64,000 bases of DNA from Candidatus Latescibacterota bacterium. Lineage in GTDB: Bacteria > Latescibacterota > UBA2968. Position 1 is the stretch's first letter, and each line of letters begins with the position of its first letter. The stretch covers positions 2,464,001-2,528,000 of the forward strand of contig OZ242195.1 in assembly GCA_965205975.1 (NCBI GenBank). Direction: 5' to 3'. The notes under the pieces are model-generated. The model had not been told where the DNA came from. It did no database searches and saw only the letters and a program-made list of their open reading frames with translations. The position numbers were made by a program, and so were the translations under genes. This document shows, piece after piece, positions 1 to 64,000 of this stretch.

Positions 1-114
1 GGGAGAAGAAATTACTATGACGATTCAATTGTTAGAGATCGTGGTTTAGCGGTACGAACGCATTGCCAAAATATAAAAGAAGACCATCCGCAAACCTTCT
101 GGAGATCTCAAAAC

Positions 115-1014
115 ATGTCCTATATCCGCTGTTTCGACAATTACAGTTCCCCTTACTATGTACCTACTGGAAATCTACAGGGCTTGTTTAATGATCTGGC
201 AGTTCAACCATTTGAAGATCATCCACGCACCACCGCGTGGATAAACCTGGTAAAAAATAAAGACTCCAATTACCATAGAGTGGAAATTCTAGGTCAAGGA
301 CGGGCCAATTTTAGTGAATGGCATGAGGGGCTTTCTCCAAAAGATAAAGTGGACCTTTATTGTGTCCATTATATGCCTATGCACCTTTTTTCTTCTTATC
401 ATATTTTCACGCAGTACCTCACCTCCGTAAGCAATAGAGTTGTATTCATTGACTTCGGTTGCGGTCCATTAACTTCAGGTATTGCGTTTTGGGCTTCCGC
501 AAGACGCAAGAACATCACTTATTTAGGAATTGACAGTTCGCGAGCGATGGTCAATAAGGCAAAGGAAATCAACCGATATGGACCGAATAAAAATAGAGAA
601 CCTTTCTTCAGGAATTTTCAAGCAATCGCTGACTACCATAAATTGATATCCTTATTGGACTATTATATAAAAAAAGGTGATGAGACACAGATCATATTTA
701 ACTTCTGTTACTTTCTCGCAAGCAGGACATTAGACATTAGTGGCTTGTCCGAGTGCCTTACCCAAATTGTAGAAAAATATCATCAGCACAAAATGTGCAT
801 GGTGTATCAGAATCCATGCTACTCACCTTTACATAATAATTGGACATTTCTCAAAGAAAATCTGTCGATGTTTACAAGCAGCGCAACCGAATTAAATATC
901 GAGTTATGTTATAATGGCTTAATAGATGATTCACTCCACAAGGTCCAGGTCTATTGTGATATTCTATCCAACGACGGTCCATTTAACCTTTCCAACGATC
1001 TATTACCGTTTTAG
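115..1014 (+). CDS. Class I SAM-dependent methyltransferase-like protein (frame also open from base 1, so it may be N-terminally longer)
   Basis: SAM motif I FIDFGCGP followed by YLGIDSS; the ATG at 115 is preceded by TGGAGATCT, the same RBS context as the next gene. Confidence 0.6.
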   Translation: MSYIRCFDNYSSPYYVPTGNLQGLFNDLAVQPFEDHPRTTAWINLVKNKDSNYHRVEILGQGRANFSEWHEGLSPKDKVDLYCVHYMPMHLFSSYHIFTQYLTSVSNRVVFIDFGCGPLTSGIAFWASARRKNITYLGIDSSRAMVNKAKEINRYGPNKNREPFFRNFQAIADYHKLISLLDYYIKKGDETQIIFNFCYFLASRTLDISGLSECLTQIVEKYHQHKMCMVYQNPCYSPLHNNWTFLKENLSMFTSSATELNIELCYNGLIDDSLHKVQVYCDILSNDGPFNLSNDLLPF

Positions 1015-1032
1015 ACCATTGGAGATCTAATC

Positions 1033-1671
1033 ATGTCAGAACAACTCAGCTTCCCCTCTATATCGCTCCAGCCATCTCTATCCCCTCCAAGCAATCAGGA
1101 GGCGATTGATGCAATCGCCGGGCTTGATTACAAAGAAGACTATATCAATGAAATCGAACACGATCAGCTACTCAAACAGATTGACAAACAGCCGTGGCTC
1201 GACGACCTGAAACGGCGGGTTCAGCATTACGGGTATAAGTACGACTACAAAGCGCGGAGGGTAGCCCGTGATATGCGTATTGGTAATGGTAAATTGCCTA
1301 AGTGGCTGGAAGAGTTGTCTGAGAAATTATGGAAAGATAGACACATGCCAAAAATCGCTGATCAGGTGATTGTGAATGAATACATACCGGGGCAAGGGAT
1401 ATCAAGGCATATTGATTGTGAACCTTGTTTTGAGAATACGATTGTTTCTTTAAGTTTGGGATCGGGTTGTTTTATGGATTTCACAAATAAAGATGAAACA
1501 AAAAAAATTTCGGTTTGGCTTGAGCCAAGAAGTATTGTCGTCCTGAAAAATGAAGCGAGATATAAATGGTTGCACGGGATTGCCGCCAGAAAATCGGATA
1601 AGTTGGATGGCTACAAGCATGATCGGCGGCGACGAGTATCGCTAACCTTTAGAAAGGTGATTATAGATTGA
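1033..1671 (+). CDS. AlkB-family 2OG-Fe(II) dioxygenase
   Basis: RRVQHYGYKYDY, HID...H metal triad (HIDCE, WLHGI), C-terminal RRVSLTFR. Confidence 0.9.
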   Translation: MSEQLSFPSISLQPSLSPPSNQEAIDAIAGLDYKEDYINEIEHDQLLKQIDKQPWLDDLKRRVQHYGYKYDYKARRVARDMRIGNGKLPKWLEELSEKLWKDRHMPKIADQVIVNEYIPGQGISRHIDCEPCFENTIVSLSLGSGCFMDFTNKDETKKISVWLEPRSIVVLKNEARYKWLHGIAARKSDKLDGYKHDRRRRVSLTFRKVIID

Positions 1672-1708
1672 TGCTTGGAAAACCGCTGATTGATTGAAAG
1701 GATGAAAA

Positions 1709-2188
1709 TTGAATTCACAGATTTTGAGTGTATATGCGGATACATCCGTTTTTGGTGGTGCATTCGATGAAGAGTTTCGTCAGGCCAGTCAGTCCTTTTT
1801 CGATATGGTTCGACAAGGACATTTTAACCTATTGACGTCAGTAGTGGTGCAAGAGGAGATCGGATCTGCCCCTGCGGAAGTTGTAACAAACTTTGAACAA
1901 ATGCTCAACTTTGCAGAAATTGTAGAGGTTTCTGAGGAGGTTTTACAACTTCAGCAGGCTTACTTAAATGCGAAAATTGTGACCGAAAAATGGGCAACGG
2001 ACGCCCTACACGTCGCCTTGGCCACTGTAGGAGGCTGCTCAATGATTGTAAGTTGGAATTTCAAACATATCGTACATTTTTCAAAAATTCCGCTATACAA
2101 TGCGGTAAACACACTTTCTGGATACTCAAATATTGCTATCCATTCCCCTCATGAGGCGATCAACTATGAAGACGAAGAAGACATTTGA
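1709..2188 (+). CDS. PIN-domain protein (putative toxin)
   Basis: VYADTSVFGG, DALHVALA and IVSWNFKHIV motifs. Confidence 0.85.
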   Translation: MNSQILSVYADTSVFGGAFDEEFRQASQSFFDMVRQGHFNLLTSVVVQEEIGSAPAEVVTNFEQMLNFAEIVEVSEEVLQLQQAYLNAKIVTEKWATDALHVALATVGGCSMIVSWNFKHIVHFSKIPLYNAVNTLSGYSNIAIHSPHEAINYEDEEDI

Positions 2189-2345
2189 TTGCGTTGAGAT
2201 GAAACGCCGTGGCGCAGAACGAATCTACAATCAAGTAGCAAACATGACACTCAAAGAACAACTGGCGTTCTGGCGAGAACGTACCGAGTTGCTGCGAAAG
2301 CATCAGCAAACGGTAAAAATGAAAAGCAAGACATCTGTGAATTAA
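2166..2345 (+). CDS. Small basic protein, probable antitoxin partner of the PIN protein
   Basis: MKTKKTFDCVEMKRRGAERI; overlaps the 3' end of the PIN gene. Confidence 0.6.
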   Translation: MKTKKTFDCVEMKRRGAERIYNQVANMTLKEQLAFWRERTELLRKHQQTVKMKSKTSVN

Positions 2346-2379
2346 ATTCAATGCACTTGATCGACTGAGTGTCACTTAC

Positions 2380-2681
2380 ATGGTAGGGGACTGAAAGGGC
2401 TACATTCGCGATCTGAATCGTAGGGGTGTGGATGAGCTTCCTGATCAAGAAACGGAACAACTGAAAGACTAACTCGAATTTCTAACCTGGAAAGCCAAGG
2501 AGAAGAAATCATCGCCAGAGCAAAGAAAAAAAATCCGACTGCGCAACGCATTATCAAAGCAATGGAAAAACCGCCGTATGTCTCCTGTAAAGACATCGAA
2601 TCACTTCTACAGATAATCAAAGAAGCAAAGCAACCAACAGATTTTGAATCTCCCCCCGAACTATTTTCAGAAACCAGGTAA
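2380..2681 (+). pseudogene. Possible frameshifted small gene remnant
   Basis: Coding-like stretch ...EEIIARAKKKNPTAQRIIKAMEKPPYVSCKDIESLLQIIKEAK...ETR* has no in-frame start; upstream frames are interrupted. Confidence 0.3.
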
Positions 2682-2687
2682 AACAAC

Positions 2688-3221
2688 ATGTGGCGTCAAT
2701 TGGGAATCATCGCGCTTGGTATCGCGCTATTTGCATGTAGGCCCGATGTTCAATTGGTAAAAGATGGACACGAAGAATACTACGTCTATTGGGATGACGC
2801 TCACAAACGGTATCTCAGACATGGGTTATACCAGTCATTTTACGAAAGTGGTCGCCAGCGATCGGTTGGTAAATACGAACACGATATAAAAGTGGGTGTT
2901 TGGACACACTGGTATGAAAACGGGCAAAAACAAGGTGAAATGGACTGGGTAGATGGCAAGCCCGAAGGCATAGTGACAGAATGGTACAAAAACGGACAGG
3001 AAAAAAATACGGGAACGTGGGAAAATGGTGGGCGACACGGTCTCTCGACCTGGTGGTATGCAAACGGACAAAAAGAAAAAGAAGTGAACTACATAGAAGG
3101 AGAACCCGACGGAATCTGGACGTATTGGGATTCGACGGGTGTAATGACAAAAAAGCAGTACTGGGATCGCGGTGCATTTTTGCGGGTTGAAGAGGAAACG
3201 AATAGACGAATAGACGAATAG
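2688..3221 (+). CDS. MORN-variant repeat (YwqK-like) lipoprotein
   Basis: Lipobox LFAC; repeated GxWTxWYENGQK units. Confidence 0.8.
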   Translation: MWRQLGIIALGIALFACRPDVQLVKDGHEEYYVYWDDAHKRYLRHGLYQSFYESGRQRSVGKYEHDIKVGVWTHWYENGQKQGEMDWVDGKPEGIVTEWYKNGQEKNTGTWENGGRHGLSTWWYANGQKEKEVNYIEGEPDGIWTYWDSTGVMTKKQYWDRGAFLRVEEETNRRIDE

Positions 3222-3244
3222 ACGAACCCCACCCTACCACCCAA
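3196..3244 (+). repeat. 49-bp element with three CGAATAGA octamers plus CCCCACCCTACCACCCAA; identical inverted copy at 11671-11719
   Basis: Direct sequence comparison. Confidence 0.9.
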
Positions 3245-3245
3245 C

Positions 3246-3272
3246 GGGCGGGCACAGGGGCACCGCCCCTAC
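3246..3272 (-). repeat. REP-like palindrome of the GTAG family
   Basis: GTAG followed by a GGGCGG...CCGCCC imperfect hairpin on the minus strand. Confidence 0.55.
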
Positions 3273-3354
3273 ATTGATGAACTGCTGACGCAGTTGTACC
3301 CCATTCCGCTCATGAACTACTGGCGCAGTTGTATTTCGCCTGAAAGGATCAAAC

Positions 3355-6120
3355 ATGGCAGCCAAAACCCTGTATTTATTAGACGGCATGGCACTGGTCT
3401 ATCGCGGGCATTTTGCGATGATACGCAATCCGAGGATGACGTCGAAAGGGCTGAACACCTCGACGTTATTCGTTTTTGCCAATACCCTATTGGATATTTT
3501 GGGCAACACAAAACCCTCACATTTGGCCGTGGTCTTCGACACGCCAGAGCCGACATTTCGGGACGAGATATACAAAGAATACAAGGCACAACGGGAAAAA
3601 ATGCCCGAAGACATAAGTGGCGCGCTCCCCTACATCGACCAAATGTGTGAAGCATTCAACGTGCCCGTCATCCGCAAACCGGGTTATGAAGCCGACGACG
3701 TAATTGGCACACTGGCAAAAGAGGCTGAAAAGTCCGGGTTTACAACATATATGGTAACCCCCGATAAAGACTACGCACAACTCGTCTCAAACAAAACATT
3801 CATCAGCAAACCCGGACGCACGGGCGACGGCGCAGAGATTCTGGGTGTGCCAGAAGTGCTAAAACAATGGGAAATTGAGCGCGTGGATCAGGTAATCGAC
3901 ATGCTGGGACTGATGGGTGATTCGAGTGATAATGTGCCGGGCGTACCGGGCATAGGGCCAAAAACCGCACAAAAATTGATCGCGCAATACGGTAGTGTGG
4001 AGGGGTTACTCAATCACGTTGATGAATTGAAAGGCAAACAAAAAGAAAATGTAGAGACATATAGAGAACAGGCATTGTTATCAAAGGAACTGGTCACCAT
4101 CCACCTCAACGTACCGTTGGACTTTGGATTAGATGATCTCGCAGTGAAAACACGAGACGAACAAAAATTGAAAACCCTGTTCGCAGAATTGGAATTCAGC
4201 ACACTGGGCAAACGGCTATTTGGAAATGATTTTAATGTAGATCAGCAACAAATCTCGCTCTTCGGCGATGATACAGCGCCGGAAGGCGTATCAGCACACA
4301 AAACCATAGCAGATGTCGAACATACATACCACCTCGTGGATACGCCGGAAAAGCGCGCAGCATTGATCGAAAAATTGGCGCAGCAAAAGGCGTTTTGTTT
4401 TGACACAGAAACAACAGGGCTAAATCCGAGAACATGTGAATTGCTCGGCCTTGCGTTTTCATTTCAACCGCACACGGGATATTACGTACCAATACCCGAA
4501 GACCCGAATAAAAATAAGGCCGTATTGGAAGAATTCCGCGGAATTTTGGAAAATCCGGACACCGAGAAAATCGGACACAATCTCAAATTTGACTTCGCCG
4601 TATTATTGTGGCAAGGCATCAGGGTTCAAGGACCGTTTTTTGATACCATGCTCGCCGCTTATGTGACCGCACCCGAAATGCGTCGCGGCATGGATGCTCT
4701 ATCGCTATCATTATTGGGTTATGAACCCATTAAAATTGAGTCTTTAATCGGCAAAAAAGAAAAGGGCAAAGAACAAAAAACCCTGCGCGAAGTCCCCCTG
4801 GACAAAGTAGCAGAATATGCAGCCGAAGATGCAGATATTACCTTGCAACTGTCCGAAGTTCTGCGCCCCAAAATCAAAGAAATGGGACAAACGCGCGTAT
4901 TTGAAGACATAGAGTGTCCGCTGGTATCTGTCCTTGCCCAAATGGAATACGAAGGCATTCGCATGGAAGCATCTGTAATCGAGGCGCTTTCGGAAGACCT
5001 GCAGGATGAATTAGTCGCCATTCGAGAACGCATTTACAATCTCGCTGGTGAAACATTTAACCTTAACTCCCCCAAACAATTGGGCGAAATCCTATTTGAC
5101 AAATTAAAACTGGACCCCAATGCGCGGCGGACAGCCCGGACAAAGCAGTATCAAACAGGGGAATCTATTTTGCAACGATTGGCACACAAACACAAAATTG
5201 TAGAACAAATTTTGATGTATCGAACATATTCGAAACTGAAATCCACCTATCTGGATATGTTGCCGGGAACCGTATTTAAAAATACCGGGCGCGTCCACAC
5301 CCACTACGAGCAGGCGGTCACGGCCACCGGGCGGTTGCAATCGCACGGACCGAATCTGCAAAATATTCCCATTCGCACGGAAAAGGGACGCGAAATTCGC
5401 AAAGCCTTTGTACCTCGCAATGAAAATTACACGCTCTTGTCCGCAGACTATTCGCAAATTGAATTGCGCGTAGCGGCGGAACTCAGTCGAGATGAAGAGA
5501 TGCACAGGGCATTTCGAGAAGGCCTGGATATCCATGCGGCAACCGCAATGAAAATTTACGGATTGGACGAACGCGATGTAACCGACGACATGCGCCGGCA
5601 GGCAAAAACTGTAAACTTTGGCATTATTTATGGAATTTCTGCCTTTGGCCTGGCGCAACGCCTGAATATTCCGCGCTATGAAGCCGGTAGATTGATCGAG
5701 CAATATTTTGAGCAATTTCCCGGCGCCCAAAAGTATATGGATGACACCATTGATTTTGCGCGGGAACACGGGTATGTGGAAACCATGACAGGACGCAGGC
5801 GATATTTGCGGGATATACACTCGCGCAATGCCACCACGCGCAAGGGTGCCGAACGCAACGCAATTAACTCGCGGATTCAAGGTTCAGCGGCCGACATGAT
5901 AAAAATTGCCATGCGCCGCGTTCAGGATGCCCTATTTGAACGGGACTTAAAAACGCGCATGTTGCTGCAAGTACACGACGAACTCGTCTTTGACATGCAC
6001 AAAGACGAAGCCGATATCGTGATGCCACTAATCGAAAACGCGATGAAAAATGCCCTGCCAATGTCCGTACCAATTGTGGTAGAAATGGGCATGGGAAATA
6101 CCTGGCTGGCAGCGCATTGA
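3355..6120 (+). CDS. polA: DNA polymerase I
   Basis: 5'-3' exonuclease (LLDG, EADDVIGT, GVPGIGPKTA), 3'-5' exonuclease (FDTETTG), polymerase motifs DYSQIELR, AKTVNFGIIYG, LQVHDEL. Confidence 0.99.
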   Translation: MAAKTLYLLDGMALVYRGHFAMIRNPRMTSKGLNTSTLFVFANTLLDILGNTKPSHLAVVFDTPEPTFRDEIYKEYKAQREKMPEDISGALPYIDQMCEAFNVPVIRKPGYEADDVIGTLAKEAEKSGFTTYMVTPDKDYAQLVSNKTFISKPGRTGDGAEILGVPEVLKQWEIERVDQVIDMLGLMGDSSDNVPGVPGIGPKTAQKLIAQYGSVEGLLNHVDELKGKQKENVETYREQALLSKELVTIHLNVPLDFGLDDLAVKTRDEQKLKTLFAELEFSTLGKRLFGNDFNVDQQQISLFGDDTAPEGVSAHKTIADVEHTYHLVDTPEKRAALIEKLAQQKAFCFDTETTGLNPRTCELLGLAFSFQPHTGYYVPIPEDPNKNKAVLEEFRGILENPDTEKIGHNLKFDFAVLLWQGIRVQGPFFDTMLAAYVTAPEMRRGMDALSLSLLGYEPIKIESLIGKKEKGKEQKTLREVPLDKVAEYAAEDADITLQLSEVLRPKIKEMGQTRVFEDIECPLVSVLAQMEYEGIRMEASVIEALSEDLQDELVAIRERIYNLAGETFNLNSPKQLGEILFDKLKLDPNARRTARTKQYQTGESILQRLAHKHKIVEQILMYRTYSKLKSTYLDMLPGTVFKNTGRVHTHYEQAVTATGRLQSHGPNLQNIPIRTEKGREIRKAFVPRNENYTLLSADYSQIELRVAAELSRDEEMHRAFREGLDIHAATAMKIYGLDERDVTDDMRRQAKTVNFGIIYGISAFGLAQRLNIPRYEAGRLIEQYFEQFPGAQKYMDDTIDFAREHGYVETMTGRRRYLRDIHSRNATTRKGAERNAINSRIQGSAADMIKIAMRRVQDALFERDLKTRMLLQVHDELVFDMHKDEADIVMPLIENAMKNALPMSVPIVVEMGMGNTWLAAH

Positions 6121-6134
6121 AAAATGGAAAACAC

Positions 6135-6704
6135 ATGTTCAACTGGCTAAAAAAAATATTCGCCCCTCCTATCGAACACCTGCCGCAACTCGAAATGTTT
6201 CGCGATCACCTCAACAACCTGCCCAAAATTCAGCAAATTACTGGTTATGCCACGCGCACCTATCGTTCGGGTGACGAAGCCGCCTGGTGTCGCATCATGG
6301 AAGGCAATGTGGGCAGCAACTGGACAACGGAGAAATGCCGAGCGCAATTAACCAGCGACCCCCGATTCCAGGCTGAAAACCTCTTTTTCATCACCCACAA
6401 CGACGACCCCATAGCCAGCGCGTGTGCCTGGAAAACACCCGCCCAATCGCCGGAAACAGGCGAAGTCCACATGGTCGCCGCACATGCAGACCACCGCGGC
6501 AAAGGACTCGGACATTTGCTCAACGCCCTCGTCCTCCATCGCTTAAAAGATCTGGGCTATCGAAAAGCACATCTCAAAACCGATGACTGGCGCATACCGG
6601 CCATCAAATCCTATCTCGACGCGGGCTTCCACCCCCTCAACACCCACGAAAGCCACCCCGAACGTTGGGAAGCCATCTTCGCCCAGCTAAAAATAAAAAA
6701 ATAA
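6135..6704 (+). CDS. GNAT-family N-acetyltransferase
   Basis: Acetyl-CoA motif HRGKGLG and AIKSYLDAGF. Confidence 0.85.
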   Translation: MFNWLKKIFAPPIEHLPQLEMFRDHLNNLPKIQQITGYATRTYRSGDEAAWCRIMEGNVGSNWTTEKCRAQLTSDPRFQAENLFFITHNDDPIASACAWKTPAQSPETGEVHMVAAHADHRGKGLGHLLNALVLHRLKDLGYRKAHLKTDDWRIPAIKSYLDAGFHPLNTHESHPERWEAIFAQLKIKK

Positions 6705-6709
6705 CCTCC

Positions 6710-7456
6710 TCACCCCATCAACGCCTTATACCCCATCCCCATCACCTCCTTGACGTATTCCAGCGTGCGTTGTCCTTCAATACGCGCTTTCGAACCGCCC
6801 AAATTCAAAATATTGCGCACCAAATCGGGCTGTTCTTCAAAACCCTTGCGACGTATCCGAAACGGCGTCATAATTTTACTCTGACCGTCCGTATCCTTCA
6901 AGCGCGTGCCATAAACGCCATCGGGAATGGGAAACACCTCGCCATAAATCCGATTAAATCGCGCAGCCACTTCCTGTGCCAATTCAATATGGGGTCTTTG
7001 ATCTGGTCCCACCGGCACATATCGCGGACGAAAAAGCAAAATATCCGCCGCCTGAGACACCGGATATCCCACAAACCCGTAAGGCACCCGATTCCCCAAC
7101 CCCATCTTACCCATCTCTTCCTTAACGGTTGGATTCCGCAACAAACGCGGCAACGTCACCAAATTGGAAAAAATCATAGTTAACTCTGCCAATTGCGGCA
7201 CCTGTGATTGCAAAAAACAAACGCTTTTTTCGGGATCAAATCCCGCCGCCAGATAATCCAGCACCATTTCTCTGACGTGACACTCCAGGTCCTCTGTCCG
7301 ATCCCGGTGCGTCGTCAGCGCCTGATAATCGGCAATCATAAAAAAACACTGAAACTCATCCTGCATCTCAAACCGATTCTTCAACGACCCGACATAATGC
7401 CCCAAATGCATTCTACCCGTCGGGCGGTCCCCTGTTAAAACAATTGTGCGACTCAT
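6710..7456 (-). CDS. trpS: Tryptophanyl-tRNA synthetase-like protein with an internal in-frame deletion (no KMSKS)
   Basis: TGDRPTGRMHLGHY (HIGH), YPVSQAADIL, VPVGPDQ; DGQSK is joined directly to the C-terminal helix; 248 aa; RBS AAAGGA. Confidence 0.85.
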   Translation of the reverse strand: MSRTIVLTGDRPTGRMHLGHYVGSLKNRFEMQDEFQCFFMIADYQALTTHRDRTEDLECHVREMVLDYLAAGFDPEKSVCFLQSQVPQLAELTMIFSNLVTLPRLLRNPTVKEEMGKMGLGNRVPYGFVGYPVSQAADILLFRPRYVPVGPDQRPHIELAQEVAARFNRIYGEVFPIPDGVYGTRLKDTDGQSKIMTPFRIRRKGFEEQPDLVRNILNLGGSKARIEGQRTLEYVKEVMGMGYKALMG

Positions 7457-7478
7457 CTCTATTCCTTTCTTTGAACTA

Positions 7479-7646
7479 TTAAAAATCCATAATTTGCAAA
7501 AAAAAACGCGCCACCTTCCGATAGCGCGCGGTGCAAGCAAACAAAGATCGCCAGATATCCGGTGGTGGACATACATCTCCCATTGCGCCTGTCCACCACC
7601 AGCGTCCGCCAATATTAAACAGCTCTGTCATCGCATTCAAAAACAT
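7479..7646 (-). CDS. Trp-rich leader peptide 2 (MFLNAMTELFNIGGRWWWTGA...; 55 aa, alternative start at 7631)
   Basis: TGG TGG TGG at 7601-7593 overlaps an 11-bp perfect stem (7561-7571/7590-7600) upstream of trpS. Confidence 0.7.
   Translation of the reverse strand: MFLNAMTELFNIGGRWWWTGAMGDVCPPPDIWRSLFACTARYRKVARFFLQIMDF
7498..7530 (-). terminator. Attenuator terminator 2 (GC stem plus U9)
   Basis: Minus strand cgcgc-tatcggaaggtg-gcgcg followed by TTTTTTTTT. Confidence 0.55.
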
Positions 7647-7660
7647 CGCATACTGTCCAT

Positions 7661-7692
7661 AAAAAAAACCGCCGTCAAAAGCCGACGGCGGT
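7661..7692 (-). terminator. Attenuator terminator 1
   Basis: ACCGCCGTC-ggctttt-GACGGCGGT followed by a T-run. Confidence 0.85.
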
Positions 7693-7723
7693 CAATTCAG
7701 AATTCTCAAATAAATACAATCCG

Positions 7724-7834
7724 TCAGCAAATCCACACAGCAACACACCACCAACCACGGACGGTTTCAGACACACGGGGAGCCAGCACCCTATCGGGCG
7801 TCGCATCAGTCAAAGTGTGATCGTGCATAATCAT
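7724..7834 (-). CDS. Trp-containing leader peptide 1 (MIMHDHTLTDATPDRVLAPRVSETVRGWWCVAVWIC*, 36 aa)
   Basis: GGGAG RBS; WW plus W near the C-terminus; stop codon lies in CTGACGG, which is complementary to the 5' arm of terminator 1. Confidence 0.75.
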   Translation of the reverse strand: MIMHDHTLTDATPDRVLAPRVSETVRGWWCVAVWIC

Positions 7835-7862
7835 AACAAACTCCCGTGATATACCGCCGAAG

Positions 7863-7891
7863 AAAATAACGACTTCAACCCCCCAAGTCAA
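7863..7891 (-). promoter_or_regulatory. Sigma70-type promoter for the trp leader/trpS transcript
   Basis: TTGACT-N17-TATTTT on the minus strand. Confidence 0.65.
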
Positions 7892-7906
7892 GTCGTTTGA
7901 TTTTCT

Positions 7907-9379
7907 TTAACTCACGAACCGGAACGAGTAGAGCTTTGCCGACCGCATCACGACGCGAAGCCGCAGCGGTCCTCGATCCGTGGGGATCCGGCGGCCGGCC
8001 CCCTGCCACGACACGCCTGCCTTGATTGCATTGGCGACAATCGTCTCGCACGTCTTCAGCGTGTAGCCTTCCACGGGGCGCCCCTCTTCGTCCTGCAGTT
8101 CGACCAGCAACCAGCCGCCCCCGCCACAATCCACATTCAACTCGAGCACCTGACCGTCGAACGCCAGCGGCGGAGTCACAAACTCTCCGCCAGAAAGAGA
8201 CGCATCCGCCGAGACAAAACCGTCCCGCCTCAGGATCGCCCGGAACAGCCCGGTATTCCAACCTTCGCGCACCTCATCATTGTGCCGACTTCCCCTCCCC
8301 GAATAGTAGATCCACATCTCGGTCTCGGTAAGCACGGGCCAGACATTGGCCATCACCATACCACCCGATGGTCCTCCATCCAGCCCCCGGCGGATGAACG
8401 GCTCCCGGTCTCCCTGACGCGACCATATGATCCCATCACGGCTCGTGAGGAGCCGGACATCCATCGTGGCCGGGAAATCGGACGCTTCCCAGTGGTAATA
8501 AGCGGCGGGCATCATAAAGTACGCATCATCCGCCTCGGGATGCTTATAGACTGCGTTCGTGTAGTAATCGACCTGCGGCCTATCCATTGACCGGGGAGGT
8601 AGAGGGGCTTCCAGGTCCAGCGCATCTCCCTCCAGGACGATCAGCGTGGGCTGCGACCAGGTCTTAAAGTCGGGCGACGTGATCCGGCCAACGGACCGGT
8701 ACCGCTTTCCGAGCTTCATTTCCGCCGCCTCGTCCCGTCGCTGGGTCTCGTGTACCCGCGTATAGCCGACGTAGAGATCCAGGCTGTCATCCCAGAAGAA
8801 GACATTCTGGGTGTCGCACATCTGGTTGGGCGGATTCGGCTGGCCCTCATCATACGTCCAATGGATCCCGTCGGGTGAATGCATGGCCCAGAGACCCGGC
8901 AGAACACCGGCCTCGATCTCATCATCCCTGGGATAGTACTTCGACCAGAGCCGGTAACGCGAATCGGCGGGTGCGCGTTCGTCTATATAAACCGTCGCGC
9001 CCTGCATGCTCTGACGCTCATCCAGCGGGACGACGATGTTGTTCGCCGTGCTACCCCGGAACGGGACGAGGTGCATCTCCGGCTTCTGCCAGGAGACCCC
9101 GTCTTCAGATTCCGCATAGCAGAGACGGACCGCCCCTTCCTGCGGACCGCCCGATTTCATCTGTGCGCCGTACCAGAGTCGGAAGTGCCGATCCCCTTCC
9201 CGGATCACCGTGTTGTATCCCCCAATCCCAAGCCTCTCCCACGGCTTGTCTGCCCGGAGCACCGGCTCGGGGGACTGCAAAGGCGGATTCATACGGAGAT
9301 TGACACCAGAGACCCGATCGAAGAAACGCGCGTCGATGAAAAGCTGTTTCCGGTTCCCAACCTGGACTGTATTGGACAT
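7907..9379 (-). CDS. Hypothetical glycoside-hydrolase-like beta-propeller protein
   Basis: Asp-box-like repeats (SEDGVSW, SPDGIHW, SPDFKTW, SRDGIIW) and RRDGFVS. Confidence 0.65.
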   Translation of the reverse strand: MSNTVQVGNRKQLFIDARFFDRVSGVNLRMNPPLQSPEPVLRADKPWERLGIGGYNTVIREGDRHFRLWYGAQMKSGGPQEGAVRLCYAESEDGVSWQKPEMHLVPFRGSTANNIVVPLDERQSMQGATVYIDERAPADSRYRLWSKYYPRDDEIEAGVLPGLWAMHSPDGIHWTYDEGQPNPPNQMCDTQNVFFWDDSLDLYVGYTRVHETQRRDEAAEMKLGKRYRSVGRITSPDFKTWSQPTLIVLEGDALDLEAPLPPRSMDRPQVDYYTNAVYKHPEADDAYFMMPAAYYHWEASDFPATMDVRLLTSRDGIIWSRQGDREPFIRRGLDGGPSGGMVMANVWPVLTETEMWIYYSGRGSRHNDEVREGWNTGLFRAILRRDGFVSADASLSGGEFVTPPLAFDGQVLELNVDCGGGGWLLVELQDEEGRPVEGYTLKTCETIVANAIKAGVSWQGAGRRIPTDRGPLRLRVVMRSAKLYSFRFVS

Positions 9380-9438
9380 AGAGCTACCCCTTTTTCTGGA
9401 TGGCGACCGCCGAGCAATAGCGACTCCAAAAACTCACG

Positions 9439-9861
9439 TCAAGCCGTTTGATCTTCTTTCTCTACCACGCGATCCCCATAAGACAACTCGCACGTCCCCG
9501 TATCGCACGCCACGCGACCTGAAAGGTGGCGATATCGCGCAACCAGCGCGTATCCCGCCCGAAAAACGAGATGCAAAATCGGCACGCGGTACAACCAGGC
9601 AAACAGATGGAAAGGCGGCAGCCTGCGATAGATTTGATACACGGCGTCTGCACCCACATAAATATCCTCTTTTCCCACCACCAGGCGCATACCCGTATTA
9701 AAATCCGACGACGCCAGCTTTGGAAAATGGTCTTCAATCCCCTGCGTCTGCCTGGGCAAATAATCAAACTGACTGCGTTTGTCTTTCTTTTTCATACGGC
9801 GAACACTCCAGATACAAAAACGACATTCGCCGTCATATACAACAATCGGTTTTTCCATCAC
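9439..9861 (-). CDS. DCC1-like thiol-disulfide oxidoreductase (DUF393)
   Basis: VYDGECRFC (DxxCxxC) and YALVARYR. Confidence 0.85.
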   Translation of the reverse strand: MMEKPIVVYDGECRFCIWSVRRMKKKDKRSQFDYLPRQTQGIEDHFPKLASSDFNTGMRLVVGKEDIYVGADAVYQIYRRLPPFHLFAWLYRVPILHLVFRAGYALVARYRHLSGRVACDTGTCELSYGDRVVEKEDQTA

Positions 9862-9876
9862 GCCTCCGCGAAAAAC

Positions 9877-11067
9877 CTAACTCCTCGGATAAAACACATC
9901 CACCAGAGTCTCCACATCATCCCATGCGCACAAAAATCGCTCTTCAAATCCGCGATGAATATTGTGCTCGACCTCTGTCTCGTTGGGCAGCGGGAACACA
10001 ATCGTCTCTCGATCGGCCTCAATTGACGCATTCACCGCCAGACTCATCTCCTGATCCAACCGACCCATCGCAGCACCGTAATCCGGTTCGCGATCTTCTC
10101 GAACGGCATTGGCAATACTCAACAACTCATCTGCCACGGCCACTTGCCCTTCACTCAGCGCATAGTTTGCAAATGGATTCTCCCACGCAATCGCACCGCC
10201 GGGCAACTCATAGCGAATCTCGCGCAACACATTTACCCCATCTACCGTTTCCGTCACGCGCACGGGTTCATAAGCCACGCCCTGTGCACCGGTTTCCAAT
10301 TCATCCTTTGGCACAACATACACATTGCCATCCACAATGCTGCCCCCTGTCCCATCAATCTCATCCATACCCGCTTGCTTGCGCCCGAGTGAACGCGCGT
10401 GAATCACATTGGAATACACCATTAGTGCGGCCACATCATTGTCAAATTCCAAAAAACTCAAACTCCATCTTTCCAACTCGTGATGCCGTTTCATGCGATC
10501 TATATGCGGAATCACGGGCGTTGTATGGCTCAACCCAATCACCTGCCTGGGATTGCCACCGGCCAACACGCGCAACAGACTCATCCCGTGATACCCGCCC
10601 TCGTGGCATATCCGATAGATCCGTCCAATTTCCCCAATAACATCTGATACGAGCACCTTCTTCTTCAACCGCTCAATCGGCGCGCGATAATAATTCTCGG
10701 CGACCTCCAGATAAACGCCCGCATCTCGCGCCGCTCGAATCATCAAATCTGATGCCGGCCGGGTCATCGCAATAGGTGTCTCCACAACCTGATGCACACC
10801 TGCTTGCGCCAAAAAACAGCAAATCGCATGGTGTGCCACCCCCGGCACCACCACATCGGCAACATCGATATCTTCATTATCGACCAGGTCCCGCACACTC
10901 GTATAAGCCTTTACCCCGTGTTCTGCAGCCAAACTCTGGGCTGTTTCCTCATCCTTATCGCAAATGGCGACAAAGTCAAAAACATCTGCCAACTGCACAA
11001 TCACGGGTAAATGCGCTCCTGCACCGCGCCGCCCGGCACCCACAAGTGCAATTTTGAGACGATCCAT
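9877..11067 (-). CDS. Gfo/Idh/MocA-family oxidoreductase
   Basis: KIALVGAG Rossmann motif, ETP motif, AENY. Confidence 0.85.
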   Translation of the reverse strand: MDRLKIALVGAGRRGAGAHLPVIVQLADVFDFVAICDKDEETAQSLAAEHGVKAYTSVRDLVDNEDIDVADVVVPGVAHHAICCFLAQAGVHQVVETPIAMTRPASDLMIRAARDAGVYLEVAENYYRAPIERLKKKVLVSDVIGEIGRIYRICHEGGYHGMSLLRVLAGGNPRQVIGLSHTTPVIPHIDRMKRHHELERWSLSFLEFDNDVAALMVYSNVIHARSLGRKQAGMDEIDGTGGSIVDGNVYVVPKDELETGAQGVAYEPVRVTETVDGVNVLREIRYELPGGAIAWENPFANYALSEGQVAVADELLSIANAVREDREPDYGAAMGRLDQEMSLAVNASIEADRETIVFPLPNETEVEHNIHRGFEERFLCAWDDVETLVDVFYPRS

Positions 11068-11197
11068 AACATCCCTCCAGTAAAGTTTGTTTTCGCCATT
11101 CTGCTACTGGTCTAACATCAATCTGCTTGCGGAATTTTTATCTTAACCTATCTTTGCGATAATTCAAACAATAATCAACACAAAAAAGGAGCAGGTC

Positions 11198-11614
11198 ATG
11201 TCGCAAAACAAAACCATCGGTGGTGGGGGCTTTCACCACGTTGCAATTCGCGCCCACGACTTTGAAGCATCCGTAAAATTTTATACCGAAGCTCTGGGAT
11301 TTCGAAAAAAAATCACCTGGGGCGAGGACAAAAGGCGCGCCATCATGCTCGACACTGGAGATGGGAATTACCTCGAAATTTTCGCCAATGGCACAGACGA
11401 ACCCAAACCTGAAGGGTCCATCATCCACTTTGCACTGCGCACCAGCGATTGCGACGCCGCCATCGAACGCGCCAGAGCAGCCGGTGCCCAAATCACCGTG
11501 GAACCCAAAGACGTCGAAATTCCCAGCGAACCCCACAAAACCCCTGTACGCATCGCCTTTTGCAAAGGCCCCGATGACGAAATCATCGAATTTTTTCAAA
11601 ACGAATTGACGTAA
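11198..11614 (+). CDS. VOC/glyoxalase-family protein
   Basis: FHHVAI, FYTEALGF, HFAL, GPDDEIIEF. Confidence 0.9.
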   Translation: MSQNKTIGGGGFHHVAIRAHDFEASVKFYTEALGFRKKITWGEDKRRAIMLDTGDGNYLEIFANGTDEPKPEGSIIHFALRTSDCDAAIERARAAGAQITVEPKDVEIPSEPHKTPVRIAFCKGPDDEIIEFFQNELT

Positions 11615-11618
11615 ACGG

Positions 11619-11650
11619 CGAATCTACGAATCAGCGAATCTACGAATCAA
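11619..11650 (+). repeat. Four tandem CGAATC(T/A)(A/G) octamers
   Basis: CGAATCTA CGAATCAG CGAATCTA CGAATCAA. Confidence 0.85.
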
Positions 11651-11670
11651 CGGCGGAGTTTGTCGCAACT

Positions 11671-11719
11671 TTGGGTGGTAGGGTGGGGTTCGTCTATTCG
11701 TCTATTCGTCTATTCGTTT
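11671..11719 (-). repeat. Inverted copy of the 49-bp element at 3196-3244
   Basis: Exact reverse complement. Confidence 0.9.
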
Positions 11720-11799
11720 ACGCGGAACCTCGCTTTGTTCCCAAACGTCTTACACGGGATATCACAGCCATTTACATCTGCCGGGGAAAAGGAAAAATC

Positions 11800-12222
11800 A
11801 TGAACAAAATTATACCTGTTTTGTGTCTGATATTCGCAATCGTTGCATGCGGTGACGACAATCCCGCCGATTCGGGCCAACCAGTCGTCAATCAAACATT
11901 TAATCTATCGAGCGGATCAATTGAAGACTTTAGCTTTACCGTTGACACCGACTTACAGCAAAACGTCATCCTCCAGGGCGAATTTAGCGTTGATAACGGC
12001 ACTATTCAGATGGCTGTCATGGGCGAAGACGAGTATCAAACCTGGATAGAAGGGGGCACACCCACAGTGCTCTACAGCCCGGGCGAAACATCTGGAGAAA
12101 CCTTTGTCTTACCCATTTACGACAGTGACACCTACTACATCATTTTTCGCAATGCAGGTGCAAATACCGTAACAGTCGAAGCAGAAATTTTCCTGCTCAG
12201 TACCGTTGAACCAGAGGTTTAG
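11800..12222 (+). CDS. Hypothetical lipoprotein (beta-sandwich, GOLD-like)
   Basis: MNKIIPVLCLIFAIVAC lipobox; DTYYIIFRN. Confidence 0.7.
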   Translation: MNKIIPVLCLIFAIVACGDDNPADSGQPVVNQTFNLSSGSIEDFSFTVDTDLQQNVILQGEFSVDNGTIQMAVMGEDEYQTWIEGGTPTVLYSPGETSGETFVLPIYDSDTYYIIFRNAGANTVTVEAEIFLLSTVEPEV

Positions 12223-12297
12223 ACTACCCGGAAAAATGCCTGCCTGTGCTTATCAGATATACGGTACCTGAAACGCATCTCTATCCCAATTTTCCGA

Positions 12298-12326
12298 TTG
12301 ACGAGACAAGAAGAACAAGTTATAAT
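12298..12326 (+). promoter_or_regulatory. Sigma70-type promoter of the frd operon
   Basis: TTGACG-N17-TATAAT. Confidence 0.8.
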
Positions 12327-12366
12327 TATTCCTGTTCATTATCAATCACAGTTAAATGAGGTACTT

Positions 12367-14073
12367 ATGAACATCCCCAAGCACGACGTGCTCTTAGTAG
12401 GTGGAGGGGGTGCGGGTCTGCGTGCTGCAATCGCCGCATCTGAAACGTATCGTGGTGCAGATATTGGCGTAGTCTCCAAAGTCTATCCCATGCGAAGTCA
12501 CACCGTCTCTGCCGAAGGCGGCACGGCAGCGGTCATGCGAGAAGACGACAACCTGGACCTGCATGCTTATGACACCATCAAAGGCAGCGACTACCTCGGC
12601 GATCAGGATGTGGTAGAAGCCTTTGTCAAAGAAGCCGTTGATGAAGTCATCCAATTAGAACACTGGGGGTGCCCCTGGAGCCGCGACGAAGACGGCCGCG
12701 TAAGCGTCCGCGCATTTGGTGGCATGAGTGTCAAACGCACGCTCTATGCCGCAGACAAAACCGGCTTCCACATGCTGCACGCCCTCTTTCAAACATCTCT
12801 CAAATACGACGCCATTACCCGATACGACGAATGGTTTGTCACCTCTTTACTCGTCGAAGATGGCAGGGTATGCGGCGTCACGGCTCTCAACATCCGATCT
12901 GGGAACATTCACGCCATTGGCGCCAAATCCGTCATTATATGCACGGGTGGTGCCGGCAAAATTTTCCCATTTACCACCAATGCCGCCATCAAAAACGGCG
13001 ACGGAATGGCTCTGGCCTACCGCATTGGCTGTCCTCTAAAAGACCTCGAATTCGTACAATATCACCCCACGGGCCTGCCCGGCACGGGTATCTTAATGAC
13101 TGAAGCCTCGCGGGGTGAAGGCGGCCACCTCGTCAACAGCAAAGGCGAACGCTACCTCAGCGAATACGTGCCCGGCAAAATGGAACTCGGTCCGCGCGAC
13201 ATCTTATCTCGCTCCTTTATTCACGAACAGCACCAGGGCAATGTCTTTGAAGGTCCCGATGGCAGCTACGTTCATCTCGACCTTCGACACCTGGGTGAAA
13301 AAGTCATCGACGAAAAACTGCCCTTTGTGCGCGAACTCACCCGCAATTACGTCGGCATTGATCCGGTTTACGAACCCATTCCCGTGCGTCCAGTCGTCCA
13401 CTACTGCATGGGCGGCGTACATACCGACATCAATGGCGCAACGCCCATCTCCGGTCTTTATGCCGCAGGCGAAGCGGCTTGTGTCAGCCTCAACGGGGCC
13501 AATCGCCTGGGGTCCAACTCACTGACAGAATGTCTCGTCTTTGGCGCGCGTGCAGGTCAGGTAGCCGCGCAACACGCCGCCGACACAGACTTTGCAGACT
13601 CGGCCTCGATGGCCAAAATGGCGCAAGACGAGCAAAAACGCATTGAAACCCAATTCTTTGGCAACAAAGGCAAAGAGCGCGTGGCCAATATCCGCGATGA
13701 TCTCCGCAAAACCATGGAAGAAGGCGCGGGCATCTTCCGAACCGAAGACGCGCTCAAAACCACATGTGACACCATTCGCACCCTCAAAGAACGCTATGAA
13801 AATATCGGCATAGACGACCACTCGCGCGTCTTCAATACCGATCTTGTCAATGCCCTCGAACTGGGTTACATGCTCGATGTCGCCGAAGGACTCGCACACT
13901 CGGCCCTCTTGCGACGCGAATCCCGAGGCTCTCACGCGCGATCGGACTATGAAGAGCGCGACGACGAAAACTTCCTCAAACACTCTCTGGCCTATCAAAC
14001 CGATGGCGACCCCCGCATCGAGTACCTGCCCGTAACACTCACCCGCTGGGAACCCGAAGAACGAACCTATTAA
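12367..14073 (+). CDS. frdA: Fumarate reductase/succinate dehydrogenase flavoprotein
   Basis: GGGGAG FAD motif, [10 protein letters not shown] covalent-FAD His, [16 protein letters not shown]. Confidence 0.95.
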
Positions 14074-14083
14074 AGGAAAATCT

Positions 14084-14836
14084 ATGAGCGATCTCAGAAC
14101 CATAAAAATCACGGTACTGCGCTATCGTCCAGAAGAAGAGGACGCGCCAACCGAACAGACTTACGAAGTTGAATTTCGCGACGACTGGGTCGTTCTCGAC
14201 GCGCTCAACCACATCAAAGACCACATCGACGGCACGCTTTCATTCCGCTGGTCTTGTCGGATGGGCGTATGCGGCAGTTGCGGCATGATGGTCAACGGCG
14301 AACCCAAACTCACCTGTGCCGCGATGTTGCGCGACTATTATCCCAACGAAGTGCATGTGGAACCCCTGGTCAACTTCCCTATCGTGCGCGATCTCGTCAC
14401 TGACATGACCGACTTTATGGACAAACTCAAAGCGGTCAAACCCTGGATCATCCGAGAAGAAGAAAAACCCGTATCCGAAGGAGAATATCTCCAGACGCCA
14501 GATCAGCTCAAAGATTACAAGCAATTCAGCCAGTGCATCAACTGCATGCTCTGCTACGCGGCCTGCCCGGTCTATGGCCTCGAACACGACTTCGTCGGTC
14601 CGGCTGCAATTGCCCTGGGCCACCGCTACAACCTCGATTCCCGAGATGAAGGCAATCAACAGCGCCAACACGTCATTGCCAGCAAAGAAGGCATCTGGGA
14701 ATGCACGTATGTCGGTGAATGCTCCGTCGTTTGCCCCAAACACGTCGATCCCGCAGAAGCCATTCAACAGACCAAAGTGGCAACCACGACCAACCGCCTC
14801 AAATCGCTTGTCATGCCCTGGGGAAACAAAACATGA
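14084..14836 (+). CDS. frdB: Fumarate reductase iron-sulfur subunit
   Basis: [18 protein letters not shown]...[14 protein letters not shown]. Confidence 0.95.
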
Positions 14837-15267
14837 TGCTCGACTCCGAAACGACCAAAACCTATACGCGCCCCATATCCAAAGCCTGGTGGCTGCGCGA
14901 CCGCGGACATTTTAATCGCAGATATTTTATGTTCTTGCTTCGCGAACTCACAAGCGTATTCGTCGCCCTGTACGTCGTGCTCTTTATCTACGAAATTTTT
15001 CTCCTGACAAAAGGGCCAGACGCACACGCAGCCTTCCGCGAATCCCTGAGCGCAGGTCCCTGGATCGCATTTCACGTCATCGCCCTGCTCTTCGCCCTGT
15101 ACCACAGCTGGACCTGGTTGGGGCTAACGACCAAAATGCAAGCAGCTGGACGTGGCCTCGTCAAAATTGGCACAAAGACCCTGCCACCTATTTTTGTCGC
15201 ACTGGGGTCTTACGGCGCGTGGATTGTTGCAACAATCGTCATCGCCTACCTATTCCTAACTCTTTAG
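14833..15267 (+). CDS. frdC: Fumarate reductase membrane anchor C
   Basis: [26 protein letters not shown]; three hydrophobic helices; ATGA coupling to frdB. Confidence 0.85.
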
Positions 15268-15282
15268 ATCGAGGATATCGCT

Positions 15283-15645
15283 GTGAATTACAAAGAACAC
15301 AAAAGCGAACCCTTCTGGTGGGGCATGTTCTCGCAAGGCGGTGTTATTGCCGCACTCCTCATACCCATCCACATTTTCCTGGGCGGCATCGCCGTACATT
15401 TGGGGCTTATAGACGCCGAACTCATGTCACATGAACGCCTGACCGGACTGCTCCAAAATCCGATAGTCAAAGTCTATCTCTGTGTCCTGCTCATCTTCCC
15501 ACTCTACCACGCGGCTCACCGAATCCGCTTCACCCTTGCCGAAATCGGATTGCACAGCCTCGCCAAAGTTCTGCCCTTTCTCTGCTATGGCGGCGCACTA
15601 TTGGGCACAGCCGCAGTCCTCTACATCTTGTGGGTATTGTTCTAA
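15283..15645 (+). CDS. frdD: Fumarate reductase membrane anchor D
   Basis: EPFWWGMFSQGG, LYHAAHRI. Confidence 0.85.
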   Translation: MNYKEHKSEPFWWGMFSQGGVIAALLIPIHIFLGGIAVHLGLIDAELMSHERLTGLLQNPIVKVYLCVLLIFPLYHAAHRIRFTLAEIGLHSLAKVLPFLCYGGALLGTAAVLYILWVLF

Positions 15646-15666
15646 GCCATCTCAACAAAAAATAAA

Positions 15667-15703
15667 AAGCTCGGATGAATGCTGCAGAAGTTCATCCGAG
15701 CTT
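15667..15703 (+). terminator. Hairpin terminator between convergent frdD and the SGNH gene
   Basis: AAGCTCGGATGAA...TTCATCCGAGCTT, 13-bp stem. Confidence 0.8.
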
Positions 15704-15728
15704 GTGTTTTGCGGTAAAAAACCGATTT

Positions 15729-16802
15729 CTATTTTGTTTTCTTTATCTTTCTAATCTTCCTGACCTTTCTAATGGTCCCACCCCGCTCATCATCATCTAA
15801 AAGAGACTTCAACCTCCCCGCAACGCGCTCTCCCATCTCAATCATCCCGTGGTCTCCTGGATGAATCAAATCTACTGTCAACCCACCGATATTGCTCAAC
15901 ATGTCTGTTCCCTCAATCAAATGTGCATTTTCATGGGGACAACCATCCACCGCATCTCGCAATGCCTGCCTGAAAGCCGCCGTCCTTTCGCGTTCTTCGG
16001 CATCGCCACAAAATTCTCTAAAATGCGGATAAATCGTAATACACCCCACGGGCCGGTCTGGATTTGCACCTGCAACCGCATTTACCATATACGCCACGCG
16101 CTCGGAAAATTCCGACAGAGAAAATCCCGCACCCATCATATTGACCGACAAAGCCAGCGTCGCCACATCCCAATCGTCGCGCTCGGCAATATAATCTGCC
16201 AATTCGCGCTCGCAATAAGCCGATCCCCCCACGCCCAAATTGATCAAATCCGCTCCCAAACGCCACGCCACCTGACTCACATAAGTCAAATGCATAGCCG
16301 TAGCCGACGCGCCGTGTGTAATCGACGTACCATAGCTCAAATACCGCCGCTTTGGCAATTCGTCAACCGTGGGCGGGCGAAGTCCCTCGCCCTCAATACT
16401 GTGATAGTGCAAACTGGTATTTCTCAAGACCAACCGCCACACATTGTGCGAAAAAGGCAAATCCCGCACCGCTTCAGGTTCAAGCGTCTTCAGTCTTGCG
16501 GGATAGGTCAATTCCAGCGTCCTTGGCTCTTTCCCAATTTGAAACCGCTCTTTCCCTTGAAAAGGGCCAAAAAATGGAATCACTTCAGCCGATCCGCCCG
16601 GGCTGGACAGTGTCACATTGACCTTATTGCCCGCGCTCACAAAACGGATCTCCGACCCCGCCGGACTCAGCATGCGTTCCTGGGCACCTGCATTCAAACA
16701 CAACCTCACATCTTCGGGCACACGCTGCACCCGAAGCCCATCTCTCCCCTCAACTTCTCGCAATTCAGCTACATTGTGAAATTCGACATTGTCGTGAATC
16801 AT
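15729..16802 (-). CDS. SGNH/GDSL hydrolase
   Basis: YGTSITHG, NLGVGG, DLIHP. Confidence 0.85.
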   Translation of the reverse strand: MIHDNVEFHNVAELREVEGRDGLRVQRVPEDVRLCLNAGAQERMLSPAGSEIRFVSAGNKVNVTLSSPGGSAEVIPFFGPFQGKERFQIGKEPRTLELTYPARLKTLEPEAVRDLPFSHNVWRLVLRNTSLHYHSIEGEGLRPPTVDELPKRRYLSYGTSITHGASATAMHLTYVSQVAWRLGADLINLGVGGSAYCERELADYIAERDDWDVATLALSVNMMGAGFSLSEFSERVAYMVNAVAGANPDRPVGCITIYPHFREFCGDAEERERTAAFRQALRDAVDGCPHENAHLIEGTDMLSNIGGLTVDLIHPGDHGMIEMGERVAGRLKSLLDDDERGGTIRKVRKIRKIKKTK

Positions 16803-16821
16803 AAAGAACTCCTATTTTGTG

Positions 16822-18783
16822 TTAATACGCCCATGCCTCATCCGAAAATAGATCTCGACCAAGCGTCCATGTTTTCTCAAAAGCCTCAACAGTCAATTCA
16901 ACGCGGTCATCCCCAGCGCGAAATACATCGGACAATTCGGCTGAAACGCCGGGAACATCTGTCCCGCGATAGGGCACAACCACAGTCAAAAACACCGTGG
17001 GAGCCTGCTCATTCAGCGCAAAACGAAATGCTTTGCGCGGCATGCGAGAACCATAAGTCCAGGCAAACCATCCCTCTTCTTCTGCCATACACGTCTCGCA
17101 ATTTGCACCGGCCTGCACCAGCACATTAGCGTCGTCAAATTGCGTAAAGGCACGCCTTCCCGCCTCGTCAAACACCACATCGCCCGGCGCAAATTGGAAA
17201 TGCAAATCCAGTTGCCCAGGGACATCGCCAATCGCCTCGTCCAAAAACGCGAAAAACTGCCGATTGACAAACCACACCGAACGGCGGTGAACCAATCCCG
17301 GATACGACCCATTTTCCACCACCAGCACATCGCTATCAGCCCCTTCTGACACCCACAACAAATGCCGCCCATCATCGGACGTATCACCGCCATCCAGTGT
17401 CAAAGTCTGATGCACTGTCGTCTGCCGGTGCCACGCGCGGCCTTCTGCATCGTGACCATAAGTATAAAAACCCGTATCAGGCATCAACCAGCGCCCATAA
17501 GCGTACAATTCAAACGTCCCATTATCCGGTTGATCGTGGCTCGAAATAGCAGGCGGCGAACAATGCAGCGCCATGTGAATCTGATCGGGGCCCCAATCGT
17601 CGCGCATCACATACAAACCCGCCTCTTGAAATGCACGACTCTTGTGATCGGGCAAAAATTCGCGATTTAGAGTCGCCCGCGCAGCGTATTTGGGATCACC
17701 CAGCAATTCCGTAGCCTCGACAAGTGAGTCATAAAGTCCCCACTTTGAGCGATCATCCGTCTCATGCAACGCACGCGACCCATCCCCAAACATCGGCGCA
17801 CCCAGATCGGGCGACGCAATCCAGAAAATATAGTCGTGCATCAACCGCACGCGCTCTCGAAACGCCTCTGAAATCTCAATGCCAAAAGTATCCATGCGAC
17901 CAAAAATTTCCACAGCATCCCGCAACACACCCACATGATACCCAAAAGACCACTCTCGCTGAACGCCATCTGTTGTTGTCTGCGCCAGAAAATTCTCTTC
18001 AACGCGCTCCAGTGCCAACTCCATCCATTCACGCGATTCCACAAACTCTCGGAACGTATAGGCAATATTGATAAACCCACGCTGTTCAAACACCGCCTTA
18101 TTGTGAACCAATCCCATCGGAATCAGCTTTGTCTTAACCTGATGATCGTACAGACTTGCCAGCAACAGACCGAGAAACTCGGGCGTAAATGCCTCGGCAT
18201 GAACCAAACTGCGAAATGCCGAACAAATATTCGTCGCTCGAATACCCGTCTGAATATCCAGCCAGACAAACCCCTTCCAGTACGTATAAACGGAATGGGT
18301 TTTCGTGTGATTTTCCAGCGGATGTTTTGAAATCCAATCGGTCGTCATCTCCACAAATGTCTGGGCGTATTTTTCATCGCGCGTCGCAGCATAAGCCTGT
18401 GCGAGCGGTGCAGCCCAATAAAAGCGATACACAGCCGCAACCCATTCAATATCGCCGCGGGGATCCCATTCCCAATCAAAATCATCGCCATAACGCGCCT
18501 CTTCATAAGGCCCCCACTGAATAATGCGCCGGCATATTTTGTCGGCTGTCTCAAAATCGCCTCCCCCAGACGCTTCACCTATTGGATATTTCGCCCGATA
18601 ATAATCGCGCAATACTGTAAGTGCGCCACTTCGATCCCCAGCATCCGCAGCCCGTTTTGCGCCCTCCAAACCCGTCAGATCTAATTTTTCCAAAATTCGT
18701 CCAGGATCAAATGACTCCAAAGGCATCTCGTGATCAATTTGATCCGCGCCTGCTGGATACTCCACTACTGAACTCATAGCCAT
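16822..18783 (-). CDS. Heparinase II/III-family polysaccharide lyase
   Basis: DGVQREWSFGYH, HDQPDNGTFEL, DTGFYTY, HQTLTLDG, HRRSVWFV. Confidence 0.85.
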   Translation of the reverse strand: MAMSSVVEYPAGADQIDHEMPLESFDPGRILEKLDLTGLEGAKRAADAGDRSGALTVLRDYYRAKYPIGEASGGGDFETADKICRRIIQWGPYEEARYGDDFDWEWDPRGDIEWVAAVYRFYWAAPLAQAYAATRDEKYAQTFVEMTTDWISKHPLENHTKTHSVYTYWKGFVWLDIQTGIRATNICSAFRSLVHAEAFTPEFLGLLLASLYDHQVKTKLIPMGLVHNKAVFEQRGFINIAYTFREFVESREWMELALERVEENFLAQTTTDGVQREWSFGYHVGVLRDAVEIFGRMDTFGIEISEAFRERVRLMHDYIFWIASPDLGAPMFGDGSRALHETDDRSKWGLYDSLVEATELLGDPKYAARATLNREFLPDHKSRAFQEAGLYVMRDDWGPDQIHMALHCSPPAISSHDQPDNGTFELYAYGRWLMPDTGFYTYGHDAEGRAWHRQTTVHQTLTLDGGDTSDDGRHLLWVSEGADSDVLVVENGSYPGLVHRRSVWFVNRQFFAFLDEAIGDVPGQLDLHFQFAPGDVVFDEAGRRAFTQFDDANVLVQAGANCETCMAEEEGWFAWTYGSRMPRKAFRFALNEQAPTVFLTVVVPYRGTDVPGVSAELSDVFRAGDDRVELTVEAFEKTWTLGRDLFSDEAWAY

Positions 18784-18827
18784 GCCCTCCTCACTTGACA
18801 ATATGAATATCGGAGTTTGCCTGAGTA

Positions 18828-19550
18828 CTACGCATTACCATTTGTTCCATACATATAATCCAGATACAATTTTTCCAAATCCTCATGCTCCAATTCAGCA
18901 CGGGTGCGCTCCATGAGCAACTGCCCTTCCTTCATAATACCTACCCGGTCAGCGAGAGAACGCGCCCTGAAAATATCGTGTGTGGACATAAAAATGGCTT
19001 TGCCTTCACCTCTCAACTCTTCGAGCAAATCCATAAACTCAGCACCGGCTTGTGGATCTAAACCAGCGGTCGGCTCATCCAGAATAACTGCCGGTGCATC
19101 TCGAATGATGACAATGGCAATACCCACCTTTTGTCGCATCCCTTTAGAAAACGCCTTGACCCGCTGTTCAAAGGCTTGCTCCTGTAATCCCACGCGCTCC
19201 AAAATACGATAATATCCATCGCGGTCAGTTTCTTTGCCAGCCAAACTCGCAAAAAAATCCAGATTCTGTCGTGCAGTAAAGTTGCCATAAAGCATGACAT
19301 TTTCAGACAGATATGCGACATACTTCTTCGCCTCAAGCGGGTCTCGCGTCACATCAATATCATTAATCTTTGCCGTACCCTCAGTTGGCTCAATAAAGTT
19401 CAACATCAAATTGATAGCCGTTGATTTGCCTGCCCCATTTGCACCCAGCAAACAGAATATCTCTCCCGAGGGCACTTTCAGATTCAAATTGTCCAGTGCC
19501 AGAACACCATCTTCATACCGCTTCGAAAGTTCGATTGCTTCAATCATCAC
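18828..19550 (-). CDS. ABC transporter ATP-binding protein
   Basis: GANGAGKS, FSKGMRQK, ILDEPT, STH. Confidence 0.97.
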   Translation of the reverse strand: MMIEAIELSKRYEDGVLALDNLNLKVPSGEIFCLLGANGAGKSTAINLMLNFIEPTEGTAKINDIDVTRDPLEAKKYVAYLSENVMLYGNFTARQNLDFFASLAGKETDRDGYYRILERVGLQEQAFEQRVKAFSKGMRQKVGIAIVIIRDAPAVILDEPTAGLDPQAGAEFMDLLEELRGEGKAIFMSTHDIFRARSLADRVGIMKEGQLLMERTRAELEHEDLEKLYLDYMYGTNGNA

Positions 19551-19564
19551 GCCTCCTTATAGCC

Positions 19565-21172
19565 TTATCGCCGCGTCAGCTTAACACCGTACCACACCAC
19601 GCCAACAACCAATCCGATCACACCGAGAATCAGCATACTACTCAACAAGAGATTCGTGCGTGCGGTAACGTGAATGCGTACCGTCTTATCCTGCGCCTCA
19701 ACAGATCTGTTATCTGCCATTGCCTGTGTCTGAATTTGAACCTCATAATCTCCCACGCCGACATCGTCGGGCGGCATAAATGTCAGTTGAACAGCGCGCT
19801 CTTTTGAAGGCAGCAGTTCGGAAATCACATCTGGCTCAACCGTTGATCGCCAATTGGGCGGCATATTGGCGCGAATCGCCACATTGTCCAAACGCCTCGT
19901 CCCATCGTTATACACGGTCACTTCCATAAAAACATCTTCGTCAATGCTGATCTCATGATAGAGATTTACAGCACGGACCTCGATGCGCCCCACGCCTCTC
20001 GGCACCAGTTCCAACTTGACTTTACTAACATCAAGCGTATCCAGTTCAGCCGCCGAAAACATGCGTTCTTGAATGGGTTGTAACCTTCGCCAAACTTCCT
20101 GGGGCAACACAAGGGCGTAAAACTCGATGCGTTTGTCAATCGCCACATCCACATCTGAGCGTTCGGGCAAATACACTTGTAAAGACAGATCGTGACTCGT
20201 CTCATTTTGCCGAAAATTGATCTGGCTCAAACGCGCACCTGACCGCGTAAATTGCGCGTTGATTTGCTTCGGCAGGTTCACAACCGCCAATTGAAAAGCA
20301 GCTCTCCCACTCGAAAATCGCTCAACCCGCACCGCATAAGTTGCGCTTTCTCCCAGGTCTGCCTCTTGTGAAAACTGCATCACTTCCAGAATTGGAATCG
20401 CTTTCTCTGATTCGGCTTCTACTTTCACTGGCATTTGTTTGGTCACATCCAAATACTCCATTTGGATTGTAATCTGATCGGCCTCTTCGTCCAGAAGTTG
20501 AAAGGTGAGCGATTTTTCTTCGTATAATTTAAGCGACGGCACAATCTGATCATAGGGTTTGCCAATAATGGTTCCCCCCTGATAAATGGACACAATGATA
20601 TTCTGAATCTCCAAAAGCGATGTCAGGCGTGCCTTTGACATATCCTGGTCGAGGGCGTCTAAGCCTGCGATTTCTACACCGATTTCGGCCAACTCTGACG
20701 TTCCGGATAAATAGGTCTCTGCCTCCGACACATTAGACGAGTTCTTCAAGGTCACATCAACCATCCGCCGTCCATCGGGCAAAATATATTTTTTTGCTTC
20801 CATCACTGAAATATGCGTGGCATCGCGTAAAAAATTCAGCTTTGTCTCGCGCAATGTCAACACGGCTTGCTTGTAAAGAACTGAAGCCTCCTCAAAGGCC
20901 TTTTGCGCGTCATTGAGTTCTTTCAACGTGTAAATTTTTTCTTTAAACAATTCATCTGCAATCTCCAATTCCCTTTTCTTATTTTTCAGGTCTTCTCTGC
21001 GCCGATCCAAATCCACTTCGGCTTTGCGAAGGCGCAATTCATTCAACAATTGCACCTTTGTTTTGCCTGTATTCGTCGGTGCGCTGACATCTTCTGTACC
21101 TTCAAGTTCTCCTACCCACACCATCACAAAGAACGCACAACCAACGCCCCATATCGCACCTATCCTATTCAA
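19565..21172 (-). CDS. Secreted/membrane protein: N-terminal coiled-coil hairpin, Ig-like domains including a NEW3/NPCBM-associated-like domain, C-terminal TM anchor
   Basis: Signal-like N-terminus, helical segment at about residues 45-110, VYNDGTRRLDNV...PPNW...PPDDVGVGDY, terminal hydrophobic helix followed by KLTRR. Confidence 0.7.
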   Translation of the reverse strand: MNRIGAIWGVGCAFFVMVWVGELEGTEDVSAPTNTGKTKVQLLNELRLRKAEVDLDRRREDLKNKKRELEIADELFKEKIYTLKELNDAQKAFEEASVLYKQAVLTLRETKLNFLRDATHISVMEAKKYILPDGRRMVDVTLKNSSNVSEAETYLSGTSELAEIGVEIAGLDALDQDMSKARLTSLLEIQNIIVSIYQGGTIIGKPYDQIVPSLKLYEEKSLTFQLLDEEADQITIQMEYLDVTKQMPVKVEAESEKAIPILEVMQFSQEADLGESATYAVRVERFSSGRAAFQLAVVNLPKQINAQFTRSGARLSQINFRQNETSHDLSLQVYLPERSDVDVAIDKRIEFYALVLPQEVWRRLQPIQERMFSAAELDTLDVSKVKLELVPRGVGRIEVRAVNLYHEISIDEDVFMEVTVYNDGTRRLDNVAIRANMPPNWRSTVEPDVISELLPSKERAVQLTFMPPDDVGVGDYEVQIQTQAMADNRSVEAQDKTVRIHVTARTNLLLSSMLILGVIGLVVGVVWYGVKLTRR

Positions 21173-22523
21173 AATACCCCATCACCTCCCTCAAATTTTC
21201 CAGCGCATTGATATAGCCATCCTGACTCTGAAACAGCCGCTCTTGTCCCGCAAAAAAGAGATCCCGAAACGTTTCAACCTGGTTGTCTGTCACCTGTCCC
21301 AGATCGCGCAAACGCTCCTGAATTTCAAGCCGCCTGCTGTCCATTTGGAGGCGTCGCGTATTGATCTCCCGTTGCAAAATCCGATCTTGTAGTGTCTGGT
21401 AGTGTTGCCGCACATCGCGCTCAACCTGCTCGCGTCGGTCTCGAAACGATGCCTGCACCTGATACAATCGCGCACGCGCAGCCCCAGTTTGTCCATAGCG
21501 AGAAAATCCCGAGAGAATCGGCATTGAAAATTGAAAAAGTGCGAACTTATTTGTATCTCGCATTATAAAACGCGAATCCAAAGGCAGGTTACCTGTACGC
21601 AAGAGCAATACATCTGAAGAGGCATCCAGACGCCAGGTGCGCTGGCTGCGCGTCAGATCAAATCCCAGGACCTTATCACCACTTTCCATGCCAACTTTTA
21701 TTCCAAGATCCGGCAAGTAGTCCAACCGCGTTTCATGAAATGCGCGTGAGACCTCAGCAACTTCCTCGCCAAGTCTTTCAATCTCTACATCGCGGCTCAG
21801 AGCTATTGCAACGGCATCTTCCAAACTCATTTCAAAATCCTCAACCTCCCCAACCAACATCACGTCTTGCACCATATCGCGCCCCATCAACCGCAAGAGA
21901 TCAAAGGTCAACCGTGCTTTTTGCCCCAACAAGACACTGATCTGCGCTTCTTGTTCCAAAGAATCTAACTGCGCCGTTAGTAAATCAAATTCTTTTGCCA
22001 CACCGTGTTCGTATTTCACCCGAATACGCCGCAATTTTTCCCGCACATTGTCGAGTACCTCGCGTCGGTTGGCAATTTGCTGCCTTTTAACAATTGTCAA
22101 ATAGAAATTGCGCCTCACCTGTGACAACACGCGCCGCGTTTGTCGTTCGTAGTCAAGCCGCGCTAATCGCATTCGCGACCGATACGCCACTTCTTCAGGT
22201 GCATCAGCACCAAACTCCAACACGCGCTGTCGCGCATGCAAAATGGCTTCATCGCGAAATAGATCACTATCTATGTGTCGCAGATCTGGCACATTGTACC
22301 GGGTCTTCAAATCCACCTGTGGAAAAAACCGGGATCGCACCACCCACTTATCGTAATCTATCTCCTCAACGCGCTGTCTGGCAGACAGTAGAGTTTCATT
22401 GTGCGCTCGCGCCAGTGCCAAACAGGTCTCAATCTCCAGCACCCCACCTTGTTGTGTATGACTAACAGGTGCCCAGGACATCAGGATACATAAAAACACC
22501 AAGCGATTCAAAAAACGCACCAT
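21165..22523 (-). CDS. TolC-family outer membrane efflux protein
   Basis: Signal peptide; two repeats (LALARAHN..FFPQVDL and AIALSRD..YLPDLGI); FSMPILSG; GGAGG RBS. Confidence 0.85.
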   Translation of the reverse strand: MVRFLNRLVFLCILMSWAPVSHTQQGGVLEIETCLALARAHNETLLSARQRVEEIDYDKWVVRSRFFPQVDLKTRYNVPDLRHIDSDLFRDEAILHARQRVLEFGADAPEEVAYRSRMRLARLDYERQTRRVLSQVRRNFYLTIVKRQQIANRREVLDNVREKLRRIRVKYEHGVAKEFDLLTAQLDSLEQEAQISVLLGQKARLTFDLLRLMGRDMVQDVMLVGEVEDFEMSLEDAVAIALSRDVEIERLGEEVAEVSRAFHETRLDYLPDLGIKVGMESGDKVLGFDLTRSQRTWRLDASSDVLLLRTGNLPLDSRFIMRDTNKFALFQFSMPILSGFSRYGQTGAARARLYQVQASFRDRREQVERDVRQHYQTLQDRILQREINTRRLQMDSRRLEIQERLRDLGQVTDNQVETFRDLFFAGQERLFQSQDGYINALENLREVMGYFE

Positions 22524-22819
22524 AACCTTTCCTCCGAAGGCAGCCGTTGAAGCCTGTGTCAATAACCGCACTAATCTCTCTGCTACTGTCACTGGTTCCC
22601 TCATACTCAGAGAGATAATGCACCTCAGAGCATGTAGGCCAATTATCATGCCTCATTTGCCCGTAGAGAACTCCAAAGCAGTGGGCATACCATCAATATG
22701 CCCTGTCCGCAAAAGATACGCAATCGCATCGCGATTTTCAAACTCTAAAGAAATTCTTACTGACTCTTTGATCTGCTTACGCTGGGAACATGAAACATTA
22801 CAAATTGATCTTGAAAATC

Positions 22820-22855
22820 AAAAAAGGTTGCGGGTGCATTGCCCGAAACCTTTTT
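22820..22855. terminator. Bidirectional terminator-like hairpin at the left edge of the AT-rich cargo
   Basis: AAAAAAGGTTgCGGGtGCA...TGCCCGaAACCTTTTT. Confidence 0.7.
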
Positions 22856-22987
22856 CAGGTATTACAAGCGAGATTTTTTGCTCATCAGCCAAATTTATGT
22901 TTGAACATCCACCAAAGTGATATTCACACTACTTATCATAGATATTTTACACCGCTTATCACCTGGAGACTTCACATTCAAATTTAG

Positions 22988-24502
22988 TTAACGCACATCG
23001 TATTTTAGAAATGACACATACGTTCCAATAAAAAGCAGTAGGGATAAGAGGATGAGCAATAGGATGTCAATGAGTGTCGCTTGCACAACAGAAACTATCG
23101 ACATCTTTTGATACTGAAACACAGGAATCTCATTCAGATTGACCTTTTCGAGCTTTTGTATTTCTGAAAAAGTATTCAGCAATTCGCCGTCCTCCCGGGA
23201 TTCTACGATTATTCCCTCTGTTATGATTTCTTCCGCTACGTCGCCATCAGATGTTACGCGTACTATTTCCCTATTTTCAATTTTTGTTTTTATAAATGCA
23301 ATATATCTTTCTCTATATCCCCTTAATAACTTGATAAAATGCCTAAAGCTATCCATTCCTGTATCAGCGAGGTCCGCCGTTGCATATGTCATTGCAGAGG
23401 CAGGAGATAGGCGGGAAAAGGTGATTGCAAGATTAGCCAAATTTTGTTGTCGTTGTTGGTATTCTCGCTCCATCCGAGCTTGTGCATTTTCAAGCTCAGC
23501 ATCTCGCTGTTCATGAATTTCTTTTTTCTTTTTTTTATATTCATTCCATCGCCTTTCCGCTTGTTCCATACTTTTCCGACTGAATATCTGATCCTGATCG
23601 TACAAAAGCTTCTCACTAATCTTATAATATTTTTTAAAAATATCATTCATTAATTGCGTTTTTTTGATACGGTATTGCTGGCTTGAAGGAACGTGAATAA
23701 ACTGTGTAGCAAGGATACTGCTACTTTTGGGAATGATAAGTACGACCATCACCCAAATAAAAAGTCCGACCAAAAAGGAGATACTCGAACTCTTCGTACG
23801 AGCCGAAATAAATGCACCAATCAAAAAAAAGACGGTTAGATACAGCAGAAATATGCAAAAAATCAAAATCAGACGTAGATAGTCATCGCTTTCAAACTGA
23901 ATATTAGGCAATAGAAGAAGCACAGCCATGCTCAGGAGCATGGGAATCAATAAGGGAATAAATAAACAGAGCAGTCCGCCGATCAATTTGCCCAAGATAA
24001 GCGTGTCACGCGGCACGGGAAATGAGGCGATCAAACGCAGAGTGCCACCTTCTTTTTCTCCTGAAAGCGTGTTATACGAGAAGACTACGGCTAAGAGGCT
24101 AAGGATATATTTTATGATGAAAGTCAGACTAAAATCACCGAACAGTGCCCAAACAGGATTGCCCTCAATTTTGCTGCCATGAAGTTCTGGTGTGCTATAC
24201 GAATTAATATTCAGATTTCTGCCGATGTAATTCGCTATGCCGACATTGAAAATCGCCAGCACTTCTGGCGGTTTACTGATGCGGATACCTTCGCTTTCAA
24301 TGTCTTCATATGTTTCTTGGGATTTCAGCGAATTTCTATTAAGTGCCTGAATGCCGTTGTAGTCATTCACAAGATCGCTATAATTGCACACACTGAGATA
24401 AAAACTCAAAAAAATCAGCATCGCACTCAGGATGCAGGCAATGACAAATGTCGCGTCGGAAAACCGCGCCAACAATTCTTTTTCTATAATTATTTTGAGC
24501 AT
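22988..24502 (-). CDS. ABC-2 type transporter permease (paralog A)
   Basis: SGEKEGGTLRLIASFPVPR..LILGK, SRLSPA, terminal FLKYDVR. Confidence 0.9.
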   Translation of the reverse strand: MLKIIIEKELLARFSDATFVIACILSAMLIFLSFYLSVCNYSDLVNDYNGIQALNRNSLKSQETYEDIESEGIRISKPPEVLAIFNVGIANYIGRNLNINSYSTPELHGSKIEGNPVWALFGDFSLTFIIKYILSLLAVVFSYNTLSGEKEGGTLRLIASFPVPRDTLILGKLIGGLLCLFIPLLIPMLLSMAVLLLLPNIQFESDDYLRLILIFCIFLLYLTVFFLIGAFISARTKSSSISFLVGLFIWVMVVLIIPKSSSILATQFIHVPSSQQYRIKKTQLMNDIFKKYYKISEKLLYDQDQIFSRKSMEQAERRWNEYKKKKKEIHEQRDAELENAQARMEREYQQRQQNLANLAITFSRLSPASAMTYATADLADTGMDSFRHFIKLLRGYRERYIAFIKTKIENREIVRVTSDGDVAEEIITEGIIVESREDGELLNTFSEIQKLEKVNLNEIPVFQYQKMSIVSVVQATLIDILLLILLSLLLFIGTYVSFLKYDVR

Positions 24503-24549
24503 GGAGATACATACCTAAAAAATGAAAAGAGTAACCAATTAACAGAACC

Positions 24550-24580
24550 ACCATCGTGGTCGAAATAAGACCACGATGGT
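24550..24580. other. 12-bp perfect hairpin between the small-protein gene and permease A
   Basis: ACCATCGTGGTC-gaaataa-GACCACGATGGT. Confidence 0.75.
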
Positions 24581-24814
24581 AGTAATACCAATCAGATATA
24601 GAAATCTTGCACTTTGTAATCAGGTATGGTCTGTCTATGCCTATTTTGCACGCCGAAATGCAGTCAGACAGTCAGGTTCTCGAAAATGAGCTACAATGTC
24701 ATGCAAGATTAATTCATACGATTGGTATAACATAGAATGTGAAGCCCTGGACAAAAGTCTGTTAGCACTATTTACTATTTATGGTTGGACCCCACTCTTG
24801 GATATCAAACCCGA

Positions 24815-25168
24815 CTAACTACCTGCGTCTGCGTACTCCACATCTCCCGAATCATGAGCATGATGAAATACACACTTTGCAAAATTTTTAGCCTTGTACT
24901 TTCCGCTAGGTTTGCACTTAAAACCTTTAAGATGGTGTCTCACTTCATCCGCATCATACATGTAGAAACACTCGTAACTAGCATCGTCGCTCACCGTCCT
25001 GAGAGCCTCGTCTAGCGTGTCATACTCACATTCTGTTTCTTGATAAGCATCTTCAGTCACATCATGGGCCACTGCGCTGTCAGGAATGACCCAAGGCACC
25101 ATCATACCAGCCGAACACAAAATAGTGCTGAATTTCGGCACATTGTTGGGCAACCAGTTTGCAATCAT
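24815..25168 (-). CDS. Small secreted Cys-rich protein/precursor 1 (117 aa)
   Basis: AGGAGG RBS; 34-aa leader ending SAVA shared with the 27193-27543 gene; four Cys in the predicted mature part. Confidence 0.85.
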   Translation of the reverse strand: MIANWLPNNVPKFSTILCSAGMMVPWVIPDSAVAHDVTEDAYQETECEYDTLDEALRTVSDDASYECFYMYDADEVRHHLKGFKCKPSGKYKAKNFAKCVFHHAHDSGDVEYADAGS

Positions 25169-25230
25169 TGTGTAACCTCCTGCAATGGATTAAAAAACGA
25201 AACAACCTGATAATTTACACACTTCTTCAG

Positions 25231-25249
25231 TTTGGGCATAATGCCCAAA
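25231..25249. promoter_or_regulatory. Palindrome TTTGGGCAT-A-ATGCCCAAA upstream of precursor 1
   Basis: Perfect inverted repeat; counterpart at 27608-27621. Confidence 0.6.
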
Positions 25250-25340
25250 ACAATTACGGTTCCTACTTTCCTATTGACAATTCAACAACAGGTAAAACGC
25301 GCCCGTTCTGTATATCGACAAGAAAATCCGACCGATTCTC

Positions 25341-25433
25341 CTACCGACTACATCCAGGGCTTAATGCTTCCGGCGAATGAGTTAAACCTCCTTTCTGTTT
25401 ATCAGTGATAAACTCTCAAATCCCTCATATTCC
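25341..25433 (-). pseudogene. Remnant of the 3' end of the DsbA-like gene
   Basis: Translates FITDKQKGGLTHSPEALSPGCSR*, compared with FVTDKQKGGLTHSSEAVSPGCGR* in 27717-29957; frameshifted further upstream. Confidence 0.85.
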
Positions 25434-25520
25434 GCTTGTCATCCGAGACTTGGACTTTGTCTGAGAGTTTGCTACCCCTCCAAGACATTTATTTATCCGT
25501 AGATGCCGCAGAAGTTCCAA

Positions 25521-26936
25521 TCAACGTACATCGTACTTCAGAAATGATACGTAAGTACCAATAAAAAAGAGCAGTGAAAGCAGAATAAGCAAGAGCATAT
25601 CAATGAGTGTCTCTTGAATAACATAAGCAAGTGGCATTTTTTCATATATAAACATAGGCATTTCATTCACATTGGGCTTTTCGCTTGTCTCGACATTTCT
25701 AAAATCATGTAGTTTTTCTTTTATAAACGCGATATATCTTTCCTTGTATGCGTATGCTGATCTAATGAAATGGTCAAAGCTACCCAAGCCCGTGTCAGCA
25801 AAATTCATAGTTGCATGGGTCATTGCAGCGGCAGGAGATATGCGGGAAAGGGTAATTGCAAGGGTGGCCAAATTTCGCTGTTGTTGTTGGTACTCTCGTT
25901 CCATCTGAGCTTGTTTCTTTTCCAGCTCAATATGCTTTTGTTCACTAATTCCATCCATTTTTTTTAGATATTCGTCCCGTAGCTTTTCCCTGAGTTCGCG
26001 ACTCGTTTCTATATTTTGTTGAGCGGTATAATCTTCTGTCAGTTGCGTCCGCTTCTGGTCATATTTATCAGAAAGATCATCCCATAATCGGACTTTTTCA
26101 ATACGATATTGCTGGCTTGAAGAAACCTGTATAAACTGTTCAGCAAGGATACTGCTACTCTTTGGAATGACTAGTACGACCAATACCCAAATAAAAAGCG
26201 CGATTAAAAAGGACACATTCACACTCTTGGTGCGTGCCGAAACGTACGTACCAATTAAAAAAAAGACGGTTAGATATAGTAAAAATATGCCCAATATAAA
26301 AATCAGCCGAAGCCAATCATTGCTTGCAAATTGAACACTCGGCAATAGAAGGAGGACCGCTAAGCTCAAGAGTGTGGGGATCAATAATGGGATGAATAAA
26401 CTGAGCAGGCCCCCGATCAACTTCCCCAAAATGAGTGTGTCTCGTGGCACGGGAAAGGATGCGACCAATCTGAGGGTGCCCCTTTCTTTTTCTCCAGAGA
26501 GCAGGTTATACGAGCAGATAATGGCTAAGAGGCTAAGTATATATTTTATGATGAAAGTTAGATTAAGATCGCCAAATAATGCCCAAACCGGATTGCTCTC
26601 AATCTTGCTACCCTGAAGTTCTGATGTAATAAACGAATTAATGTTCAGATTTCTACCAATGTAATTCGCTATGCCGACATTGAAAATCGCCAGCACTTCG
26701 GGGGGTTTGCTTATATTTATACCTTTAGTACTAATGCCCCAATACGTTTCTTGTGCTTGGAGTAAATTTCTATTAAGTATTTGAGTGCCATTGTAGTCAT
26801 CCACAAGATCGCTATAATTGCGTACACTGAGATAAAAGCTCAGAAAAATCAGCAGAGCACTCAGAATACAGATAATGACAAAAGTTGTATCAGAGAATCG
26901 CGTCAACAGTTCTTTTTCTATGATTAATTTGAGCAT
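25521..26936 (-). CDS. ABC-2 type transporter permease (paralog B)
   Basis: MLKLIIEKELL start parallels paralog A; SGEKERGTLRL; FLKYDVR. Confidence 0.9.
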   Translation of the reverse strand: MLKLIIEKELLTRFSDTTFVIICILSALLIFLSFYLSVRNYSDLVDDYNGTQILNRNLLQAQETYWGISTKGINISKPPEVLAIFNVGIANYIGRNLNINSFITSELQGSKIESNPVWALFGDLNLTFIIKYILSLLAIICSYNLLSGEKERGTLRLVASFPVPRDTLILGKLIGGLLSLFIPLLIPTLLSLAVLLLLPSVQFASNDWLRLIFILGIFLLYLTVFFLIGTYVSARTKSVNVSFLIALFIWVLVVLVIPKSSSILAEQFIQVSSSQQYRIEKVRLWDDLSDKYDQKRTQLTEDYTAQQNIETSRELREKLRDEYLKKMDGISEQKHIELEKKQAQMEREYQQQQRNLATLAITLSRISPAAAMTHATMNFADTGLGSFDHFIRSAYAYKERYIAFIKEKLHDFRNVETSEKPNVNEMPMFIYEKMPLAYVIQETLIDMLLLILLSLLFFIGTYVSFLKYDVR

Positions 26937-27192
26937 AGGAGACATACCTTGCAAGGTAAGCAGATGAGAATGGACAGAGCCCCCATAGCAGTCTAAACTC
27001 TCACTGCGATGGGGGCAACATATATGTAAAGGCAACGGGCAAAACTTGTCAGTGCTATGGATGGCGTGAATTCAAAATCTTGGATCTCAAAATCAATGAA
27101 CTGTTGACGCCTATTTGCGTGTGAAAACCGCGGACGAATACTCAGCATTACAACAGAGACCCATAACACTTTTGTCACCGACTAACAGCTTC

Positions 27193-27543
27193 TCAGGAAC
27201 CTCCACCTCCATTTCCGTCGTCTCCGTCGTCTCCACAATTTGATACACACCTTGCTGTACCATCGGCTTTAAAACATATTCCCCATATGGTGTATCCGAA
27301 ACTCCAATTCCCTGTTGTTTCGAGATAATCCTTGTTTTTTGAGGAACATTTGTTTCTTCCCTCAGTGTCCAACGCACTCATAGCGGCCCCGGGAGTAGCA
27401 TAATCGCAGGGCACAGAGACAGAATAATAATGTATCGTGCATGCCATAGCACTACTGGGAAGTAGCCAAGGCACCATCATACCAGCCGAACACACAATCC
27501 TACCGATTTTCGACATATTATTGGACAACCAATTTGCAATCAT
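27193..27543 (-). CDS. Small secreted Cys-rich protein/precursor 2 (116 aa)
   Basis: GAGGAGG RBS; leader ending SAMA; six Cys in the predicted mature part; Gly/Asp tail. Confidence 0.85.
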   Translation of the reverse strand: MIANWLSNNMSKIGRIVCSAGMMVPWLLPSSAMACTIHYYSVSVPCDYATPGAAMSALDTEGRNKCSSKNKDYLETTGNWSFGYTIWGICFKADGTARCVSNCGDDGDDGNGGGGS

Positions 27544-27607
27544 TGTGTACCCTCCTCAAAGATAATTAAAACGAAACTACTGGACAATCTACAAATTTCT
27601 TCGGTTT

Positions 27608-27621
27608 GGGCATTAATGCCC
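27608..27621. promoter_or_regulatory. Palindrome GGGCATTAATGCCC upstream of precursor 2
   Basis: Perfect inverted repeat at the same distance (about 65 nt) from the ATG as in copy 1. Confidence 0.6.
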
Positions 27622-27716
27622 TTAATCATTAAATATCACCTCCTCTCCTATTGTAATTCAACAACAGGTAAAACGCGCCCTTTCTTTATATCGACAAGAA
27701 AATCCGACTGATTCTA

Positions 27717-29957
27717 CTACCGACCACATCCGGGGCTTACTGCTTCGGATGAGTGAGTCAAACCTCCTTTTTGTTTATCCGTTACAAACCACTCAAATTC
27801 CTCATATTCCCAAACATCCGTCAGCTTGCCGTTAATATAAAATGTAGGCGTTCCACGGACGTTTAGAATGGATGCCTGTTTTATATCTTTTTTTATTTTT
27901 GAAGCATATTTACCCGTGTCCAAACAGCGGTTGAATTGTATAGAATCAAGTCCCAATTCAGTAGCATAGTGCTTCAGATGGCCTGACTCTAATACATCTT
28001 GTTTGGCGTATAAAATATCGTGATATTCCCAGAATTTTCCCTGTTCACGAGCGCATTCAGATGCTTCATGAGCTTTTGGGGCATTCTTGTGAAACGGCAA
28101 GGGAAAATGTCTGAATACGAGACGTACTGTTTCAGAATAATTTGCCAATAATCTATTCAATACTCGTCCAGCTTGAGCAGAATAAGGGCACTGAAAATCA
28201 CTGAAGACCACAATTGTGAAAGGCGCGTTTGGTGCGCCGATAGATGGCAAGCCTTCATTGCTCAGGTTGTAAATGGGTATCTCCGGAGGATCGAAGTAGA
28301 TCTCTATTTCCGCTTCATCAACCAATTCGTGAATGAACTGTTCCCTTTCATTCTCAAATTTTTTGTTCCGAGCAATGCGTTCTGCGACTGGCCAAAGGCG
28401 TTCTCTAAATGTTTTTCCTTCTATTGGATCAATTTTCATCATACGCAGGATTTCATTTTCCCGGATTTCATCGGGCAACAAAGCCAATCTTGGGTTCTTA
28501 AGCATCGTGCTATGAAGTATATTGAATTGTTCTTCGACTTGCACATCTGATGGCGTAGCATCAATGTTTCGCAAGAATAAGTCAATACTGGTGCCTGCGT
28601 TCTTAGCTGCCTCTTGTAGAACAACAGGTTTGAAAATCTCTCGAATTTGTTCAACCTTCAGATCATAAATTTGCTTTGCTTCAGAGTAGAAATAATCGTC
28701 GTCAAAATCATCTTCCGTTATCATACCACCCTTAAATTTCGCGTAGATTCGTTTACCGCTATTATCTCTAACTATCTGTCTTGATTGCTGGTCACCTTGC
28801 AGTTCTAAAGTTACGCGCCTTGAAAGTTCGGAAAAATGATCCCTGCTTCTCAATTTTATCGGTCTGGAGTTTACAAAAAGAGACGGTGTGCTATGAACGC
28901 CCAGTCTATGGCCTTCTCTTATGTCTTGATGAACCCTATCTGCAAATTTGCCTGAATCGAGGTCATGTCTAAATTTCTCCAGATCGAGGTCTAATTTCTG
29001 TGCATACGCGATCAAGTCTTCTTTTTCGAGTTTATCAAAATTTTCAAATAATAAATTGCGATATTCCCAGAACTTTCCCTGCGCTCGGGCGCATTCAGCA
29101 GCTTCATGTGCTTTTGGGGCCTGACGATGAACGGGAAGGGGGAAGTGTCGAAAAACAACCTTGAGCTTATTATCAAATACGGCCAATAGCTGATTTATAA
29201 TCGGCGAAAGTTGACTACAATAAGCGCATTCAAAATCGCTAAATTCTACAATCGTAACAGGTGCGTCCGGCACCCCTTGCATTGGAAATCCTTCAATAGA
29301 AATATCATATACTGGAGGATTGGGTTCTTCAAGATAGGTTTCTACACGAAATTGATTGTGTAATTTCATCATATATTCTTGCTCTGCTTTCATTTGGTTT
29401 TGATTTGCCAGTTGGTCTCGAATGACGTTCTTCAACTGCTCCCCAAAATCTTGTTGTGGGTCTAAATCAATACGCATAACATCGAATATCTTTCTCCAGC
29501 GAGAGTCTCTATCAAGATTCCTAAATTCAGGTTGCCGATTGATAGTATCAAATATGTTCCTCATCTCTTCGTCTATCTCAGAATCTTTGACAGTGGGAAC
29601 ATCAACTTCAGATTCGAAAATCTTGCTCGCAGGAATACCCAATTCTTTGGCTTTGTGGGCTAATAATTTTTCTCCAACAATTGCATTTAGCCGATCCAAT
29701 TTCAATTCATACAGTTTTTGCTGAGCAGGATAAATTTTGGTATGGTCAAGATCATGTTCATAAATTAACCTACCATTGTATTTCGCAATCACTGTATCAG
29801 ATTTTACTTGATGCCCATAAACGAAACCGCATGGCAAGTGGAACAGAAAAGACGCCAAAATTGAGGGAAAAAAGAGCCTATAACTCCAAACAGGACATTG
29901 GTATATTCTCTTGAGCATAATAGAGATTGCGTATTTTGAGGCCATACATAAACTCAT
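27717..29957 (-). CDS. Tandem (SurA-N-like helical + DsbA thioredoxin) x2 protein
   Basis: APVTIVEFSDFECAYC...STP and APFTIVVFSDFQCPYS...GTP; both repeats contain FRHFPL and QGKFWEY. Confidence 0.9.
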   Translation of the reverse strand: MSLCMASKYAISIMLKRIYQCPVWSYRLFFPSILASFLFHLPCGFVYGHQVKSDTVIAKYNGRLIYEHDLDHTKIYPAQQKLYELKLDRLNAIVGEKLLAHKAKELGIPASKIFESEVDVPTVKDSEIDEEMRNIFDTINRQPEFRNLDRDSRWRKIFDVMRIDLDPQQDFGEQLKNVIRDQLANQNQMKAEQEYMMKLHNQFRVETYLEEPNPPVYDISIEGFPMQGVPDAPVTIVEFSDFECAYCSQLSPIINQLLAVFDNKLKVVFRHFPLPVHRQAPKAHEAAECARAQGKFWEYRNLLFENFDKLEKEDLIAYAQKLDLDLEKFRHDLDSGKFADRVHQDIREGHRLGVHSTPSLFVNSRPIKLRSRDHFSELSRRVTLELQGDQQSRQIVRDNSGKRIYAKFKGGMITEDDFDDDYFYSEAKQIYDLKVEQIREIFKPVVLQEAAKNAGTSIDLFLRNIDATPSDVQVEEQFNILHSTMLKNPRLALLPDEIRENEILRMMKIDPIEGKTFRERLWPVAERIARNKKFENEREQFIHELVDEAEIEIYFDPPEIPIYNLSNEGLPSIGAPNAPFTIVVFSDFQCPYSAQAGRVLNRLLANYSETVRLVFRHFPLPFHKNAPKAHEASECAREQGKFWEYHDILYAKQDVLESGHLKHYATELGLDSIQFNRCLDTGKYASKIKKDIKQASILNVRGTPTFYINGKLTDVWEYEEFEWFVTDKQKGGLTHSSEAVSPGCGR

Positions 29958-30013
29958 TTCTTTTCTTTGAAGAATAGGACCATATTCCAGCGAGGATCCG
30001 GGTTGGAACCGCG

Positions 30014-32125
30014 TTATATTTTAAATCGGGACCCTACTCTGATCTTTTTTTTGCCGAATGACAAAACATCTGCGCTATTTGAATAGATGTGTTCAATTCG
30101 TTCATTCTCATTGATCATTAAAACCGTCATTTCTATCGAATCCTGGAAAGGCGGTTTCTGAATTTGGAATGCTACAGCTTGACCACTCTGGAATTCAAGC
30201 AAACCTGAAGAACAATTCTTAGCATCCATTGAAAAACCTAATTCCCTAACGACTAATAGTTTATCTTCATTTTCCTGGGGCATTAAAACGTAGGAAATCA
30301 CAACGCAGCCTTTTGCATTTAAGCTGAAAATCGCTGTCGGAATGGGACGAATTTTAGCACCGCCATCGTAAAACTCCCAACCTTGTATTTGAGGCTCTTT
30401 TTGGCCTTTTACGATACGAACATCCACCGTGTGTTTTGTAATGGGATAAATACCAAAATGACGCCCAGTATTATTTTGTGTATAGATCCCCCCATGGCGA
30501 TCCACCTGTGTTGCATATTCTGCGTTGAAATGAAAGAGTGATTCATAAGTATGGGTAAGACTATCTGTTGGTTCAAGAATATCCGTCATGATCCAAAAAC
30601 GACTTTTTAAAAAGAAAATCGAGCGCGTATGTAAAACGTTTATTCTCTCTTTACCAAATCCTTCATTATAGCTTGCATATACAAAATCGAAATCGTCATT
30701 CGTTATCCAACCAGCGCGAACCTTTTTGAGATTATACGCCTGGGATTTTGGTAATTTTTGCCCTTGCCCATCTACAATTACCACGTTATGAGCTTGCGAA
30801 GAACGTGCGTAAGCCTGCCAACTTGATGTCAGATCGCGCGTATAGTATCCAGGGTCTATAATGTGTAGCTGTCCATGTGAATACACGATAATACTCAGTT
30901 TATCTTCATGCCCATTTTGACCAATTGGGCCAGCATCAAACAAAAGATACGAATCTTGCCCTTCTACAGAAGACCGCATGACATATTGCCCAGCATAGGG
31001 AAACGCTTTTGATTGTCTATCCGGTATGATCCCTTTTTTTCCTTTTGTTGCAACCCATTGGAAATCTTGACGTTTCGGAAAGAGTAAAGCACCTTGTTGA
31101 ATTAAGGGAAAAATATCCGCATATACGCCATTATTTAGCGCAGGCATTATTCCATCCGGCAGCGATACATACAACCTGTAACTAAAGATCTGTTGTAAAC
31201 CTGCCATGAAGTCGATTGGGAATTTTTCCCCATTCCGAATCCCAAGATCAATAGAAGACAAAAGAGGTTTAAACGAGCTATCCGAGCTGGATATATCTGG
31301 TAATGCCCCATCCGGATAGACCAGATTACTAAAAAGCCTCATCATCCTATCCAGAGCCAAAAGGCGCAATTTTTCAGAGTCCTTCAATTCTGGAAATAAC
31401 ACACCGGTATAATAAATACCACAGCTTTCCTTTAATCGCCATTTGCTATCTTCCCGCGAAAATTTAATGAGATGATGGACTTGCTCCATCATACTACACA
31501 ACATTGTGCAAATAGCAGCAGAATCAAATAAAGGTGATTTTAGGAAGGAGTAAAAAGCCCAGGGCCATGAATATGTCAGTCTATGAGCACATTCAAGCGT
31601 GCGCCAATGATTTGTAATGCCACTACCCATTTCAGCATTTTCATTCCAGGCTTTGCCATTGCCTTCTAAGGGACTGAGTATCTTTTCACACCAATCCTTC
31701 ATCTGTCCAACAAAAGATTTAACATATCGCTCGTTACCGGTTTTTGAGAACGCTTTTCCAAGCACTACCCAGGATTCATGTCTTGCCAACTGCCACGTTG
31801 TTTCTTTTAGATGATTTCCCGTAAATTCCCAATCTATACTCTCCTTAAAGTTGTATGTAGTGTCCAAAATCGTAAATTTGTTTTTGCAAATTCTATCGGC
31901 TTCTCTAAGAACAAAGTCTTCACTGGCCCCCTCTGGTTCAATTTCCATATCGGAAAACCACCTGGGGACTGTACGGGTTCTTAAATGCAAAGCGAGAGCA
32001 TCTTGAGCAGATGTCCAATCTGACACTATTATCTTCTGTTTCACTTCCTTTAGATCTGGCAGATCTAAATCCAGCAAATCAAACAGGTCTTGAAGGCTTA
32101 TTCTTGGACCAATCATAAGTATCAA
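30014..32125 (-). CDS. Heparinase II/III-family protein
   Basis: WRTLEC..R, GHEDKLS, IDPGYY, AHNVVIVDG, HTRSIFF. Confidence 0.8.
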   Translation of the reverse strand: MILMIGPRISLQDLFDLLDLDLPDLKEVKQKIIVSDWTSAQDALALHLRTRTVPRWFSDMEIEPEGASEDFVLREADRICKNKFTILDTTYNFKESIDWEFTGNHLKETTWQLARHESWVVLGKAFSKTGNERYVKSFVGQMKDWCEKILSPLEGNGKAWNENAEMGSGITNHWRTLECAHRLTYSWPWAFYSFLKSPLFDSAAICTMLCSMMEQVHHLIKFSREDSKWRLKESCGIYYTGVLFPELKDSEKLRLLALDRMMRLFSNLVYPDGALPDISSSDSSFKPLLSSIDLGIRNGEKFPIDFMAGLQQIFSYRLYVSLPDGIMPALNNGVYADIFPLIQQGALLFPKRQDFQWVATKGKKGIIPDRQSKAFPYAGQYVMRSSVEGQDSYLLFDAGPIGQNGHEDKLSIIVYSHGQLHIIDPGYYTRDLTSSWQAYARSSQAHNVVIVDGQGQKLPKSQAYNLKKVRAGWITNDDFDFVYASYNEGFGKERINVLHTRSIFFLKSRFWIMTDILEPTDSLTHTYESLFHFNAEYATQVDRHGGIYTQNNTGRHFGIYPITKHTVDVRIVKGQKEPQIQGWEFYDGGAKIRPIPTAIFSLNAKGCVVISYVLMPQENEDKLLVVRELGFSMDAKNCSSGLLEFQSGQAVAFQIQKPPFQDSIEMTVLMINENERIEHIYSNSADVLSFGKKKIRVGSRFKI

Positions 32126-33315
32126 ACCCGCGTTAATTGGTTATAGATTTCAAGCCAGGACTCTCGCTCTTTTTCTACAGTGTAATCTTTTTTTATTTTT
32201 TCCTGGGCGTTTTTACCAAAAAAATTTCGCTCCGATTCATCTTCAACAAAAATGCCTATTTTGTCTGCCAACTCATCGGAGTCATGGCTTGCTACCAAAA
32301 AGCCATCTCTTCCGTCATCAATAACATCGCGATTCCCACATACATCAGTCGCAACAATCGGCAATCCACAAAACATAGCTTCCAACAGTGCATTTGGAGA
32401 CCCTTCATGAAGCGAAGGAAAAACAAAAATATCCATCTCATGGAGCCAGGCACAGACAAGCGTATGTGGAATCCAGCCCGTGAAAGTGATATGGTTCCAT
32501 AATTTTTCCTTTTTAAGCCACTTAATCCATTCCTTTTTTTCTTTTAGATCAGAAAATTCTCCCACCAACAGCAGGTGCAGATGTGAATATCGTCTAACGA
32601 GCTTTGCAAATGCTTCAAAGAGATATTTGGTTCCCTTAACGTGACCTAAACGCCCGGCCGTTCCAATAATTATTTTCTCTTTTGTCTTTAGAGCCAGAAA
32701 ACGCTCTATAAATTTGCGACTTGATCTTTTTTCATTCACTGCAAGTCTAACAAGAGAAATATTGGCAAATAGCAAAGGATCGAGGGCATTGTGAATCACT
32801 GTTGCGTTTTCTATATTCCCTATGAGTCGCGCCTTATATAATAAATCAGAGTTTACGGATGTTACATAACACGCCTGTTCCAGAACCCATTTCAACGCAG
32901 GCAGTCGTTCCGTGCTATAGCGCATAGACTCTACATCGCTCCCTCTCAGACTCACAATCAAAGGGACGCCAACTTCGCCTGCAACAAGTGCTCCAATTTG
33001 CCCGGTGGGCAAAGCAAAAATACTGTGTATTATATCAAACCCTTCTGACTCATTTAATCGTATAATATAATTTCCGATTTCCCGTTTTTCTCGGTGATCT
33101 CTGTATGGTGTACTCATCTCAGAAATCGTGCGATGTACCGTGACACCAGCTTCCACAACAGGTTTAACCTGAGAGATATTTCCATTAGGACCAGGCGCAA
33201 TAACATGAATATTGAGGCCCAGAGCAGATAGATTCCTGGCAAGCCTGAACGTAAAACTGCCCACTCCCCCTCGGCCAAAAGGAGGAAATTCGTAAGTAAT
33301 TATACAGATGTTCAT
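32122..33315 (-). CDS. GT4-family glycosyltransferase
   Basis: YEFPP..GG, FPSLHEGSPNALLEAM. Confidence 0.92.
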   Translation of the reverse strand: MNICIITYEFPPFGRGGVGSFTFRLARNLSALGLNIHVIAPGPNGNISQVKPVVEAGVTVHRTISEMSTPYRDHREKREIGNYIIRLNESEGFDIIHSIFALPTGQIGALVAGEVGVPLIVSLRGSDVESMRYSTERLPALKWVLEQACYVTSVNSDLLYKARLIGNIENATVIHNALDPLLFANISLVRLAVNEKRSSRKFIERFLALKTKEKIIIGTAGRLGHVKGTKYLFEAFAKLVRRYSHLHLLLVGEFSDLKEKKEWIKWLKKEKLWNHITFTGWIPHTLVCAWLHEMDIFVFPSLHEGSPNALLEAMFCGLPIVATDVCGNRDVIDDGRDGFLVASHDSDELADKIGIFVEDESERNFFGKNAQEKIKKDYTVEKERESWLEIYNQLTRV

Positions 33316-33326
33316 CTAAATATTGC

Positions 33327-34502
33327 TCACTCTTTTGTTTTTATGATTTCAGAAATAAGCTGTGCTGTTCTGTAAGCACCATTAAGTTGAATATTATATG
33401 CTACTGGCTTTCTGCATAAACTCTTCTGAATCTCTTTAGCCAGAATCTCTGGTGATAGTTTTTGCTCGTCAATTTTAGTGGCGAAACGCCTGTTGGCGAA
33501 CTTCTCTGCTCGCAATTCTTGATCCCCCCCTGCCTTTGCAGGGACCAAAATAGCTTTAACTCGCTTTTCGAGAATATTCATACAGGTGTTATAGCCTGCT
33601 CGGCTAATCGACAAATCCGCTATTTCCATCCACTCCAGAAAATTCGGTGTAAATCTATGCACAATAATGTCTTTCGCTCCCGCACAACATGCACGAAGTT
33701 CGTTAAAAGATGCTGCACTCAAAAATTCACCACAAAAGACAATAAATTTGCTTTTCAAATCTTTATTGAGGTATTTCTTAGCCTCAATACAGTTTCTCAA
33801 AAAATCCATAGTACCATAAGAATCAATTCCGCTTCCAGCAGTTATAAGAATCACGCTCTCATCGGGAGACAAATCGATATGAGAGGGAAGGAAGCCTGTA
33901 TCATGTTGATTCCAAGATTTTTTTTGAGAGACATAACCTGTATAATGAATTTCAATATCGATATGATGCCATGATGTGAAAAATTCCTCAACTTCACAGA
34001 ATTTCGGATCGGCATGGACAAATAGATGAGCAAAATAAGTATTCAAGATTGCACAACATCTCATCATATAAGATTTTGTATATTCTGTTTTTTCTTTTGG
34101 AATATCTCTTAAAGAACATATAACCTGCGTTCTCAATTGTTTTAAAAGTTTAATAGTATGCAGGGTTGGGAGCAATTCATCGCGCAAATACCATCTGCCA
34201 AAAGGGAAAAATTCTATAATGAACACATCAGGTTTAACTTCCTCAAATGTGGAATGAATAATTTGTTGACGCTGCGTGATGATATTCGAGTAAATAGGAC
34301 TGTCGGTTGATATTCCACCTTCGTCAAAATTAGGAAGGGGCCTTATTGTGACATGATCAGGATTAGAGTAATTAGAAAGTTCCCGACCCCCATTAAGATA
34401 GAAAAGGTCATATCCCTCTAACGCTTCAATGAGTTGACGAGTCCGGACATAGTGTCCAATTCCTCTAACGTGATGGCTGTAAAACAAAATTCGAGGCCGC
34501 AT
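33327..34502 (-). CDS. Predicted GT-B glycosyltransferase (GT28/GT1-like C-terminal domain)
   Basis: YSHHVRGIGH, IEFFPFGR, SISRAGYNT, DQELRA. Confidence 0.85.
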   Translation of the reverse strand: MRPRILFYSHHVRGIGHYVRTRQLIEALEGYDLFYLNGGRELSNYSNPDHVTIRPLPNFDEGGISTDSPIYSNIITQRQQIIHSTFEEVKPDVFIIEFFPFGRWYLRDELLPTLHTIKLLKQLRTQVICSLRDIPKEKTEYTKSYMMRCCAILNTYFAHLFVHADPKFCEVEEFFTSWHHIDIEIHYTGYVSQKKSWNQHDTGFLPSHIDLSPDESVILITAGSGIDSYGTMDFLRNCIEAKKYLNKDLKSKFIVFCGEFLSAASFNELRACCAGAKDIIVHRFTPNFLEWMEIADLSISRAGYNTCMNILEKRVKAILVPAKAGGDQELRAEKFANRRFATKIDEQKLSPEILAKEIQKSLCRKPVAYNIQLNGAYRTAQLISEIIKTKE

Positions 34503-34510
34503 TATTTGTC

Positions 34511-35740
34511 CTATTTTGAATCATCAACACATTCGGTAGTTTGGTAAATTTCCTGTGTTCGATAATAAATATCTAACCAGGTAGTAGATTCTCGTTCAGC
34601 AGAAAAATCTTCCTCTATCGTTTTTAGAGCAGCCGTTGCTAACTTTTGGCGCAATTGAGTATTTTGAGCTAAAAGTTCCAATCTTTGGGCCAGTGCTTCA
34701 GAAGATCCTGGCGAGACCAAAAACCCATTTTCCTTATCTTTTATGACGCCTTTAATACCATCAATGCGAGATGCAACTATCGGCAACCCGATACCCATTG
34801 CCTCCAGTAACGCATTGGGCGATCCTTCGTATAGGGATGGAAAAGCGAAAATGTCCAGCTCTTTGAGCCACGCAGAAACGTGCGCGTGAGGAACTGGGCC
34901 CGTGATTGTAACTTTCTTTTTTAATTTCAAATATTTGATCTGTTGCTTTGTAATCGCTTCATCATATTGACTTGTAAATCCGCCAACGAGAAGCAGGTGT
35001 GCTCTTGGGTAGGTTACTAACAGATCCTTAAAAGCCTCTAAAAGATGATTGAATCCTTTCTTGTGTCTTATAAGACCAGAAGTGCCGATCATTGGCGTGC
35101 TACCTTCTTTTATTTTTTTAAATTTTTGAAAAAATAGACGATAGCGCAAATTTTGTTTTTTTATAATCTCTGATAGCGCATCCGATTCGAACATTGAAAC
35201 ATCCACAGCATTGTCAATCACTTGAGAAAAAGGCAACGAAACAATTTTTTTTGCGATCTCTAAAAGCTCCGACGTGACGGATGTAACAAATGTGGCATTC
35301 TGAAGCACCCATTTTAATGTGCCCAAATAAACAGGACTAAAGCGCAATAACTCAATGTCATTTCCTCTGATACTCAATACCAGAGGGCATTTAATTGCTT
35401 CAGCCGCCCAGGAAGCTACGAAACCCGAAGGAAAAATGAAAAATCCATGCACGAGATCAAATTTCACCTCATCATTAAGACTGATCACATATTCTGTCGC
35501 TTCCTTAAGCTCGAGAGGATTAGCCTGAAGATAGTTACCCAAAGAAGGAAAAAGTCTATGCACAACAATGCCATCTTCTACGCTTGGCAAAATTTGAGCA
35601 TCGACTCGATTATTGCCAGGCGCAATGACATGGATTTGCACACCAGCGTTGACCAAATTCTTGGCAATCCTATAGGTCGCGGTTCCTACCCCACCTCGTA
35701 TCATTGGTGGGTACTGAAATGTCACGAAGCAAATTTTCAT
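34511..35740 (-). CDS. GT4-family glycosyltransferase (paralog of 32122-33315)
   Basis: QYPP..GGVG, FPSLYEGSPNALLEAM. Confidence 0.92.
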   Translation of the reverse strand: MKICFVTFQYPPMIRGGVGTATYRIAKNLVNAGVQIHVIAPGNNRVDAQILPSVEDGIVVHRLFPSLGNYLQANPLELKEATEYVISLNDEVKFDLVHGFFIFPSGFVASWAAEAIKCPLVLSIRGNDIELLRFSPVYLGTLKWVLQNATFVTSVTSELLEIAKKIVSLPFSQVIDNAVDVSMFESDALSEIIKKQNLRYRLFFQKFKKIKEGSTPMIGTSGLIRHKKGFNHLLEAFKDLLVTYPRAHLLLVGGFTSQYDEAITKQQIKYLKLKKKVTITGPVPHAHVSAWLKELDIFAFPSLYEGSPNALLEAMGIGLPIVASRIDGIKGVIKDKENGFLVSPGSSEALAQRLELLAQNTQLRQKLATAALKTIEEDFSAERESTTWLDIYYRTQEIYQTTECVDDSK

Positions 35741-35743
35741 ATC

Positions 35744-36829
35744 TCAAAAACTTTTAATTTTTCTTTTTAAAGAGCCTTTACAACAGGCTAATAGGAGCTT
35801 AAATCGTTCGCTGATGTCTATGTAATCCGTAAAACCCGTAAAATCCGAGTTTTGAAATCTGATGAATGAATTTATTCCAAGAAATGAGACTTTTTTGCAT
35901 TCATAAAAAAAACGCCAGCTCAGTACTTGTGCAAAAATGGGTTCTGGATAGAATTTCTGTTTCTCATTCGATGATTTAAGCTGGCTTAACCAGAACAGCA
36001 GTTGATCGAGAGACCCTCTATTGATTTTTGAAGAAAGACAGAGATATTGATGTGCTTCTTCAACTTGAGATGACTTTAAGAGACCACTTCTTTTTAAAAT
36101 ATTTTTTCTAACGGAATTTGAGAAGAACTTCTGCACATCGCGATATTTTTTCCCAATTTGATTAGCGTGTTCCCGGTATTTTATAAGTGGCTCATCAATA
36201 TTGTGCATTTGACATACCATCGCACATTTATCCCACAAGGCCATATCCTCAGCATGTAGAAAGTAGGGATCATATTTGAGCTCATTCTTGGTTAGTACTT
36301 GCTTTCTAATCATAACAGAAGGGTGGGCCAACGGTGTTTTGAAAAGCATAAAGCATTGTATCTCGTCATGAGAAATAGGAAACTTCCGAATATATTCTCC
36401 CGATTTCTTCATTACAATTACCCAACTCCCACAGACACCTACTTGAGGATTTTGACTCATAAATTCAAGCTGCCTCTCTAACCGCGAAGGCAAACAGATA
36501 TCATCACAATCTATTCGCGCTATGTACTCTCCTCTTGCTAATTTTAATCCTTTATTCAAGGAGCGGGTTAGACCAATATTGTCTCTATTCTTGATCACTC
36601 TGATTCTCGAATCGTCATATCCCTCAATAATCTCAAGGCTGTTATCAGAAGACCCATCATCAATAATTAAAAATTCAAAATTGGGCATTGTTTGCGTAAG
36701 AACGCTATTTATGGCCTCTCTTATATGAGTTGCACCATTATAAACAGACATTAAGACTGTGATTTTGAAATTCTTTTTTCCTTTTGAATAATTCATCTCA
36801 AGCTTATTCCTCAAACTCCATTGCGACAA
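35744..36829 (-). CDS. GT2-family glycosyltransferase
   Basis: VLMSVYNG, IIDDGSSD, ARIDCDD, AED. Confidence 0.92.
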   Translation of the reverse strand: MSQWSLRNKLEMNYSKGKKNFKITVLMSVYNGATHIREAINSVLTQTMPNFEFLIIDDGSSDNSLEIIEGYDDSRIRVIKNRDNIGLTRSLNKGLKLARGEYIARIDCDDICLPSRLERQLEFMSQNPQVGVCGSWVIVMKKSGEYIRKFPISHDEIQCFMLFKTPLAHPSVMIRKQVLTKNELKYDPYFLHAEDMALWDKCAMVCQMHNIDEPLIKYREHANQIGKKYRDVQKFFSNSVRKNILKRSGLLKSSQVEEAHQYLCLSSKINRGSLDQLLFWLSQLKSSNEKQKFYPEPIFAQVLSWRFFYECKKVSFLGINSFIRFQNSDFTGFTDYIDISERFKLLLACCKGSLKRKIKSF

Positions 36830-37595
36830 AGGCTCTGGGCCTCAGAAACTGCCATCCTCTTTGAAACCAAATTATCTCCGGTTCCACCCGCTCACCAACA
36901 ATCTTTCTGGCAAAATTCCATCCCCAGTGTTTATTTGTTGGCACTTGAGACTGTAGCAAATCTTCAAACGAAATCCTTCCTTCTACGCTCCAATAATCCT
37001 TTCCGATACTTACCTCTGTCTTGAGGCTTTTAGGATTCCATGCCTTAGGATCTGTAAAAGGCATTAACAATGGAATCATTTCTTCTGGTATTTCTTTATT
37101 TCTTATTTTAGCTTTCAATTCTATTGATATTTTACAGATATCGATAATTATATTTCCAGCATTAACATTAATCCTTAAAAAAGAATCCTGCATGTTGTCT
37201 GGCAAGATGTAGAGGGCAACATTGTCGTCCTCTGTTATTTTCATTTTGTCGTGTACACTCATTTCTATTTTCAACTTTTCTGGATTTGAATCCCAGTTCA
37301 AAAACGAAAAATACAGATGCGATTTATCATACATCAACCTTACCTGGCTGCGGAGATTATCCTCAATAAATCTTCCGTCTGCGGTCGTGAATAGATTAAA
37401 TATGGGGGCTTGATTCCATACTTGATCCTCAAGTTTACCATCAATCTCAGGAACATCTTCAACAAGTGGAATACTTAGGGGAGTACTTGTATTTTGTCCT
37501 GGGATATCCTGGACATATCCCCAAAAAAATAAAATACTGCTCAAAATACTGCCAACAAGCAGACATCGAATATCAAGTCTTCTCAGTACTACCAC
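36804..37595 (-). CDS. CBM9/DOMON-like sugar-binding protein with an N-terminal anchor
   Basis: PEIDGKLEDQVW, VRLMYD..HLY, WSVEGRI.F, WGWNFAR; AAGGAGA RBS before GTG. Confidence 0.75.
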   Translation of the reverse strand: MVVLRRLDIRCLLVGSILSSILFFWGYVQDIPGQNTSTPLSIPLVEDVPEIDGKLEDQVWNQAPIFNLFTTADGRFIEDNLRSQVRLMYDKSHLYFSFLNWDSNPEKLKIEMSVHDKMKITEDDNVALYILPDNMQDSFLRINVNAGNIIIDICKISIELKAKIRNKEIPEEMIPLLMPFTDPKAWNPKSLKTEVSIGKDYWSVEGRISFEDLLQSQVPTNKHWGWNFARKIVGERVEPEIIWFQRGWQFLRPRAFVAMEFEE

Positions 37596-37871
37596 AGATT
37601 CTTCTCCTTGTTGTAGTTACGTTGAAGCAGCCCATATCGAGACCGATTTGCCTGCGCGTAGCACGTAAACAGGCAGACAAGCGCATAGGAGCCTGTGCCC
37701 CGATCAAAATGGAAAGCAGGAAAAGGGAATGACGCACTCTGGTACAGACGAGCACCGGCTGTACGTTGGAAAGTTTTGAGAAAAAATCGTGAGACGAGGA
37801 AAAGGAAGGATTGCGCGAATGCGGGAAATGAGGAAGATGAGGAAGGTTGAGAGAAAGAGGGTTTAAATCTA

Positions 37872-37880
37872 CCCCCCCCC
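37872..37880 (-). repeat. G9 homopolymer inside a mini-ORF (MKEGGG*, 37889-37869)
   Basis: Minus strand ATG AAG GAA GGG GGG GGG TAG. Confidence 0.85.
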
Positions 37881-38065
37881 TTCCTTCATAAACTCATAAA
37901 AAACAATTATTTGAGAAGGTTTTTGGGAGATCATGGAATACATCAGGCACGTTAGAGGAACGATAAATAGTTCCGCGATGGCGCGAAGGTTTGAAATAAG
38001 TTGACGAAAGGTCTTCATAAAACCTATCCTTTGGATTACGAGACACACTCTTGAACTTCAAACGC

Positions 38066-38094
38066 AAAATAAGCCCGTCTATTTGGGCTGTCAA
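38066..38094 (-). promoter_or_regulatory. Sigma70-type promoter for the glycosyltransferase/DsbA cargo operon
   Basis: TTGACA-N17-TATTTT with an A-tract upstream; AGCCC/GGGCT inverted repeat in the spacer. Confidence 0.7.
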
Positions 38095-38157
38095 GTATTT
38101 TTTTGATAAAAAAAATCTATCTGTTCGCATGCGATAAGTTTTCCACCATCTCAACCC

Positions 38158-39741
38158 TCAACGCACATCGTATCGCAAAATTGCCACATAAGCACCCGCA
38201 AAACCCAGCACTGCCAGCAAAGTCAGATTGAGAAAGTGATAGGCATTCCGCGCCAAGCAGGAAGAAAAAGATTCGATATCCCGATACGTAAACGGCACAA
38301 AGTCACTCACATCGCGATCTTGTTTTGCGATTCGCCCTTTCTCGCGAATGAATTTTGCCATGTACCCAATGTGTATTCTCAGCGCATCTTCAATCTGTTC
38401 CTGCTGAACAAATCCCGTGCGGCATAGATCCATAGACGCAAATGTCACAGCACTAAATGGTGAAATGGCCGACACAGCCACTGTTGTCGTGCGGCGTTCG
38501 CGCAACTGATTCCGTTGCGCTTCCCGCAATCGCTTGAGGCCGTTGACAAACGCCATCTCTGCTTTTTCTTCAATTCTATCCCGCGCTTCATAATAAGCCG
38601 CCCGAGCGTCTTCTTCAGGCTCGCCACGGTACACAGCCATCTGGGCTTCACGAATTGCCTTGAGAGAAGCTTCGGGAATGGTGATGTATTTTTTTGCAAT
38701 CTGTTCGCGTTGTTCTTGCGACATGTCTCGTCCCCACTTTTTTGTCAGTTCCTGTATTTCTAAATAAGTATCTATACCCTTCACATTTAGCTGCTCAAGG
38801 CTTTCTCTTGCCCGTTGTCGCACTCTTTCCAGCCGTTCTTCATAATGCGTTTGGTAATCGTGTTTTTTGTCTCGCTTAATCTGCCAGAATAGTTCATCTA
38901 CCCGCTTTTGCACGGTCACAGAACTATCCACCGGCATCCATTCTCGCGACAAACGAACGCCTATGTCGGGCACAATAAAAATCCAGATCGTCCAGAGGCT
39001 CAAAAGTCCCAAGAACGCCGTCAGGCGTCGGGATGTTAGTGCCGAAGCCAAAAGGCCAAAAGCGGCAAACACACACAGATAGAGCGCAAACACGACCATC
39101 AAAGCACCCAATCGCAACCAATCTTCGGTCTGGAGTGCGACAGAAGGCGACAGCACCAATACGCAAACAGCGACCAAAAAACAAAAAACAAAGGGCACCA
39201 GTGCCATCAGTATTGCCCCTACCAGTTTAGACAGTGCCAGCATGGCTCGCGACACGGGAAAGGATGCGTACAGGCGAAGCGTACCCGACTCTTTTTCTCC
39301 ACATATCGCATCGTATATGAATAACAGAACCGCCAAACTCAAAACGAACTTCACAATAAAGGCCAGATCCAACACCCCAAAAAGCGCATAAATGGGGTCT
39401 TCCTCAAAAAGGCTGGCTTCCATGCGCGGCATCAGTTCGTGCTGGATATAAACCTCACGTCCCAATTTGCCCGACAAACCAAACACAAGTGGACTCAAAG
39501 GCTCTGGTCTGCGACCCCACCGATATCCCTTATGGGGCGTATCCCGATTATCGAGTACCGCCTGCAAATCCTGCCGATGGGTCTGCGAGGTGGCCTGATA
39601 TTCCCGCATCTGCTGGGCATAATTCTCAACGCCTACATACACGCTTAGTGCCGATAAGAGAACACACAATCCAAAAACAGCTATGAATCGGAAATCCGTC
39701 AGGTATTGCGCCAATTCTTTTTGAACCAATCGTCCAAACAT
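38158..39741 (-). CDS. ABC-2 type transporter permease (paralog C)
   Basis: CGEKESGTLRL..SFPVSR, ISPF, LRYDVR. Confidence 0.9.
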   Translation of the reverse strand: MFGRLVQKELAQYLTDFRFIAVFGLCVLLSALSVYVGVENYAQQMREYQATSQTHRQDLQAVLDNRDTPHKGYRWGRRPEPLSPLVFGLSGKLGREVYIQHELMPRMEASLFEEDPIYALFGVLDLAFIVKFVLSLAVLLFIYDAICGEKESGTLRLYASFPVSRAMLALSKLVGAILMALVPFVFCFLVAVCVLVLSPSVALQTEDWLRLGALMVVFALYLCVFAAFGLLASALTSRRLTAFLGLLSLWTIWIFIVPDIGVRLSREWMPVDSSVTVQKRVDELFWQIKRDKKHDYQTHYEERLERVRQRARESLEQLNVKGIDTYLEIQELTKKWGRDMSQEQREQIAKKYITIPEASLKAIREAQMAVYRGEPEEDARAAYYEARDRIEEKAEMAFVNGLKRLREAQRNQLRERRTTTVAVSAISPFSAVTFASMDLCRTGFVQQEQIEDALRIHIGYMAKFIREKGRIAKQDRDVSDFVPFTYRDIESFSSCLARNAYHFLNLTLLAVLGFAGAYVAILRYDVR

Positions 39742-39757
39742 TCACAGCCCCTTAAAA

Positions 39758-41194
39758 TCAACGCAGGTCATAGCGCAGCATTGAAACATGCGCGCCCAGA
39801 AAACAAAGCACACACCATAAAGCCAACAGACCCAAATTTACGATTCCCGCTTGCAAATCCGTATCCGGCCAAACGTCTCGATAAACCACACGCGGAACAG
39901 TCGTATAATCAATCTGATATTTTCCGTATTTTTTTGGATTTGCCTTGCTCAATTGATCTTGATTGAGTTCTTTCCAATACCACGCACCATGGGCATCGCG
40001 TGTGTCATCAAAAGCATTGAGATATCGCTTATGACGACCTATCCCCGTGCCCGCCAGTTTAATCGTCATCTGATCAAGCGCAAACTTTGGCGACATCCTG
40101 GCAATCAGCATCGCCAGATCAAATCGCGCATTGTACTGATTTTCAAACGCTTCTTCCAATCTCGCGGTCTCTGGTTGTGCTTTTTTTCGCATGGCATCGC
40201 GCACACGTAACCGCATCTCCTGGCGCGCTTCTCTGCCTTCAGGCGATCTATACCAGGGTTCTCCTATTCTTTGTTGATAATCATTTTCCCATTCTATTTG
40301 TTGCTTAAAACGCGTTCGCGTATTCTCACGGCTCATAGCCCTTAAATTTGCCTGCAATTGCTGTTGAGAGGGCGCAGGGCGAATCACGTCTGCCGCTATC
40401 AGACTCAGACGCGGTACGATTGCCACAACGACGACCCAAAAAAACAAAAGGATGACAAAGGAAGTCGCCTCTCGATAAACCAGAGACGATGCAAAAACCC
40501 CCGCACAAACAAAAACTGTGAGATACAATGCAAACCCCACAACAATCCAAGTTAGACGGGTCAGTTCAGGCCCTCGAATTTGCACGTCAGGCAATAGCAA
40601 AACTATGCCAATACCCGCCACAAGAGGTACGCCAAAAGCGAGCGCAGTTGGGATCAGCGCGCCCAAAATTTTGGCAACGAGCACCTGCACGCGCGCAATG
40701 GGAAATGAGCTCAACAATCGAAGTGTCCCGCGCTCCTTTTCGCCATTAATAGCGTCATACGTCAGGAGCAAAGCAAACAAACTCAAGACCATTTTGACCA
40801 CACTGTCCAAATCCAGAAAGGGGAAAATACCCAGTGTTGGTTCCTCTGCCACAGGACTAAATTTTAACCGTCGTGCGTGTTGATAAGCAATATACCCCGT
40901 CCTGCCCAACGTGGGTTCAATACCCCGCACAAAAATGCTCATCGCAGTCGGTGGTTTCGATGTTGGATACCCCACATCTCCTGCCGTGCCCATATCATTT
41001 GCCTCAATCAGATAGGCCCGGTGACTTTCAGTCAGCGTCTCCGACAAACGATGGTCTGCCAACGAATCGCGATAATATCCATATCCACTATACAGGCTCA
41101 AGGCAATAATACCTGCCCCCAAAACAGTCAGGATCAGAAACCGCAAACTCAGAATATGATCCAGAATTTCTTTTCGAAGTAAATGACCCAGCAT
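39758..41194 (-). CDS. ABC-2 type transporter permease (paralog D)
   Basis: NGEKERGTLRLLSSFPIAR, RMSP, LRYDLR. Confidence 0.9.
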   Translation of the reverse strand: MLGHLLRKEILDHILSLRFLILTVLGAGIIALSLYSGYGYYRDSLADHRLSETLTESHRAYLIEANDMGTAGDVGYPTSKPPTAMSIFVRGIEPTLGRTGYIAYQHARRLKFSPVAEEPTLGIFPFLDLDSVVKMVLSLFALLLTYDAINGEKERGTLRLLSSFPIARVQVLVAKILGALIPTALAFGVPLVAGIGIVLLLPDVQIRGPELTRLTWIVVGFALYLTVFVCAGVFASSLVYREATSFVILLFFWVVVVAIVPRLSLIAADVIRPAPSQQQLQANLRAMSRENTRTRFKQQIEWENDYQQRIGEPWYRSPEGREARQEMRLRVRDAMRKKAQPETARLEEAFENQYNARFDLAMLIARMSPKFALDQMTIKLAGTGIGRHKRYLNAFDDTRDAHGAWYWKELNQDQLSKANPKKYGKYQIDYTTVPRVVYRDVWPDTDLQAGIVNLGLLALWCVLCFLGAHVSMLRYDLR

Positions 41195-41398
41195 AAATTT
41201 TCTCCCACATCAGCTTCTAACACATCAGCTTTATCGGATAAGCCCGTAAGACCCACTCGCAGAGAGCTTTAGCGTTGTGCCGCATGGCGAAGGGCTTTGA
41301 TTTTGGTCTCTGCGAGTGCTTTAGCATGGTGGCGCATCGCTAAGCGGCGATGTGGGTGGTGAATCATTGAAATTATCCGTTCACAGGCCACATAAGAC

Positions 41399-41427
41399 TT
41401 GCATAAGTTACTGTTTTTGTGTATATT
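41399..41427 (+). promoter_or_regulatory. tnpB promoter, probably giving a leaderless mRNA
   Basis: TTGCAT-N17-TATATT; ATG begins 7 nt after the -10 box with no RBS. Confidence 0.55.
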
Positions 41428-41433
41428 TATACT

Positions 41434-42537
41434 ATGGAATACTTAACATACAAATACAAAATGTATAGTCGTTGTGACCGCAATAAGTATCTCCATCGAG
41501 ATATAGACGCCTTTGCAGGTGTGTATAACCATTTCATCGCGTTGCACAAGCGATACTATCGGCGTTTTGGTAAATATCCGAGCAAGTACACGATGATCAA
41601 TCATCTGGCAAAACTGAAGCGAACCACACGCTTTGCCCACTGGTGCTTGTTGCCATCCCAGGCATTGCAAAATGTGGTAGAGCGCATAGACTTTGGCTAT
41701 CAGAAATTCTTTGCCAGAGACAACAAGCGACCGCCTACCTTCAGGTCAAAATTTCGGTATCTGTCCTATACGCTAAAGCAGGCAGGCTACAAGTTTCTTG
41801 AGGGTAACAAGGTGCGTATCGGCAAGCGTGTCTTCAGATACCATAAGAGTAGATGCTTCGATGCAGATAGCATTAAGACGGTTACAATCATCCGTGACCG
41901 CGTAGGCGACCTGTGGCTATGTGTTGTCGCAAAGGCAGAAGGTATCAAGCAAGTCATTGCCAAGAACGGTAAAACCGCAGGCTTTGACTTTGGCTTGAAG
42001 ACATACCTGACAGCCTCTGACAATACACGCACACAATCGCCTTTGTTCTTTTCTCGCAACACCAGACAGGTCAAGAAAGCCAACCGCAATCTTTCTCGCA
42101 AACAGAAAGGGAGCAACAATCGCCATCGAGCAAGGCTACATCTTGCCAAAGTGCATCGGCATGTTGCCAATCAGAGGCGAGACTACCACTGGCGACTTGC
42201 CCACCACCTGTGCAAAGAATATGACATTGTGTGCTTTGAGAAGCTGAACATCAAAGCCATGCAAACGCTGTGGGGCAGGAAGATTAACGACTTGGGCTTT
42301 GCCAACTTCTTGACCATTCTCAAGTATGTCGCACAAAAGACAGGCAAGAAAGTCAAGCAACTTAACCAATGGCTGCCAACTTCTAAGACCTGCTCTGCTT
42401 GTGGCACTGTAAAAGAAGATCTCCCCTTGCGAGAGAGGACGTTCCGTTGCGAATGTGGGTTCGAGATGGACAGAGACCTCAACGCAGCAATAAACATTCA
42501 CAGGTGGGGACATCCACCTATGCAGGAGGTTGCGTAA
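41434..42537 (+). CDS. tnpB: RNA-guided endonuclease TnpB
   Basis: RuvC-I GFDFGL, RuvC-II FEKL, Zn finger TSKTCSACG...CEC, RuvC-III DRDLNAAINI. Confidence 0.95.
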   Translation: MEYLTYKYKMYSRCDRNKYLHRDIDAFAGVYNHFIALHKRYYRRFGKYPSKYTMINHLAKLKRTTRFAHWCLLPSQALQNVVERIDFGYQKFFARDNKRPPTFRSKFRYLSYTLKQAGYKFLEGNKVRIGKRVFRYHKSRCFDADSIKTVTIIRDRVGDLWLCVVAKAEGIKQVIAKNGKTAGFDFGLKTYLTASDNTRTQSPLFFSRNTRQVKKANRNLSRKQKGSNNRHRARLHLAKVHRHVANQRRDYHWRLAHHLCKEYDIVCFEKLNIKAMQTLWGRKINDLGFANFLTILKYVAQKTGKKVKQLNQWLPTSKTCSACGTVKEDLPLRERTFRCECGFEMDRDLNAAINIHRWGHPPMQEVA

Positions 42538-42632
42538 GACCGAGCTTGTATAGTCGGCGGCGACTGCTGATCGCACAATCCCTGCTGAAGCTACGAGCAC
42601 GCGCAAGCATGCCGTAGGCACATCCCAATGCT

Positions 42633-44756
42633 TCAGCTTTGGGAGTATGTCAACACCACACTCTGAAGAGGTGCCAATCTCATCGACACGCCTTCATCCG
42701 TCAACGCGATACGACCAGAATCCGAGCCATCAAAAAATTGGTATGTATCGTACGCGGGAACCCGGTCTATACGCAATAGCGAAACATCTGGCAAAAGATG
42801 AATTGGACAGACAACTTCCCTGACAAAACGCGCATCCAGATTATGCGCCACCAGCAATCCCGAATGCTGGTTATACCGCGTATAGGCAAAAACGCGGTCT
42901 TCAGAGTCGGTATTGCGATGAAAATAAACATGCCCGGTTTGCAACTCAGGTCGCTGGCTCACAAATTTGTGCAAAGCCTCATAAGCGGCAACAAGTTGTG
43001 AATATGGTTCTCTATCGGCCCACTCGGGATGCAACAATGTAGATGCTTCAAAATCAGTACGCGCCTCCTCGCCCCATTCTGAACCCCACTCCAAAGCATA
43101 GGCCAAATTCACATAATGCGCCGTACCCGCCGTCGCATTGATCAGCGAACACTGGATATTGCGCAGCAGTGCCAACGTCCGAGATTGATAGCGATCTCGC
43201 CAAATTTTTGTCGCACGCGGGCTATCGTGATTCTCAAAATAAGCCATCGCCACAGTGCGAGGGGCAAAGGCACCTGAGGTGTGCTCTAAAAAATCGGCAT
43301 ACTGATTTCCGCACTCCGCATCCCGATGAAAATCCACCAGCAATGCGTAAATCATATCCACCGGAATATCCACCGCCTCGCTTAACTCGCACAGGGTCTC
43401 GCCCAAAACGAGCGCATCGGGCTTAACCGCATTGATGCGGTTTTTAATCTGCTTCAAAAATGGCCGATCCACAGTTTGGCTCGCGTCGATACGCACCCCA
43501 TCCAGATCACAGGTACGCATCCAAAAAGGCGCGATTCCCGACAGATAATTTTGTAAGGGCCTGTTAAAAGGCAAGTCGAGCAACGCCACATCCGAATAAA
43601 CCAGCCATGCAATCTGATGAATTTTGGGCTGCCCGTGCTCATCCATCACATACCAGTCGGGATATTGTTCAATCAACGGACAATCGCGGCTGGTCTGCAT
43701 CAACACCAGATCAAAAATCACCTGCTTGCCCAGCGCGTGTGCCCGCCGCGTTAGCGCGCGCAATTCCGCACGCCCAATCAACTGTATCAGCGTATCGCGT
43801 CCAACCCAATCAATCAATTCTTTGAAGGTGCGAAAATTGTTAAAATCATCAACCTTGCGCAGCCTCGACAACTGTCGTTCGTGCAATAAAGTCTGCAAAT
43901 CCAAGTCGACGATCAGCCCATCCGATACCAGTGCGAGAAAATCCACCTCTTCTGGCGGCGTGACCAGATTGGGATCAATCCGAAAAAAATCCCGCACGGC
44001 ATAAACACTGCCCAACGCGCCTTTTCGCACATCCTGTCCCGTGTGTAAATCTCCAAAACCAGGTTCAAAAAACGGAAGCAAATACACCACATCCGTCTGC
44101 ATCTCCTCAAGCCGCGATGTCACATCGCAAAATGTACCACTCACAAATTGCCCATCTGCATCCAGACGCGCGTCAACTTTTCGCACACAGACTTCGGTAA
44201 TTGAAAGACAGCGGCGAACCTGATCGGGACTGATCGCGATTACCCCATCTCGATTCAGTGCAATATCATTAACCGAAATCCACGCCTTTGAGGCATCCGA
44301 CAGTGCCTTATCATCAGCCGAAAACTCGACCGTATAGTGAAAAACACCCGTCTGATCGATCTGAATCACATCCGATTCAAAAACCAGATTATTCTCCGAA
44401 AGAACCGGCTGATCCGCTCCATCTACAACGATATGCATAGAAACATAAAAACCTGCACCCGTGCGAAACTCACCCCGCTCATCTACAAAGCCGCGATCAT
44501 TCACATCGGTCCACAAACGCGCTTCTACATCGCCCGTGCGACAGGTAGCCAAATCGATATCCGCAACAAATAACTCAGTTCGAACACGCGCTTCTACTAC
44601 ACTATCAGGCACTAAAAATGCCCGAGCCATCACTGAATCATATCGAATACCATCCAGCTCAATCGTCAGATTACCGGCCCAGACATCCGCATTGTCATAC
44701 GCCTGAACAGCATATCGCTCGTGCAATTTGTATTTAAATTCCAAACGCTTATCCAC
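42633..44756 (-). CDS. Alpha-amylase (GH13-like) family protein; last residues supplied by the IS end
   Basis: GSVYAVRDF, DGVRIDA, LGET, ENHD, VFAYTR; GGAGG RBS before GTG at 44756. Confidence 0.75.
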   Translation of the reverse strand: MDKRLEFKYKLHERYAVQAYDNADVWAGNLTIELDGIRYDSVMARAFLVPDSVVEARVRTELFVADIDLATCRTGDVEARLWTDVNDRGFVDERGEFRTGAGFYVSMHIVVDGADQPVLSENNLVFESDVIQIDQTGVFHYTVEFSADDKALSDASKAWISVNDIALNRDGVIAISPDQVRRCLSITEVCVRKVDARLDADGQFVSGTFCDVTSRLEEMQTDVVYLLPFFEPGFGDLHTGQDVRKGALGSVYAVRDFFRIDPNLVTPPEEVDFLALVSDGLIVDLDLQTLLHERQLSRLRKVDDFNNFRTFKELIDWVGRDTLIQLIGRAELRALTRRAHALGKQVIFDLVLMQTSRDCPLIEQYPDWYVMDEHGQPKIHQIAWLVYSDVALLDLPFNRPLQNYLSGIAPFWMRTCDLDGVRIDASQTVDRPFLKQIKNRINAVKPDALVLGETLCELSEAVDIPVDMIYALLVDFHRDAECGNQYADFLEHTSGAFAPRTVAMAYFENHDSPRATKIWRDRYQSRTLALLRNIQCSLINATAGTAHYVNLAYALEWGSEWGEEARTDFEASTLLHPEWADREPYSQLVAAYEALHKFVSQRPELQTGHVYFHRNTDSEDRVFAYTRYNQHSGLLVAHNLDARFVREVVCPIHLLPDVSLLRIDRVPAYDTYQFFDGSDSGRIALTDEGVSMRLAPLQSVVLTYSQS

Positions 44757-44922
44757 ATATCCTCCCAGTAAAATGCGCTCCGGACAATATACGAAAGTTT
44801 GTGGGGGAAATCTCACCTTTTGTAATACGCATTTAACAGATAAGAAACGGTAAAGAAATATACGCCTAATATATTCAACCGTCAGTTTACGCCACCCCAA
44901 CCATATCAGGGAGGAGTTCAGT

Positions 44923-45261
44923 ATGAAACTCATCACAGCAGTCATCCAGCCTCACAAGCTGGACGATGTGCGCGCGGCACTCGGCGACATCGGCATCCAG
45001 GGCATGACCGTCACGGAAGCGCGCGGCTTTGGACGCCAAAAAGGACACCGAGAAGTCTATCGCGGTGCCGAATACGTCGTCGATTTTCTGCCCAAAGTCA
45101 AGCTGGAGATCGCCATCAATGAAGACGTAGTTGACCGCGCCATTGATGCGATAGAGAATGCTGCCAAAACGGGCAACGTAGGTGATGGAAAGATATTCGT
45201 TGCGGATTTGGGACAAGCCGTTCGCATTCGAACAGGCGAAACCGGGCCCGATGCGCTGTAA
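44923..45261 (+). CDS. glnK: PII nitrogen regulatory protein, copy 1
   Basis: GFGRQKGH.E.YRGAEY, GDGKIFV, RIRTGE; upstream of amt. Confidence 0.97.
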   Translation: MKLITAVIQPHKLDDVRAALGDIGIQGMTVTEARGFGRQKGHREVYRGAEYVVDFLPKVKLEIAINEDVVDRAIDAIENAAKTGNVGDGKIFVADLGQAVRIRTGETGPDAL

Positions 45262-45286
45262 CACAATTATATATCAGGAGAATACA

Positions 45287-46615
45287 ATGATTAAACGCCA
45301 TAACATCTTTACCCTGCTCATCGGCCTGGCATTGTTGCTCGCCTTGCCCAACATCGCGCTTGCCGACGCACACGAACCCAACTCAGGCGACACAGCCTGG
45401 ATGCTTACCTCAACTGCACTGGTGCTGTTTATGACCATACCCGGCCTCGCCCTCTTTTACGGCGGCCTCGTGCGCACCAAAAATGTTTTATCAGTTCTTA
45501 TGCAGTGTTTCGCCCTCACCGCCATCATGACCCTGGTTTGGGTTATCATTGGCTACAGTCTCGCCTTCAACACCGATGGCATGGAAGCCGGCTCGACCAA
45601 CATAAATTCGTTTGTCGGTGGTTTGGGCACCATGTTCTTATCCGGTGTGACCGCCAGCAGCCTATCGGGCACCATTCCCGAAACAGTTTTCATCACCTTC
45701 CAGATGACCTTTGCCATTATCACCCCAGCCCTCATTGTCGGTGCTTTTGCAGAACGCATGAAATTCTCAGCCATGATTGTGTTCTCGATCCTCTGGTCCA
45801 TCGTAGTCTATGCACCCATCTGTCACATGGCCTGGAGTGGTGACGGTTCCTTCTTTGGCGACATGGGCGTGCTCGACTTTGCAGGTGGCACGGTTGTACA
45901 TATCAACGCGGGCATCGCAGCCCTTGTGGCCTGTATTGTCATTGGCAAACGCCAGGGCTATCCAGACACGCTTATGGCCCCTCACAGCCTTACAATCACC
46001 GTCATAGGCGCGTCCATGCTGTGGGTCGGCTGGTTCGGCTTTAATGCCGGGAGTGCCGTCGCTGCCGATGGAGCCGCAGGCATGGCCATGCTCGTCACGC
46101 AGGTAGCCACCGCATCTGCAACACTGGGCTGGATAGCCGCCGAATGGATCAAACACGGCAAACCCAGTATCCTGGGTGCAGTCACAGGTGCTGTCGCTGG
46201 TCTCGTCGCCATCACCCCTGCTTCGGGTAGCGTAGGACCGATGGGTGCAATTGTCGTTGGCCTGGCTTCTGGCGTCATCTGCTTCTGGGCCGCCACCAGC
46301 CTCAAGCGCGCATTGGGCTATGACGACTCCCTCGATGCCTTTGGTGTTCACGGCATAGGCGGTATTGTAGGCGCGCTCCTTACAGGCATCTTTGCCGCTG
46401 AAAGCCTCGGGGGACAGGGCCTTAGTGCCGATTCTATCGGCGGACAATTCGTCGTACAGCTCATCGGCGTCGTCTTCACCATCGTCTATTGCGGCGTCTT
46501 ATCCTTCATCTTGCTCAAAATCGTCGATGCCATCGTCGGCTTGCGCGTCTCGCAAGACGAAGAAACTGAAGGACTCGATATCTCGCTCCACGACGAACGC
46601 GGCTACAATTATTAA
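45287..46615 (+). CDS. amtB: Ammonium transporter, copy 1
   Basis: PGLALFYGG, DFAGGTVVH, GWFGFNAGS, DDSLDAFGVHG. Confidence 0.97.
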   Translation: MIKRHNIFTLLIGLALLLALPNIALADAHEPNSGDTAWMLTSTALVLFMTIPGLALFYGGLVRTKNVLSVLMQCFALTAIMTLVWVIIGYSLAFNTDGMEAGSTNINSFVGGLGTMFLSGVTASSLSGTIPETVFITFQMTFAIITPALIVGAFAERMKFSAMIVFSILWSIVVYAPICHMAWSGDGSFFGDMGVLDFAGGTVVHINAGIAALVACIVIGKRQGYPDTLMAPHSLTITVIGASMLWVGWFGFNAGSAVAADGAAGMAMLVTQVATASATLGWIAAEWIKHGKPSILGAVTGAVAGLVAITPASGSVGPMGAIVVGLASGVICFWAATSLKRALGYDDSLDAFGVHGIGGIVGALLTGIFAAESLGGQGLSADSIGGQFVVQLIGVVFTIVYCGVLSFILLKIVDAIVGLRVSQDEETEGLDISLHDERGYNY

Positions 46616-46627
46616 AAACTGTCAGCC

Positions 46628-46668
46628 AAACCAAAAGAGCGGACACATAGTGCCCGCTCTTTTGGTTT
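46628..46668 (+). terminator. Rho-independent terminator after amtB copy 1
   Basis: AAACCAAAAGAGCGG...CCGCTCTTTTGGTTT. Confidence 0.85.
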
Positions 46669-46708
46669 TCCAGGCGCACATCTCCACAATGTGCGCTTTT
46701 TTTTTTCT

Positions 46709-46736
46709 TTGTAATTCAAAAATCGGGTTTTATAAT
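46709..46736 (+). promoter_or_regulatory. Candidate promoter for the second glnK-amtB pair
   Basis: TTGTAA-N16-TATAAT. Confidence 0.55.
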
Positions 46737-46801
46737 ACTCCTCTCCGGAAATGGATCGAAAAGCGATCCCGGCCACACACCTTATGAAGGAGGAGTACAG
46801 C

Positions 46802-47140
46802 ATGAAACTCATCACAGCAGTCATCCAGCCCCACAAGCTGGACGATGTGCGCGCAGCACTCGGCGACATCGGCATCCAGGGCATGACCGTCACGGAAGCG
46901 CGCGGCTTTGGACGCCAAAGAGGACACCGAGAAGTCTATCGCGGTGCCGAATACATCGTCGATTTTCTACCCAAAGTCAAGCTGGAAATCGCCATCGATG
47001 ACGATATGGTTGGTCGCGCTATTGATGCGATAGAGCATGCAGCCAAAACGGGCAACGTAGGTGATGGGAAAATTTTTGTCACAGATTTGGGACAAGCCGT
47101 TCGCATTCGAACGGGTGAAACCGGACCCGACGCACTTTAA
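46802..47140 (+). CDS. glnK: PII nitrogen regulatory protein, copy 2
   Basis: Near-identical to copy 1; RQRGH instead of RQKGH. Confidence 0.97.
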   Translation: MKLITAVIQPHKLDDVRAALGDIGIQGMTVTEARGFGRQRGHREVYRGAEYIVDFLPKVKLEIAIDDDMVGRAIDAIEHAAKTGNVGDGKIFVTDLGQAVRIRTGETGPDAL

Positions 47141-47176
47141 AACCACAAAATGAAAAACTCTGGAGGGAACACAAAT

Positions 47177-48499
47177 ATGAAACGCCACATACCCATCTTT
47201 GCAAGCCTCATGCTCGTCTTAGGACTGCCAGACCTCGCGCTTGCCGATGGACACGAACTCAACGGCAGCGACACAGCCTGGCTACTCACCTCAACTGCAC
47301 TGGTGCTATTTATGACCATACCCGGTCTCGCCCTCTTTTACGGTGGTCTCGTACGCACCAAAAATGTACTCTCCGTCCTCATGCAGTGCTTCGCGCTAAC
47401 CGCAATATTGAGCGTCGTATGGGTCATCATCGGCTACAGCCTTGCCTTCAACACCAATGGCATGACAGCAGGTACCACTAATCTCAACTCCTTTATCGGT
47501 GGTCTGGGCACTGCGTTCTTAGCCGGTGTAACAGCCGATAGCCTATCTGGCACGATTCCAGAAACGGTTTTCATCACATTTCAAATGACCTTCTTTATCA
47601 TCACACCTGCGCTCATTGTCGGGGCTTTTGCCGAACGCATGAAATTTTCAGCCGTACTTTTATTCTCTGTACTCTGGAGCATTTTGGTTTACGCGCCTAT
47701 CTGCCACATGACATGGGGTGGTGACGGCTCCTTCTTTGGCGACATGGGCGTACTCGACTTTGCAGGTGGACTCGTTGTACACATCAACGCGGGTATTGCA
47801 GCACTCGTCGCGTGTATTGTCATTGGCAAACGCCAAGGCTATCCCGACGCACAAATTTTGCCTCACAGCCTCAGCCTTACAGTCGTTGGCGCGTCCATGC
47901 TGTGGGTCGGTTGGTTCGGCTTTAATGCTGGAAGTGCTGTCGCTGCCGATGGAGCCGCAGGCATGGCCATGCTCGTCACGCAGATATCTGCTGCAGTCGC
48001 CACCTCCACCTGGATGTTTATCGAATGGATCAAAAACGGCAAACCCAGCATCCTGGGTGCGGTCACGGGCACCATTGCCGGATTGGGCGCCATTACACCA
48101 GCTTCGGGCAGCGTAGGTCCTCTGGGTGCAATTGTCATCGGTCTTGCTGCCGGTGCGATTTGCTTTTGGGCATCCACGGCACTCAAACGCAAATTGGGCT
48201 ACGACGACTCCCTCGACGTCTTTGGCGTTCACGGCGTGGGCGGCATTATTGGCACCCTGTTATGCGGTATTTTTGTCGTCAAAAGTTTGGGCGGTCAGGG
48301 ATTGGCCGAAGGCATGACCATGGGCAGTCAATTCACCGCGCAACTGATCGCGGTCATTATCACCGTTGTCTATTGCGGCGTGGTATCCTTCATCCTGCTC
48401 AAAATCGTTGACGCTGCCGTTGGCCTGCGCGTCTCGCAAGAAGAAGAAACCGGGGGACTCGATATTGCCCTCCACGACGAACGCGGCTACAATTATTAA
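47177..48499 (+). CDS. amtB: Ammonium transporter, copy 2
   Basis: Same Amt motifs; both pore His residues present. Confidence 0.97.
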   Translation: MKRHIPIFASLMLVLGLPDLALADGHELNGSDTAWLLTSTALVLFMTIPGLALFYGGLVRTKNVLSVLMQCFALTAILSVVWVIIGYSLAFNTNGMTAGTTNLNSFIGGLGTAFLAGVTADSLSGTIPETVFITFQMTFFIITPALIVGAFAERMKFSAVLLFSVLWSILVYAPICHMTWGGDGSFFGDMGVLDFAGGLVVHINAGIAALVACIVIGKRQGYPDAQILPHSLSLTVVGASMLWVGWFGFNAGSAVAADGAAGMAMLVTQISAAVATSTWMFIEWIKNGKPSILGAVTGTIAGLGAITPASGSVGPLGAIVIGLAAGAICFWASTALKRKLGYDDSLDVFGVHGVGGIIGTLLCGIFVVKSLGGQGLAEGMTMGSQFTAQLIAVIITVVYCGVVSFILLKIVDAAVGLRVSQEEETGGLDIALHDERGYNY

Positions 48500-48518
48500 C
48501 CTGCTTGACAAAGTGGAC

Positions 48519-48551
48519 AAAAAAAGCGGGTATTATGTACCCGCTTTTTTT
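48519..48551 (+). terminator. Rho-independent terminator after amtB copy 2
   Basis: AAAAAAAGCGGGTA-ttatg-TACCCGCTTTTTTT. Confidence 0.85.
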
Positions 48552-48627
48552 GTTGTTGCAATTATTTTCCAGACACCTTTATTTTCTCACCGACAACAGT
48601 CACAATCCACCACAGAAAGGAACAAAG

Positions 48628-49587
48628 ATGAAAATTGTTTTACACCCCCCTGTCGATGAATACCTTTGCCAACAAGTTCAAGACACGGCTCCCAACGCCG
48701 AAGTTGTCATGGCAGATAATCACAATATCATCGAGACTGTCGCAGATGCCGAAATTATATTTGGAAATTTTTCGTCTGAAATTGTCAGTGCAGCCCCCAA
48801 TCTCAAATGGATTCAATCCACGAGTGCCGGCATGGACAAAGCCCTGATCCCCGAAGTCGCCAACAGCGACATCACAATATGCAATGCCAGCGGCGTCCAT
48901 GCCGTTCAGGTCGCCGAACACGCCTGGGCACTCACTACTGCCCTCACGCGCGGGCTACACGTTTCTTTTCGACATCAACTCGACCATGCCTGGACGCGCC
49001 CACCACTCGCCGACTTATTGGAAGCCACCATTCTCATCGTCGGATTTGGCGGCATTGGCCAATACTATGCACAACTCGCCCAGGGCTATGACGCGCGTCT
49101 GATTGCGCTGGATATCCAGGGCGGAGACAAACCCGATTATGTCGAAGCAATCTGGGACATGGATCGCCTGGACGAAGGTCTGCAAATAGCCGATGTCGTA
49201 TTTATTGCCGTACCGTACACGCCCGAAACCGAAAAACTCATCAATGCCCGCACCCTGAGCCTGATGAAAAACACCGCCTTTCTGGTCAACACCGCACGCG
49301 GTCCCATCGTCGATGAAGCCGCTTTGGCCGAGGGCCTCAAAAACGGCGAAATCGCCGGTGCTGGTCTGGACGTGTTTGAAAAAGAACCCCTATCTCCGGA
49401 CAGCCCACTCTGGGACATGGAAAATGCCATCATCACCCCACATGCAGCCGGTGGGTCTCCCAATCGGCACAACCGAACCGTTGGATTCTTCTGCCAAAAC
49501 CTGAAACGCTATCAGGCTGGCGAGCCGCTCTTTAACGAAGTAGATAAATCCCTCGGATATCCAAAACGGGAACGGCGCGTCAAATGA
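48628..49587 (+). CDS. D-isomer-specific 2-hydroxyacid dehydrogenase
   Basis: VGFGGIG, NTARG, LDVFEKEP, ITPH. Confidence 0.92.
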   Translation: MKIVLHPPVDEYLCQQVQDTAPNAEVVMADNHNIIETVADAEIIFGNFSSEIVSAAPNLKWIQSTSAGMDKALIPEVANSDITICNASGVHAVQVAEHAWALTTALTRGLHVSFRHQLDHAWTRPPLADLLEATILIVGFGGIGQYYAQLAQGYDARLIALDIQGGDKPDYVEAIWDMDRLDEGLQIADVVFIAVPYTPETEKLINARTLSLMKNTAFLVNTARGPIVDEAALAEGLKNGEIAGAGLDVFEKEPLSPDSPLWDMENAIITPHAAGGSPNRHNRTVGFFCQNLKRYQAGEPLFNEVDKSLGYPKRERRVK

Positions 49588-49614
49588 GTTGGGACTGAGG
49601 ACTAAGGAAATTGA

Positions 49615-52394
49615 ATGCGCCTATCGTGGAATGAAATTCGCATCCGTGCGGCTCAGTTTGCCCAAGACTGGAAAGATGCTGGCTACGAGAAGGGCGAGAC
49701 ACAGAGCTTTTACAACGATTTTTTCGACATCTTCGACGTGAAGCGGCGTACGGTTGCCCGCTACGAAGAGCACGTCCAGCGGTTGGATAACTCTCGCGGC
49801 TTTATCGACCTATTCTGGCCAGGGAAGTTGCTCGTTGAGCAAAAGAGCGTGGGGGTAAATCTGGAGGAGGCTCGCAAGCAGGCGGGCACCTATTTCGACG
49901 CTCTGCCGGATAGTGACCGTCCGCGCTATCAATTGCTCTGCGACTTTCAGACCTTTGAGCTACTTGACCGAGATGAGCGCGAGGAAGTCTCCTTTACTCT
50001 CGCGGACTTGCCTAAGCATGTCGAAAAGTTCGGTTTTATCCTCGGTATCCAAAAGCGCACCTTCCGCGACCAGGATCCGGTCAACATCGAAGCATCCGAG
50101 CGCGTCGGTCAACTTCACGACGCGTTGTCCGCCTCCGGCTACACGGGCCACGATCTCGAACAATTCCTCGTCCGCATCGTTTTCTGTCTGTTCGCCGATG
50201 ATACCGGCATCTTTGAGCCACGCGACATTTTCTTTGACTTTTTAGAGAACCGCACGCAAAAAGATGGATCGGACCTCGGCGGCTGGCTGGCGCAATTGTT
50301 CCAAGTACTCAACACGCCTGAAGACCGTCACCCGACCACTCTGGACGAAGACCTCAACCGTTTTCCCTACATCAATGGTGACCTGTTCCGCGACCCCCTG
50401 CTCATTCCGTCGTTTAATTCCGAGATGCGACAGCGTCTGATTGATGCCTGTACCTTTGATTGGTCAAGCATTTCGCCAGCGATCTTCGGTTCACTCTTTC
50501 AATCCGTCATGGACAAGGACGAGCGCAGGGCACAGGGGGCGCATTACACCACCGAAAAGAACATTCTCAAGGTCATTGAACCGCTGTTTCTCGATGCTTT
50601 GCGTGCTGAGTTCAGCCACCTCAAGTCCCGCCGAGACAGTCGTCGTATTCCTGATCTGTATGCCTTTCAGGAACGACTCGGAGAGTTACGCTTTTTCGAT
50701 CCGGCCTGCGGCTGCGGCAATTTTCTCATCATCGCCTACCGCGAGTTGCGGACGTTGGAAATCGAGGTACTCAAAGAGCTTCGCCCATACGGGCAACTGG
50801 ACGTCTGGGCAAAGTCGCTTTCAGTGGTTGATGTGGATCAATTCTACGGTATTGAGTTAGAAGAGTTCCCAGCTCACATTGCCGAAGTCGCACTGTGGAT
50901 GATGGACCATATTATGAACAATCGCCTGAGCCTGGAGTTCGGCCAGACTTATGCACGCATTCCGCTGGAAAAGTCGCCGCATATTTGGCACGGAGACGCG
51001 TTGGAGACCGATTGGAATGACCTTCTTCCGTCCAGCGAATGTTCTTATGTGCTGGGTAATCCGCCGTTTGTGGGTGCAAAATTCCAATCGCCAGCGCAAC
51101 GCGAACAGGTACGCCACATCGCCGCGTTGGGCAAAAGCGGGGGCACCCTCGATTACGTCACCGCGTGGTTTATCAAGGCCGGTGAATACGTGCAACAAGG
51201 CACGGCACAGATCGGTTTTGTAGCGACCAATTCCATCACGCAGGGCGAACAAGTGGCGCAACTCTGGCCAATCCTATTTGACCGCTACAAGCTGGACATC
51301 GCCTTCGCGCACCGCACCTTTGCCTGGGGATCGGACGCCCGTGGTATGGCGCATGTTCACGTCGTCATCATCGGACTGACCAAACGGGATGATGCACCGC
51401 GAGAGAAGCGTTTATTTTCCTACGACCAGCCCAAAGGCGAGCCACACGAGAGCCAACATTCAGTCATCTCGCCCTACTTATTCGACGCGGGTGGACTCGC
51501 CAATCCGCGCATTGTAGTAAAATCAGAATACCGACCAATTAACGGACTATCCAGATTGATCACTGGCTCTAAGCCCATCGATGGCGGACACTACATTTTC
51601 GACGCCGATGAACGCGCCGCGTTTTTGCGCGAAGAATCGGGTGCCGAGCCATATCTGCGTCCCTTTGTGGGAAGCCGCGAGTTTTTGCAAGGCGGAAAAC
51701 GTTGGATATTGCGCTTGACCGATGTGCCACCCCAAGTCCTGAAAACCCTACCGAAAGTCCGCGAGCGCATCGCCGCTGTCCGCGTCTATCGGTTAGCGAG
51801 CAAAAGCAAGCCCACCCAAGCCCTCGCCGAGACGCCGACGCTTTACCATGTCAACGTCATTCCCACGGATTCCTTTCTTGTCGTGCCGCAAGTCAGTTCC
51901 GAGCGGCGAGACTATATCCCACTTGGATGGCTAAAACCACCTGTAATTCCGAGCGATAAGCTCCGCCTATTACCAAACGCCACACTTTGTGATTTCGCCC
52001 TGCTCACCTCCGTTATGCACATGGCCTGGATGCGGATGGTCACCGGACGGATGAAGAGTGACTACATGTATTCCGTGGGCGTAGTGTACAACACCTTCCC
52101 CCTCCCCCCTGTCCCCGCAGAACGACTACAACGCCTCACACCCTACGCCGAAGCTATACTCGCCGCCCGCGCTACCCATCCCAATGCCACCCTCGCCGAC
52201 CTCTACGACCCCGACCTCATGCCCGTCAATCTCCGCAAGGCACGCCAAGCCCTCGACCATACAGTTGATCGCCTGTACCGCCGTTCCCCATTTCCCTCCG
52301 ACCACGACACATCGAACACCTACTCGTTTTATACGAAAAAATGATCACCCCCCTCTCCGCTCCAAAAACAAAGCGAAGACGAAGGCGATCATAG
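49615..52394 (+). CDS. MmeI-like Type IIL restriction-modification enzyme (N6-adenine MTase fusion) with a frameshift near the 3' end; the uncorrected frame stops at 52344
   Basis: IDLFWPG.LLVEQKS nuclease motif, GAHYT, DPACGCGNFL, GNPPF, VYNTFP; canonical tail HIEHLLVLYEKM is in another frame from about 52308. Confidence 0.9.
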
Positions 52395-52579
52395 GATCGC
52401 GGTAATGCCCAAAAAGACAGTTGGTGTAAGCACTGGCATTAGCGATAAAGCTGAAACCATCTTGACAAAAATCGCTGTTACGCCATATTTCCTTATGTCG
52501 AAAACAGGAATCACTGCCCCTCAACTCAGTCTGCCGCGCATAACACTGACATGCGCTACTCATCAAGGAGATATATCGC

Positions 52580-53863
52580 GTGACATACTCTCTGATAAAA
52601 TCCGTGAATACCGGGTCAGGAAAGATCGTGTTAGGCCAATCTGGATTCTGTAGATATTGCCACAAAGAAAGTCCAGAGGTTTCTTTTTCCAAGGAAGCGC
52701 ATGCCATACCGCACTTGTTAGGCAATAACGAGATATTCTCACAAGATGAATGCAACTCATGCAATGAGTTCTTCGGCAATGGATATGATGACGACCTATC
52801 CAAATACTTAGGAGGGATGCGTACTCTTTCACAAATCCCAGGTAAGCAAGGAGTTCCAAGCTACAAGACCAAACAGAAGTTGTCGAGAATAGATGTGGAA
52901 GAAGATGGCGTAAAAATGGTTAGTACCTATGGGGATGAGATTGTTCATATCAACGAGAAATCAAATACTGCGGAAATCGAGATACAGAAGCAACCATATT
53001 CACCACTGGGCGTGTATAAATCCCTCGTGAAGATGGCTATCGCCTTGGCTCACCAAGATATTCTCCCACAATTGGACCTCACCAGACAATGGCTGATACG
53101 AAATGACATTGACAAATATCCATATTTCAGGCCGTTTATGATACAAACCTTCATCCCCGGCCCTGCTCCAATGGAAAATACACTATTCGCAATGCTCTTA
53201 AAAAGATCAAAAGAAGTGGATATGCCATCACTAGTTTTTTGGCTTTCTGTATCCAACTACTGTTTTCAAATACCCGTGCCCTGTCCTGAATTGGATCAAA
53301 ACCTATTCGGTCACGAAATTAAGTTTCCCAGAATACCGCACATTCTTGAGGGCAAAAATCCTTATGGCCCCCCAATATTCCAAAAGGTAGATCTTTTTCA
53401 AAAAGAGAAGGTCTATAATCAGTCTGAAACTGTAGCTATGCATTATGACAAAATAATTTTAAGAAATACACCCCTTGACGAAGTTATAGACCCCGATCTC
53501 GAAGCTGCGTTAAAAGACCTCCAAGACGCACGACTTGAGGCAGAGGAAGAAGGTTTTCTCCGTCCTTCGGACGAGGCCCTAAGGAATGCCGAACAGGTGC
53601 TGCGTAGCCTTTATGATACCTGGGCCTGCCGGTACGAGGTCTATCCGATGCCCGATGGGGAAATCGCTATCCATGTGAGGGGTGGGCCTCGTAAGTCGGT
53701 GGCGTTGTTATTCGAGCCAGAAGGTCAAGTATTGTGCTTGGTGAGTTTGGGGGCGAACTGGAGACGAGCACGCTATTCAAATTCAGCAACACTTCCAGAC
53801 GCATTCGTAATGGAGGCATTGAAGGAACTTAGAGACGCTACTGGAGAGCAAATTGCAAAATAA
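52580..53863 (+). CDS. HNH endonuclease fused to a C-terminal antitoxin-like domain
   Basis: CRYC...AHAIPHLLGN...ECNSCNEFF; AAGGAG RBS; distinct C-terminal region of about 120 aa. Confidence 0.7.
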   Translation: MTYSLIKSVNTGSGKIVLGQSGFCRYCHKESPEVSFSKEAHAIPHLLGNNEIFSQDECNSCNEFFGNGYDDDLSKYLGGMRTLSQIPGKQGVPSYKTKQKLSRIDVEEDGVKMVSTYGDEIVHINEKSNTAEIEIQKQPYSPLGVYKSLVKMAIALAHQDILPQLDLTRQWLIRNDIDKYPYFRPFMIQTFIPGPAPMENTLFAMLLKRSKEVDMPSLVFWLSVSNYCFQIPVPCPELDQNLFGHEIKFPRIPHILEGKNPYGPPIFQKVDLFQKEKVYNQSETVAMHYDKIILRNTPLDEVIDPDLEAALKDLQDARLEAEEEGFLRPSDEALRNAEQVLRSLYDTWACRYEVYPMPDGEIAIHVRGGPRKSVALLFEPEGQVLCLVSLGANWRRARYSNSATLPDAFVMEALKELRDATGEQIAK

Positions 53864-54284
53864 TATCACAGGGATGGCTCCTGACGAAGAACTCGGACGT
53901 GGCGTCTTTTCCAGCAAAACGGCTCGGAGAGCGAAACGAGGGCAGATACCAAGTCATGTATTTCTAGAAAGTCGAGAGAATCCAAGGCGAAATGAATTAT
54001 CTGTCGATCGCCTGTCAATGGGTGCAATGACTGATCTCGTTGTGATTGCAGAGCAACGAGCTTCTGCACGCAATCGGAGGTTCTATGGATGGGCTGTGGT
54101 GGTGGTCAGGGATGCGGCGACAAGTGGGCGACAGGTGGTCGCTTCCCCTCTTCCGAATGGAGGCAACCCGTTTCACGCTGACATTGTTTTGCCTGCCTCG
54201 GTGATTGAGGATGAAGACGAGCGCAAGCATCACGCTGAAGAACTTGCAACCCTCTCGGTCTGGCAGACCAAGCCGGAAGATTGA
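53853..54284 (+). CDS. Hypothetical protein, possible ADP-ribosyltransferase-fold toxin
   Basis: LGR...F...LSVDR...NPFHADI pattern; overlaps the upstream gene. Confidence 0.5.
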   Translation: MQNNITGMAPDEELGRGVFSSKTARRAKRGQIPSHVFLESRENPRRNELSVDRLSMGAMTDLVVIAEQRASARNRRFYGWAVVVVRDAATSGRQVVASPLPNGGNPFHADIVLPASVIEDEDERKHHAEELATLSVWQTKPED

Positions 54285-54438
54285 CCTCAAGACAGCACAA
54301 AACAACATTGAGGTGATGAGGGCTGTCTTGCGTGAAGGTGATAGGCGAGACAGCCTTCCTTCTATTCTATAGTCTGCGACGCATGGTCGTCGTGTAACCA
54401 ATGTTTTGTAAAGTATCCTAACCATTGGAGAAAAAACT

Positions 54439-56037
54439 GTGGCAAAACCCAATATCATTGTCATTCTCGTAGATGACATGGGCTATTCGGATCTCGGCTC
54501 TTATGGTGGCGAGATCCGGACGCCCAATCTGGACCGCCTATCGGCAAATGGCTTGCGATTCACGCAAAGTTACAACTCTGCCCGCTGTTGTCCCTCGCGG
54601 GCTTCGCTGCTCACAGGACTGTATTCCCATCAAGCTGGTATCGCCAATTTTACGGGAAGAGATCAAACCGCCGAACTGGGACCGGCCTATTTGGGCAGGC
54701 TAAACAACAACTGCGTGACATTGGCCGAAGTCCTAAAAACCGAGGGCTACAGCACGTACGGCGTTGGAAAATGGCACGTTGGCGATCAATCTAACCCAAC
54801 AGACCGGGGATTTGACGAATACTACGGATTCATCAAAGGCCACAGCGCTCCACAATGGGATCCGTCTTATTATCATCGCTATCCCGAAACTCGAACACCC
54901 GAACTTTCTTTTACCGACGATGCATACTACGCAACAGAAGCATTCAACGATTACGCCATAGAATTTATCGAACAGGCACAACAAAAACACAATCCCTATT
55001 TCCTCTACCTCGCCCACTCGGCTCCACATTTTCCCTTACATGCCCCAGCAGAAACCCGCGATTCATATATCGATATTTACCGCCGAGGTTGGGATGTGTT
55101 GCGCCGTGAACGCTACGCCCGCCAGAAAAAATCCGGCCTAGCAACAGAGAACTGGCAATTCACACCGCGTTCAATAGTCCCTATTGAAGAAAATGATGCC
55201 ATCGCAAACGGGTATAGCGGCAAACAGAATCCCGCGTGGGAGGATCTCCCCCAAGACCGACAGGAAGATCTCGCCTACCGCATGGCGGTATTCGCTGCGA
55301 TGATCGAGCATATCGATCGCGGTATAGGCAGAATCATTGATCGTCTGGAAAAAGCAGGAGACCTGGACAACACACTCATCCTGTTTACAAGCGACAATGG
55401 CGCGTGTTACGAATGGGGACCCTTTGGATTTGACGAGCGCAGCAGATCGGGCGTCACCCATCTCCACACAGGTGAAGAACTCAAAAAAATCGGTGGACCG
55501 GACACCTATCACTCTGTGGGCAGCGCGTGGTCGTGCCTGAGCAACACACCGCTGCGCATGTACAAACACTACAACCACGAAGGCGGAAATTGCAGCCCAT
55601 TCATCGCCCATTGGCCCGAAGGGATTGCGCAACCCGACCGCTGGGTTCGCACCCCCATGCACCTGTTTGACATCATGCCAACTATATGCGAAATTACCGG
55701 AGCCGAATATCCCGAAACGCACAATGGAGAACGCATTCACCCACAAGAAGGGACGAGCCTTGTTCCCCTATTCAACGCACAAAACCTGCCCGAACGCAGC
55801 CTGTGCTTCGATCACTTTGAAGCCAGCGCCATACGCAGGGGAAAATGGAAATTGCTGAAAGGCAATACCCGATACCCCAACGGAGATTGGGAACTCTACG
55901 ATATGGAAATAGACCGCTGTGAAACCAGCGATCTATCATCAGAACATCCCGAATTGGTAAAATCACTCGAGCGAGAATGGACCGAATGGGCTGTGCGGGT
56001 TAAAGTACATCCTTATTACAAGGAGGTGCCCTCATGA
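54439..56037 (+). CDS. Arylsulfatase
   Basis: PNIIVILVDDMGYSD, CCPSRASLLTG (CxPxR), GKWH, SDNG. Confidence 0.96.
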   Translation: MAKPNIIVILVDDMGYSDLGSYGGEIRTPNLDRLSANGLRFTQSYNSARCCPSRASLLTGLYSHQAGIANFTGRDQTAELGPAYLGRLNNNCVTLAEVLKTEGYSTYGVGKWHVGDQSNPTDRGFDEYYGFIKGHSAPQWDPSYYHRYPETRTPELSFTDDAYYATEAFNDYAIEFIEQAQQKHNPYFLYLAHSAPHFPLHAPAETRDSYIDIYRRGWDVLRRERYARQKKSGLATENWQFTPRSIVPIEENDAIANGYSGKQNPAWEDLPQDRQEDLAYRMAVFAAMIEHIDRGIGRIIDRLEKAGDLDNTLILFTSDNGACYEWGPFGFDERSRSGVTHLHTGEELKKIGGPDTYHSVGSAWSCLSNTPLRMYKHYNHEGGNCSPFIAHWPEGIAQPDRWVRTPMHLFDIMPTICEITGAEYPETHNGERIHPQEGTSLVPLFNAQNLPERSLCFDHFEASAIRRGKWKLLKGNTRYPNGDWELYDMEIDRCETSDLSSEHPELVKSLEREWTEWAVRVKVHPYYKEVPS

Positions 56038-57311
56038 ACATAACTCAATTTACAATGGAAGAGGTGCGTTGTTTTGCCGAACGCCAACAATTTAAAATTC
56101 GGCCCCTGACTTTTTTGGTTGGAGAAAACAGCACAGGCAAGACAACAGCACTGGCATGTTTTCAGGTATTGGCAAATTATTTGAAGGAGGGAGTAGTTAA
56201 TTTCAATTCAGAGCCCTATTCAATGGGTATCTTTCGAGATATTGTCAGAAATAGCAGACCAAAAGGCAACGCTTTTAAGCTGGGATTTACTTTTACTGGT
56301 GATCGTGAAGATGTCGAATACACCGTTGAATGTGTGCAAAAAAAGGATGGACTTGAGCCTGCTATCGAGTCCGTAACAATAAAATTCACCGATGGTGAGA
56401 TCGTTTTCAAAACAGAAGAGGGAGAGAGAAAGGGTATAAATTTAGCCTCTTTTCAAGGAATTCGTAGTCATTATGTAGGTGTAGATGCTAATTTCTTGGA
56501 TCATAGTACCCTCTCTTACCTTTTAAATCATTTCTATTTGACAGAGAATGAAAGTTCCTTAGCAGAATATATAGAAAAAAAGTATGAAGAGATTGGAGGC
56601 CTGGGAGATCTGCGTGGCATATCCGTATTTAGTACAGCGCCGGTTCGCTCACGCCCCAAACGGACTTATGATCCTACAAGGGAATTTAATGACCCCGAAG
56701 GAAGCGATGTACCAATGCGGCTAATGCGGATAGAATCAACAAAAAAAGACGAATGGGAAGCCTTGAAACAAGCATTGGTCGAATTTGGCAAGAGTTCGGG
56801 ATTATTTCAGAACATCGAAATTCAAACTCTTGGCGGATCCCTGAGTGCTCCATTTCAAATAAAAATTAAGGTGAGGGGACCCAATTCCAATATCATCGAC
56901 GTAGGATATGGAGTCAGTCAGATTTTGCCAATTTTGGTGCATATTTTAAGTCCTTCTCCTCTTGCACAATGGCATAACGCCTACTTCTTATTACAACAGC
57001 CTGAAGTCCATCTACACCCAACGGCGCAAGCCCAACTCTCTTCTTTAATGGCGACATCGGCAAGCCAGGGTGATCAGTCTTTCATCGTTGAAACGCATAG
57101 CGATTACATGATTGACCGCGCACGCATTGAAATCAGGAAAGGCACCATCAGCCCCAAAGATGTGTCGCTAATCTATTTAGAACCTAAGGGACGCGTTGTC
57201 AATGTGCATAATATCAGCTTTGATAAGACGGGTAATATGATTGGTGTGCCGACGCATTACAGAAAATTTTTCATGAAAGAATATCGACGGCTCATGGGTT
57301 TTGAGGACTAA
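56034..57311 (+). CDS. ABC-type (AAA_21-like) ATPase
   Basis: GENSTGKT, VGYGVSQILP, QQPEVHLHP, VETHS. Confidence 0.88.
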   Translation: MNITQFTMEEVRCFAERQQFKIRPLTFLVGENSTGKTTALACFQVLANYLKEGVVNFNSEPYSMGIFRDIVRNSRPKGNAFKLGFTFTGDREDVEYTVECVQKKDGLEPAIESVTIKFTDGEIVFKTEEGERKGINLASFQGIRSHYVGVDANFLDHSTLSYLLNHFYLTENESSLAEYIEKKYEEIGGLGDLRGISVFSTAPVRSRPKRTYDPTREFNDPEGSDVPMRLMRIESTKKDEWEALKQALVEFGKSSGLFQNIEIQTLGGSLSAPFQIKIKVRGPNSNIIDVGYGVSQILPILVHILSPSPLAQWHNAYFLLQQPEVHLHPTAQAQLSSLMATSASQGDQSFIVETHSDYMIDRARIEIRKGTISPKDVSLIYLEPKGRVVNVHNISFDKTGNMIGVPTHYRKFFMKEYRRLMGFED

Positions 57312-57312
57312 T

Positions 57313-57735
57313 ATGTGTGTTATTTTGGATGCCAATATGTTTGGCGAATTTAAGGATCAAGACAATGAAGACATGCAACCCTTGTGGAATTGGTTGGAAA
57401 ACAAAAACGGCAAAATAGCTTACACCAATACCAGGAAATTTGACGAAGAATGGGAAAGAGGGGGCGTGACAGATTTAATAAAACTATTGAAACAAGCCGA
57501 GAAACTCAAAGAGGTACCTGCGCCAGATGTGCAACAAAAAGTGAATGAACTGACAGGCAAAATAGAATCCGATGACCCGCATATTATTGCATTAGCCATT
57601 GTCGCAAACGTAAAAGTACTGGTCTCCAGCGACCAAGCATTGCACCAGGACTTTAAGAATCGCAATCTGGTCGGTGGTAAAGTGTATCAAAACAAAAAAC
57701 ATGCACGCTTGCTTACCAAGGATACCTGTCCTTAG
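57313..57735 (+). CDS. PIN-domain protein
   Basis: VILDAN, SDDPHIIALA, LVSSDQAL. Confidence 0.8.
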   Translation: MCVILDANMFGEFKDQDNEDMQPLWNWLENKNGKIAYTNTRKFDEEWERGGVTDLIKLLKQAEKLKEVPAPDVQQKVNELTGKIESDDPHIIALAIVANVKVLVSSDQALHQDFKNRNLVGGKVYQNKKHARLLTKDTCP

Positions 57736-57741
57736 TTGCCT

Positions 57742-58788
57742 TCATCTCACTTTTTCAACAAACGGCCACATAAGATCGCTGTAGAAGCGGTGGCCCGCGG
57801 CACCGTAGTGGTGTTCGACGTGATCGGGCACACCGGCGACCTCGTAGAGACGCGCAATACCTTTGACTGCGCGATCGACTTCGGGTACAGGGAATAGCGT
57901 ATCCTGTTTCCCATTCACAATACAGAGATGGCGCGGGGCAATAAGACCTGTAACATCCCAAATCTCGCCAAAGCGCAAAATGCCGGGCACGCCATTGCAA
58001 TCGCAATGGTGAATCAAACCACTGGTGCCCACAAGCGTACAAAAAGAACAACTTGGCACAGCAATAGTAATGCGGGGATCAACCGCGGCGGCATAGCAGG
58101 TAATCACCCCACCGCCCGAATTGCCCATAACCAGAATCGTAGATGTATCGATCTCGGGAATATCCTGTGCCCAATCAATAAGACGCATCACATCCCACAC
58201 GCGCTCACCCGTCGCCGTGCGCCCGGCGAGCAAAGCATGCATGAACTGGCTGCGGCAATCGCGGTTATCGTGGCGCTTGTTAATATCGGGAATAGCCGTA
58301 GTACTCGTACCGCGGGCAGCGGGCGCAATAGCGGCAAACCCGCGCCTGACCGCCTGAACAGCAACATCGCGGTCTTCGGCCTCGATCTTCTTGCGATGGT
58401 CGTCATCGCGCGATTTCCCAATATACGTATCCATTCCGTATTTATCGTGTCCATGAGGCAAAACAGCGAGCGGGAAAGGGCCATCACCCCTGGGCAGGAG
58501 ATACCAGAACGGCAAACCAAAACGCGGCTCGGTAGTAATAACGCCGGGTTGCAACGTATAATCGCCCATATCTTGTGCTGCACTGAGTTGCACCTGAATC
58601 GTGTGATCGCCCAGAGACGCGCCAATACTTTCAAGGCCCAGCATATGCTGAAGCACCGGACGCGCCTCGTCTTGCCATTGAAAAAAAGATTCGCGATCAA
58701 CTGCTCGACACGCGACATAGCGCAGTTCATCGGCATAAAGAGAATCGAGATAGGTGCGAACAGCACCGCTGTGTTCGGGATGTTCCAT
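57742..58788 (-). CDS. Alpha/beta hydrolase (dienelactone hydrolase/acetyl esterase-like)
   Basis: HGH, GNSGGG nucleophile elbow, LIAPR, D..F, GH. Confidence 0.85.
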   Translation of the reverse strand: MEHPEHSGAVRTYLDSLYADELRYVACRAVDRESFFQWQDEARPVLQHMLGLESIGASLGDHTIQVQLSAAQDMGDYTLQPGVITTEPRFGLPFWYLLPRGDGPFPLAVLPHGHDKYGMDTYIGKSRDDDHRKKIEAEDRDVAVQAVRRGFAAIAPAARGTSTTAIPDINKRHDNRDCRSQFMHALLAGRTATGERVWDVMRLIDWAQDIPEIDTSTILVMGNSGGGVITCYAAAVDPRITIAVPSCSFCTLVGTSGLIHHCDCNGVPGILRFGEIWDVTGLIAPRHLCIVNGKQDTLFPVPEVDRAVKGIARLYEVAGVPDHVEHHYGAAGHRFYSDLMWPFVEKVR

Positions 58789-58813
58789 ATTGAATAACCT
58801 TTCGAGGAAAAAA

Positions 58814-59578
58814 ATGGCAGACACACTGCGAGAAGTACTGGATTTTGCAACAGATGCCGCCTGGCAAGCCGGGCGGATCACGCTACAGTATTTTCAGACC
58901 GGCGTCGAAGTAGAGGAAAAGGCGGATGAATCACCTGTAACAGCCGCAGATAAAGGAGCTGAAACAAAATTGCGGGAAATGATCGAAACGCGCTTTCCCA
59001 ATGACGGCATTGTGGGAGAAGAGCACGAAGACAAACAAGGCACAACCGGACGACGGTGGATTTTAGACCCCATTGACGGCACAAAATCATTCGTACACGG
59101 CGTACCGCTCTACGGGGTAATGGTCGGCGTAGAGGTCGAGGACAAACCCGCCGTTGGCGTCGTTCATTTTCCAGCACTAAATGAAATGATTTGTGCTGCC
59201 AGTGGATTGGGTTGCACATGGAATGGTCGCCCCGCAAAGGTATCTGATATATCGGATATTCAGGACGCAACCGTGATTTTGACCGATTTCGTGAATGGGC
59301 ATGGGCGAGGCGAAGCCATAAACCGGATTTGCTCACGCGCCAAACTCGTGCGCGGCTGGGGCGATTGTTATGGCCACATGCTCGTCGCAACCGGGCGTGC
59401 AGAAATCATGCTCGACCCCATTATGAGCGTATGGGATTGCGCCGCCCTCGCGCCCATCCTGAAAGAAGCGGGCGGCACATTCACGACGTGGAGCGGCGAA
59501 GCGACCATCTGGGGCAACGAAGCCGTGGGCACAAACGGAGCGTTGTTCGAAGAAGTAATGCAATTGATAAAAGGGTAA
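58814..59578 (+). CDS. hisN: Histidinol-phosphatase, inositol monophosphatase family
   Basis: SPVTAAD, GEE, WILDPIDGTKSF, WGDCYG, WDCAA...EAGG. Confidence 0.8.
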   Translation: MADTLREVLDFATDAAWQAGRITLQYFQTGVEVEEKADESPVTAADKGAETKLREMIETRFPNDGIVGEEHEDKQGTTGRRWILDPIDGTKSFVHGVPLYGVMVGVEVEDKPAVGVVHFPALNEMICAASGLGCTWNGRPAKVSDISDIQDATVILTDFVNGHGRGEAINRICSRAKLVRGWGDCYGHMLVATGRAEIMLDPIMSVWDCAALAPILKEAGGTFTTWSGEATIWGNEAVGTNGALFEEVMQLIKG

Positions 59579-59580
59579 TT

Positions 59581-60780
59581 TTACCCCGCAAATATCGAGC
59601 GATTTGATATGCCACAGATGTGGTCTTCGCGCATAAAACCGGGAACAAATTGGGCGGTTCGGCCAGAAGGTGCCACACCTGTATAGTAGCCCGAAAATTG
59701 TTCATTGAAAGTAGTCAAACGGTCGCGCGAAGCCTCACTACTCTCCGCAGCCACAATGTACGCATTGTTAAAAACCCCATTTTCTATTAGCCCTGTGCCG
59801 CCTGCTGCCACGATATGCCCATCAATCGTATTGAGAATAGCATCTGCATCGTCTCCCCCCACACCGCTCACGAGTACCTCGGAGACCCCCTGCCGCCGAA
59901 TGGCTGTCCAGGTACTAAACCCATCGACAATCTCCCCCGAGCGATCAATAGCGACATCGCCGGTAACACAGCGCGGTTGGGGTTCAACAATGCCATCGAG
60001 ATTGGGAATGCGCGAGACCGGATAAATTCTACCTGCAGGGCGGTGGTCGCCAAAATAATCGGCAATCACTTCGCGCACAGTTTCAATGCGCGCCCAGGTT
60101 GCCGAAGGATTGTCGTCAATCGCCACGAGAACCTCGAGATGTGCAGTCTGCGTTCTGAAATCCACATTGTCAGCCGCGAGCTTTTTTTCGTACTGTTCTA
60201 CGAGCACAAATTCCATCTCTTGCTTGAGATCATCCCCAAGTGTCGTAACCGTATTGCCTCCGGCATCGGTGTGCATCACCGACGCACCACTGGGTTGGTG
60301 ATCGGTCCACGCACCGTATTCGATCTTCCCATCGCCAAAGGAAATATCCTCGCCCGTAACAGCTTTAATTTCCACCTCAAAAAGTGCTACTGGATCTGGA
60401 AACCCTTCCCCATGGGTAAAACGCGCCATGCGATTAGATTTGAGTTCACAACCCGTCACAGCATCAATCATAGGGCCATATACGGCATTAAACGCATCTC
60501 GGTAAGCCTCGCAGTCTTCACGGCGATCAGATGGCGTCGTCCACAGGACATCGGTTTTGTACACATCACCCCAATTTGCGCCCCCGCGAACAAGGCCCAG
60601 ACTCAGATTCTCAATGGTGCCAAACCACTCTGACCCGAGTTCATTGGGATACTGCGTGCCCACATTGCCGCTGGGTTCAACGAGGCGCACGACCTGGTCG
60701 TCGTCATAAGTCATAACGACTTCGGCTGTACTACAAAAAATGGGAATAGGCTTGTGACGGATAATATTGACGCTTGCCAT
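59581..60780 (-). CDS. Hypothetical protein with three RidA/YjgF-like repeats
   Basis: Three segments each ending in a F/Y...R...V/G...E/G pattern (NRMARF..LFEVE; RPAGRIYPV..IVEP; APSGRTAQFV..ICGI). Confidence 0.5.
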   Translation of the reverse strand: MASVNIIRHKPIPIFCSTAEVVMTYDDDQVVRLVEPSGNVGTQYPNELGSEWFGTIENLSLGLVRGGANWGDVYKTDVLWTTPSDRREDCEAYRDAFNAVYGPMIDAVTGCELKSNRMARFTHGEGFPDPVALFEVEIKAVTGEDISFGDGKIEYGAWTDHQPSGASVMHTDAGGNTVTTLGDDLKQEMEFVLVEQYEKKLAADNVDFRTQTAHLEVLVAIDDNPSATWARIETVREVIADYFGDHRPAGRIYPVSRIPNLDGIVEPQPRCVTGDVAIDRSGEIVDGFSTWTAIRRQGVSEVLVSGVGGDDADAILNTIDGHIVAAGGTGLIENGVFNNAYIVAAESSEASRDRLTTFNEQFSGYYTGVAPSGRTAQFVPGFMREDHICGISNRSIFAG

Positions 60781-60869
60781 AGAGAGAAATCCTTTGTTTT
60801 GGGGTTACCAGAAATTCGGTTTTCTACAAGATAGAGCTTGAAATACACAATGTCAATGCACGCGGAAGA

Positions 60870-61622
60870 TCAGCTATCGTTGGATTGAAAAAACGCCCGC
60901 GCTTCGGCCAGAGACTCGCGGTTACCAATATCGAGAACACCGCCATCAATATCGTAAGCATAAACAGTTTCGCATGTATGCAACCACTCCAAAAAATGCC
61001 CGGGCGCATCGGGATTGCCCCCGTTGGCAATATATTCTTTAAAACGGGGCAGTATCGACGCCGGATAAATATAAACCGGCGATGCCGACCACTCGGAAAT
61101 AGGTCTATCGGGTTTTTCAATAAATTGCAAAACGCGATTATCTTTGTCTAACCGGACATTGCCCCGGCACTTGCGATCATCGTAGTCGGGATTGTGGCGC
61201 ACGGCAATATGGGAGACGGGATTGCATTTGAATTTATTGACCAATTTTTGGAGGGAAAACAGCAGAATATTATCCGCAGCGAGAACGAGGACATCGTCGG
61301 CAATATCGCGCGCTTCAATCGCAAACTGGATATCGCCCACAGCCCCCAAACGATTGTCATTAGAGGTCGTACCATCGTCGAGTATCTCAGTCTCCACCCC
61401 GGTCTTTATCGCTCTATTTGCACGCGCCCAATCGGCAAAGTGCCCGTAAAATCGGCGATTGGTCACCACATAAACACCATCGATATCTGCAATAGCTTTA
61501 ATCTGTTCAAGCAAGTGATCGAGAATCGTCTTGCCCCCTACCTTGAGCAGAGGCTTGGGAAAATTTTTGGTAAGAGGATACAGCCGCGTGGCGTATCCCG
61601 CCGCAAGAATAATAGCTTTCAC
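60870..61622 (-). CDS. Sugar-1-phosphate nucleotidyltransferase family protein
   Basis: KAIILAAGYATRLYPLT..PKPLL, FIEKP, DIG. Confidence 0.92.
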   Translation of the reverse strand: MKAIILAAGYATRLYPLTKNFPKPLLKVGGKTILDHLLEQIKAIADIDGVYVVTNRRFYGHFADWARANRAIKTGVETEILDDGTTSNDNRLGAVGDIQFAIEARDIADDVLVLAADNILLFSLQKLVNKFKCNPVSHIAVRHNPDYDDRKCRGNVRLDKDNRVLQFIEKPDRPISEWSASPVYIYPASILPRFKEYIANGGNPDAPGHFLEWLHTCETVYAYDIDGGVLDIGNRESLAEARAFFQSNDS

Positions 61623-62800
61623 AGAATCCTGACTCCATCGTCGGGTTGACAAATAAAAACCGGGGCATTTTTTGACAAATCGAGATATTTGATGCGATAA
61701 GCCGATTGAACCTGTTCAATCGCTACACTGGATTTTTGGGGATTAACCAGCGCAACACAACAACCCCGAAAACCAGCACCGCTAAACCTGGCACCGTAAA
61801 TCCCATCGGTTTCAATGAGAATACGATAGAGATCAATGAGAGGTTTACTACCGCATTCGTAATTCTCAATAGAACTGCGCCCCGATTCGGCGATCAGCCT
61901 GCCAAACGTCTTGAGGTCGCCAGCGCGCCAGGCATCAATACCCAGACGCACGCGCTCAGATTCTGTAAAAAAATGTCTGGCGCGTTTGGCAGGGGCGCCG
62001 CTTAACAGGTTTTTATGCATTTTGTATTCTTCAAAAGCAATATTGCCAAGCAGAGGTTCTCGATCGGAACGCCCCACGGCATTGAGCAATATTCGCGCTG
62101 CCTGGGCGCATTCATCTACCCGCGTGTTATACCCCGTCGAAACCAGAGCCTCGCGCAAACCCGATTGGGCAATCAGAATATCAAAGTCTGGCATAGTATT
62201 GGACCGGGGAATCAATTCGTGCGTAGCCGAAGCGCAATCAATCACCGTGAGAAAGCCCTTTTGCGATAACAAAATCGCCGATTGATCCAGAATGCCATTT
62301 TTGAGACCGAGGTAGCCATTTTCAATCGCCTGATCAAGCTGAATATTATCTGCGGGCGACAGGGACAAATCATTGGCCTCTTCATAAGCGAGCAAATACG
62401 CCACGCCAATCGCGGCCGAAGAACTCAACCCCCCTTCGTTCATTCTGCCCGCCGTAAGCCCCGTAATTCCGCGCGTGAGTTTATGGCCTTCTTGCTGCAA
62501 TGCGCGCACTGCGCCACGCGGAAAATTGCCCCAATCCCCATCTATTTTGTCGGGCACATCGTCCAGTGCAAACGAGACCTCGCCCTCAAAAGTAAGACTC
62601 TGAAGATGCGTATTCCCATCGCCCGATAGCGCGAAAGCGAGGTACACAGCCTGATCAATAGCCATAGCCGTAACCTGCCCGAGCTGGTGATCAATATGTG
62701 CGCCAAGCGGACATATCCGATAGGGCGATCGTACAACGCGCACATCGGCAGGTGCAACACCAAATCGGCGATTCATTTCAGTTTTGAGTTGATCTATCAT
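61619..62800 (-). CDS. GHMP sugar kinase, galacturonokinase/galactokinase-like
   Basis: SPYRICPLGAHIDHQ, GLSSSAA, GILDQ, GARFSGAGFRGC. Confidence 0.88.
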   Translation of the reverse strand: MIDQLKTEMNRRFGVAPADVRVVRSPYRICPLGAHIDHQLGQVTAMAIDQAVYLAFALSGDGNTHLQSLTFEGEVSFALDDVPDKIDGDWGNFPRGAVRALQQEGHKLTRGITGLTAGRMNEGGLSSSAAIGVAYLLAYEEANDLSLSPADNIQLDQAIENGYLGLKNGILDQSAILLSQKGFLTVIDCASATHELIPRSNTMPDFDILIAQSGLREALVSTGYNTRVDECAQAARILLNAVGRSDREPLLGNIAFEEYKMHKNLLSGAPAKRARHFFTESERVRLGIDAWRAGDLKTFGRLIAESGRSSIENYECGSKPLIDLYRILIETDGIYGARFSGAGFRGCCVALVNPQKSSVAIEQVQSAYRIKYLDLSKNAPVFICQPDDGVRIL

Positions 62801-62861
62801 GAGTAGTCAGTTATCAATTGTCAGCGACCAAATACATTACCAAAAAAGGAGAACAACCGCA

Positions 62862-63890
62862 ATGCCACAAATCAAAATAGGCAAAGGTATTGGCGATATT
62901 TCAAAACAGACATTGCGCTTTTATCGACAAATTGGGGTCGATGCGGTATCGATACCAACGCGATGGCGTACAGAACCGGGAACTGGCGAACGCAAACTGG
63001 TACCGCCGACACAAACGGGACCAAAAGGCGCGCAGGGTGGGATATGGGACGAACGAGAATTGCAACGCATCAAAGCGAGGATCGAATCATTTGATCTAAT
63101 GCCTCTCATCGCGGGACTGGGTATTTCAGGGCGCGTATTAATGGGCCAACCGGGCAGAGAAGACGATTTGGAAATTATAAAAGCCAATATCGAAATCGCA
63201 GGACGGCTGGGACTGCGGGCATTGAACTACAGTTTCACAGCCCTCAGAGCCTCAGAAGGATATGCGGCGCAGCGAGGTGTGGGACGCGGTGGCGCAGATC
63301 TGCGAGATTTTGACAACGAGCGGATCGCCAATCTCCCACCTCTTAATTCAATCGGACGAATTGGGATGGATGAAATGTGGGACAACCTGACCTATTTTTT
63401 GAAAAACGCAGTCCCAACGGCAGAAAAAGCGGGTGTACAGTTGGCCGCACATCCCAATGATCCACCGGTTCCAGAATATCGCGGCGTTGCCCAACCCCTG
63501 GGCGATATCGCGGGCATGCAACGGTTGATCGAAGTGATAGACAGCCCATCAAATTGCATTTTTTACGACACGGGCGTAATGACGGAAAAAGGCGCGGATG
63601 CAGTCGAGATGATTCGCTATTTTGGATCGCGGAATCGCATTGGAACCGTGCATTTCCGAAACGTGAAAGTGGAAATACCTCGATTTAAGTATATCGAGAC
63701 CTTTCACGACGACGGCGAATGCGATATGTTTGCCTGCGTTCAGGCATTTCAAGAGGTGGGTTACAACGGCATGATCGACCCCGACCACACGCCGGGCATC
63801 CTCGGCGATACACCAGATACGCGCATTGGCTGGGCGTATGCCATCGGTCAAATGGTGGCAATGCGAAATGCCGTAGAAAAAAACAAATAA
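62862..63890 (+). CDS. uxuA: Mannonate dehydratase-family protein
   Basis: WDNLTYFL, LAAHPNDPP, VHFRNV, ETFHDDG, PDHTP, AYAIG. Confidence 0.85.
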   Translation: MPQIKIGKGIGDISKQTLRFYRQIGVDAVSIPTRWRTEPGTGERKLVPPTQTGPKGAQGGIWDERELQRIKARIESFDLMPLIAGLGISGRVLMGQPGREDDLEIIKANIEIAGRLGLRALNYSFTALRASEGYAAQRGVGRGGADLRDFDNERIANLPPLNSIGRIGMDEMWDNLTYFLKNAVPTAEKAGVQLAAHPNDPPVPEYRGVAQPLGDIAGMQRLIEVIDSPSNCIFYDTGVMTEKGADAVEMIRYFGSRNRIGTVHFRNVKVEIPRFKYIETFHDDGECDMFACVQAFQEVGYNGMIDPDHTPGILGDTPDTRIGWAYAIGQMVAMRNAVEKNK

Positions 63891-63921
63891 AAAAGCCCCA
63901 ACGCTTTTCCGCGTTGGGGCT
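63889..63921 (-). terminator. Terminator hairpin between convergent genes
   Basis: AGCCCCAACGC-ttttcc-GCGTTGGGGCT with an A-tract on the left. Confidence 0.8.
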
Positions 63922-63938
63922 ACATGTGATGTTGTGTG

Positions 63939-64000
63939 TCAGAAACTGAGAACACTATAAACCAGAGTAATCGCAAAAATTACGCCTATAATGCCCATGG
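63939..64000 (-). CDS. 3' end of a membrane protein running off the window
   Basis: ...MGIIGVIFAITLVYSVLSF* followed by the terminator. Confidence 0.5.
   Translation of the reverse strand, partial: MGIIGVIFAITLVYSVLSF

Follow-up and report, generated by a model that had tools for sequence, protein, structure and literature searches.

A genomic island of Latescibacterota encoding a candidate two-step secretion route for small cysteine-containing proteins

What might be exported, and by what machine, from a locus in which small cysteine-rich proteins are encoded among ABC-2 permeases, a TolC-family protein, a DsbA-family protein and glycosyltransferases (GTs)? This question is raised by a ∼24-kb island at about 18.8–42.65 kb of the window (the whole 64 000-nucleotide stretch of Latescibacterota DNA analysed here). 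The gene order and strand given by an earlier, sequence-only reading were borne out by gene calls and a domain scan, with 16/16 genes present in one block on the minus strand. Pfam matches comprised ABC_tran, NEW3, OEP, four ABC2_membrane_2 (with DUF3526) and a double Thioredoxin_4/DSBA, as well as, in the enzyme block, Hepar_II_III, two GT4, GT28_C, GT2 and a weak CBM9. No Rfam match was found within 18–43 kb; a tRNA scan was also empty. The part from the enzymes to permease A is indeed AT-richer than its surroundings (GC 0.36–0.46 versus 0.46–0.52 outside): values were 0.36–0.42 for the enzymes, DsbA and permeases A and B, 0.45–0.46 for the precursors, 0.46–0.50 for permeases C and D, TolC, adaptor and ATPase, and 0.49–0.52 for the flank genes.

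The island is carried by 3 of the 21 genomes of the genus (G000, G002 and G012), and in 17 of the 18 non-carriers the site is empty, with the island flanks 0.1–3.5 kb apart. Beyond the precursors, island genes are 82–97 % identical among carriers; GT block, precursor and exporter are inherited as one unit. As pS is equal in island and flanks, the three carriers represent one inheritance event, and we rejected their use as three independent tests of GT linkage. The source bacteria are uncultured and were found in marine and sponge metagenomes; no RNA holder was among the 13 runs listed, which does not bear on expression in either direction. With regard to the promoter and terminator proposed earlier, counts were not above chance as judged from shuffled sequence (36 promoter-like sites versus 44.3 ± 7.4; 19 terminator-like sites versus 16.2 ± 3.8), although the candidate σ70 promoter of the GT-to-permease block (38066–38094, minus strand, 10/12 consensus) falls within sequence that is 93 % conserved in G002. 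The putative terminator, proposed from sequence and fold, is a hairpin with a U run in the gap between permease A and TolC (22820–22856, minus); a 15-pair hairpin occupies the gap between precursor 1 and permease A (24547–24583, minus).

The two small ORFs are genuine genes, with strong ribosome-binding sites and 15 database relatives at E ≤ 0.01. Precursor 1 (24815–25168, minus) has a 34-aa leader and an 83-aa core with four Cys, six His and a C-terminal Ser, whilst precursor 2 (27193–27543, minus) has a 34-aa leader and an 82-aa core with six Cys and again a C-terminal Ser; cores of about 83 aa, as first proposed, thus follow if signal peptidase cleaves after residue 34, as we infer. The family comprises ∼17 sequences, and the following counts are for 16 members, a 64-aa fragment (P0008) having been left out. 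The AxA-like leader end and the even number of Cys in 16/16 cores, two of them invariant, agree with the suggested signal-peptide-type leader and disulfide core. The leader is predicted to route the precursor through Sec; it has no twin-arginine motif and just a weak hydrophobic segment (highest mean over 11 residues, 1.3–1.9 in 15/16). A lipoprotein reading was rejected, as Cys18 lies outside any lipobox and is Tyr in 3/16. The comparison of cargo between sister genomes called for earlier gave a conserved leader and a hypervariable core (62–76 % versus 21–29 % identity among carriers), with core substitutions saturated and leader pN/pS at 0.34–0.54 in five of six pairs and 1.22 in the remaining one. 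The last core residue is Ser or Thr in 16/16, no internal Ser, Thr or Asn is conserved in the alignment, the first mature residue is His in 13/16, Asp in 2/16 and Cys in 1/16, and HxH occurs in 14/16; some members have Cys-rich acidic tails, and both His motifs are missing from precursor 2.

No Pfam or NCBIfam entry matched the family (no Pfam below E 0.08 across the 16 members), one of the 16 matched PHROGs (E 0.007), and an ESM Atlas search with the core gave no usable match. The model of the precursor 1 core (pLDDT 87.7, beta-alpha-beta-beta) predicts a compact, RcsF/dodecin-like fold. Its best fold match was of DUF74/YbjQ type; matches (Z 6.3–7.6 at 4–11 % identity) included 3qkb (Z 7.6, rmsd 2.3, 68 aligned) and RcsF (Z 6.5, rmsd 3.2, 65 aligned), all below the Z of 8 under which, according to the tool, possibly just a common arrangement is detected. 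With Foldseek, neither the PDB nor the viral libraries gave a match at E ≤ 0.001. The modelled core resembles RcsF, dodecin and YbjQ (DUF74) in its topology and has no lipobox.

Each precursor is encoded beside a permease that is its putative partner. Permease A (22988–24502, minus; PF12679), the partner of precursor 1, has a NosY-like membrane core (NosY, E 1.8 × 10−13 over profile positions 130–260, is the nearest solved permease) and a large periplasmic coiled coil with a variable tip. Permease B (25521–26936, minus; ATG start, the ORF scan beginning at TTG 27035), the partner of precursor 2, is 71 % identical to it. Repeats D1–D7 and a remnant of the dsbA 3′ end (25344–25412, minus; tblastn, 83 % to DsbA residues 724–746) mark a tandem duplication of the precursor–permease cassette. 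Genomic context is known for four family members, all of which adjoin permeases, whereas a metagenome scan made for the 12 database-only members gave one unrelated match; in run X6, permease A and a precursor-1-type gene share a contig. A precursor and the permease next to it diverge jointly, as a cassette: permease pS is 0.44–0.58 versus 0.14–0.31 for other island and flank genes, the permease A tip is 38–57 % identical versus 75–80 % for the membrane core, and pN/pS is 0.50–0.69 in the tip versus 0.20–0.26 in the core. The variable coiled coil may recognize its own cargo. Permeases C (38158–39741, minus) and D (39758–41194, minus) share an extra insertion, and C groups with permeases of families f2 and f3. 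Both lie in a 4.5-kb extra stretch of G000 (38104–42654) that also holds an IS200/IS605-family TnpB gene (41419–42537, plus; NF040570 over cut-off) and is absent from G002 and G012, each of which has a single permease in its whole genome, adjoining the precursor. Several permeases per ATPase are common (up to 12 permease matches), so that the earlier idea of four sharing one ATPase stands in this respect; C and D, however, are an insertion and not needed, and we rejected all four as core parts.

The remaining exporter genes are, in the order of transcription, those for a TolC-family outer-membrane factor (21165–22649, minus; PF02321, E 4 × 10−27; no match in a PDB sequence search), an adaptor (19565–21172, minus) and, last in the island, a 240-aa ABC ATPase (18828–19550, minus; PF00005, E 1 × 10−28; 96–97 % to G002 and G012). 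The proposed ABC-2 plus TolC exporter was upheld, the hairpin–Ig protein now being identified, from its predicted architecture, as the missing adaptor. This protein has an N-terminal hydrophobic helix, an alpha-hairpin (39–118), three beta-sandwiches, the last of which is NEW3, and a C-terminal membrane helix; its AF2 model (pLDDT 88.8) predicts a hairpin and three Ig domains, with no full-length fold match (TMq ≤ 0.27). There was no HlyD Pfam match, and only the hairpin resembles canonical membrane-fusion adaptors: 4 of its 12 PDB matches were membrane-fusion proteins (E 0.013–1.5), each individually weak (probability 19 %). The adaptor is present in 78 of the 168 genomes of the phylum, with homologues also labelled KSB1. 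TolC adjoins it in 23 of 39 stretches, and a precursor was found in 11 of the 39; as 28 are without a detected precursor and 16 without an adjacent TolC, the exporter serves different cargo, or cargo encoded at a distance.

In another family of the phylum, the same exporter carries, behind GTs, a six-cysteine precursor family unrelated to the first (hhalign probability 0.8 %). It comprises 82 proteins, four of which were dropped because their leader end could not be parsed; 72 of the 78 parsed cores have exactly six Cys, just 45 of these 72 have Ser or Thr after the last Cys, and the aligned cores have no His pattern. Such precursors were detected in 15 of the 31 genomes of genus g25; an adaptor lies within 35 kb of 22 of the 40 matches, and all seven inspected matches away from an adaptor adjoin permeases. 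The operon runs from GTs, non-orthologous to those of the island, through precursor–permease cassettes with other permease clades to adaptor, TolC and ATPase. A 275-aa companion protein gave only unnamed ESM Atlas clusters, at 0.87. This recurrence of the island layout with unrelated small proteins points to a likely undescribed secretion route.

The double DsbA-family protein (27717–29957, minus; motifs CAYC and CPYS, hydrophobic N-terminus) had been taken for a dedicated folding enzyme. It does travel with the island: DsbA-family matches occur in 3 of the 21 genus genomes, exactly the carriers, with only this gene in each, and it is the only PF13462 match in the genome. It is not a constant part of the system, as 15 second-lineage stretches gave no DsbA or other Dsb match, and a G079 orthologue is followed by a BNR-repeat protein and not a precursor. 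Given that the genome has DsbD and no match to DsbB or VKOR, its role as an oxidase is uncertain, and we infer that it acts in disulfide formation or, more probably, isomerization. Its second domain resembles copper-resistance ScsC-type proteins.

Taken together, we give somewhat better than even chances to a two-step secretion route. The leader would take the precursor through Sec, the core would fold in the periplasm with all Cys paired, and the cognate ABC-2 permease, shared ATPase, hairpin–Ig adaptor and TolC would expel it, so that export would proceed out of the periplasm and not across the inner membrane; the island GTs may also add sugar to the cargo. For the cargo, we think a strain-specific part in competition or recognition between neighbouring bacteria most likely; the rapid turnover of cassettes would then be accounted for. 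A wider proposal, which we consider rather unlikely, is an undescribed, phylum-wide system of ABC-2 permease arrays, an Ig-based periplasmic adaptor and TolC, with each permease as a swappable receptor for one cargo and at least two recruitments of unrelated Sec-type disulfide miniproteins, glycosylated (some sulfo-glycosylated) before export.

The sugar step is where an alternative weighs most. The block encodes, all on the minus strand, a CBM9-like protein (36804–37595; PF06452, E 2 × 10−4, below cut-off; hydrophobic N-terminus), a GT2 (35744–36829; PF00535), a GT4 (34511–35740), a GT28-like GT-B enzyme (33327–34502; no match in a PDB sequence search), a second GT4 (32122–33315; both GT4s by Pfam match) and a heparinase II/III-like protein (30014–32125; Pfam match, no clear signal peptide). 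Attachment of sugar to the cargo is plausible. The even Cys counts leave no spare Cys for S-glycosylation, the C-terminal Ser/Thr is the best candidate O-glycosylation site, and cytoplasmic O-glycosylation before Sec export, the weakest step of the proposal, falls short of an even chance. GTs were found in 11/11 adaptor stretches with a precursor versus 2/28 without (blastp, 11 GT queries), figures that cover two lineages only and stretches of unequal length (7–53 kb, precursor loci extended). The linkage of GTs to precursors claimed earlier holds in the carriers, where they form one unit, and in the second lineage with unrelated precursors, but not in G019, where a GT28/GT4/sulfotransferase set, the closest outside one, has neither a precursor nor an exporter within 20 kb. 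We regard as evenly poised the view that the block is a passenger, with a (sulfated) glycan or glycolipid as its product, and that its enzymes do not act on the small proteins at all; this concerns the GT step alone, and overlaps and agrees with the export model. The nearest solved relatives of the GT2, over its N-terminal domain, are chondroitin and heparosan synthase domains, an N-terminal sulfotransferase is fused to it in G002 (runs X6 and X10 have ∼1.07 kb of additional sequence here, lost in G000 and G012), and these genes, with the heparinase-like and CBM9-like ones, fit a free or surface glycan equally; the G019 set, the lower GC of the block, the single inheritance event and the lack of a conserved internal Ser, Thr or Asn also favour a passenger. 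Against it, the domain scan detected neither a flippase nor a polymerase nor a priming GT among the island proteins, non-orthologous GTs also head the second-lineage operon, and GT28-like paralogues lie in peptide-maturation-like clusters in 4/4 other places in G000 and 9/10 sampled elsewhere.

Export itself has rivals. The cargo could be a bacteriocin-like or signalling protein that is secreted through Sec and then takes another way out, with the cognate permease, adaptor and TolC as an immunity or clearance pump that rids the periplasm of incoming cargo. Toxin–immunity pairs diverge together, as do precursor and permease tip here, and permeases often lack a detected precursor (C and D; the 28 of 39 stretches), like orphan immunity genes. 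We nevertheless judge this improbable, as the single permease of G002 and G012 adjoins the precursor and the island encodes no other dedicated exit; moreover, export and self-protection can coexist. Still less probable is a role of the cores in binding metal, in the periplasm or after secretion, with the NosY-like ABC complex serving to load, unload or recapture metal and not to secrete protein. NosY is part of a copper-delivery complex, and the His at the first position, the HxH motif, the Cys-rich acidic tails, the ScsC-like Dsb domain and the DUF74/YbjQ-type fold match would all suit such a function; a metal site, however, does not explain saturated cores, precursor 2 and the second family lack the His features, and the island has no metal-uptake receptor or NosD-like gene. 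It is very improbable that the small ORFs just happen to lie next to an ABC-2 efflux pump of a general type: exporters do occur without precursors in most sampled stretches, but two unrelated precursor families interleave with permeases in repeated cassettes, a layout that largely refutes this view, and every family-1 gene with context and every fetched off-adaptor family-2 match adjoins a permease.

Should the two-step route be correct, the unannotated ABC-2/DUF3526 permeases and NEW3 proteins of Latescibacterota would acquire a function, and, if the glyco-miniprotein reading also holds, a new secreted class invisible to current family libraries would be revealed; both precursor families (∼17 and 82 sequences) were missed by Pfam and NCBIfam. 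Natural precursor–permease pairs open cargo specificity to direct tests by swapping, and the single-cassette operon of G002 or G012 is compact enough for expression.

In the literature searched (mostly open-access, main texts) we found no description of the island's secretion system. Among known systems, glycocin clusters (sublancin, glycocin F) likewise combine a Cys precursor with a leader, a PF00535 GT2 and a thiol-disulfide oxidoreductase. As far as the cited account goes, their class-defining pair is a SunS-like GT and a peptidase-containing ABC transporter (PMC9811515); no C39 peptidase or ABC_membrane match occurs among island proteins, as first stated, whilst that scan does detect C39 in three further clusters of G000, and we rejected membership on this ground. 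The island further differs in its signal-peptide-like leader end, core of 80–105 aa with a predicted fold and lack of a spare Cys. One-step type I secretion was rejected too, there being no HlyB-type exporter and the cargo having an N-terminal signal-type leader. NosDFY has a NosY-like permease in common with the island, in which the domain scan found no NosD/Beta_helix match. YbhFSR is an ABC-adaptor tripartite pump for which the cited passage gives no protein cargo (PMC8277102), and the island permeases have a long extra periplasmic coiled coil.

In its proposed working, the island system resembles two machines for small folded proteins, with other parts. According to the cited account, heat-stable enterotoxin STII is exported by Sec, has its signal cleaved and its disulfides made by Dsb, and is ejected from the periplasm by an ABC-adaptor-TolC pump, MacAB-TolC, whose MacB cargo is considered unlikely to exceed dispersin in size (PMC5985334). 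This two-step route for cargo of ≤ 10 kDa resembles that proposed here, the core is about dispersin-sized, and a TolC-family factor is common to both. In contrast to the FtsX/MacB permease and lipoyl/beta-barrel adaptor of MacAB-TolC, the island has ABC-2/NosY-like permeases, multiple, variable and paired with cargo, an adaptor of hairpin, three Ig domains and C-terminal anchor, and GTs in the operon; its permeases matched ABC2_membrane families only, with no FtsX or MacB_PCD match in a scan that detects MacB elsewhere, and with no canonical membrane-fusion adaptor either, MacB/FtsX-family membership was rejected. The Aat system (dispersin/CexE) is a dedicated operon of a small Sec-exported protein, a LolC/E-like permease (AatP), an ATPase, an adaptor, a TolC homologue and a modifying enzyme, an Lnt-like acyltransferase whose target is the N-terminal glycine of the mature cargo (PMC7943197). 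The island is alike in composition, with a small protein of predicted Sec export and candidate modifying enzymes; membership was rejected, as the island has no C-N hydrolase/Lnt-like gene and its mature cargo would begin with His, Asp or Cys. If our reading is correct, the island would join MacAB-TolC and Aat as the third machine to move folded small proteins from the periplasm across the outer membrane; its ABC fold would be another one, and the architecture of its adaptor has no solved counterpart.

All genes that the sequence-only reading had listed on the minus strand were found, in the same order; sites resembling the promoter and the terminator that it had placed there were no more numerous than expected by chance. 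The gene for the adaptor, the hairpin/Ig (NEW3) protein encoded between TolC and the ATPase, is present in 3 of the 21 genomes of the genus (G000, the genome of the window, G002 and G012), and the genes flanking the island lie 0.1–3.5 kb apart in 17 of the 18 non-carriers, the single exception being G017, where they are widely separated. Thus, the stretch from the ATPase gene to the CBM9-like gene has been gained or lost as one ∼24 kb unit. G002 and G012 have an identical gene order at the identical site, each with one precursor gene and one permease gene, the latter being the only one in its genome. As synonymous divergence of the island genes equals that of the flanking genes, the three islands represent one inheritance event rather than three tests. 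In G000, a 2.4 kb unit comprising the 3′ tail of the DsbA gene, a precursor and a permease has been tandemly duplicated. Of the four permeases proposed earlier to share one ATPase, A and B stand as parts of this repeated unit, whilst C and D form, together with a TnpB gene, a segment (38104–42654) that is extra in G000; in a midpoint-rooted tree of 106 sequences they cluster with permeases of families f2 and f3, separately from A and B (support 1.0), and in sequencing run X10 they are found on a separate contig. The TnpB gene, of the IS200/IS605 type, lies at the island edge (41419–42537), and contig depth in runs X1 and X10 indicates that it is present in several copies. To the right of the island (44900–48500), ammonium transporter and P-II-like genes are tandemly duplicated, and in G002 (L023–L024) several insertion sequences lie between the precursor, permease, DsbA and heparinase-like genes, none of which is broken.

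The two small ORFs, termed family 1, matched nothing in Pfam or NCBIfam and nothing convincingly in PHROGs; profile searches retrieved 12 and 15 family 1 proteins, with matches in 3 of the 168 genomes of the phylum. Across 16 full-length members, a conserved 34-residue leader whose end resembles a signal peptidase site (such sites follow the AxA rule) precedes a core of 80–105 residues with two invariant cysteines. The cysteine count of the core is even in all 16 members, His is the first residue in 13, HxH occurs in 14 and Ser or Thr is last in 16, counts which are not independent given that several members are close kin. From this parity and conservation we infer that the cysteines are probably paired. 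The precursor-1 core was confidently modelled by AlphaFold as beta-alpha-beta-beta (pLDDT 87.7), the closest folds being DUF74, RcsF, FvfA and dodecin, at Z-scores (6.3–7.6) under the level of kinship.

Among the four family 1 genes with known context, leaders are 62–76 % identical and cores 21–29 %, with other island genes at 82–97 %. Permease pS (0.44–0.58) is roughly double the values for the remaining genes of the island and for the flanking genes, and the periplasmic coiled-coil tip of the permease is 38–57 % identical compared with 75–80 % for its membrane core. Furthermore, a single contig of run X6 carries both a precursor-1-type and a permease-A-type gene, in an island with just one cassette, and in run X10 only conserved parts of the permease align and the precursor does not. 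Cargo and permease change jointly, as would be expected if cognate cassettes were exchanged.

The closest solved relative of the permeases is NosY. The adaptor model (pLDDT 88.8) has a hairpin, then three beta-sandwiches, and a membrane helix at the C-terminus, and no structure matches it over its full length; the hairpin shows weak matches to four membrane-fusion proteins, as well as to the RND adaptor of G000 itself (E-value 0.0012, probability 19 %). Among the 120 adaptor homologs listed, 7 carry PF25893, which is probably an adaptor hairpin model. Adaptors occur in 78 of the 168 genomes of the phylum, and the 873 homologs include some labelled KSB1. In 39 chosen adaptor-gene stretches, TolC adjoins the adaptor in 23, permease matches range from 0 to 12, and no TolC gene was found beside the adaptor in the 13 stretches comprising those from f2 and f3 and that of the second copy in G101. 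Many loci (L060–L062, L066–L068, L073–L075) carry two tandem adaptor genes, which suggests a hetero-oligomeric adaptor. At adaptor loci outside the window (L060, L066, L058), permeases alternate with HEAT-CBM9 or CBM9-DUF5916 proteins; the CBM9-like gene may belong to the recurrent components or encode further cargo.

In genus g25 (family f4), an exporter of the same type accompanies small genes with another conserved leader (26 aa) and a core of 32–48 residues, unrelated to family 1. These family 2 precursors occur in 15 of the 31 g25 genomes; of 40 matches, 22 have an adaptor within 35 kb and seven more that were examined are all beside permeases, the other 11 falling outside this count. Exactly six cysteines are present in 72 of 78 parsed proteins (82 database homologs in all). 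A GT1-transglutaminase fusion and a GT2 typically head the operons, which continue with repeated precursor-permease cassettes and a 275 aa secreted protein and end with adaptor, TolC and ATPase. As such, they represent the arrangement of the window built from other parts, with a second, independent cargo. The g25 arrays (L064, L069, L070, L078–L091) also hold DUF1573 and TPR proteins.

The proposal of a dedicated DsbA was borne out in part: PF13462 is found, among the 21 genus genomes, only in the three island carriers, which supports such a role, but it had no match in 15 g25 stretches and is not a constant component. In G000 there was no match to DsbB or VKOR and one to DsbD, the second site of the double DsbA is CxxS, and its domain 2 resembles ScsC-type proteins, features which would speak against a simple oxidase role. 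In G079, an ortholog of the double DsbA is followed by a BNR-repeat protein gene, and a ribonucleotide reductase with an intein is encoded at L077:4500–8222.

Glycosylation of the cargo, judged from gene content, remains a tentative proposal that we would rate somewhat below even. In its favour, blastp detected glycosyltransferases (GTs) in all 11 adaptor stretches that hold a precursor and in 2 of the 28 that do not, a comparison across two lineages and stretches of unequal length; the island GTs lack signal peptides, and the island contains no flippase or polymerase. Three of the four GT28-like paralogs elsewhere in G000 have as neighbours C39 transporters and small ORFs, presumably double-glycine precursors, which had no family match (the fourth is found with S8, ACP and DUF1611), and clusters of a similar kind surround those at 9 of 10 further loci that were picked. 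On the other hand, family 1 cores have no spare cysteine or conserved internal acceptor, and the GT2 is closest to glycan synthases and is fused in G002 to a sulfotransferase, the ∼1.07 kb encoding the latter being missing from G000 and G012 (36780–36789); an additional stretch of matching size is seen at this point in runs X6 and X10. The GT block may instead be a passenger; outside the island, the nearest such set, that of G019 (GT28 44–46 %, GT4 51 % and sulfotransferase 88 % identity), has no precursor, Dsb or exporter within 20 kb.

GT28-like matches were present in all 21 genus genomes. At L033, L034 and L035 (G000 C1, ∼2.80–2.82, 2.66–2.67 and 0.250–0.260 Mb), GT4/GT28-like genes accompany small ORFs (presumed double-glycine precursors), a CAAX protease, a cNMP-C39 ABC transporter, HlyD and a rotamase; similar clusters occur at L100–L103 and L105, one of the whole set adding a radical SAM/SPASM enzyme. 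These clusters may represent a class of glycosylated bacteriocins that lacks a GT2 of the SunS type. Another recurring cluster (L036:6690–19775 in G000, L097–L099, L104, L061, L062) combines an acyl carrier protein, a GT28-like protein, a conserved 340 aa protein and an S8 peptidase-DUF1611 fusion, sometimes with a radical SAM enzyme or a MacB-type pump.

Taken together, the system is real and well delimited. We lean towards two-step secretion of small variable proteins via ABC-2 permease, adaptor and TolC; the same complex may instead act as an immunity pump, or cores and ABC complex may jointly handle metals. No published description was found in the literature searched (main texts, mostly other than subscription papers), and the part of a paper on sponge Latescibacterota that was available (PMC12993501) gives antiSMASH classes only. 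There is a fair chance, though well below even, that the system forms a secretion class of its own. Glycocins, as defined in the accessible text of PMC9811515, need a peptidase-containing transporter, which the island lacks. According to the portions available, the proposed route works like STII export, which proceeds by Sec, then DsbA, then MacAB-TolC (PMC5985334), and like Aat/CexE (PMC7943197), but differs from both in permease fold, adaptor and modifying enzyme, whilst YbhFSR (PMC8277102, likewise in part) shows that related ABC-adaptor pumps exist.

Follow-up and report, generated by a model that had tools for sequence, protein, structure and literature searches.

Two small genes in the genome of an uncultured marine Candidatus Latescibacterota bacterium, P0001 and P0002, encode members of a family of small secreted proteins which is real, and which is undescribed in the literature and databases covered by our searches (subscription papers and supplements lay outside them). 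Each gene is paired with its own ABC permease within a putative export operon, and the locus is best filed as a candidate two-step Sec/Dsb/TolC export system with a polymorphic cargo slot. That P0001 and P0002 are alternative alleles of an effector occupying this slot is an explanation we put forward tentatively, giving it slightly less than even chances. The window referred to below is the whole stretch of 64,000 nucleotides that was analysed, and all positions are counted within it.

Organisation of the locus

Both open reading frames described in an earlier note on this DNA are present on the minus strand with the leaders quoted there, and both are called as genes in the protein collection. 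They have the claimed strong ribosome binding sites (AGGAGGT and GAGGAGG), and the cysteine counts of the mature parts are also as claimed (Table 1). According to tblastn and motif scans, they are the sole copies in the 5.56 Mb single-contig genome. The order on the minus strand is heparinase II/III-like protein, double DsbA, P0002, permease B, P0001, permease A, TolC, NEW3-domain protein and ABC ATPase, in which a unit of approximately 2.4 kb (DsbA 3' end, small gene and permease) is repeated with 73-88% DNA identity outside the core. The pairing of each small gene with an ABC permease had escaped the earlier note. The GC content of the 23-38 kb stretch is 38-42%, vs 50.9% for the genome. The best matches of the glycosyltransferases of this island are to generic families of the cell envelope, with every score under the cut-off, and no counterpart of the two further permeases was found at the corresponding position in G012 or G002, two genomes that are syntenic with the window. 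Among those island genes that were compared with Pfam and NCBIfam, none belongs to the radical SAM, YcaO, lanthionine or C39-peptidase families, and the likeness to RiPPs raised in the earlier note was not supported.

Between small gene and permease no small open reading frame with a ribosome binding site was seen, and no immunity gene was found at the locus. The hairpin that precedes the permease gene, close to its start, is retained in all three intact cassettes (three related sequences only), with 6 of its 14 pairs changed on both sides, and would fit expression of the small gene at a higher level than that of the permease.

Table 1. Features of the locus and their positions in the window
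Feature	Position	Strand	Remarks
ABC ATPase	18828-19550	−	
Adaptor-like protein	19565-21172	−	alpha-hairpin H39-77/H83-118, Ig-like domains including NEW3, C-terminal membrane helix
TolC/OEP-family outer membrane channel	21165-22649	−	
Permease A, ABC-2/DUF3526	22988-24502	−	directly after P0001
RNA hairpin between P0001 and permease A	24547-24583	−	strong, z -6.8
P0001	24815-25168	−	117-aa precursor; 83-aa core with 4 Cys
P0001 leader	25067-25168	−	
P0001 ribosome binding site	25175-25181	−	
DsbA 3'-end remnant, upstream of P0001	25341-25433	−	
Permease B, ABC-2/DUF3526	25521-26936	−	directly after P0002; ATG at 26936
Homologous hairpin between P0002 and permease B	26979-27016	−	z -2.7; compensatory changes
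P0002	27193-27543	−	116-aa precursor; 82-aa core with 6 Cys
P0002 leader, 34 aa, signal-like	27442-27543	−	
P0002 ribosome binding site	27551-27557	−	
Double thioredoxin/DsbA-like protein	27717-29957	−	CxxC and CxxS sites read from translation
Upstream low-GC island genes	30014-37595	−	heparinase II/III-like, two GT4, GT28-like, GT2, CBM9-like
Two further ABC-2 permeases	38158-41194	−	27-29% identical to A/B

A family with a conserved leader and variable cores

The leaders of P0001 and P0002 are identical at 23/34 positions and the cores at about 19%, but the global alignment score of the cores was reached by only 6 of 2000 shuffles, which supports the homology proposed previously. A search for further members, which the earlier note had suggested, recovered 18 full-length proteins and one fragment across all searches, with a family profile giving 12 matches among 1.84 billion representatives. 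Within the phylum 3/168 genomes matched, all three from the genus of the window, where the family is found in 3/21 genomes. The family had no Pfam match, and the Pfam model of the NVEALA family of the Bacteroidota, considered as a possible lead, matched none of 14 members of the window family or 15 members of a second peptide type (genus g27, see below) at E<=1. Motif and identity counts are based on 14 non-redundant members, from which four near-copies of P0001 and the fragment were dropped.

Median identity among these 14 is 71% for the leader and 20% for the core, and there are about 11 core types, with core pairs at most 29% identical except within two small groups. Among proteins of the P0001 type, conservation is higher in the core than in the leader (89% vs 84% identity), which characterises the cores as conserved types and not as a hypermutating region. 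This gives no support within that type to the diversifying selection suggested earlier, and between core types synonymous sites are saturated (pS 0.72), so that ongoing diversifying selection cannot be claimed there either. All core motifs reported as common to P0001 and P0002 are indeed present in both (C-[ED]-Y-x-T, C-x19-C, KA-x3-A[KR]CV and a terminal GS); family-wide, C[ED]YxT and KA-x3-A[KR]C occur in 2/14 members each, C-x19-C in 7/14 and the terminal GS in 8/14. The C-terminal residue is Ser or Thr in 14/14, an H-x-H motif is present in 12/14 and a C-terminal CxCxxCxxxC tail in 6/14, with P0002 having neither of the latter two. No toxin domain was recognised in the cores by sequence, and the cores have a net acidic charge in 14/18 proteins.

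The number of cysteines is even in all 18 mature parts, ranging from 2 to 8, and this supports full disulfide bonding. Only two cysteines are invariant, hence the fixed Cys scaffold envisaged before does not extend to the family; the C47/C85-type pair is either present (8/14) or absent (5/14) as a whole, while P0031 has an extra pair of its own. Structure prediction, also proposed in the earlier note, gave a confident fold for the P0001 core (beta-alpha-beta-beta, dodecin/RcsF-like, with pLDDT 93-98 over residues 41-100), for which the fold neighbours include RcsF (2y1b), FvfA (5evg), YbjQ-like proteins (2gtc, 1y2i), DUF1471 proteins (2m2j, 2ma8) and calcium dodecin. From cysteine parity, co-variation and this model, we infer disulfides C67-C99 (helix end to last strand) and C47-C85 in P0001, and both pairs sit at matching ends of the fold, a geometry reasoned from secondary structure. 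The cores may be viewed as a small, apparently stable scaffold tolerating about 80% sequence change. Of the proposed family of disulfide-stabilised effectors, the new, secreted proteins with variable cores hold up, given the even cysteine counts, the dedicated DsbA and the confident fold, whereas their activity as effectors is conjectural.

The 34-aa leader has Lys in the n-region, a hydrophobic stretch of 13 residues with a mean KD of about 1.9, Pro at -6 and an A-x-A end (A-x-[AG] across the family), and probably behaves like a Sec signal peptide cut after A-x-A. An RcsF-type lipobox was not found in the leader, the Cys being preceded by T-I-L and replaced by Tyr in 3/14. The CSAGMMVPW motif, previously called invariant, is not so, as CSAGM[MLI]VPW is present in 10/14 leaders. 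Its suggested role as a recognition element is weakened by the replacements with Tyr and by the leader dN, which equals that of the adjoining permease (0.17 vs 0.18), although SAG[ML][MLI]VPW is kept in 12/14. Together with the lower dS of the leader (0.44 vs 0.81), the equal dN indicates that leader similarity owes much to shared DNA history. The leader end [WF][LIVM]1-2PxxAxA was found in 0/156 crudely defined signal-like N-termini of this genome and recurs in the leaders of g27 peptides.

Probable exchange of core and permease cassettes

In the syntenic genomes G012 and G002 the same slot holds one small gene each, with a different core, and in G002 this gene is flanked by insertion sequences. 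Compared with these genomes, the flanking proteins of the window are 84-97% identical and the adjoining permeases 69-73%, and dS increases from 0.24-0.41 in two flanking genes to 0.67-1.05 in the permeases and to saturation in the cores. By this measure the core and permease predate their flanking genes, and cores and permeases may represent ancient alleles that recombination has exchanged. With matches at 89/99 nt, the DsbA remnant before P0001 is closer to the DsbA of G002 than to the window's own DsbA (80/99), and the leaders of P0001 and of the G002 gene differ at 1/20 degenerate codons, while their cores are dissimilar. A single unit with the order DsbA, P0001-type gene, permease-A-type gene and TolC is present on a contig from another study, with 62 differences in 2325 nt, and a contig from a sponge metagenome has a P0031-type gene after DsbA (type hand-read from a 30-letter loose end). 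Divergence and synteny show the tandem of this genome as two apparently stacked cassettes, and the P0002/P0001 arrangement looks like a foreign cassette stacked by the arrival of an incoming one. The small gene, DsbA and adaptor co-occur in the same 3/21 genomes of the genus, and DsbA is confined to these three within the genus; since the three carriers are closely related and have the island in one and the same position, this co-occurrence counts as one event.

The predicted transport machinery

In the model of the NEW3-domain protein, a long alpha-hairpin is combined with Ig-like domains and with a membrane helix at the C terminus, and a 32-row profile of this protein matches hairpins in four adaptors, namely MexJ, MexA, ZneB and a MacA chimera (E 3e-4 to 0.03). 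Because of these matches to RND/Mac adaptor hairpins and the model, the protein is predicted to be a TolC adaptor. The best solved relative of the permease profile in a PDB search is NosY (E 3.6e-14). As described in the sections of PMC13685413 dealing with these proteins, NosY-type permeases work with a periplasmic partner and NosDFY uses ATP to handle periplasmic proteins, with no transported substrate shown there.

Related loci in the phylum

Relatives of the adaptor are present in 78/168 genomes of the phylum, and 42 adaptor loci were retrieved in total, first by score and contiguity and then, for 20 of them, from one genus. Small secreted Cys-rich peptides were found at 10 of these 42 loci (16 genes), all in genus g27; the other 32 had no such peptide within the fetched stretch, and the permease loop varies just as much at loci without a peptide. 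The g27 peptides mostly contain six cysteines (four in three of them, three in one which is apparently frameshifted), and 13/16 of the genes directly adjoin a permease, often as tandem units with a 274-aa secreted protein without Pfam family. A profile of 15 of these peptides gave 53 matches in 15/31 g27 genomes and none in other genera. GT2 and GT-B enzymes are present in both the window island and the g27 loci. As the g27 peptides have only the leader end in common with the window family (14 columns, probability 47%), and the g27 permeases are not sister to permeases A and B, the pairing of peptide and permease in the two genera seems either to have two separate origins or to be of great age.

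Proposed mechanism and alternative explanations

We propose that the precursors would be exported by Sec via the 34-aa leader and cleaved after A-x-A, after which the double DsbA would form one fixed disulfide and optional pairs (C47-C85 type, CxCxxCxxxC tail) in the periplasm. The folded domain of approximately 9-11 kDa would then be taken from the periplasm by the ABC-2 permease and ATPase and leave the cell by way of the hairpin adaptor and TolC, a step suggested by gene content and the STII/MacAB-TolC precedent. Core and permease would form an old exchangeable cassette, swapped behind the shared anchor of DsbA end and leader, presumably by recombination. The weakest step is the role, most likely that of an extracellular effector which differs between strains and serves in competition between symbionts living together; the permease allele would provide for its export and might also protect the producer. 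Speaking against export of an effector are the lack of a recognised immunity gene and toxin domain, the mostly acidic cores, the variability of the permease loop irrespective of peptides and the occurrence of the module mostly without peptides.

The same export route would serve a variable surface coat or a dispersin-like protein interacting with host or phage, where swapping would allow escape from recognition. The 10 kDa dispersin is Sec-exported and leaves the periplasm via TolC through its own dedicated pump, an export logic like the one proposed here, but is described in the same account as positively charged and of a different fold (PMC5985334, in its part on dispersin/Aat). The missing immunity gene, the acidic cores, the island glycosyltransferases and CBM9-like gene, the related locus in a sponge metagenome and the hairpin, suggestive of a small gene made in excess of the permease, all suit a coat, for which there is however no obvious need for a separate permease per allele, and we consider this explanation unlikely. 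It is quite unlikely that the small protein instead stays with the permease as its partner in the periplasm, i.e. as an RcsF- or NosD-like subunit for substrate binding, sensing or gating, which co-varies with the permease loop and alters what the pump handles. Each permease has its single small gene, the neighbours in fold are periplasmic, NosY-type permeases do have such a partner (PMC13685413, as described there) and cores of one type are well conserved (89%), but the gene is missing at 32/42 module loci, core identity is 20% vs 69-73% for the permeases, and in g27 the slot is filled by peptides of unrelated sequence.

Two further explanations concern the chemistry of the protein. In a RiPP-like scheme the leader would be a recognition element and the island glycosyltransferases would modify the core, e.g. 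at the terminal Ser/Thr, before export, and this would account for the GT2/GT-B enzymes at both kinds of locus, the terminal Ser/Thr (14/14), the SAG[ML][MLI]VPW conservation (12/14) and the leader end common to g27 and found in 0/156 of the crudely defined signal-like N-termini of this genome. We regard it as improbable given that the leader has the dN of the permease and, among proteins of one type, changes more quickly than the core, that there is neither a double-glycine site nor a C39 peptidase, that all cysteines are paired by count, and that the glycosyltransferases best match generic cell-envelope families, below cut-off. Secreted metal-binding proteins for sequestration or detoxification of metals would explain the H-x-H motif (12/14), the Cys-rich tail (6/14) and YbjQ-like proteins and calcium dodecin as fold neighbours, but P0002 has neither motif, DsbA would oxidise the thiols and the approximately 11 mutually dissimilar core types would be left unexplained, making this a very improbable function.

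Returning to the alleles of an exported effector, a wider version would be that the Latescibacterota possess a hitherto undescribed tripartite protein exporter (NosY-type permease, ATPase, hairpin/Ig adaptor and TolC) in which the permeases are specificity cartridges, exporting and protecting against a co-inherited mini-protein, and that two genera separately recruited unrelated Cys scaffolds, giving a strain-specific effector library in marine and sponge symbionts; this generalisation is doubtful. If export of polymorphic effectors is true, the locus would represent a new exit route from the periplasm for folded disulfide-bonded proteins, with a transporter fold not known for it, and the first candidate polymorphic effector system for this uncultured phylum, which is described as a prominent member of sponge microbiomes whose biosynthetic potential has attracted notice there (PMC9426513). 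Such a locus would be overlooked by BGC mining, as it appears to lack the families keyed by classic-RiPP rules, and its natural core/permease pairs allow a direct swap asking whether the transporter subunit selects the protein cargo.

Comparison with known systems

With canonical RiPPs the locus has in common a ribosomal precursor with conserved leader (71%) and variable core (20%), whereas no peptide-modifying enzyme is co-encoded among the scanned genes, only the DsbA-like protein and glycosyltransferases. Glycocin clusters of the sublancin type combine a disulfide-rich product, a thiol-disulfide oxidoreductase, a GT2 enzyme and an ABC transporter, with a double-glycine leader and a C39-peptidase ABC transporter. 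The GT2 enzyme and oxidoreductase recur here, but in place of the double-glycine leader and peptidase transporter there are a leader ending in A-x-[AG], a stand-alone ATPase and ABC-2 permeases, and the product is a folded core of 80-105 aa without unpaired Cys. In polymorphic toxin cassettes (CDI, Rhs, MafB), a conserved N-terminal part is followed by an exchangeable C-terminal part, and the resident cassette is displaced downstream. A conserved N-terminal part, an exchangeable C-terminal part at one locus and a resident cassette apparently displaced by an incoming one are also features of the window, while a large delivery protein, small immunity gene and known toxin domain were not found and the partner gene is a transporter subunit.

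NosDFY is related through NosY, the closest solved structure for the permease, but the window locus lacks NosD, NosL and NosZ and has TolC and an adaptor. The dispersin/Aat and CexE/Cex systems move a folded protein of about 10 kDa out of the periplasm with a dedicated tripartite pump, as proposed for the window locus; theirs is of the MacB type with a positive cargo of another fold, and no cassette swapping is described in the account of these systems in PMC5985334. After Sec export and oxidation by DsbA, STII leaves the periplasm through MacAB-TolC (PMC5985334). The window proteins resemble it in their small size, a probable Sec signal, disulfides predicted to be made by a DsbA and a locus with ABC transporter, adaptor and TolC. 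PDB and Pfam searches found no sequence relation to STII, and the transporter here is ABC-2/NosY-like (ABC2_membrane_2/DUF3526) instead of having the MacB (type VII) fold, the adaptor consists of hairpin, Ig-like domains and C-terminal anchor, and DsbA and pump are dedicated and co-encoded, with a polymorphic cargo paired with permease alleles. The locus is not a member of the STII/dispersin systems because its transporter is not MacB; it does contain a TolC/OEP channel and a predicted periplasmic adaptor with alpha-hairpin, as in STII-type export, and we infer that it would work in the manner of the two-step export of STII and dispersin.

Secreted peptides in a second genus

The Latescibacterota genus g27 encodes secreted peptides of 59-95 aa, which form a family separate from the small proteins of the window; most contain six Cys residues, leaders are near-identical among members, and 53 matches were found in 15/31 g27 genomes. 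Their genes are arranged in tandem units (permease, peptide, 274 aa protein), beside which are GT2, GT1/transglutaminase fusion, DUF1573 and TPR genes. Most of these peptides are adjoined by a secreted protein family (255-311 aa), for which no Pfam match was obtained with the three members scanned, and which is a candidate immunity protein, chaperone or receptor.

Proposed export module and permease surroundings

The hairpin/Ig adaptor of the proposed export module is present in 78/168 Latescibacterota genomes, two tandem adaptor paralogues being common; for the permease domain DUF3526, no paper was found in the literature searched. In two loci from other genera (L029, L030), permeases of the same module are directly adjoined by CBM9-like genes, hinting at sugar recognition. 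The closest outside relative of ABC-2 permeases A and B has a serpin gene in its vicinity, with IS remnants between the two; the N-terminus of the serpin is lipoprotein-like.

A 30-nt inverted repeat (77%) lies between the gene for the small secreted protein P0001 and permease A, and because one run X6 contig switches strand at 24550/24734, this spacer may be inverted in another strain. In the syntenic genome G002, insertion sequences flank the small gene on both sides and also occur within the DsbA region, and the hairpin preceding the permease is not intact. An extra permease pair in the window, adjoining a transposase-like ORF which we take to be of the IS200/605 type, was not found at the corresponding place in G002 or in the second syntenic genome, G012. 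Elsewhere in the window, the translations suggest a PII-like gene between two ammonium-transporter-like genes. A possible defence island combines a 909-aa ORF that seems to be methyltransferase-like with a presumed HNH-like ORF and a presumed AAA-ATPase/PIN-like pair.

Coordinates of the features discussed
Feature	Location
g27 peptides	L034, L035, L038, L041, L043, L048, L049, L051, L052, L053
255-311 aa g27 family	L038:10279-11103, L043:4794-5618, L051:8832-9656, and relatives
ATPase, hairpin/Ig adaptor, TolC, ABC-2 permeases	window 18828-22649
Inverted repeat	window 24582-24731
G002 small-gene site	L006:14238-19106
Permease A/B relative	L026:7381-11592
Extra permease pair with adjoining transposase-like ORF	window 38158-42537
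Transposase-like ORF	window 41419-42537
Presumed PII/ammonium-transporter genes	window 45182-48499
Putative defence island	window 49615-57735
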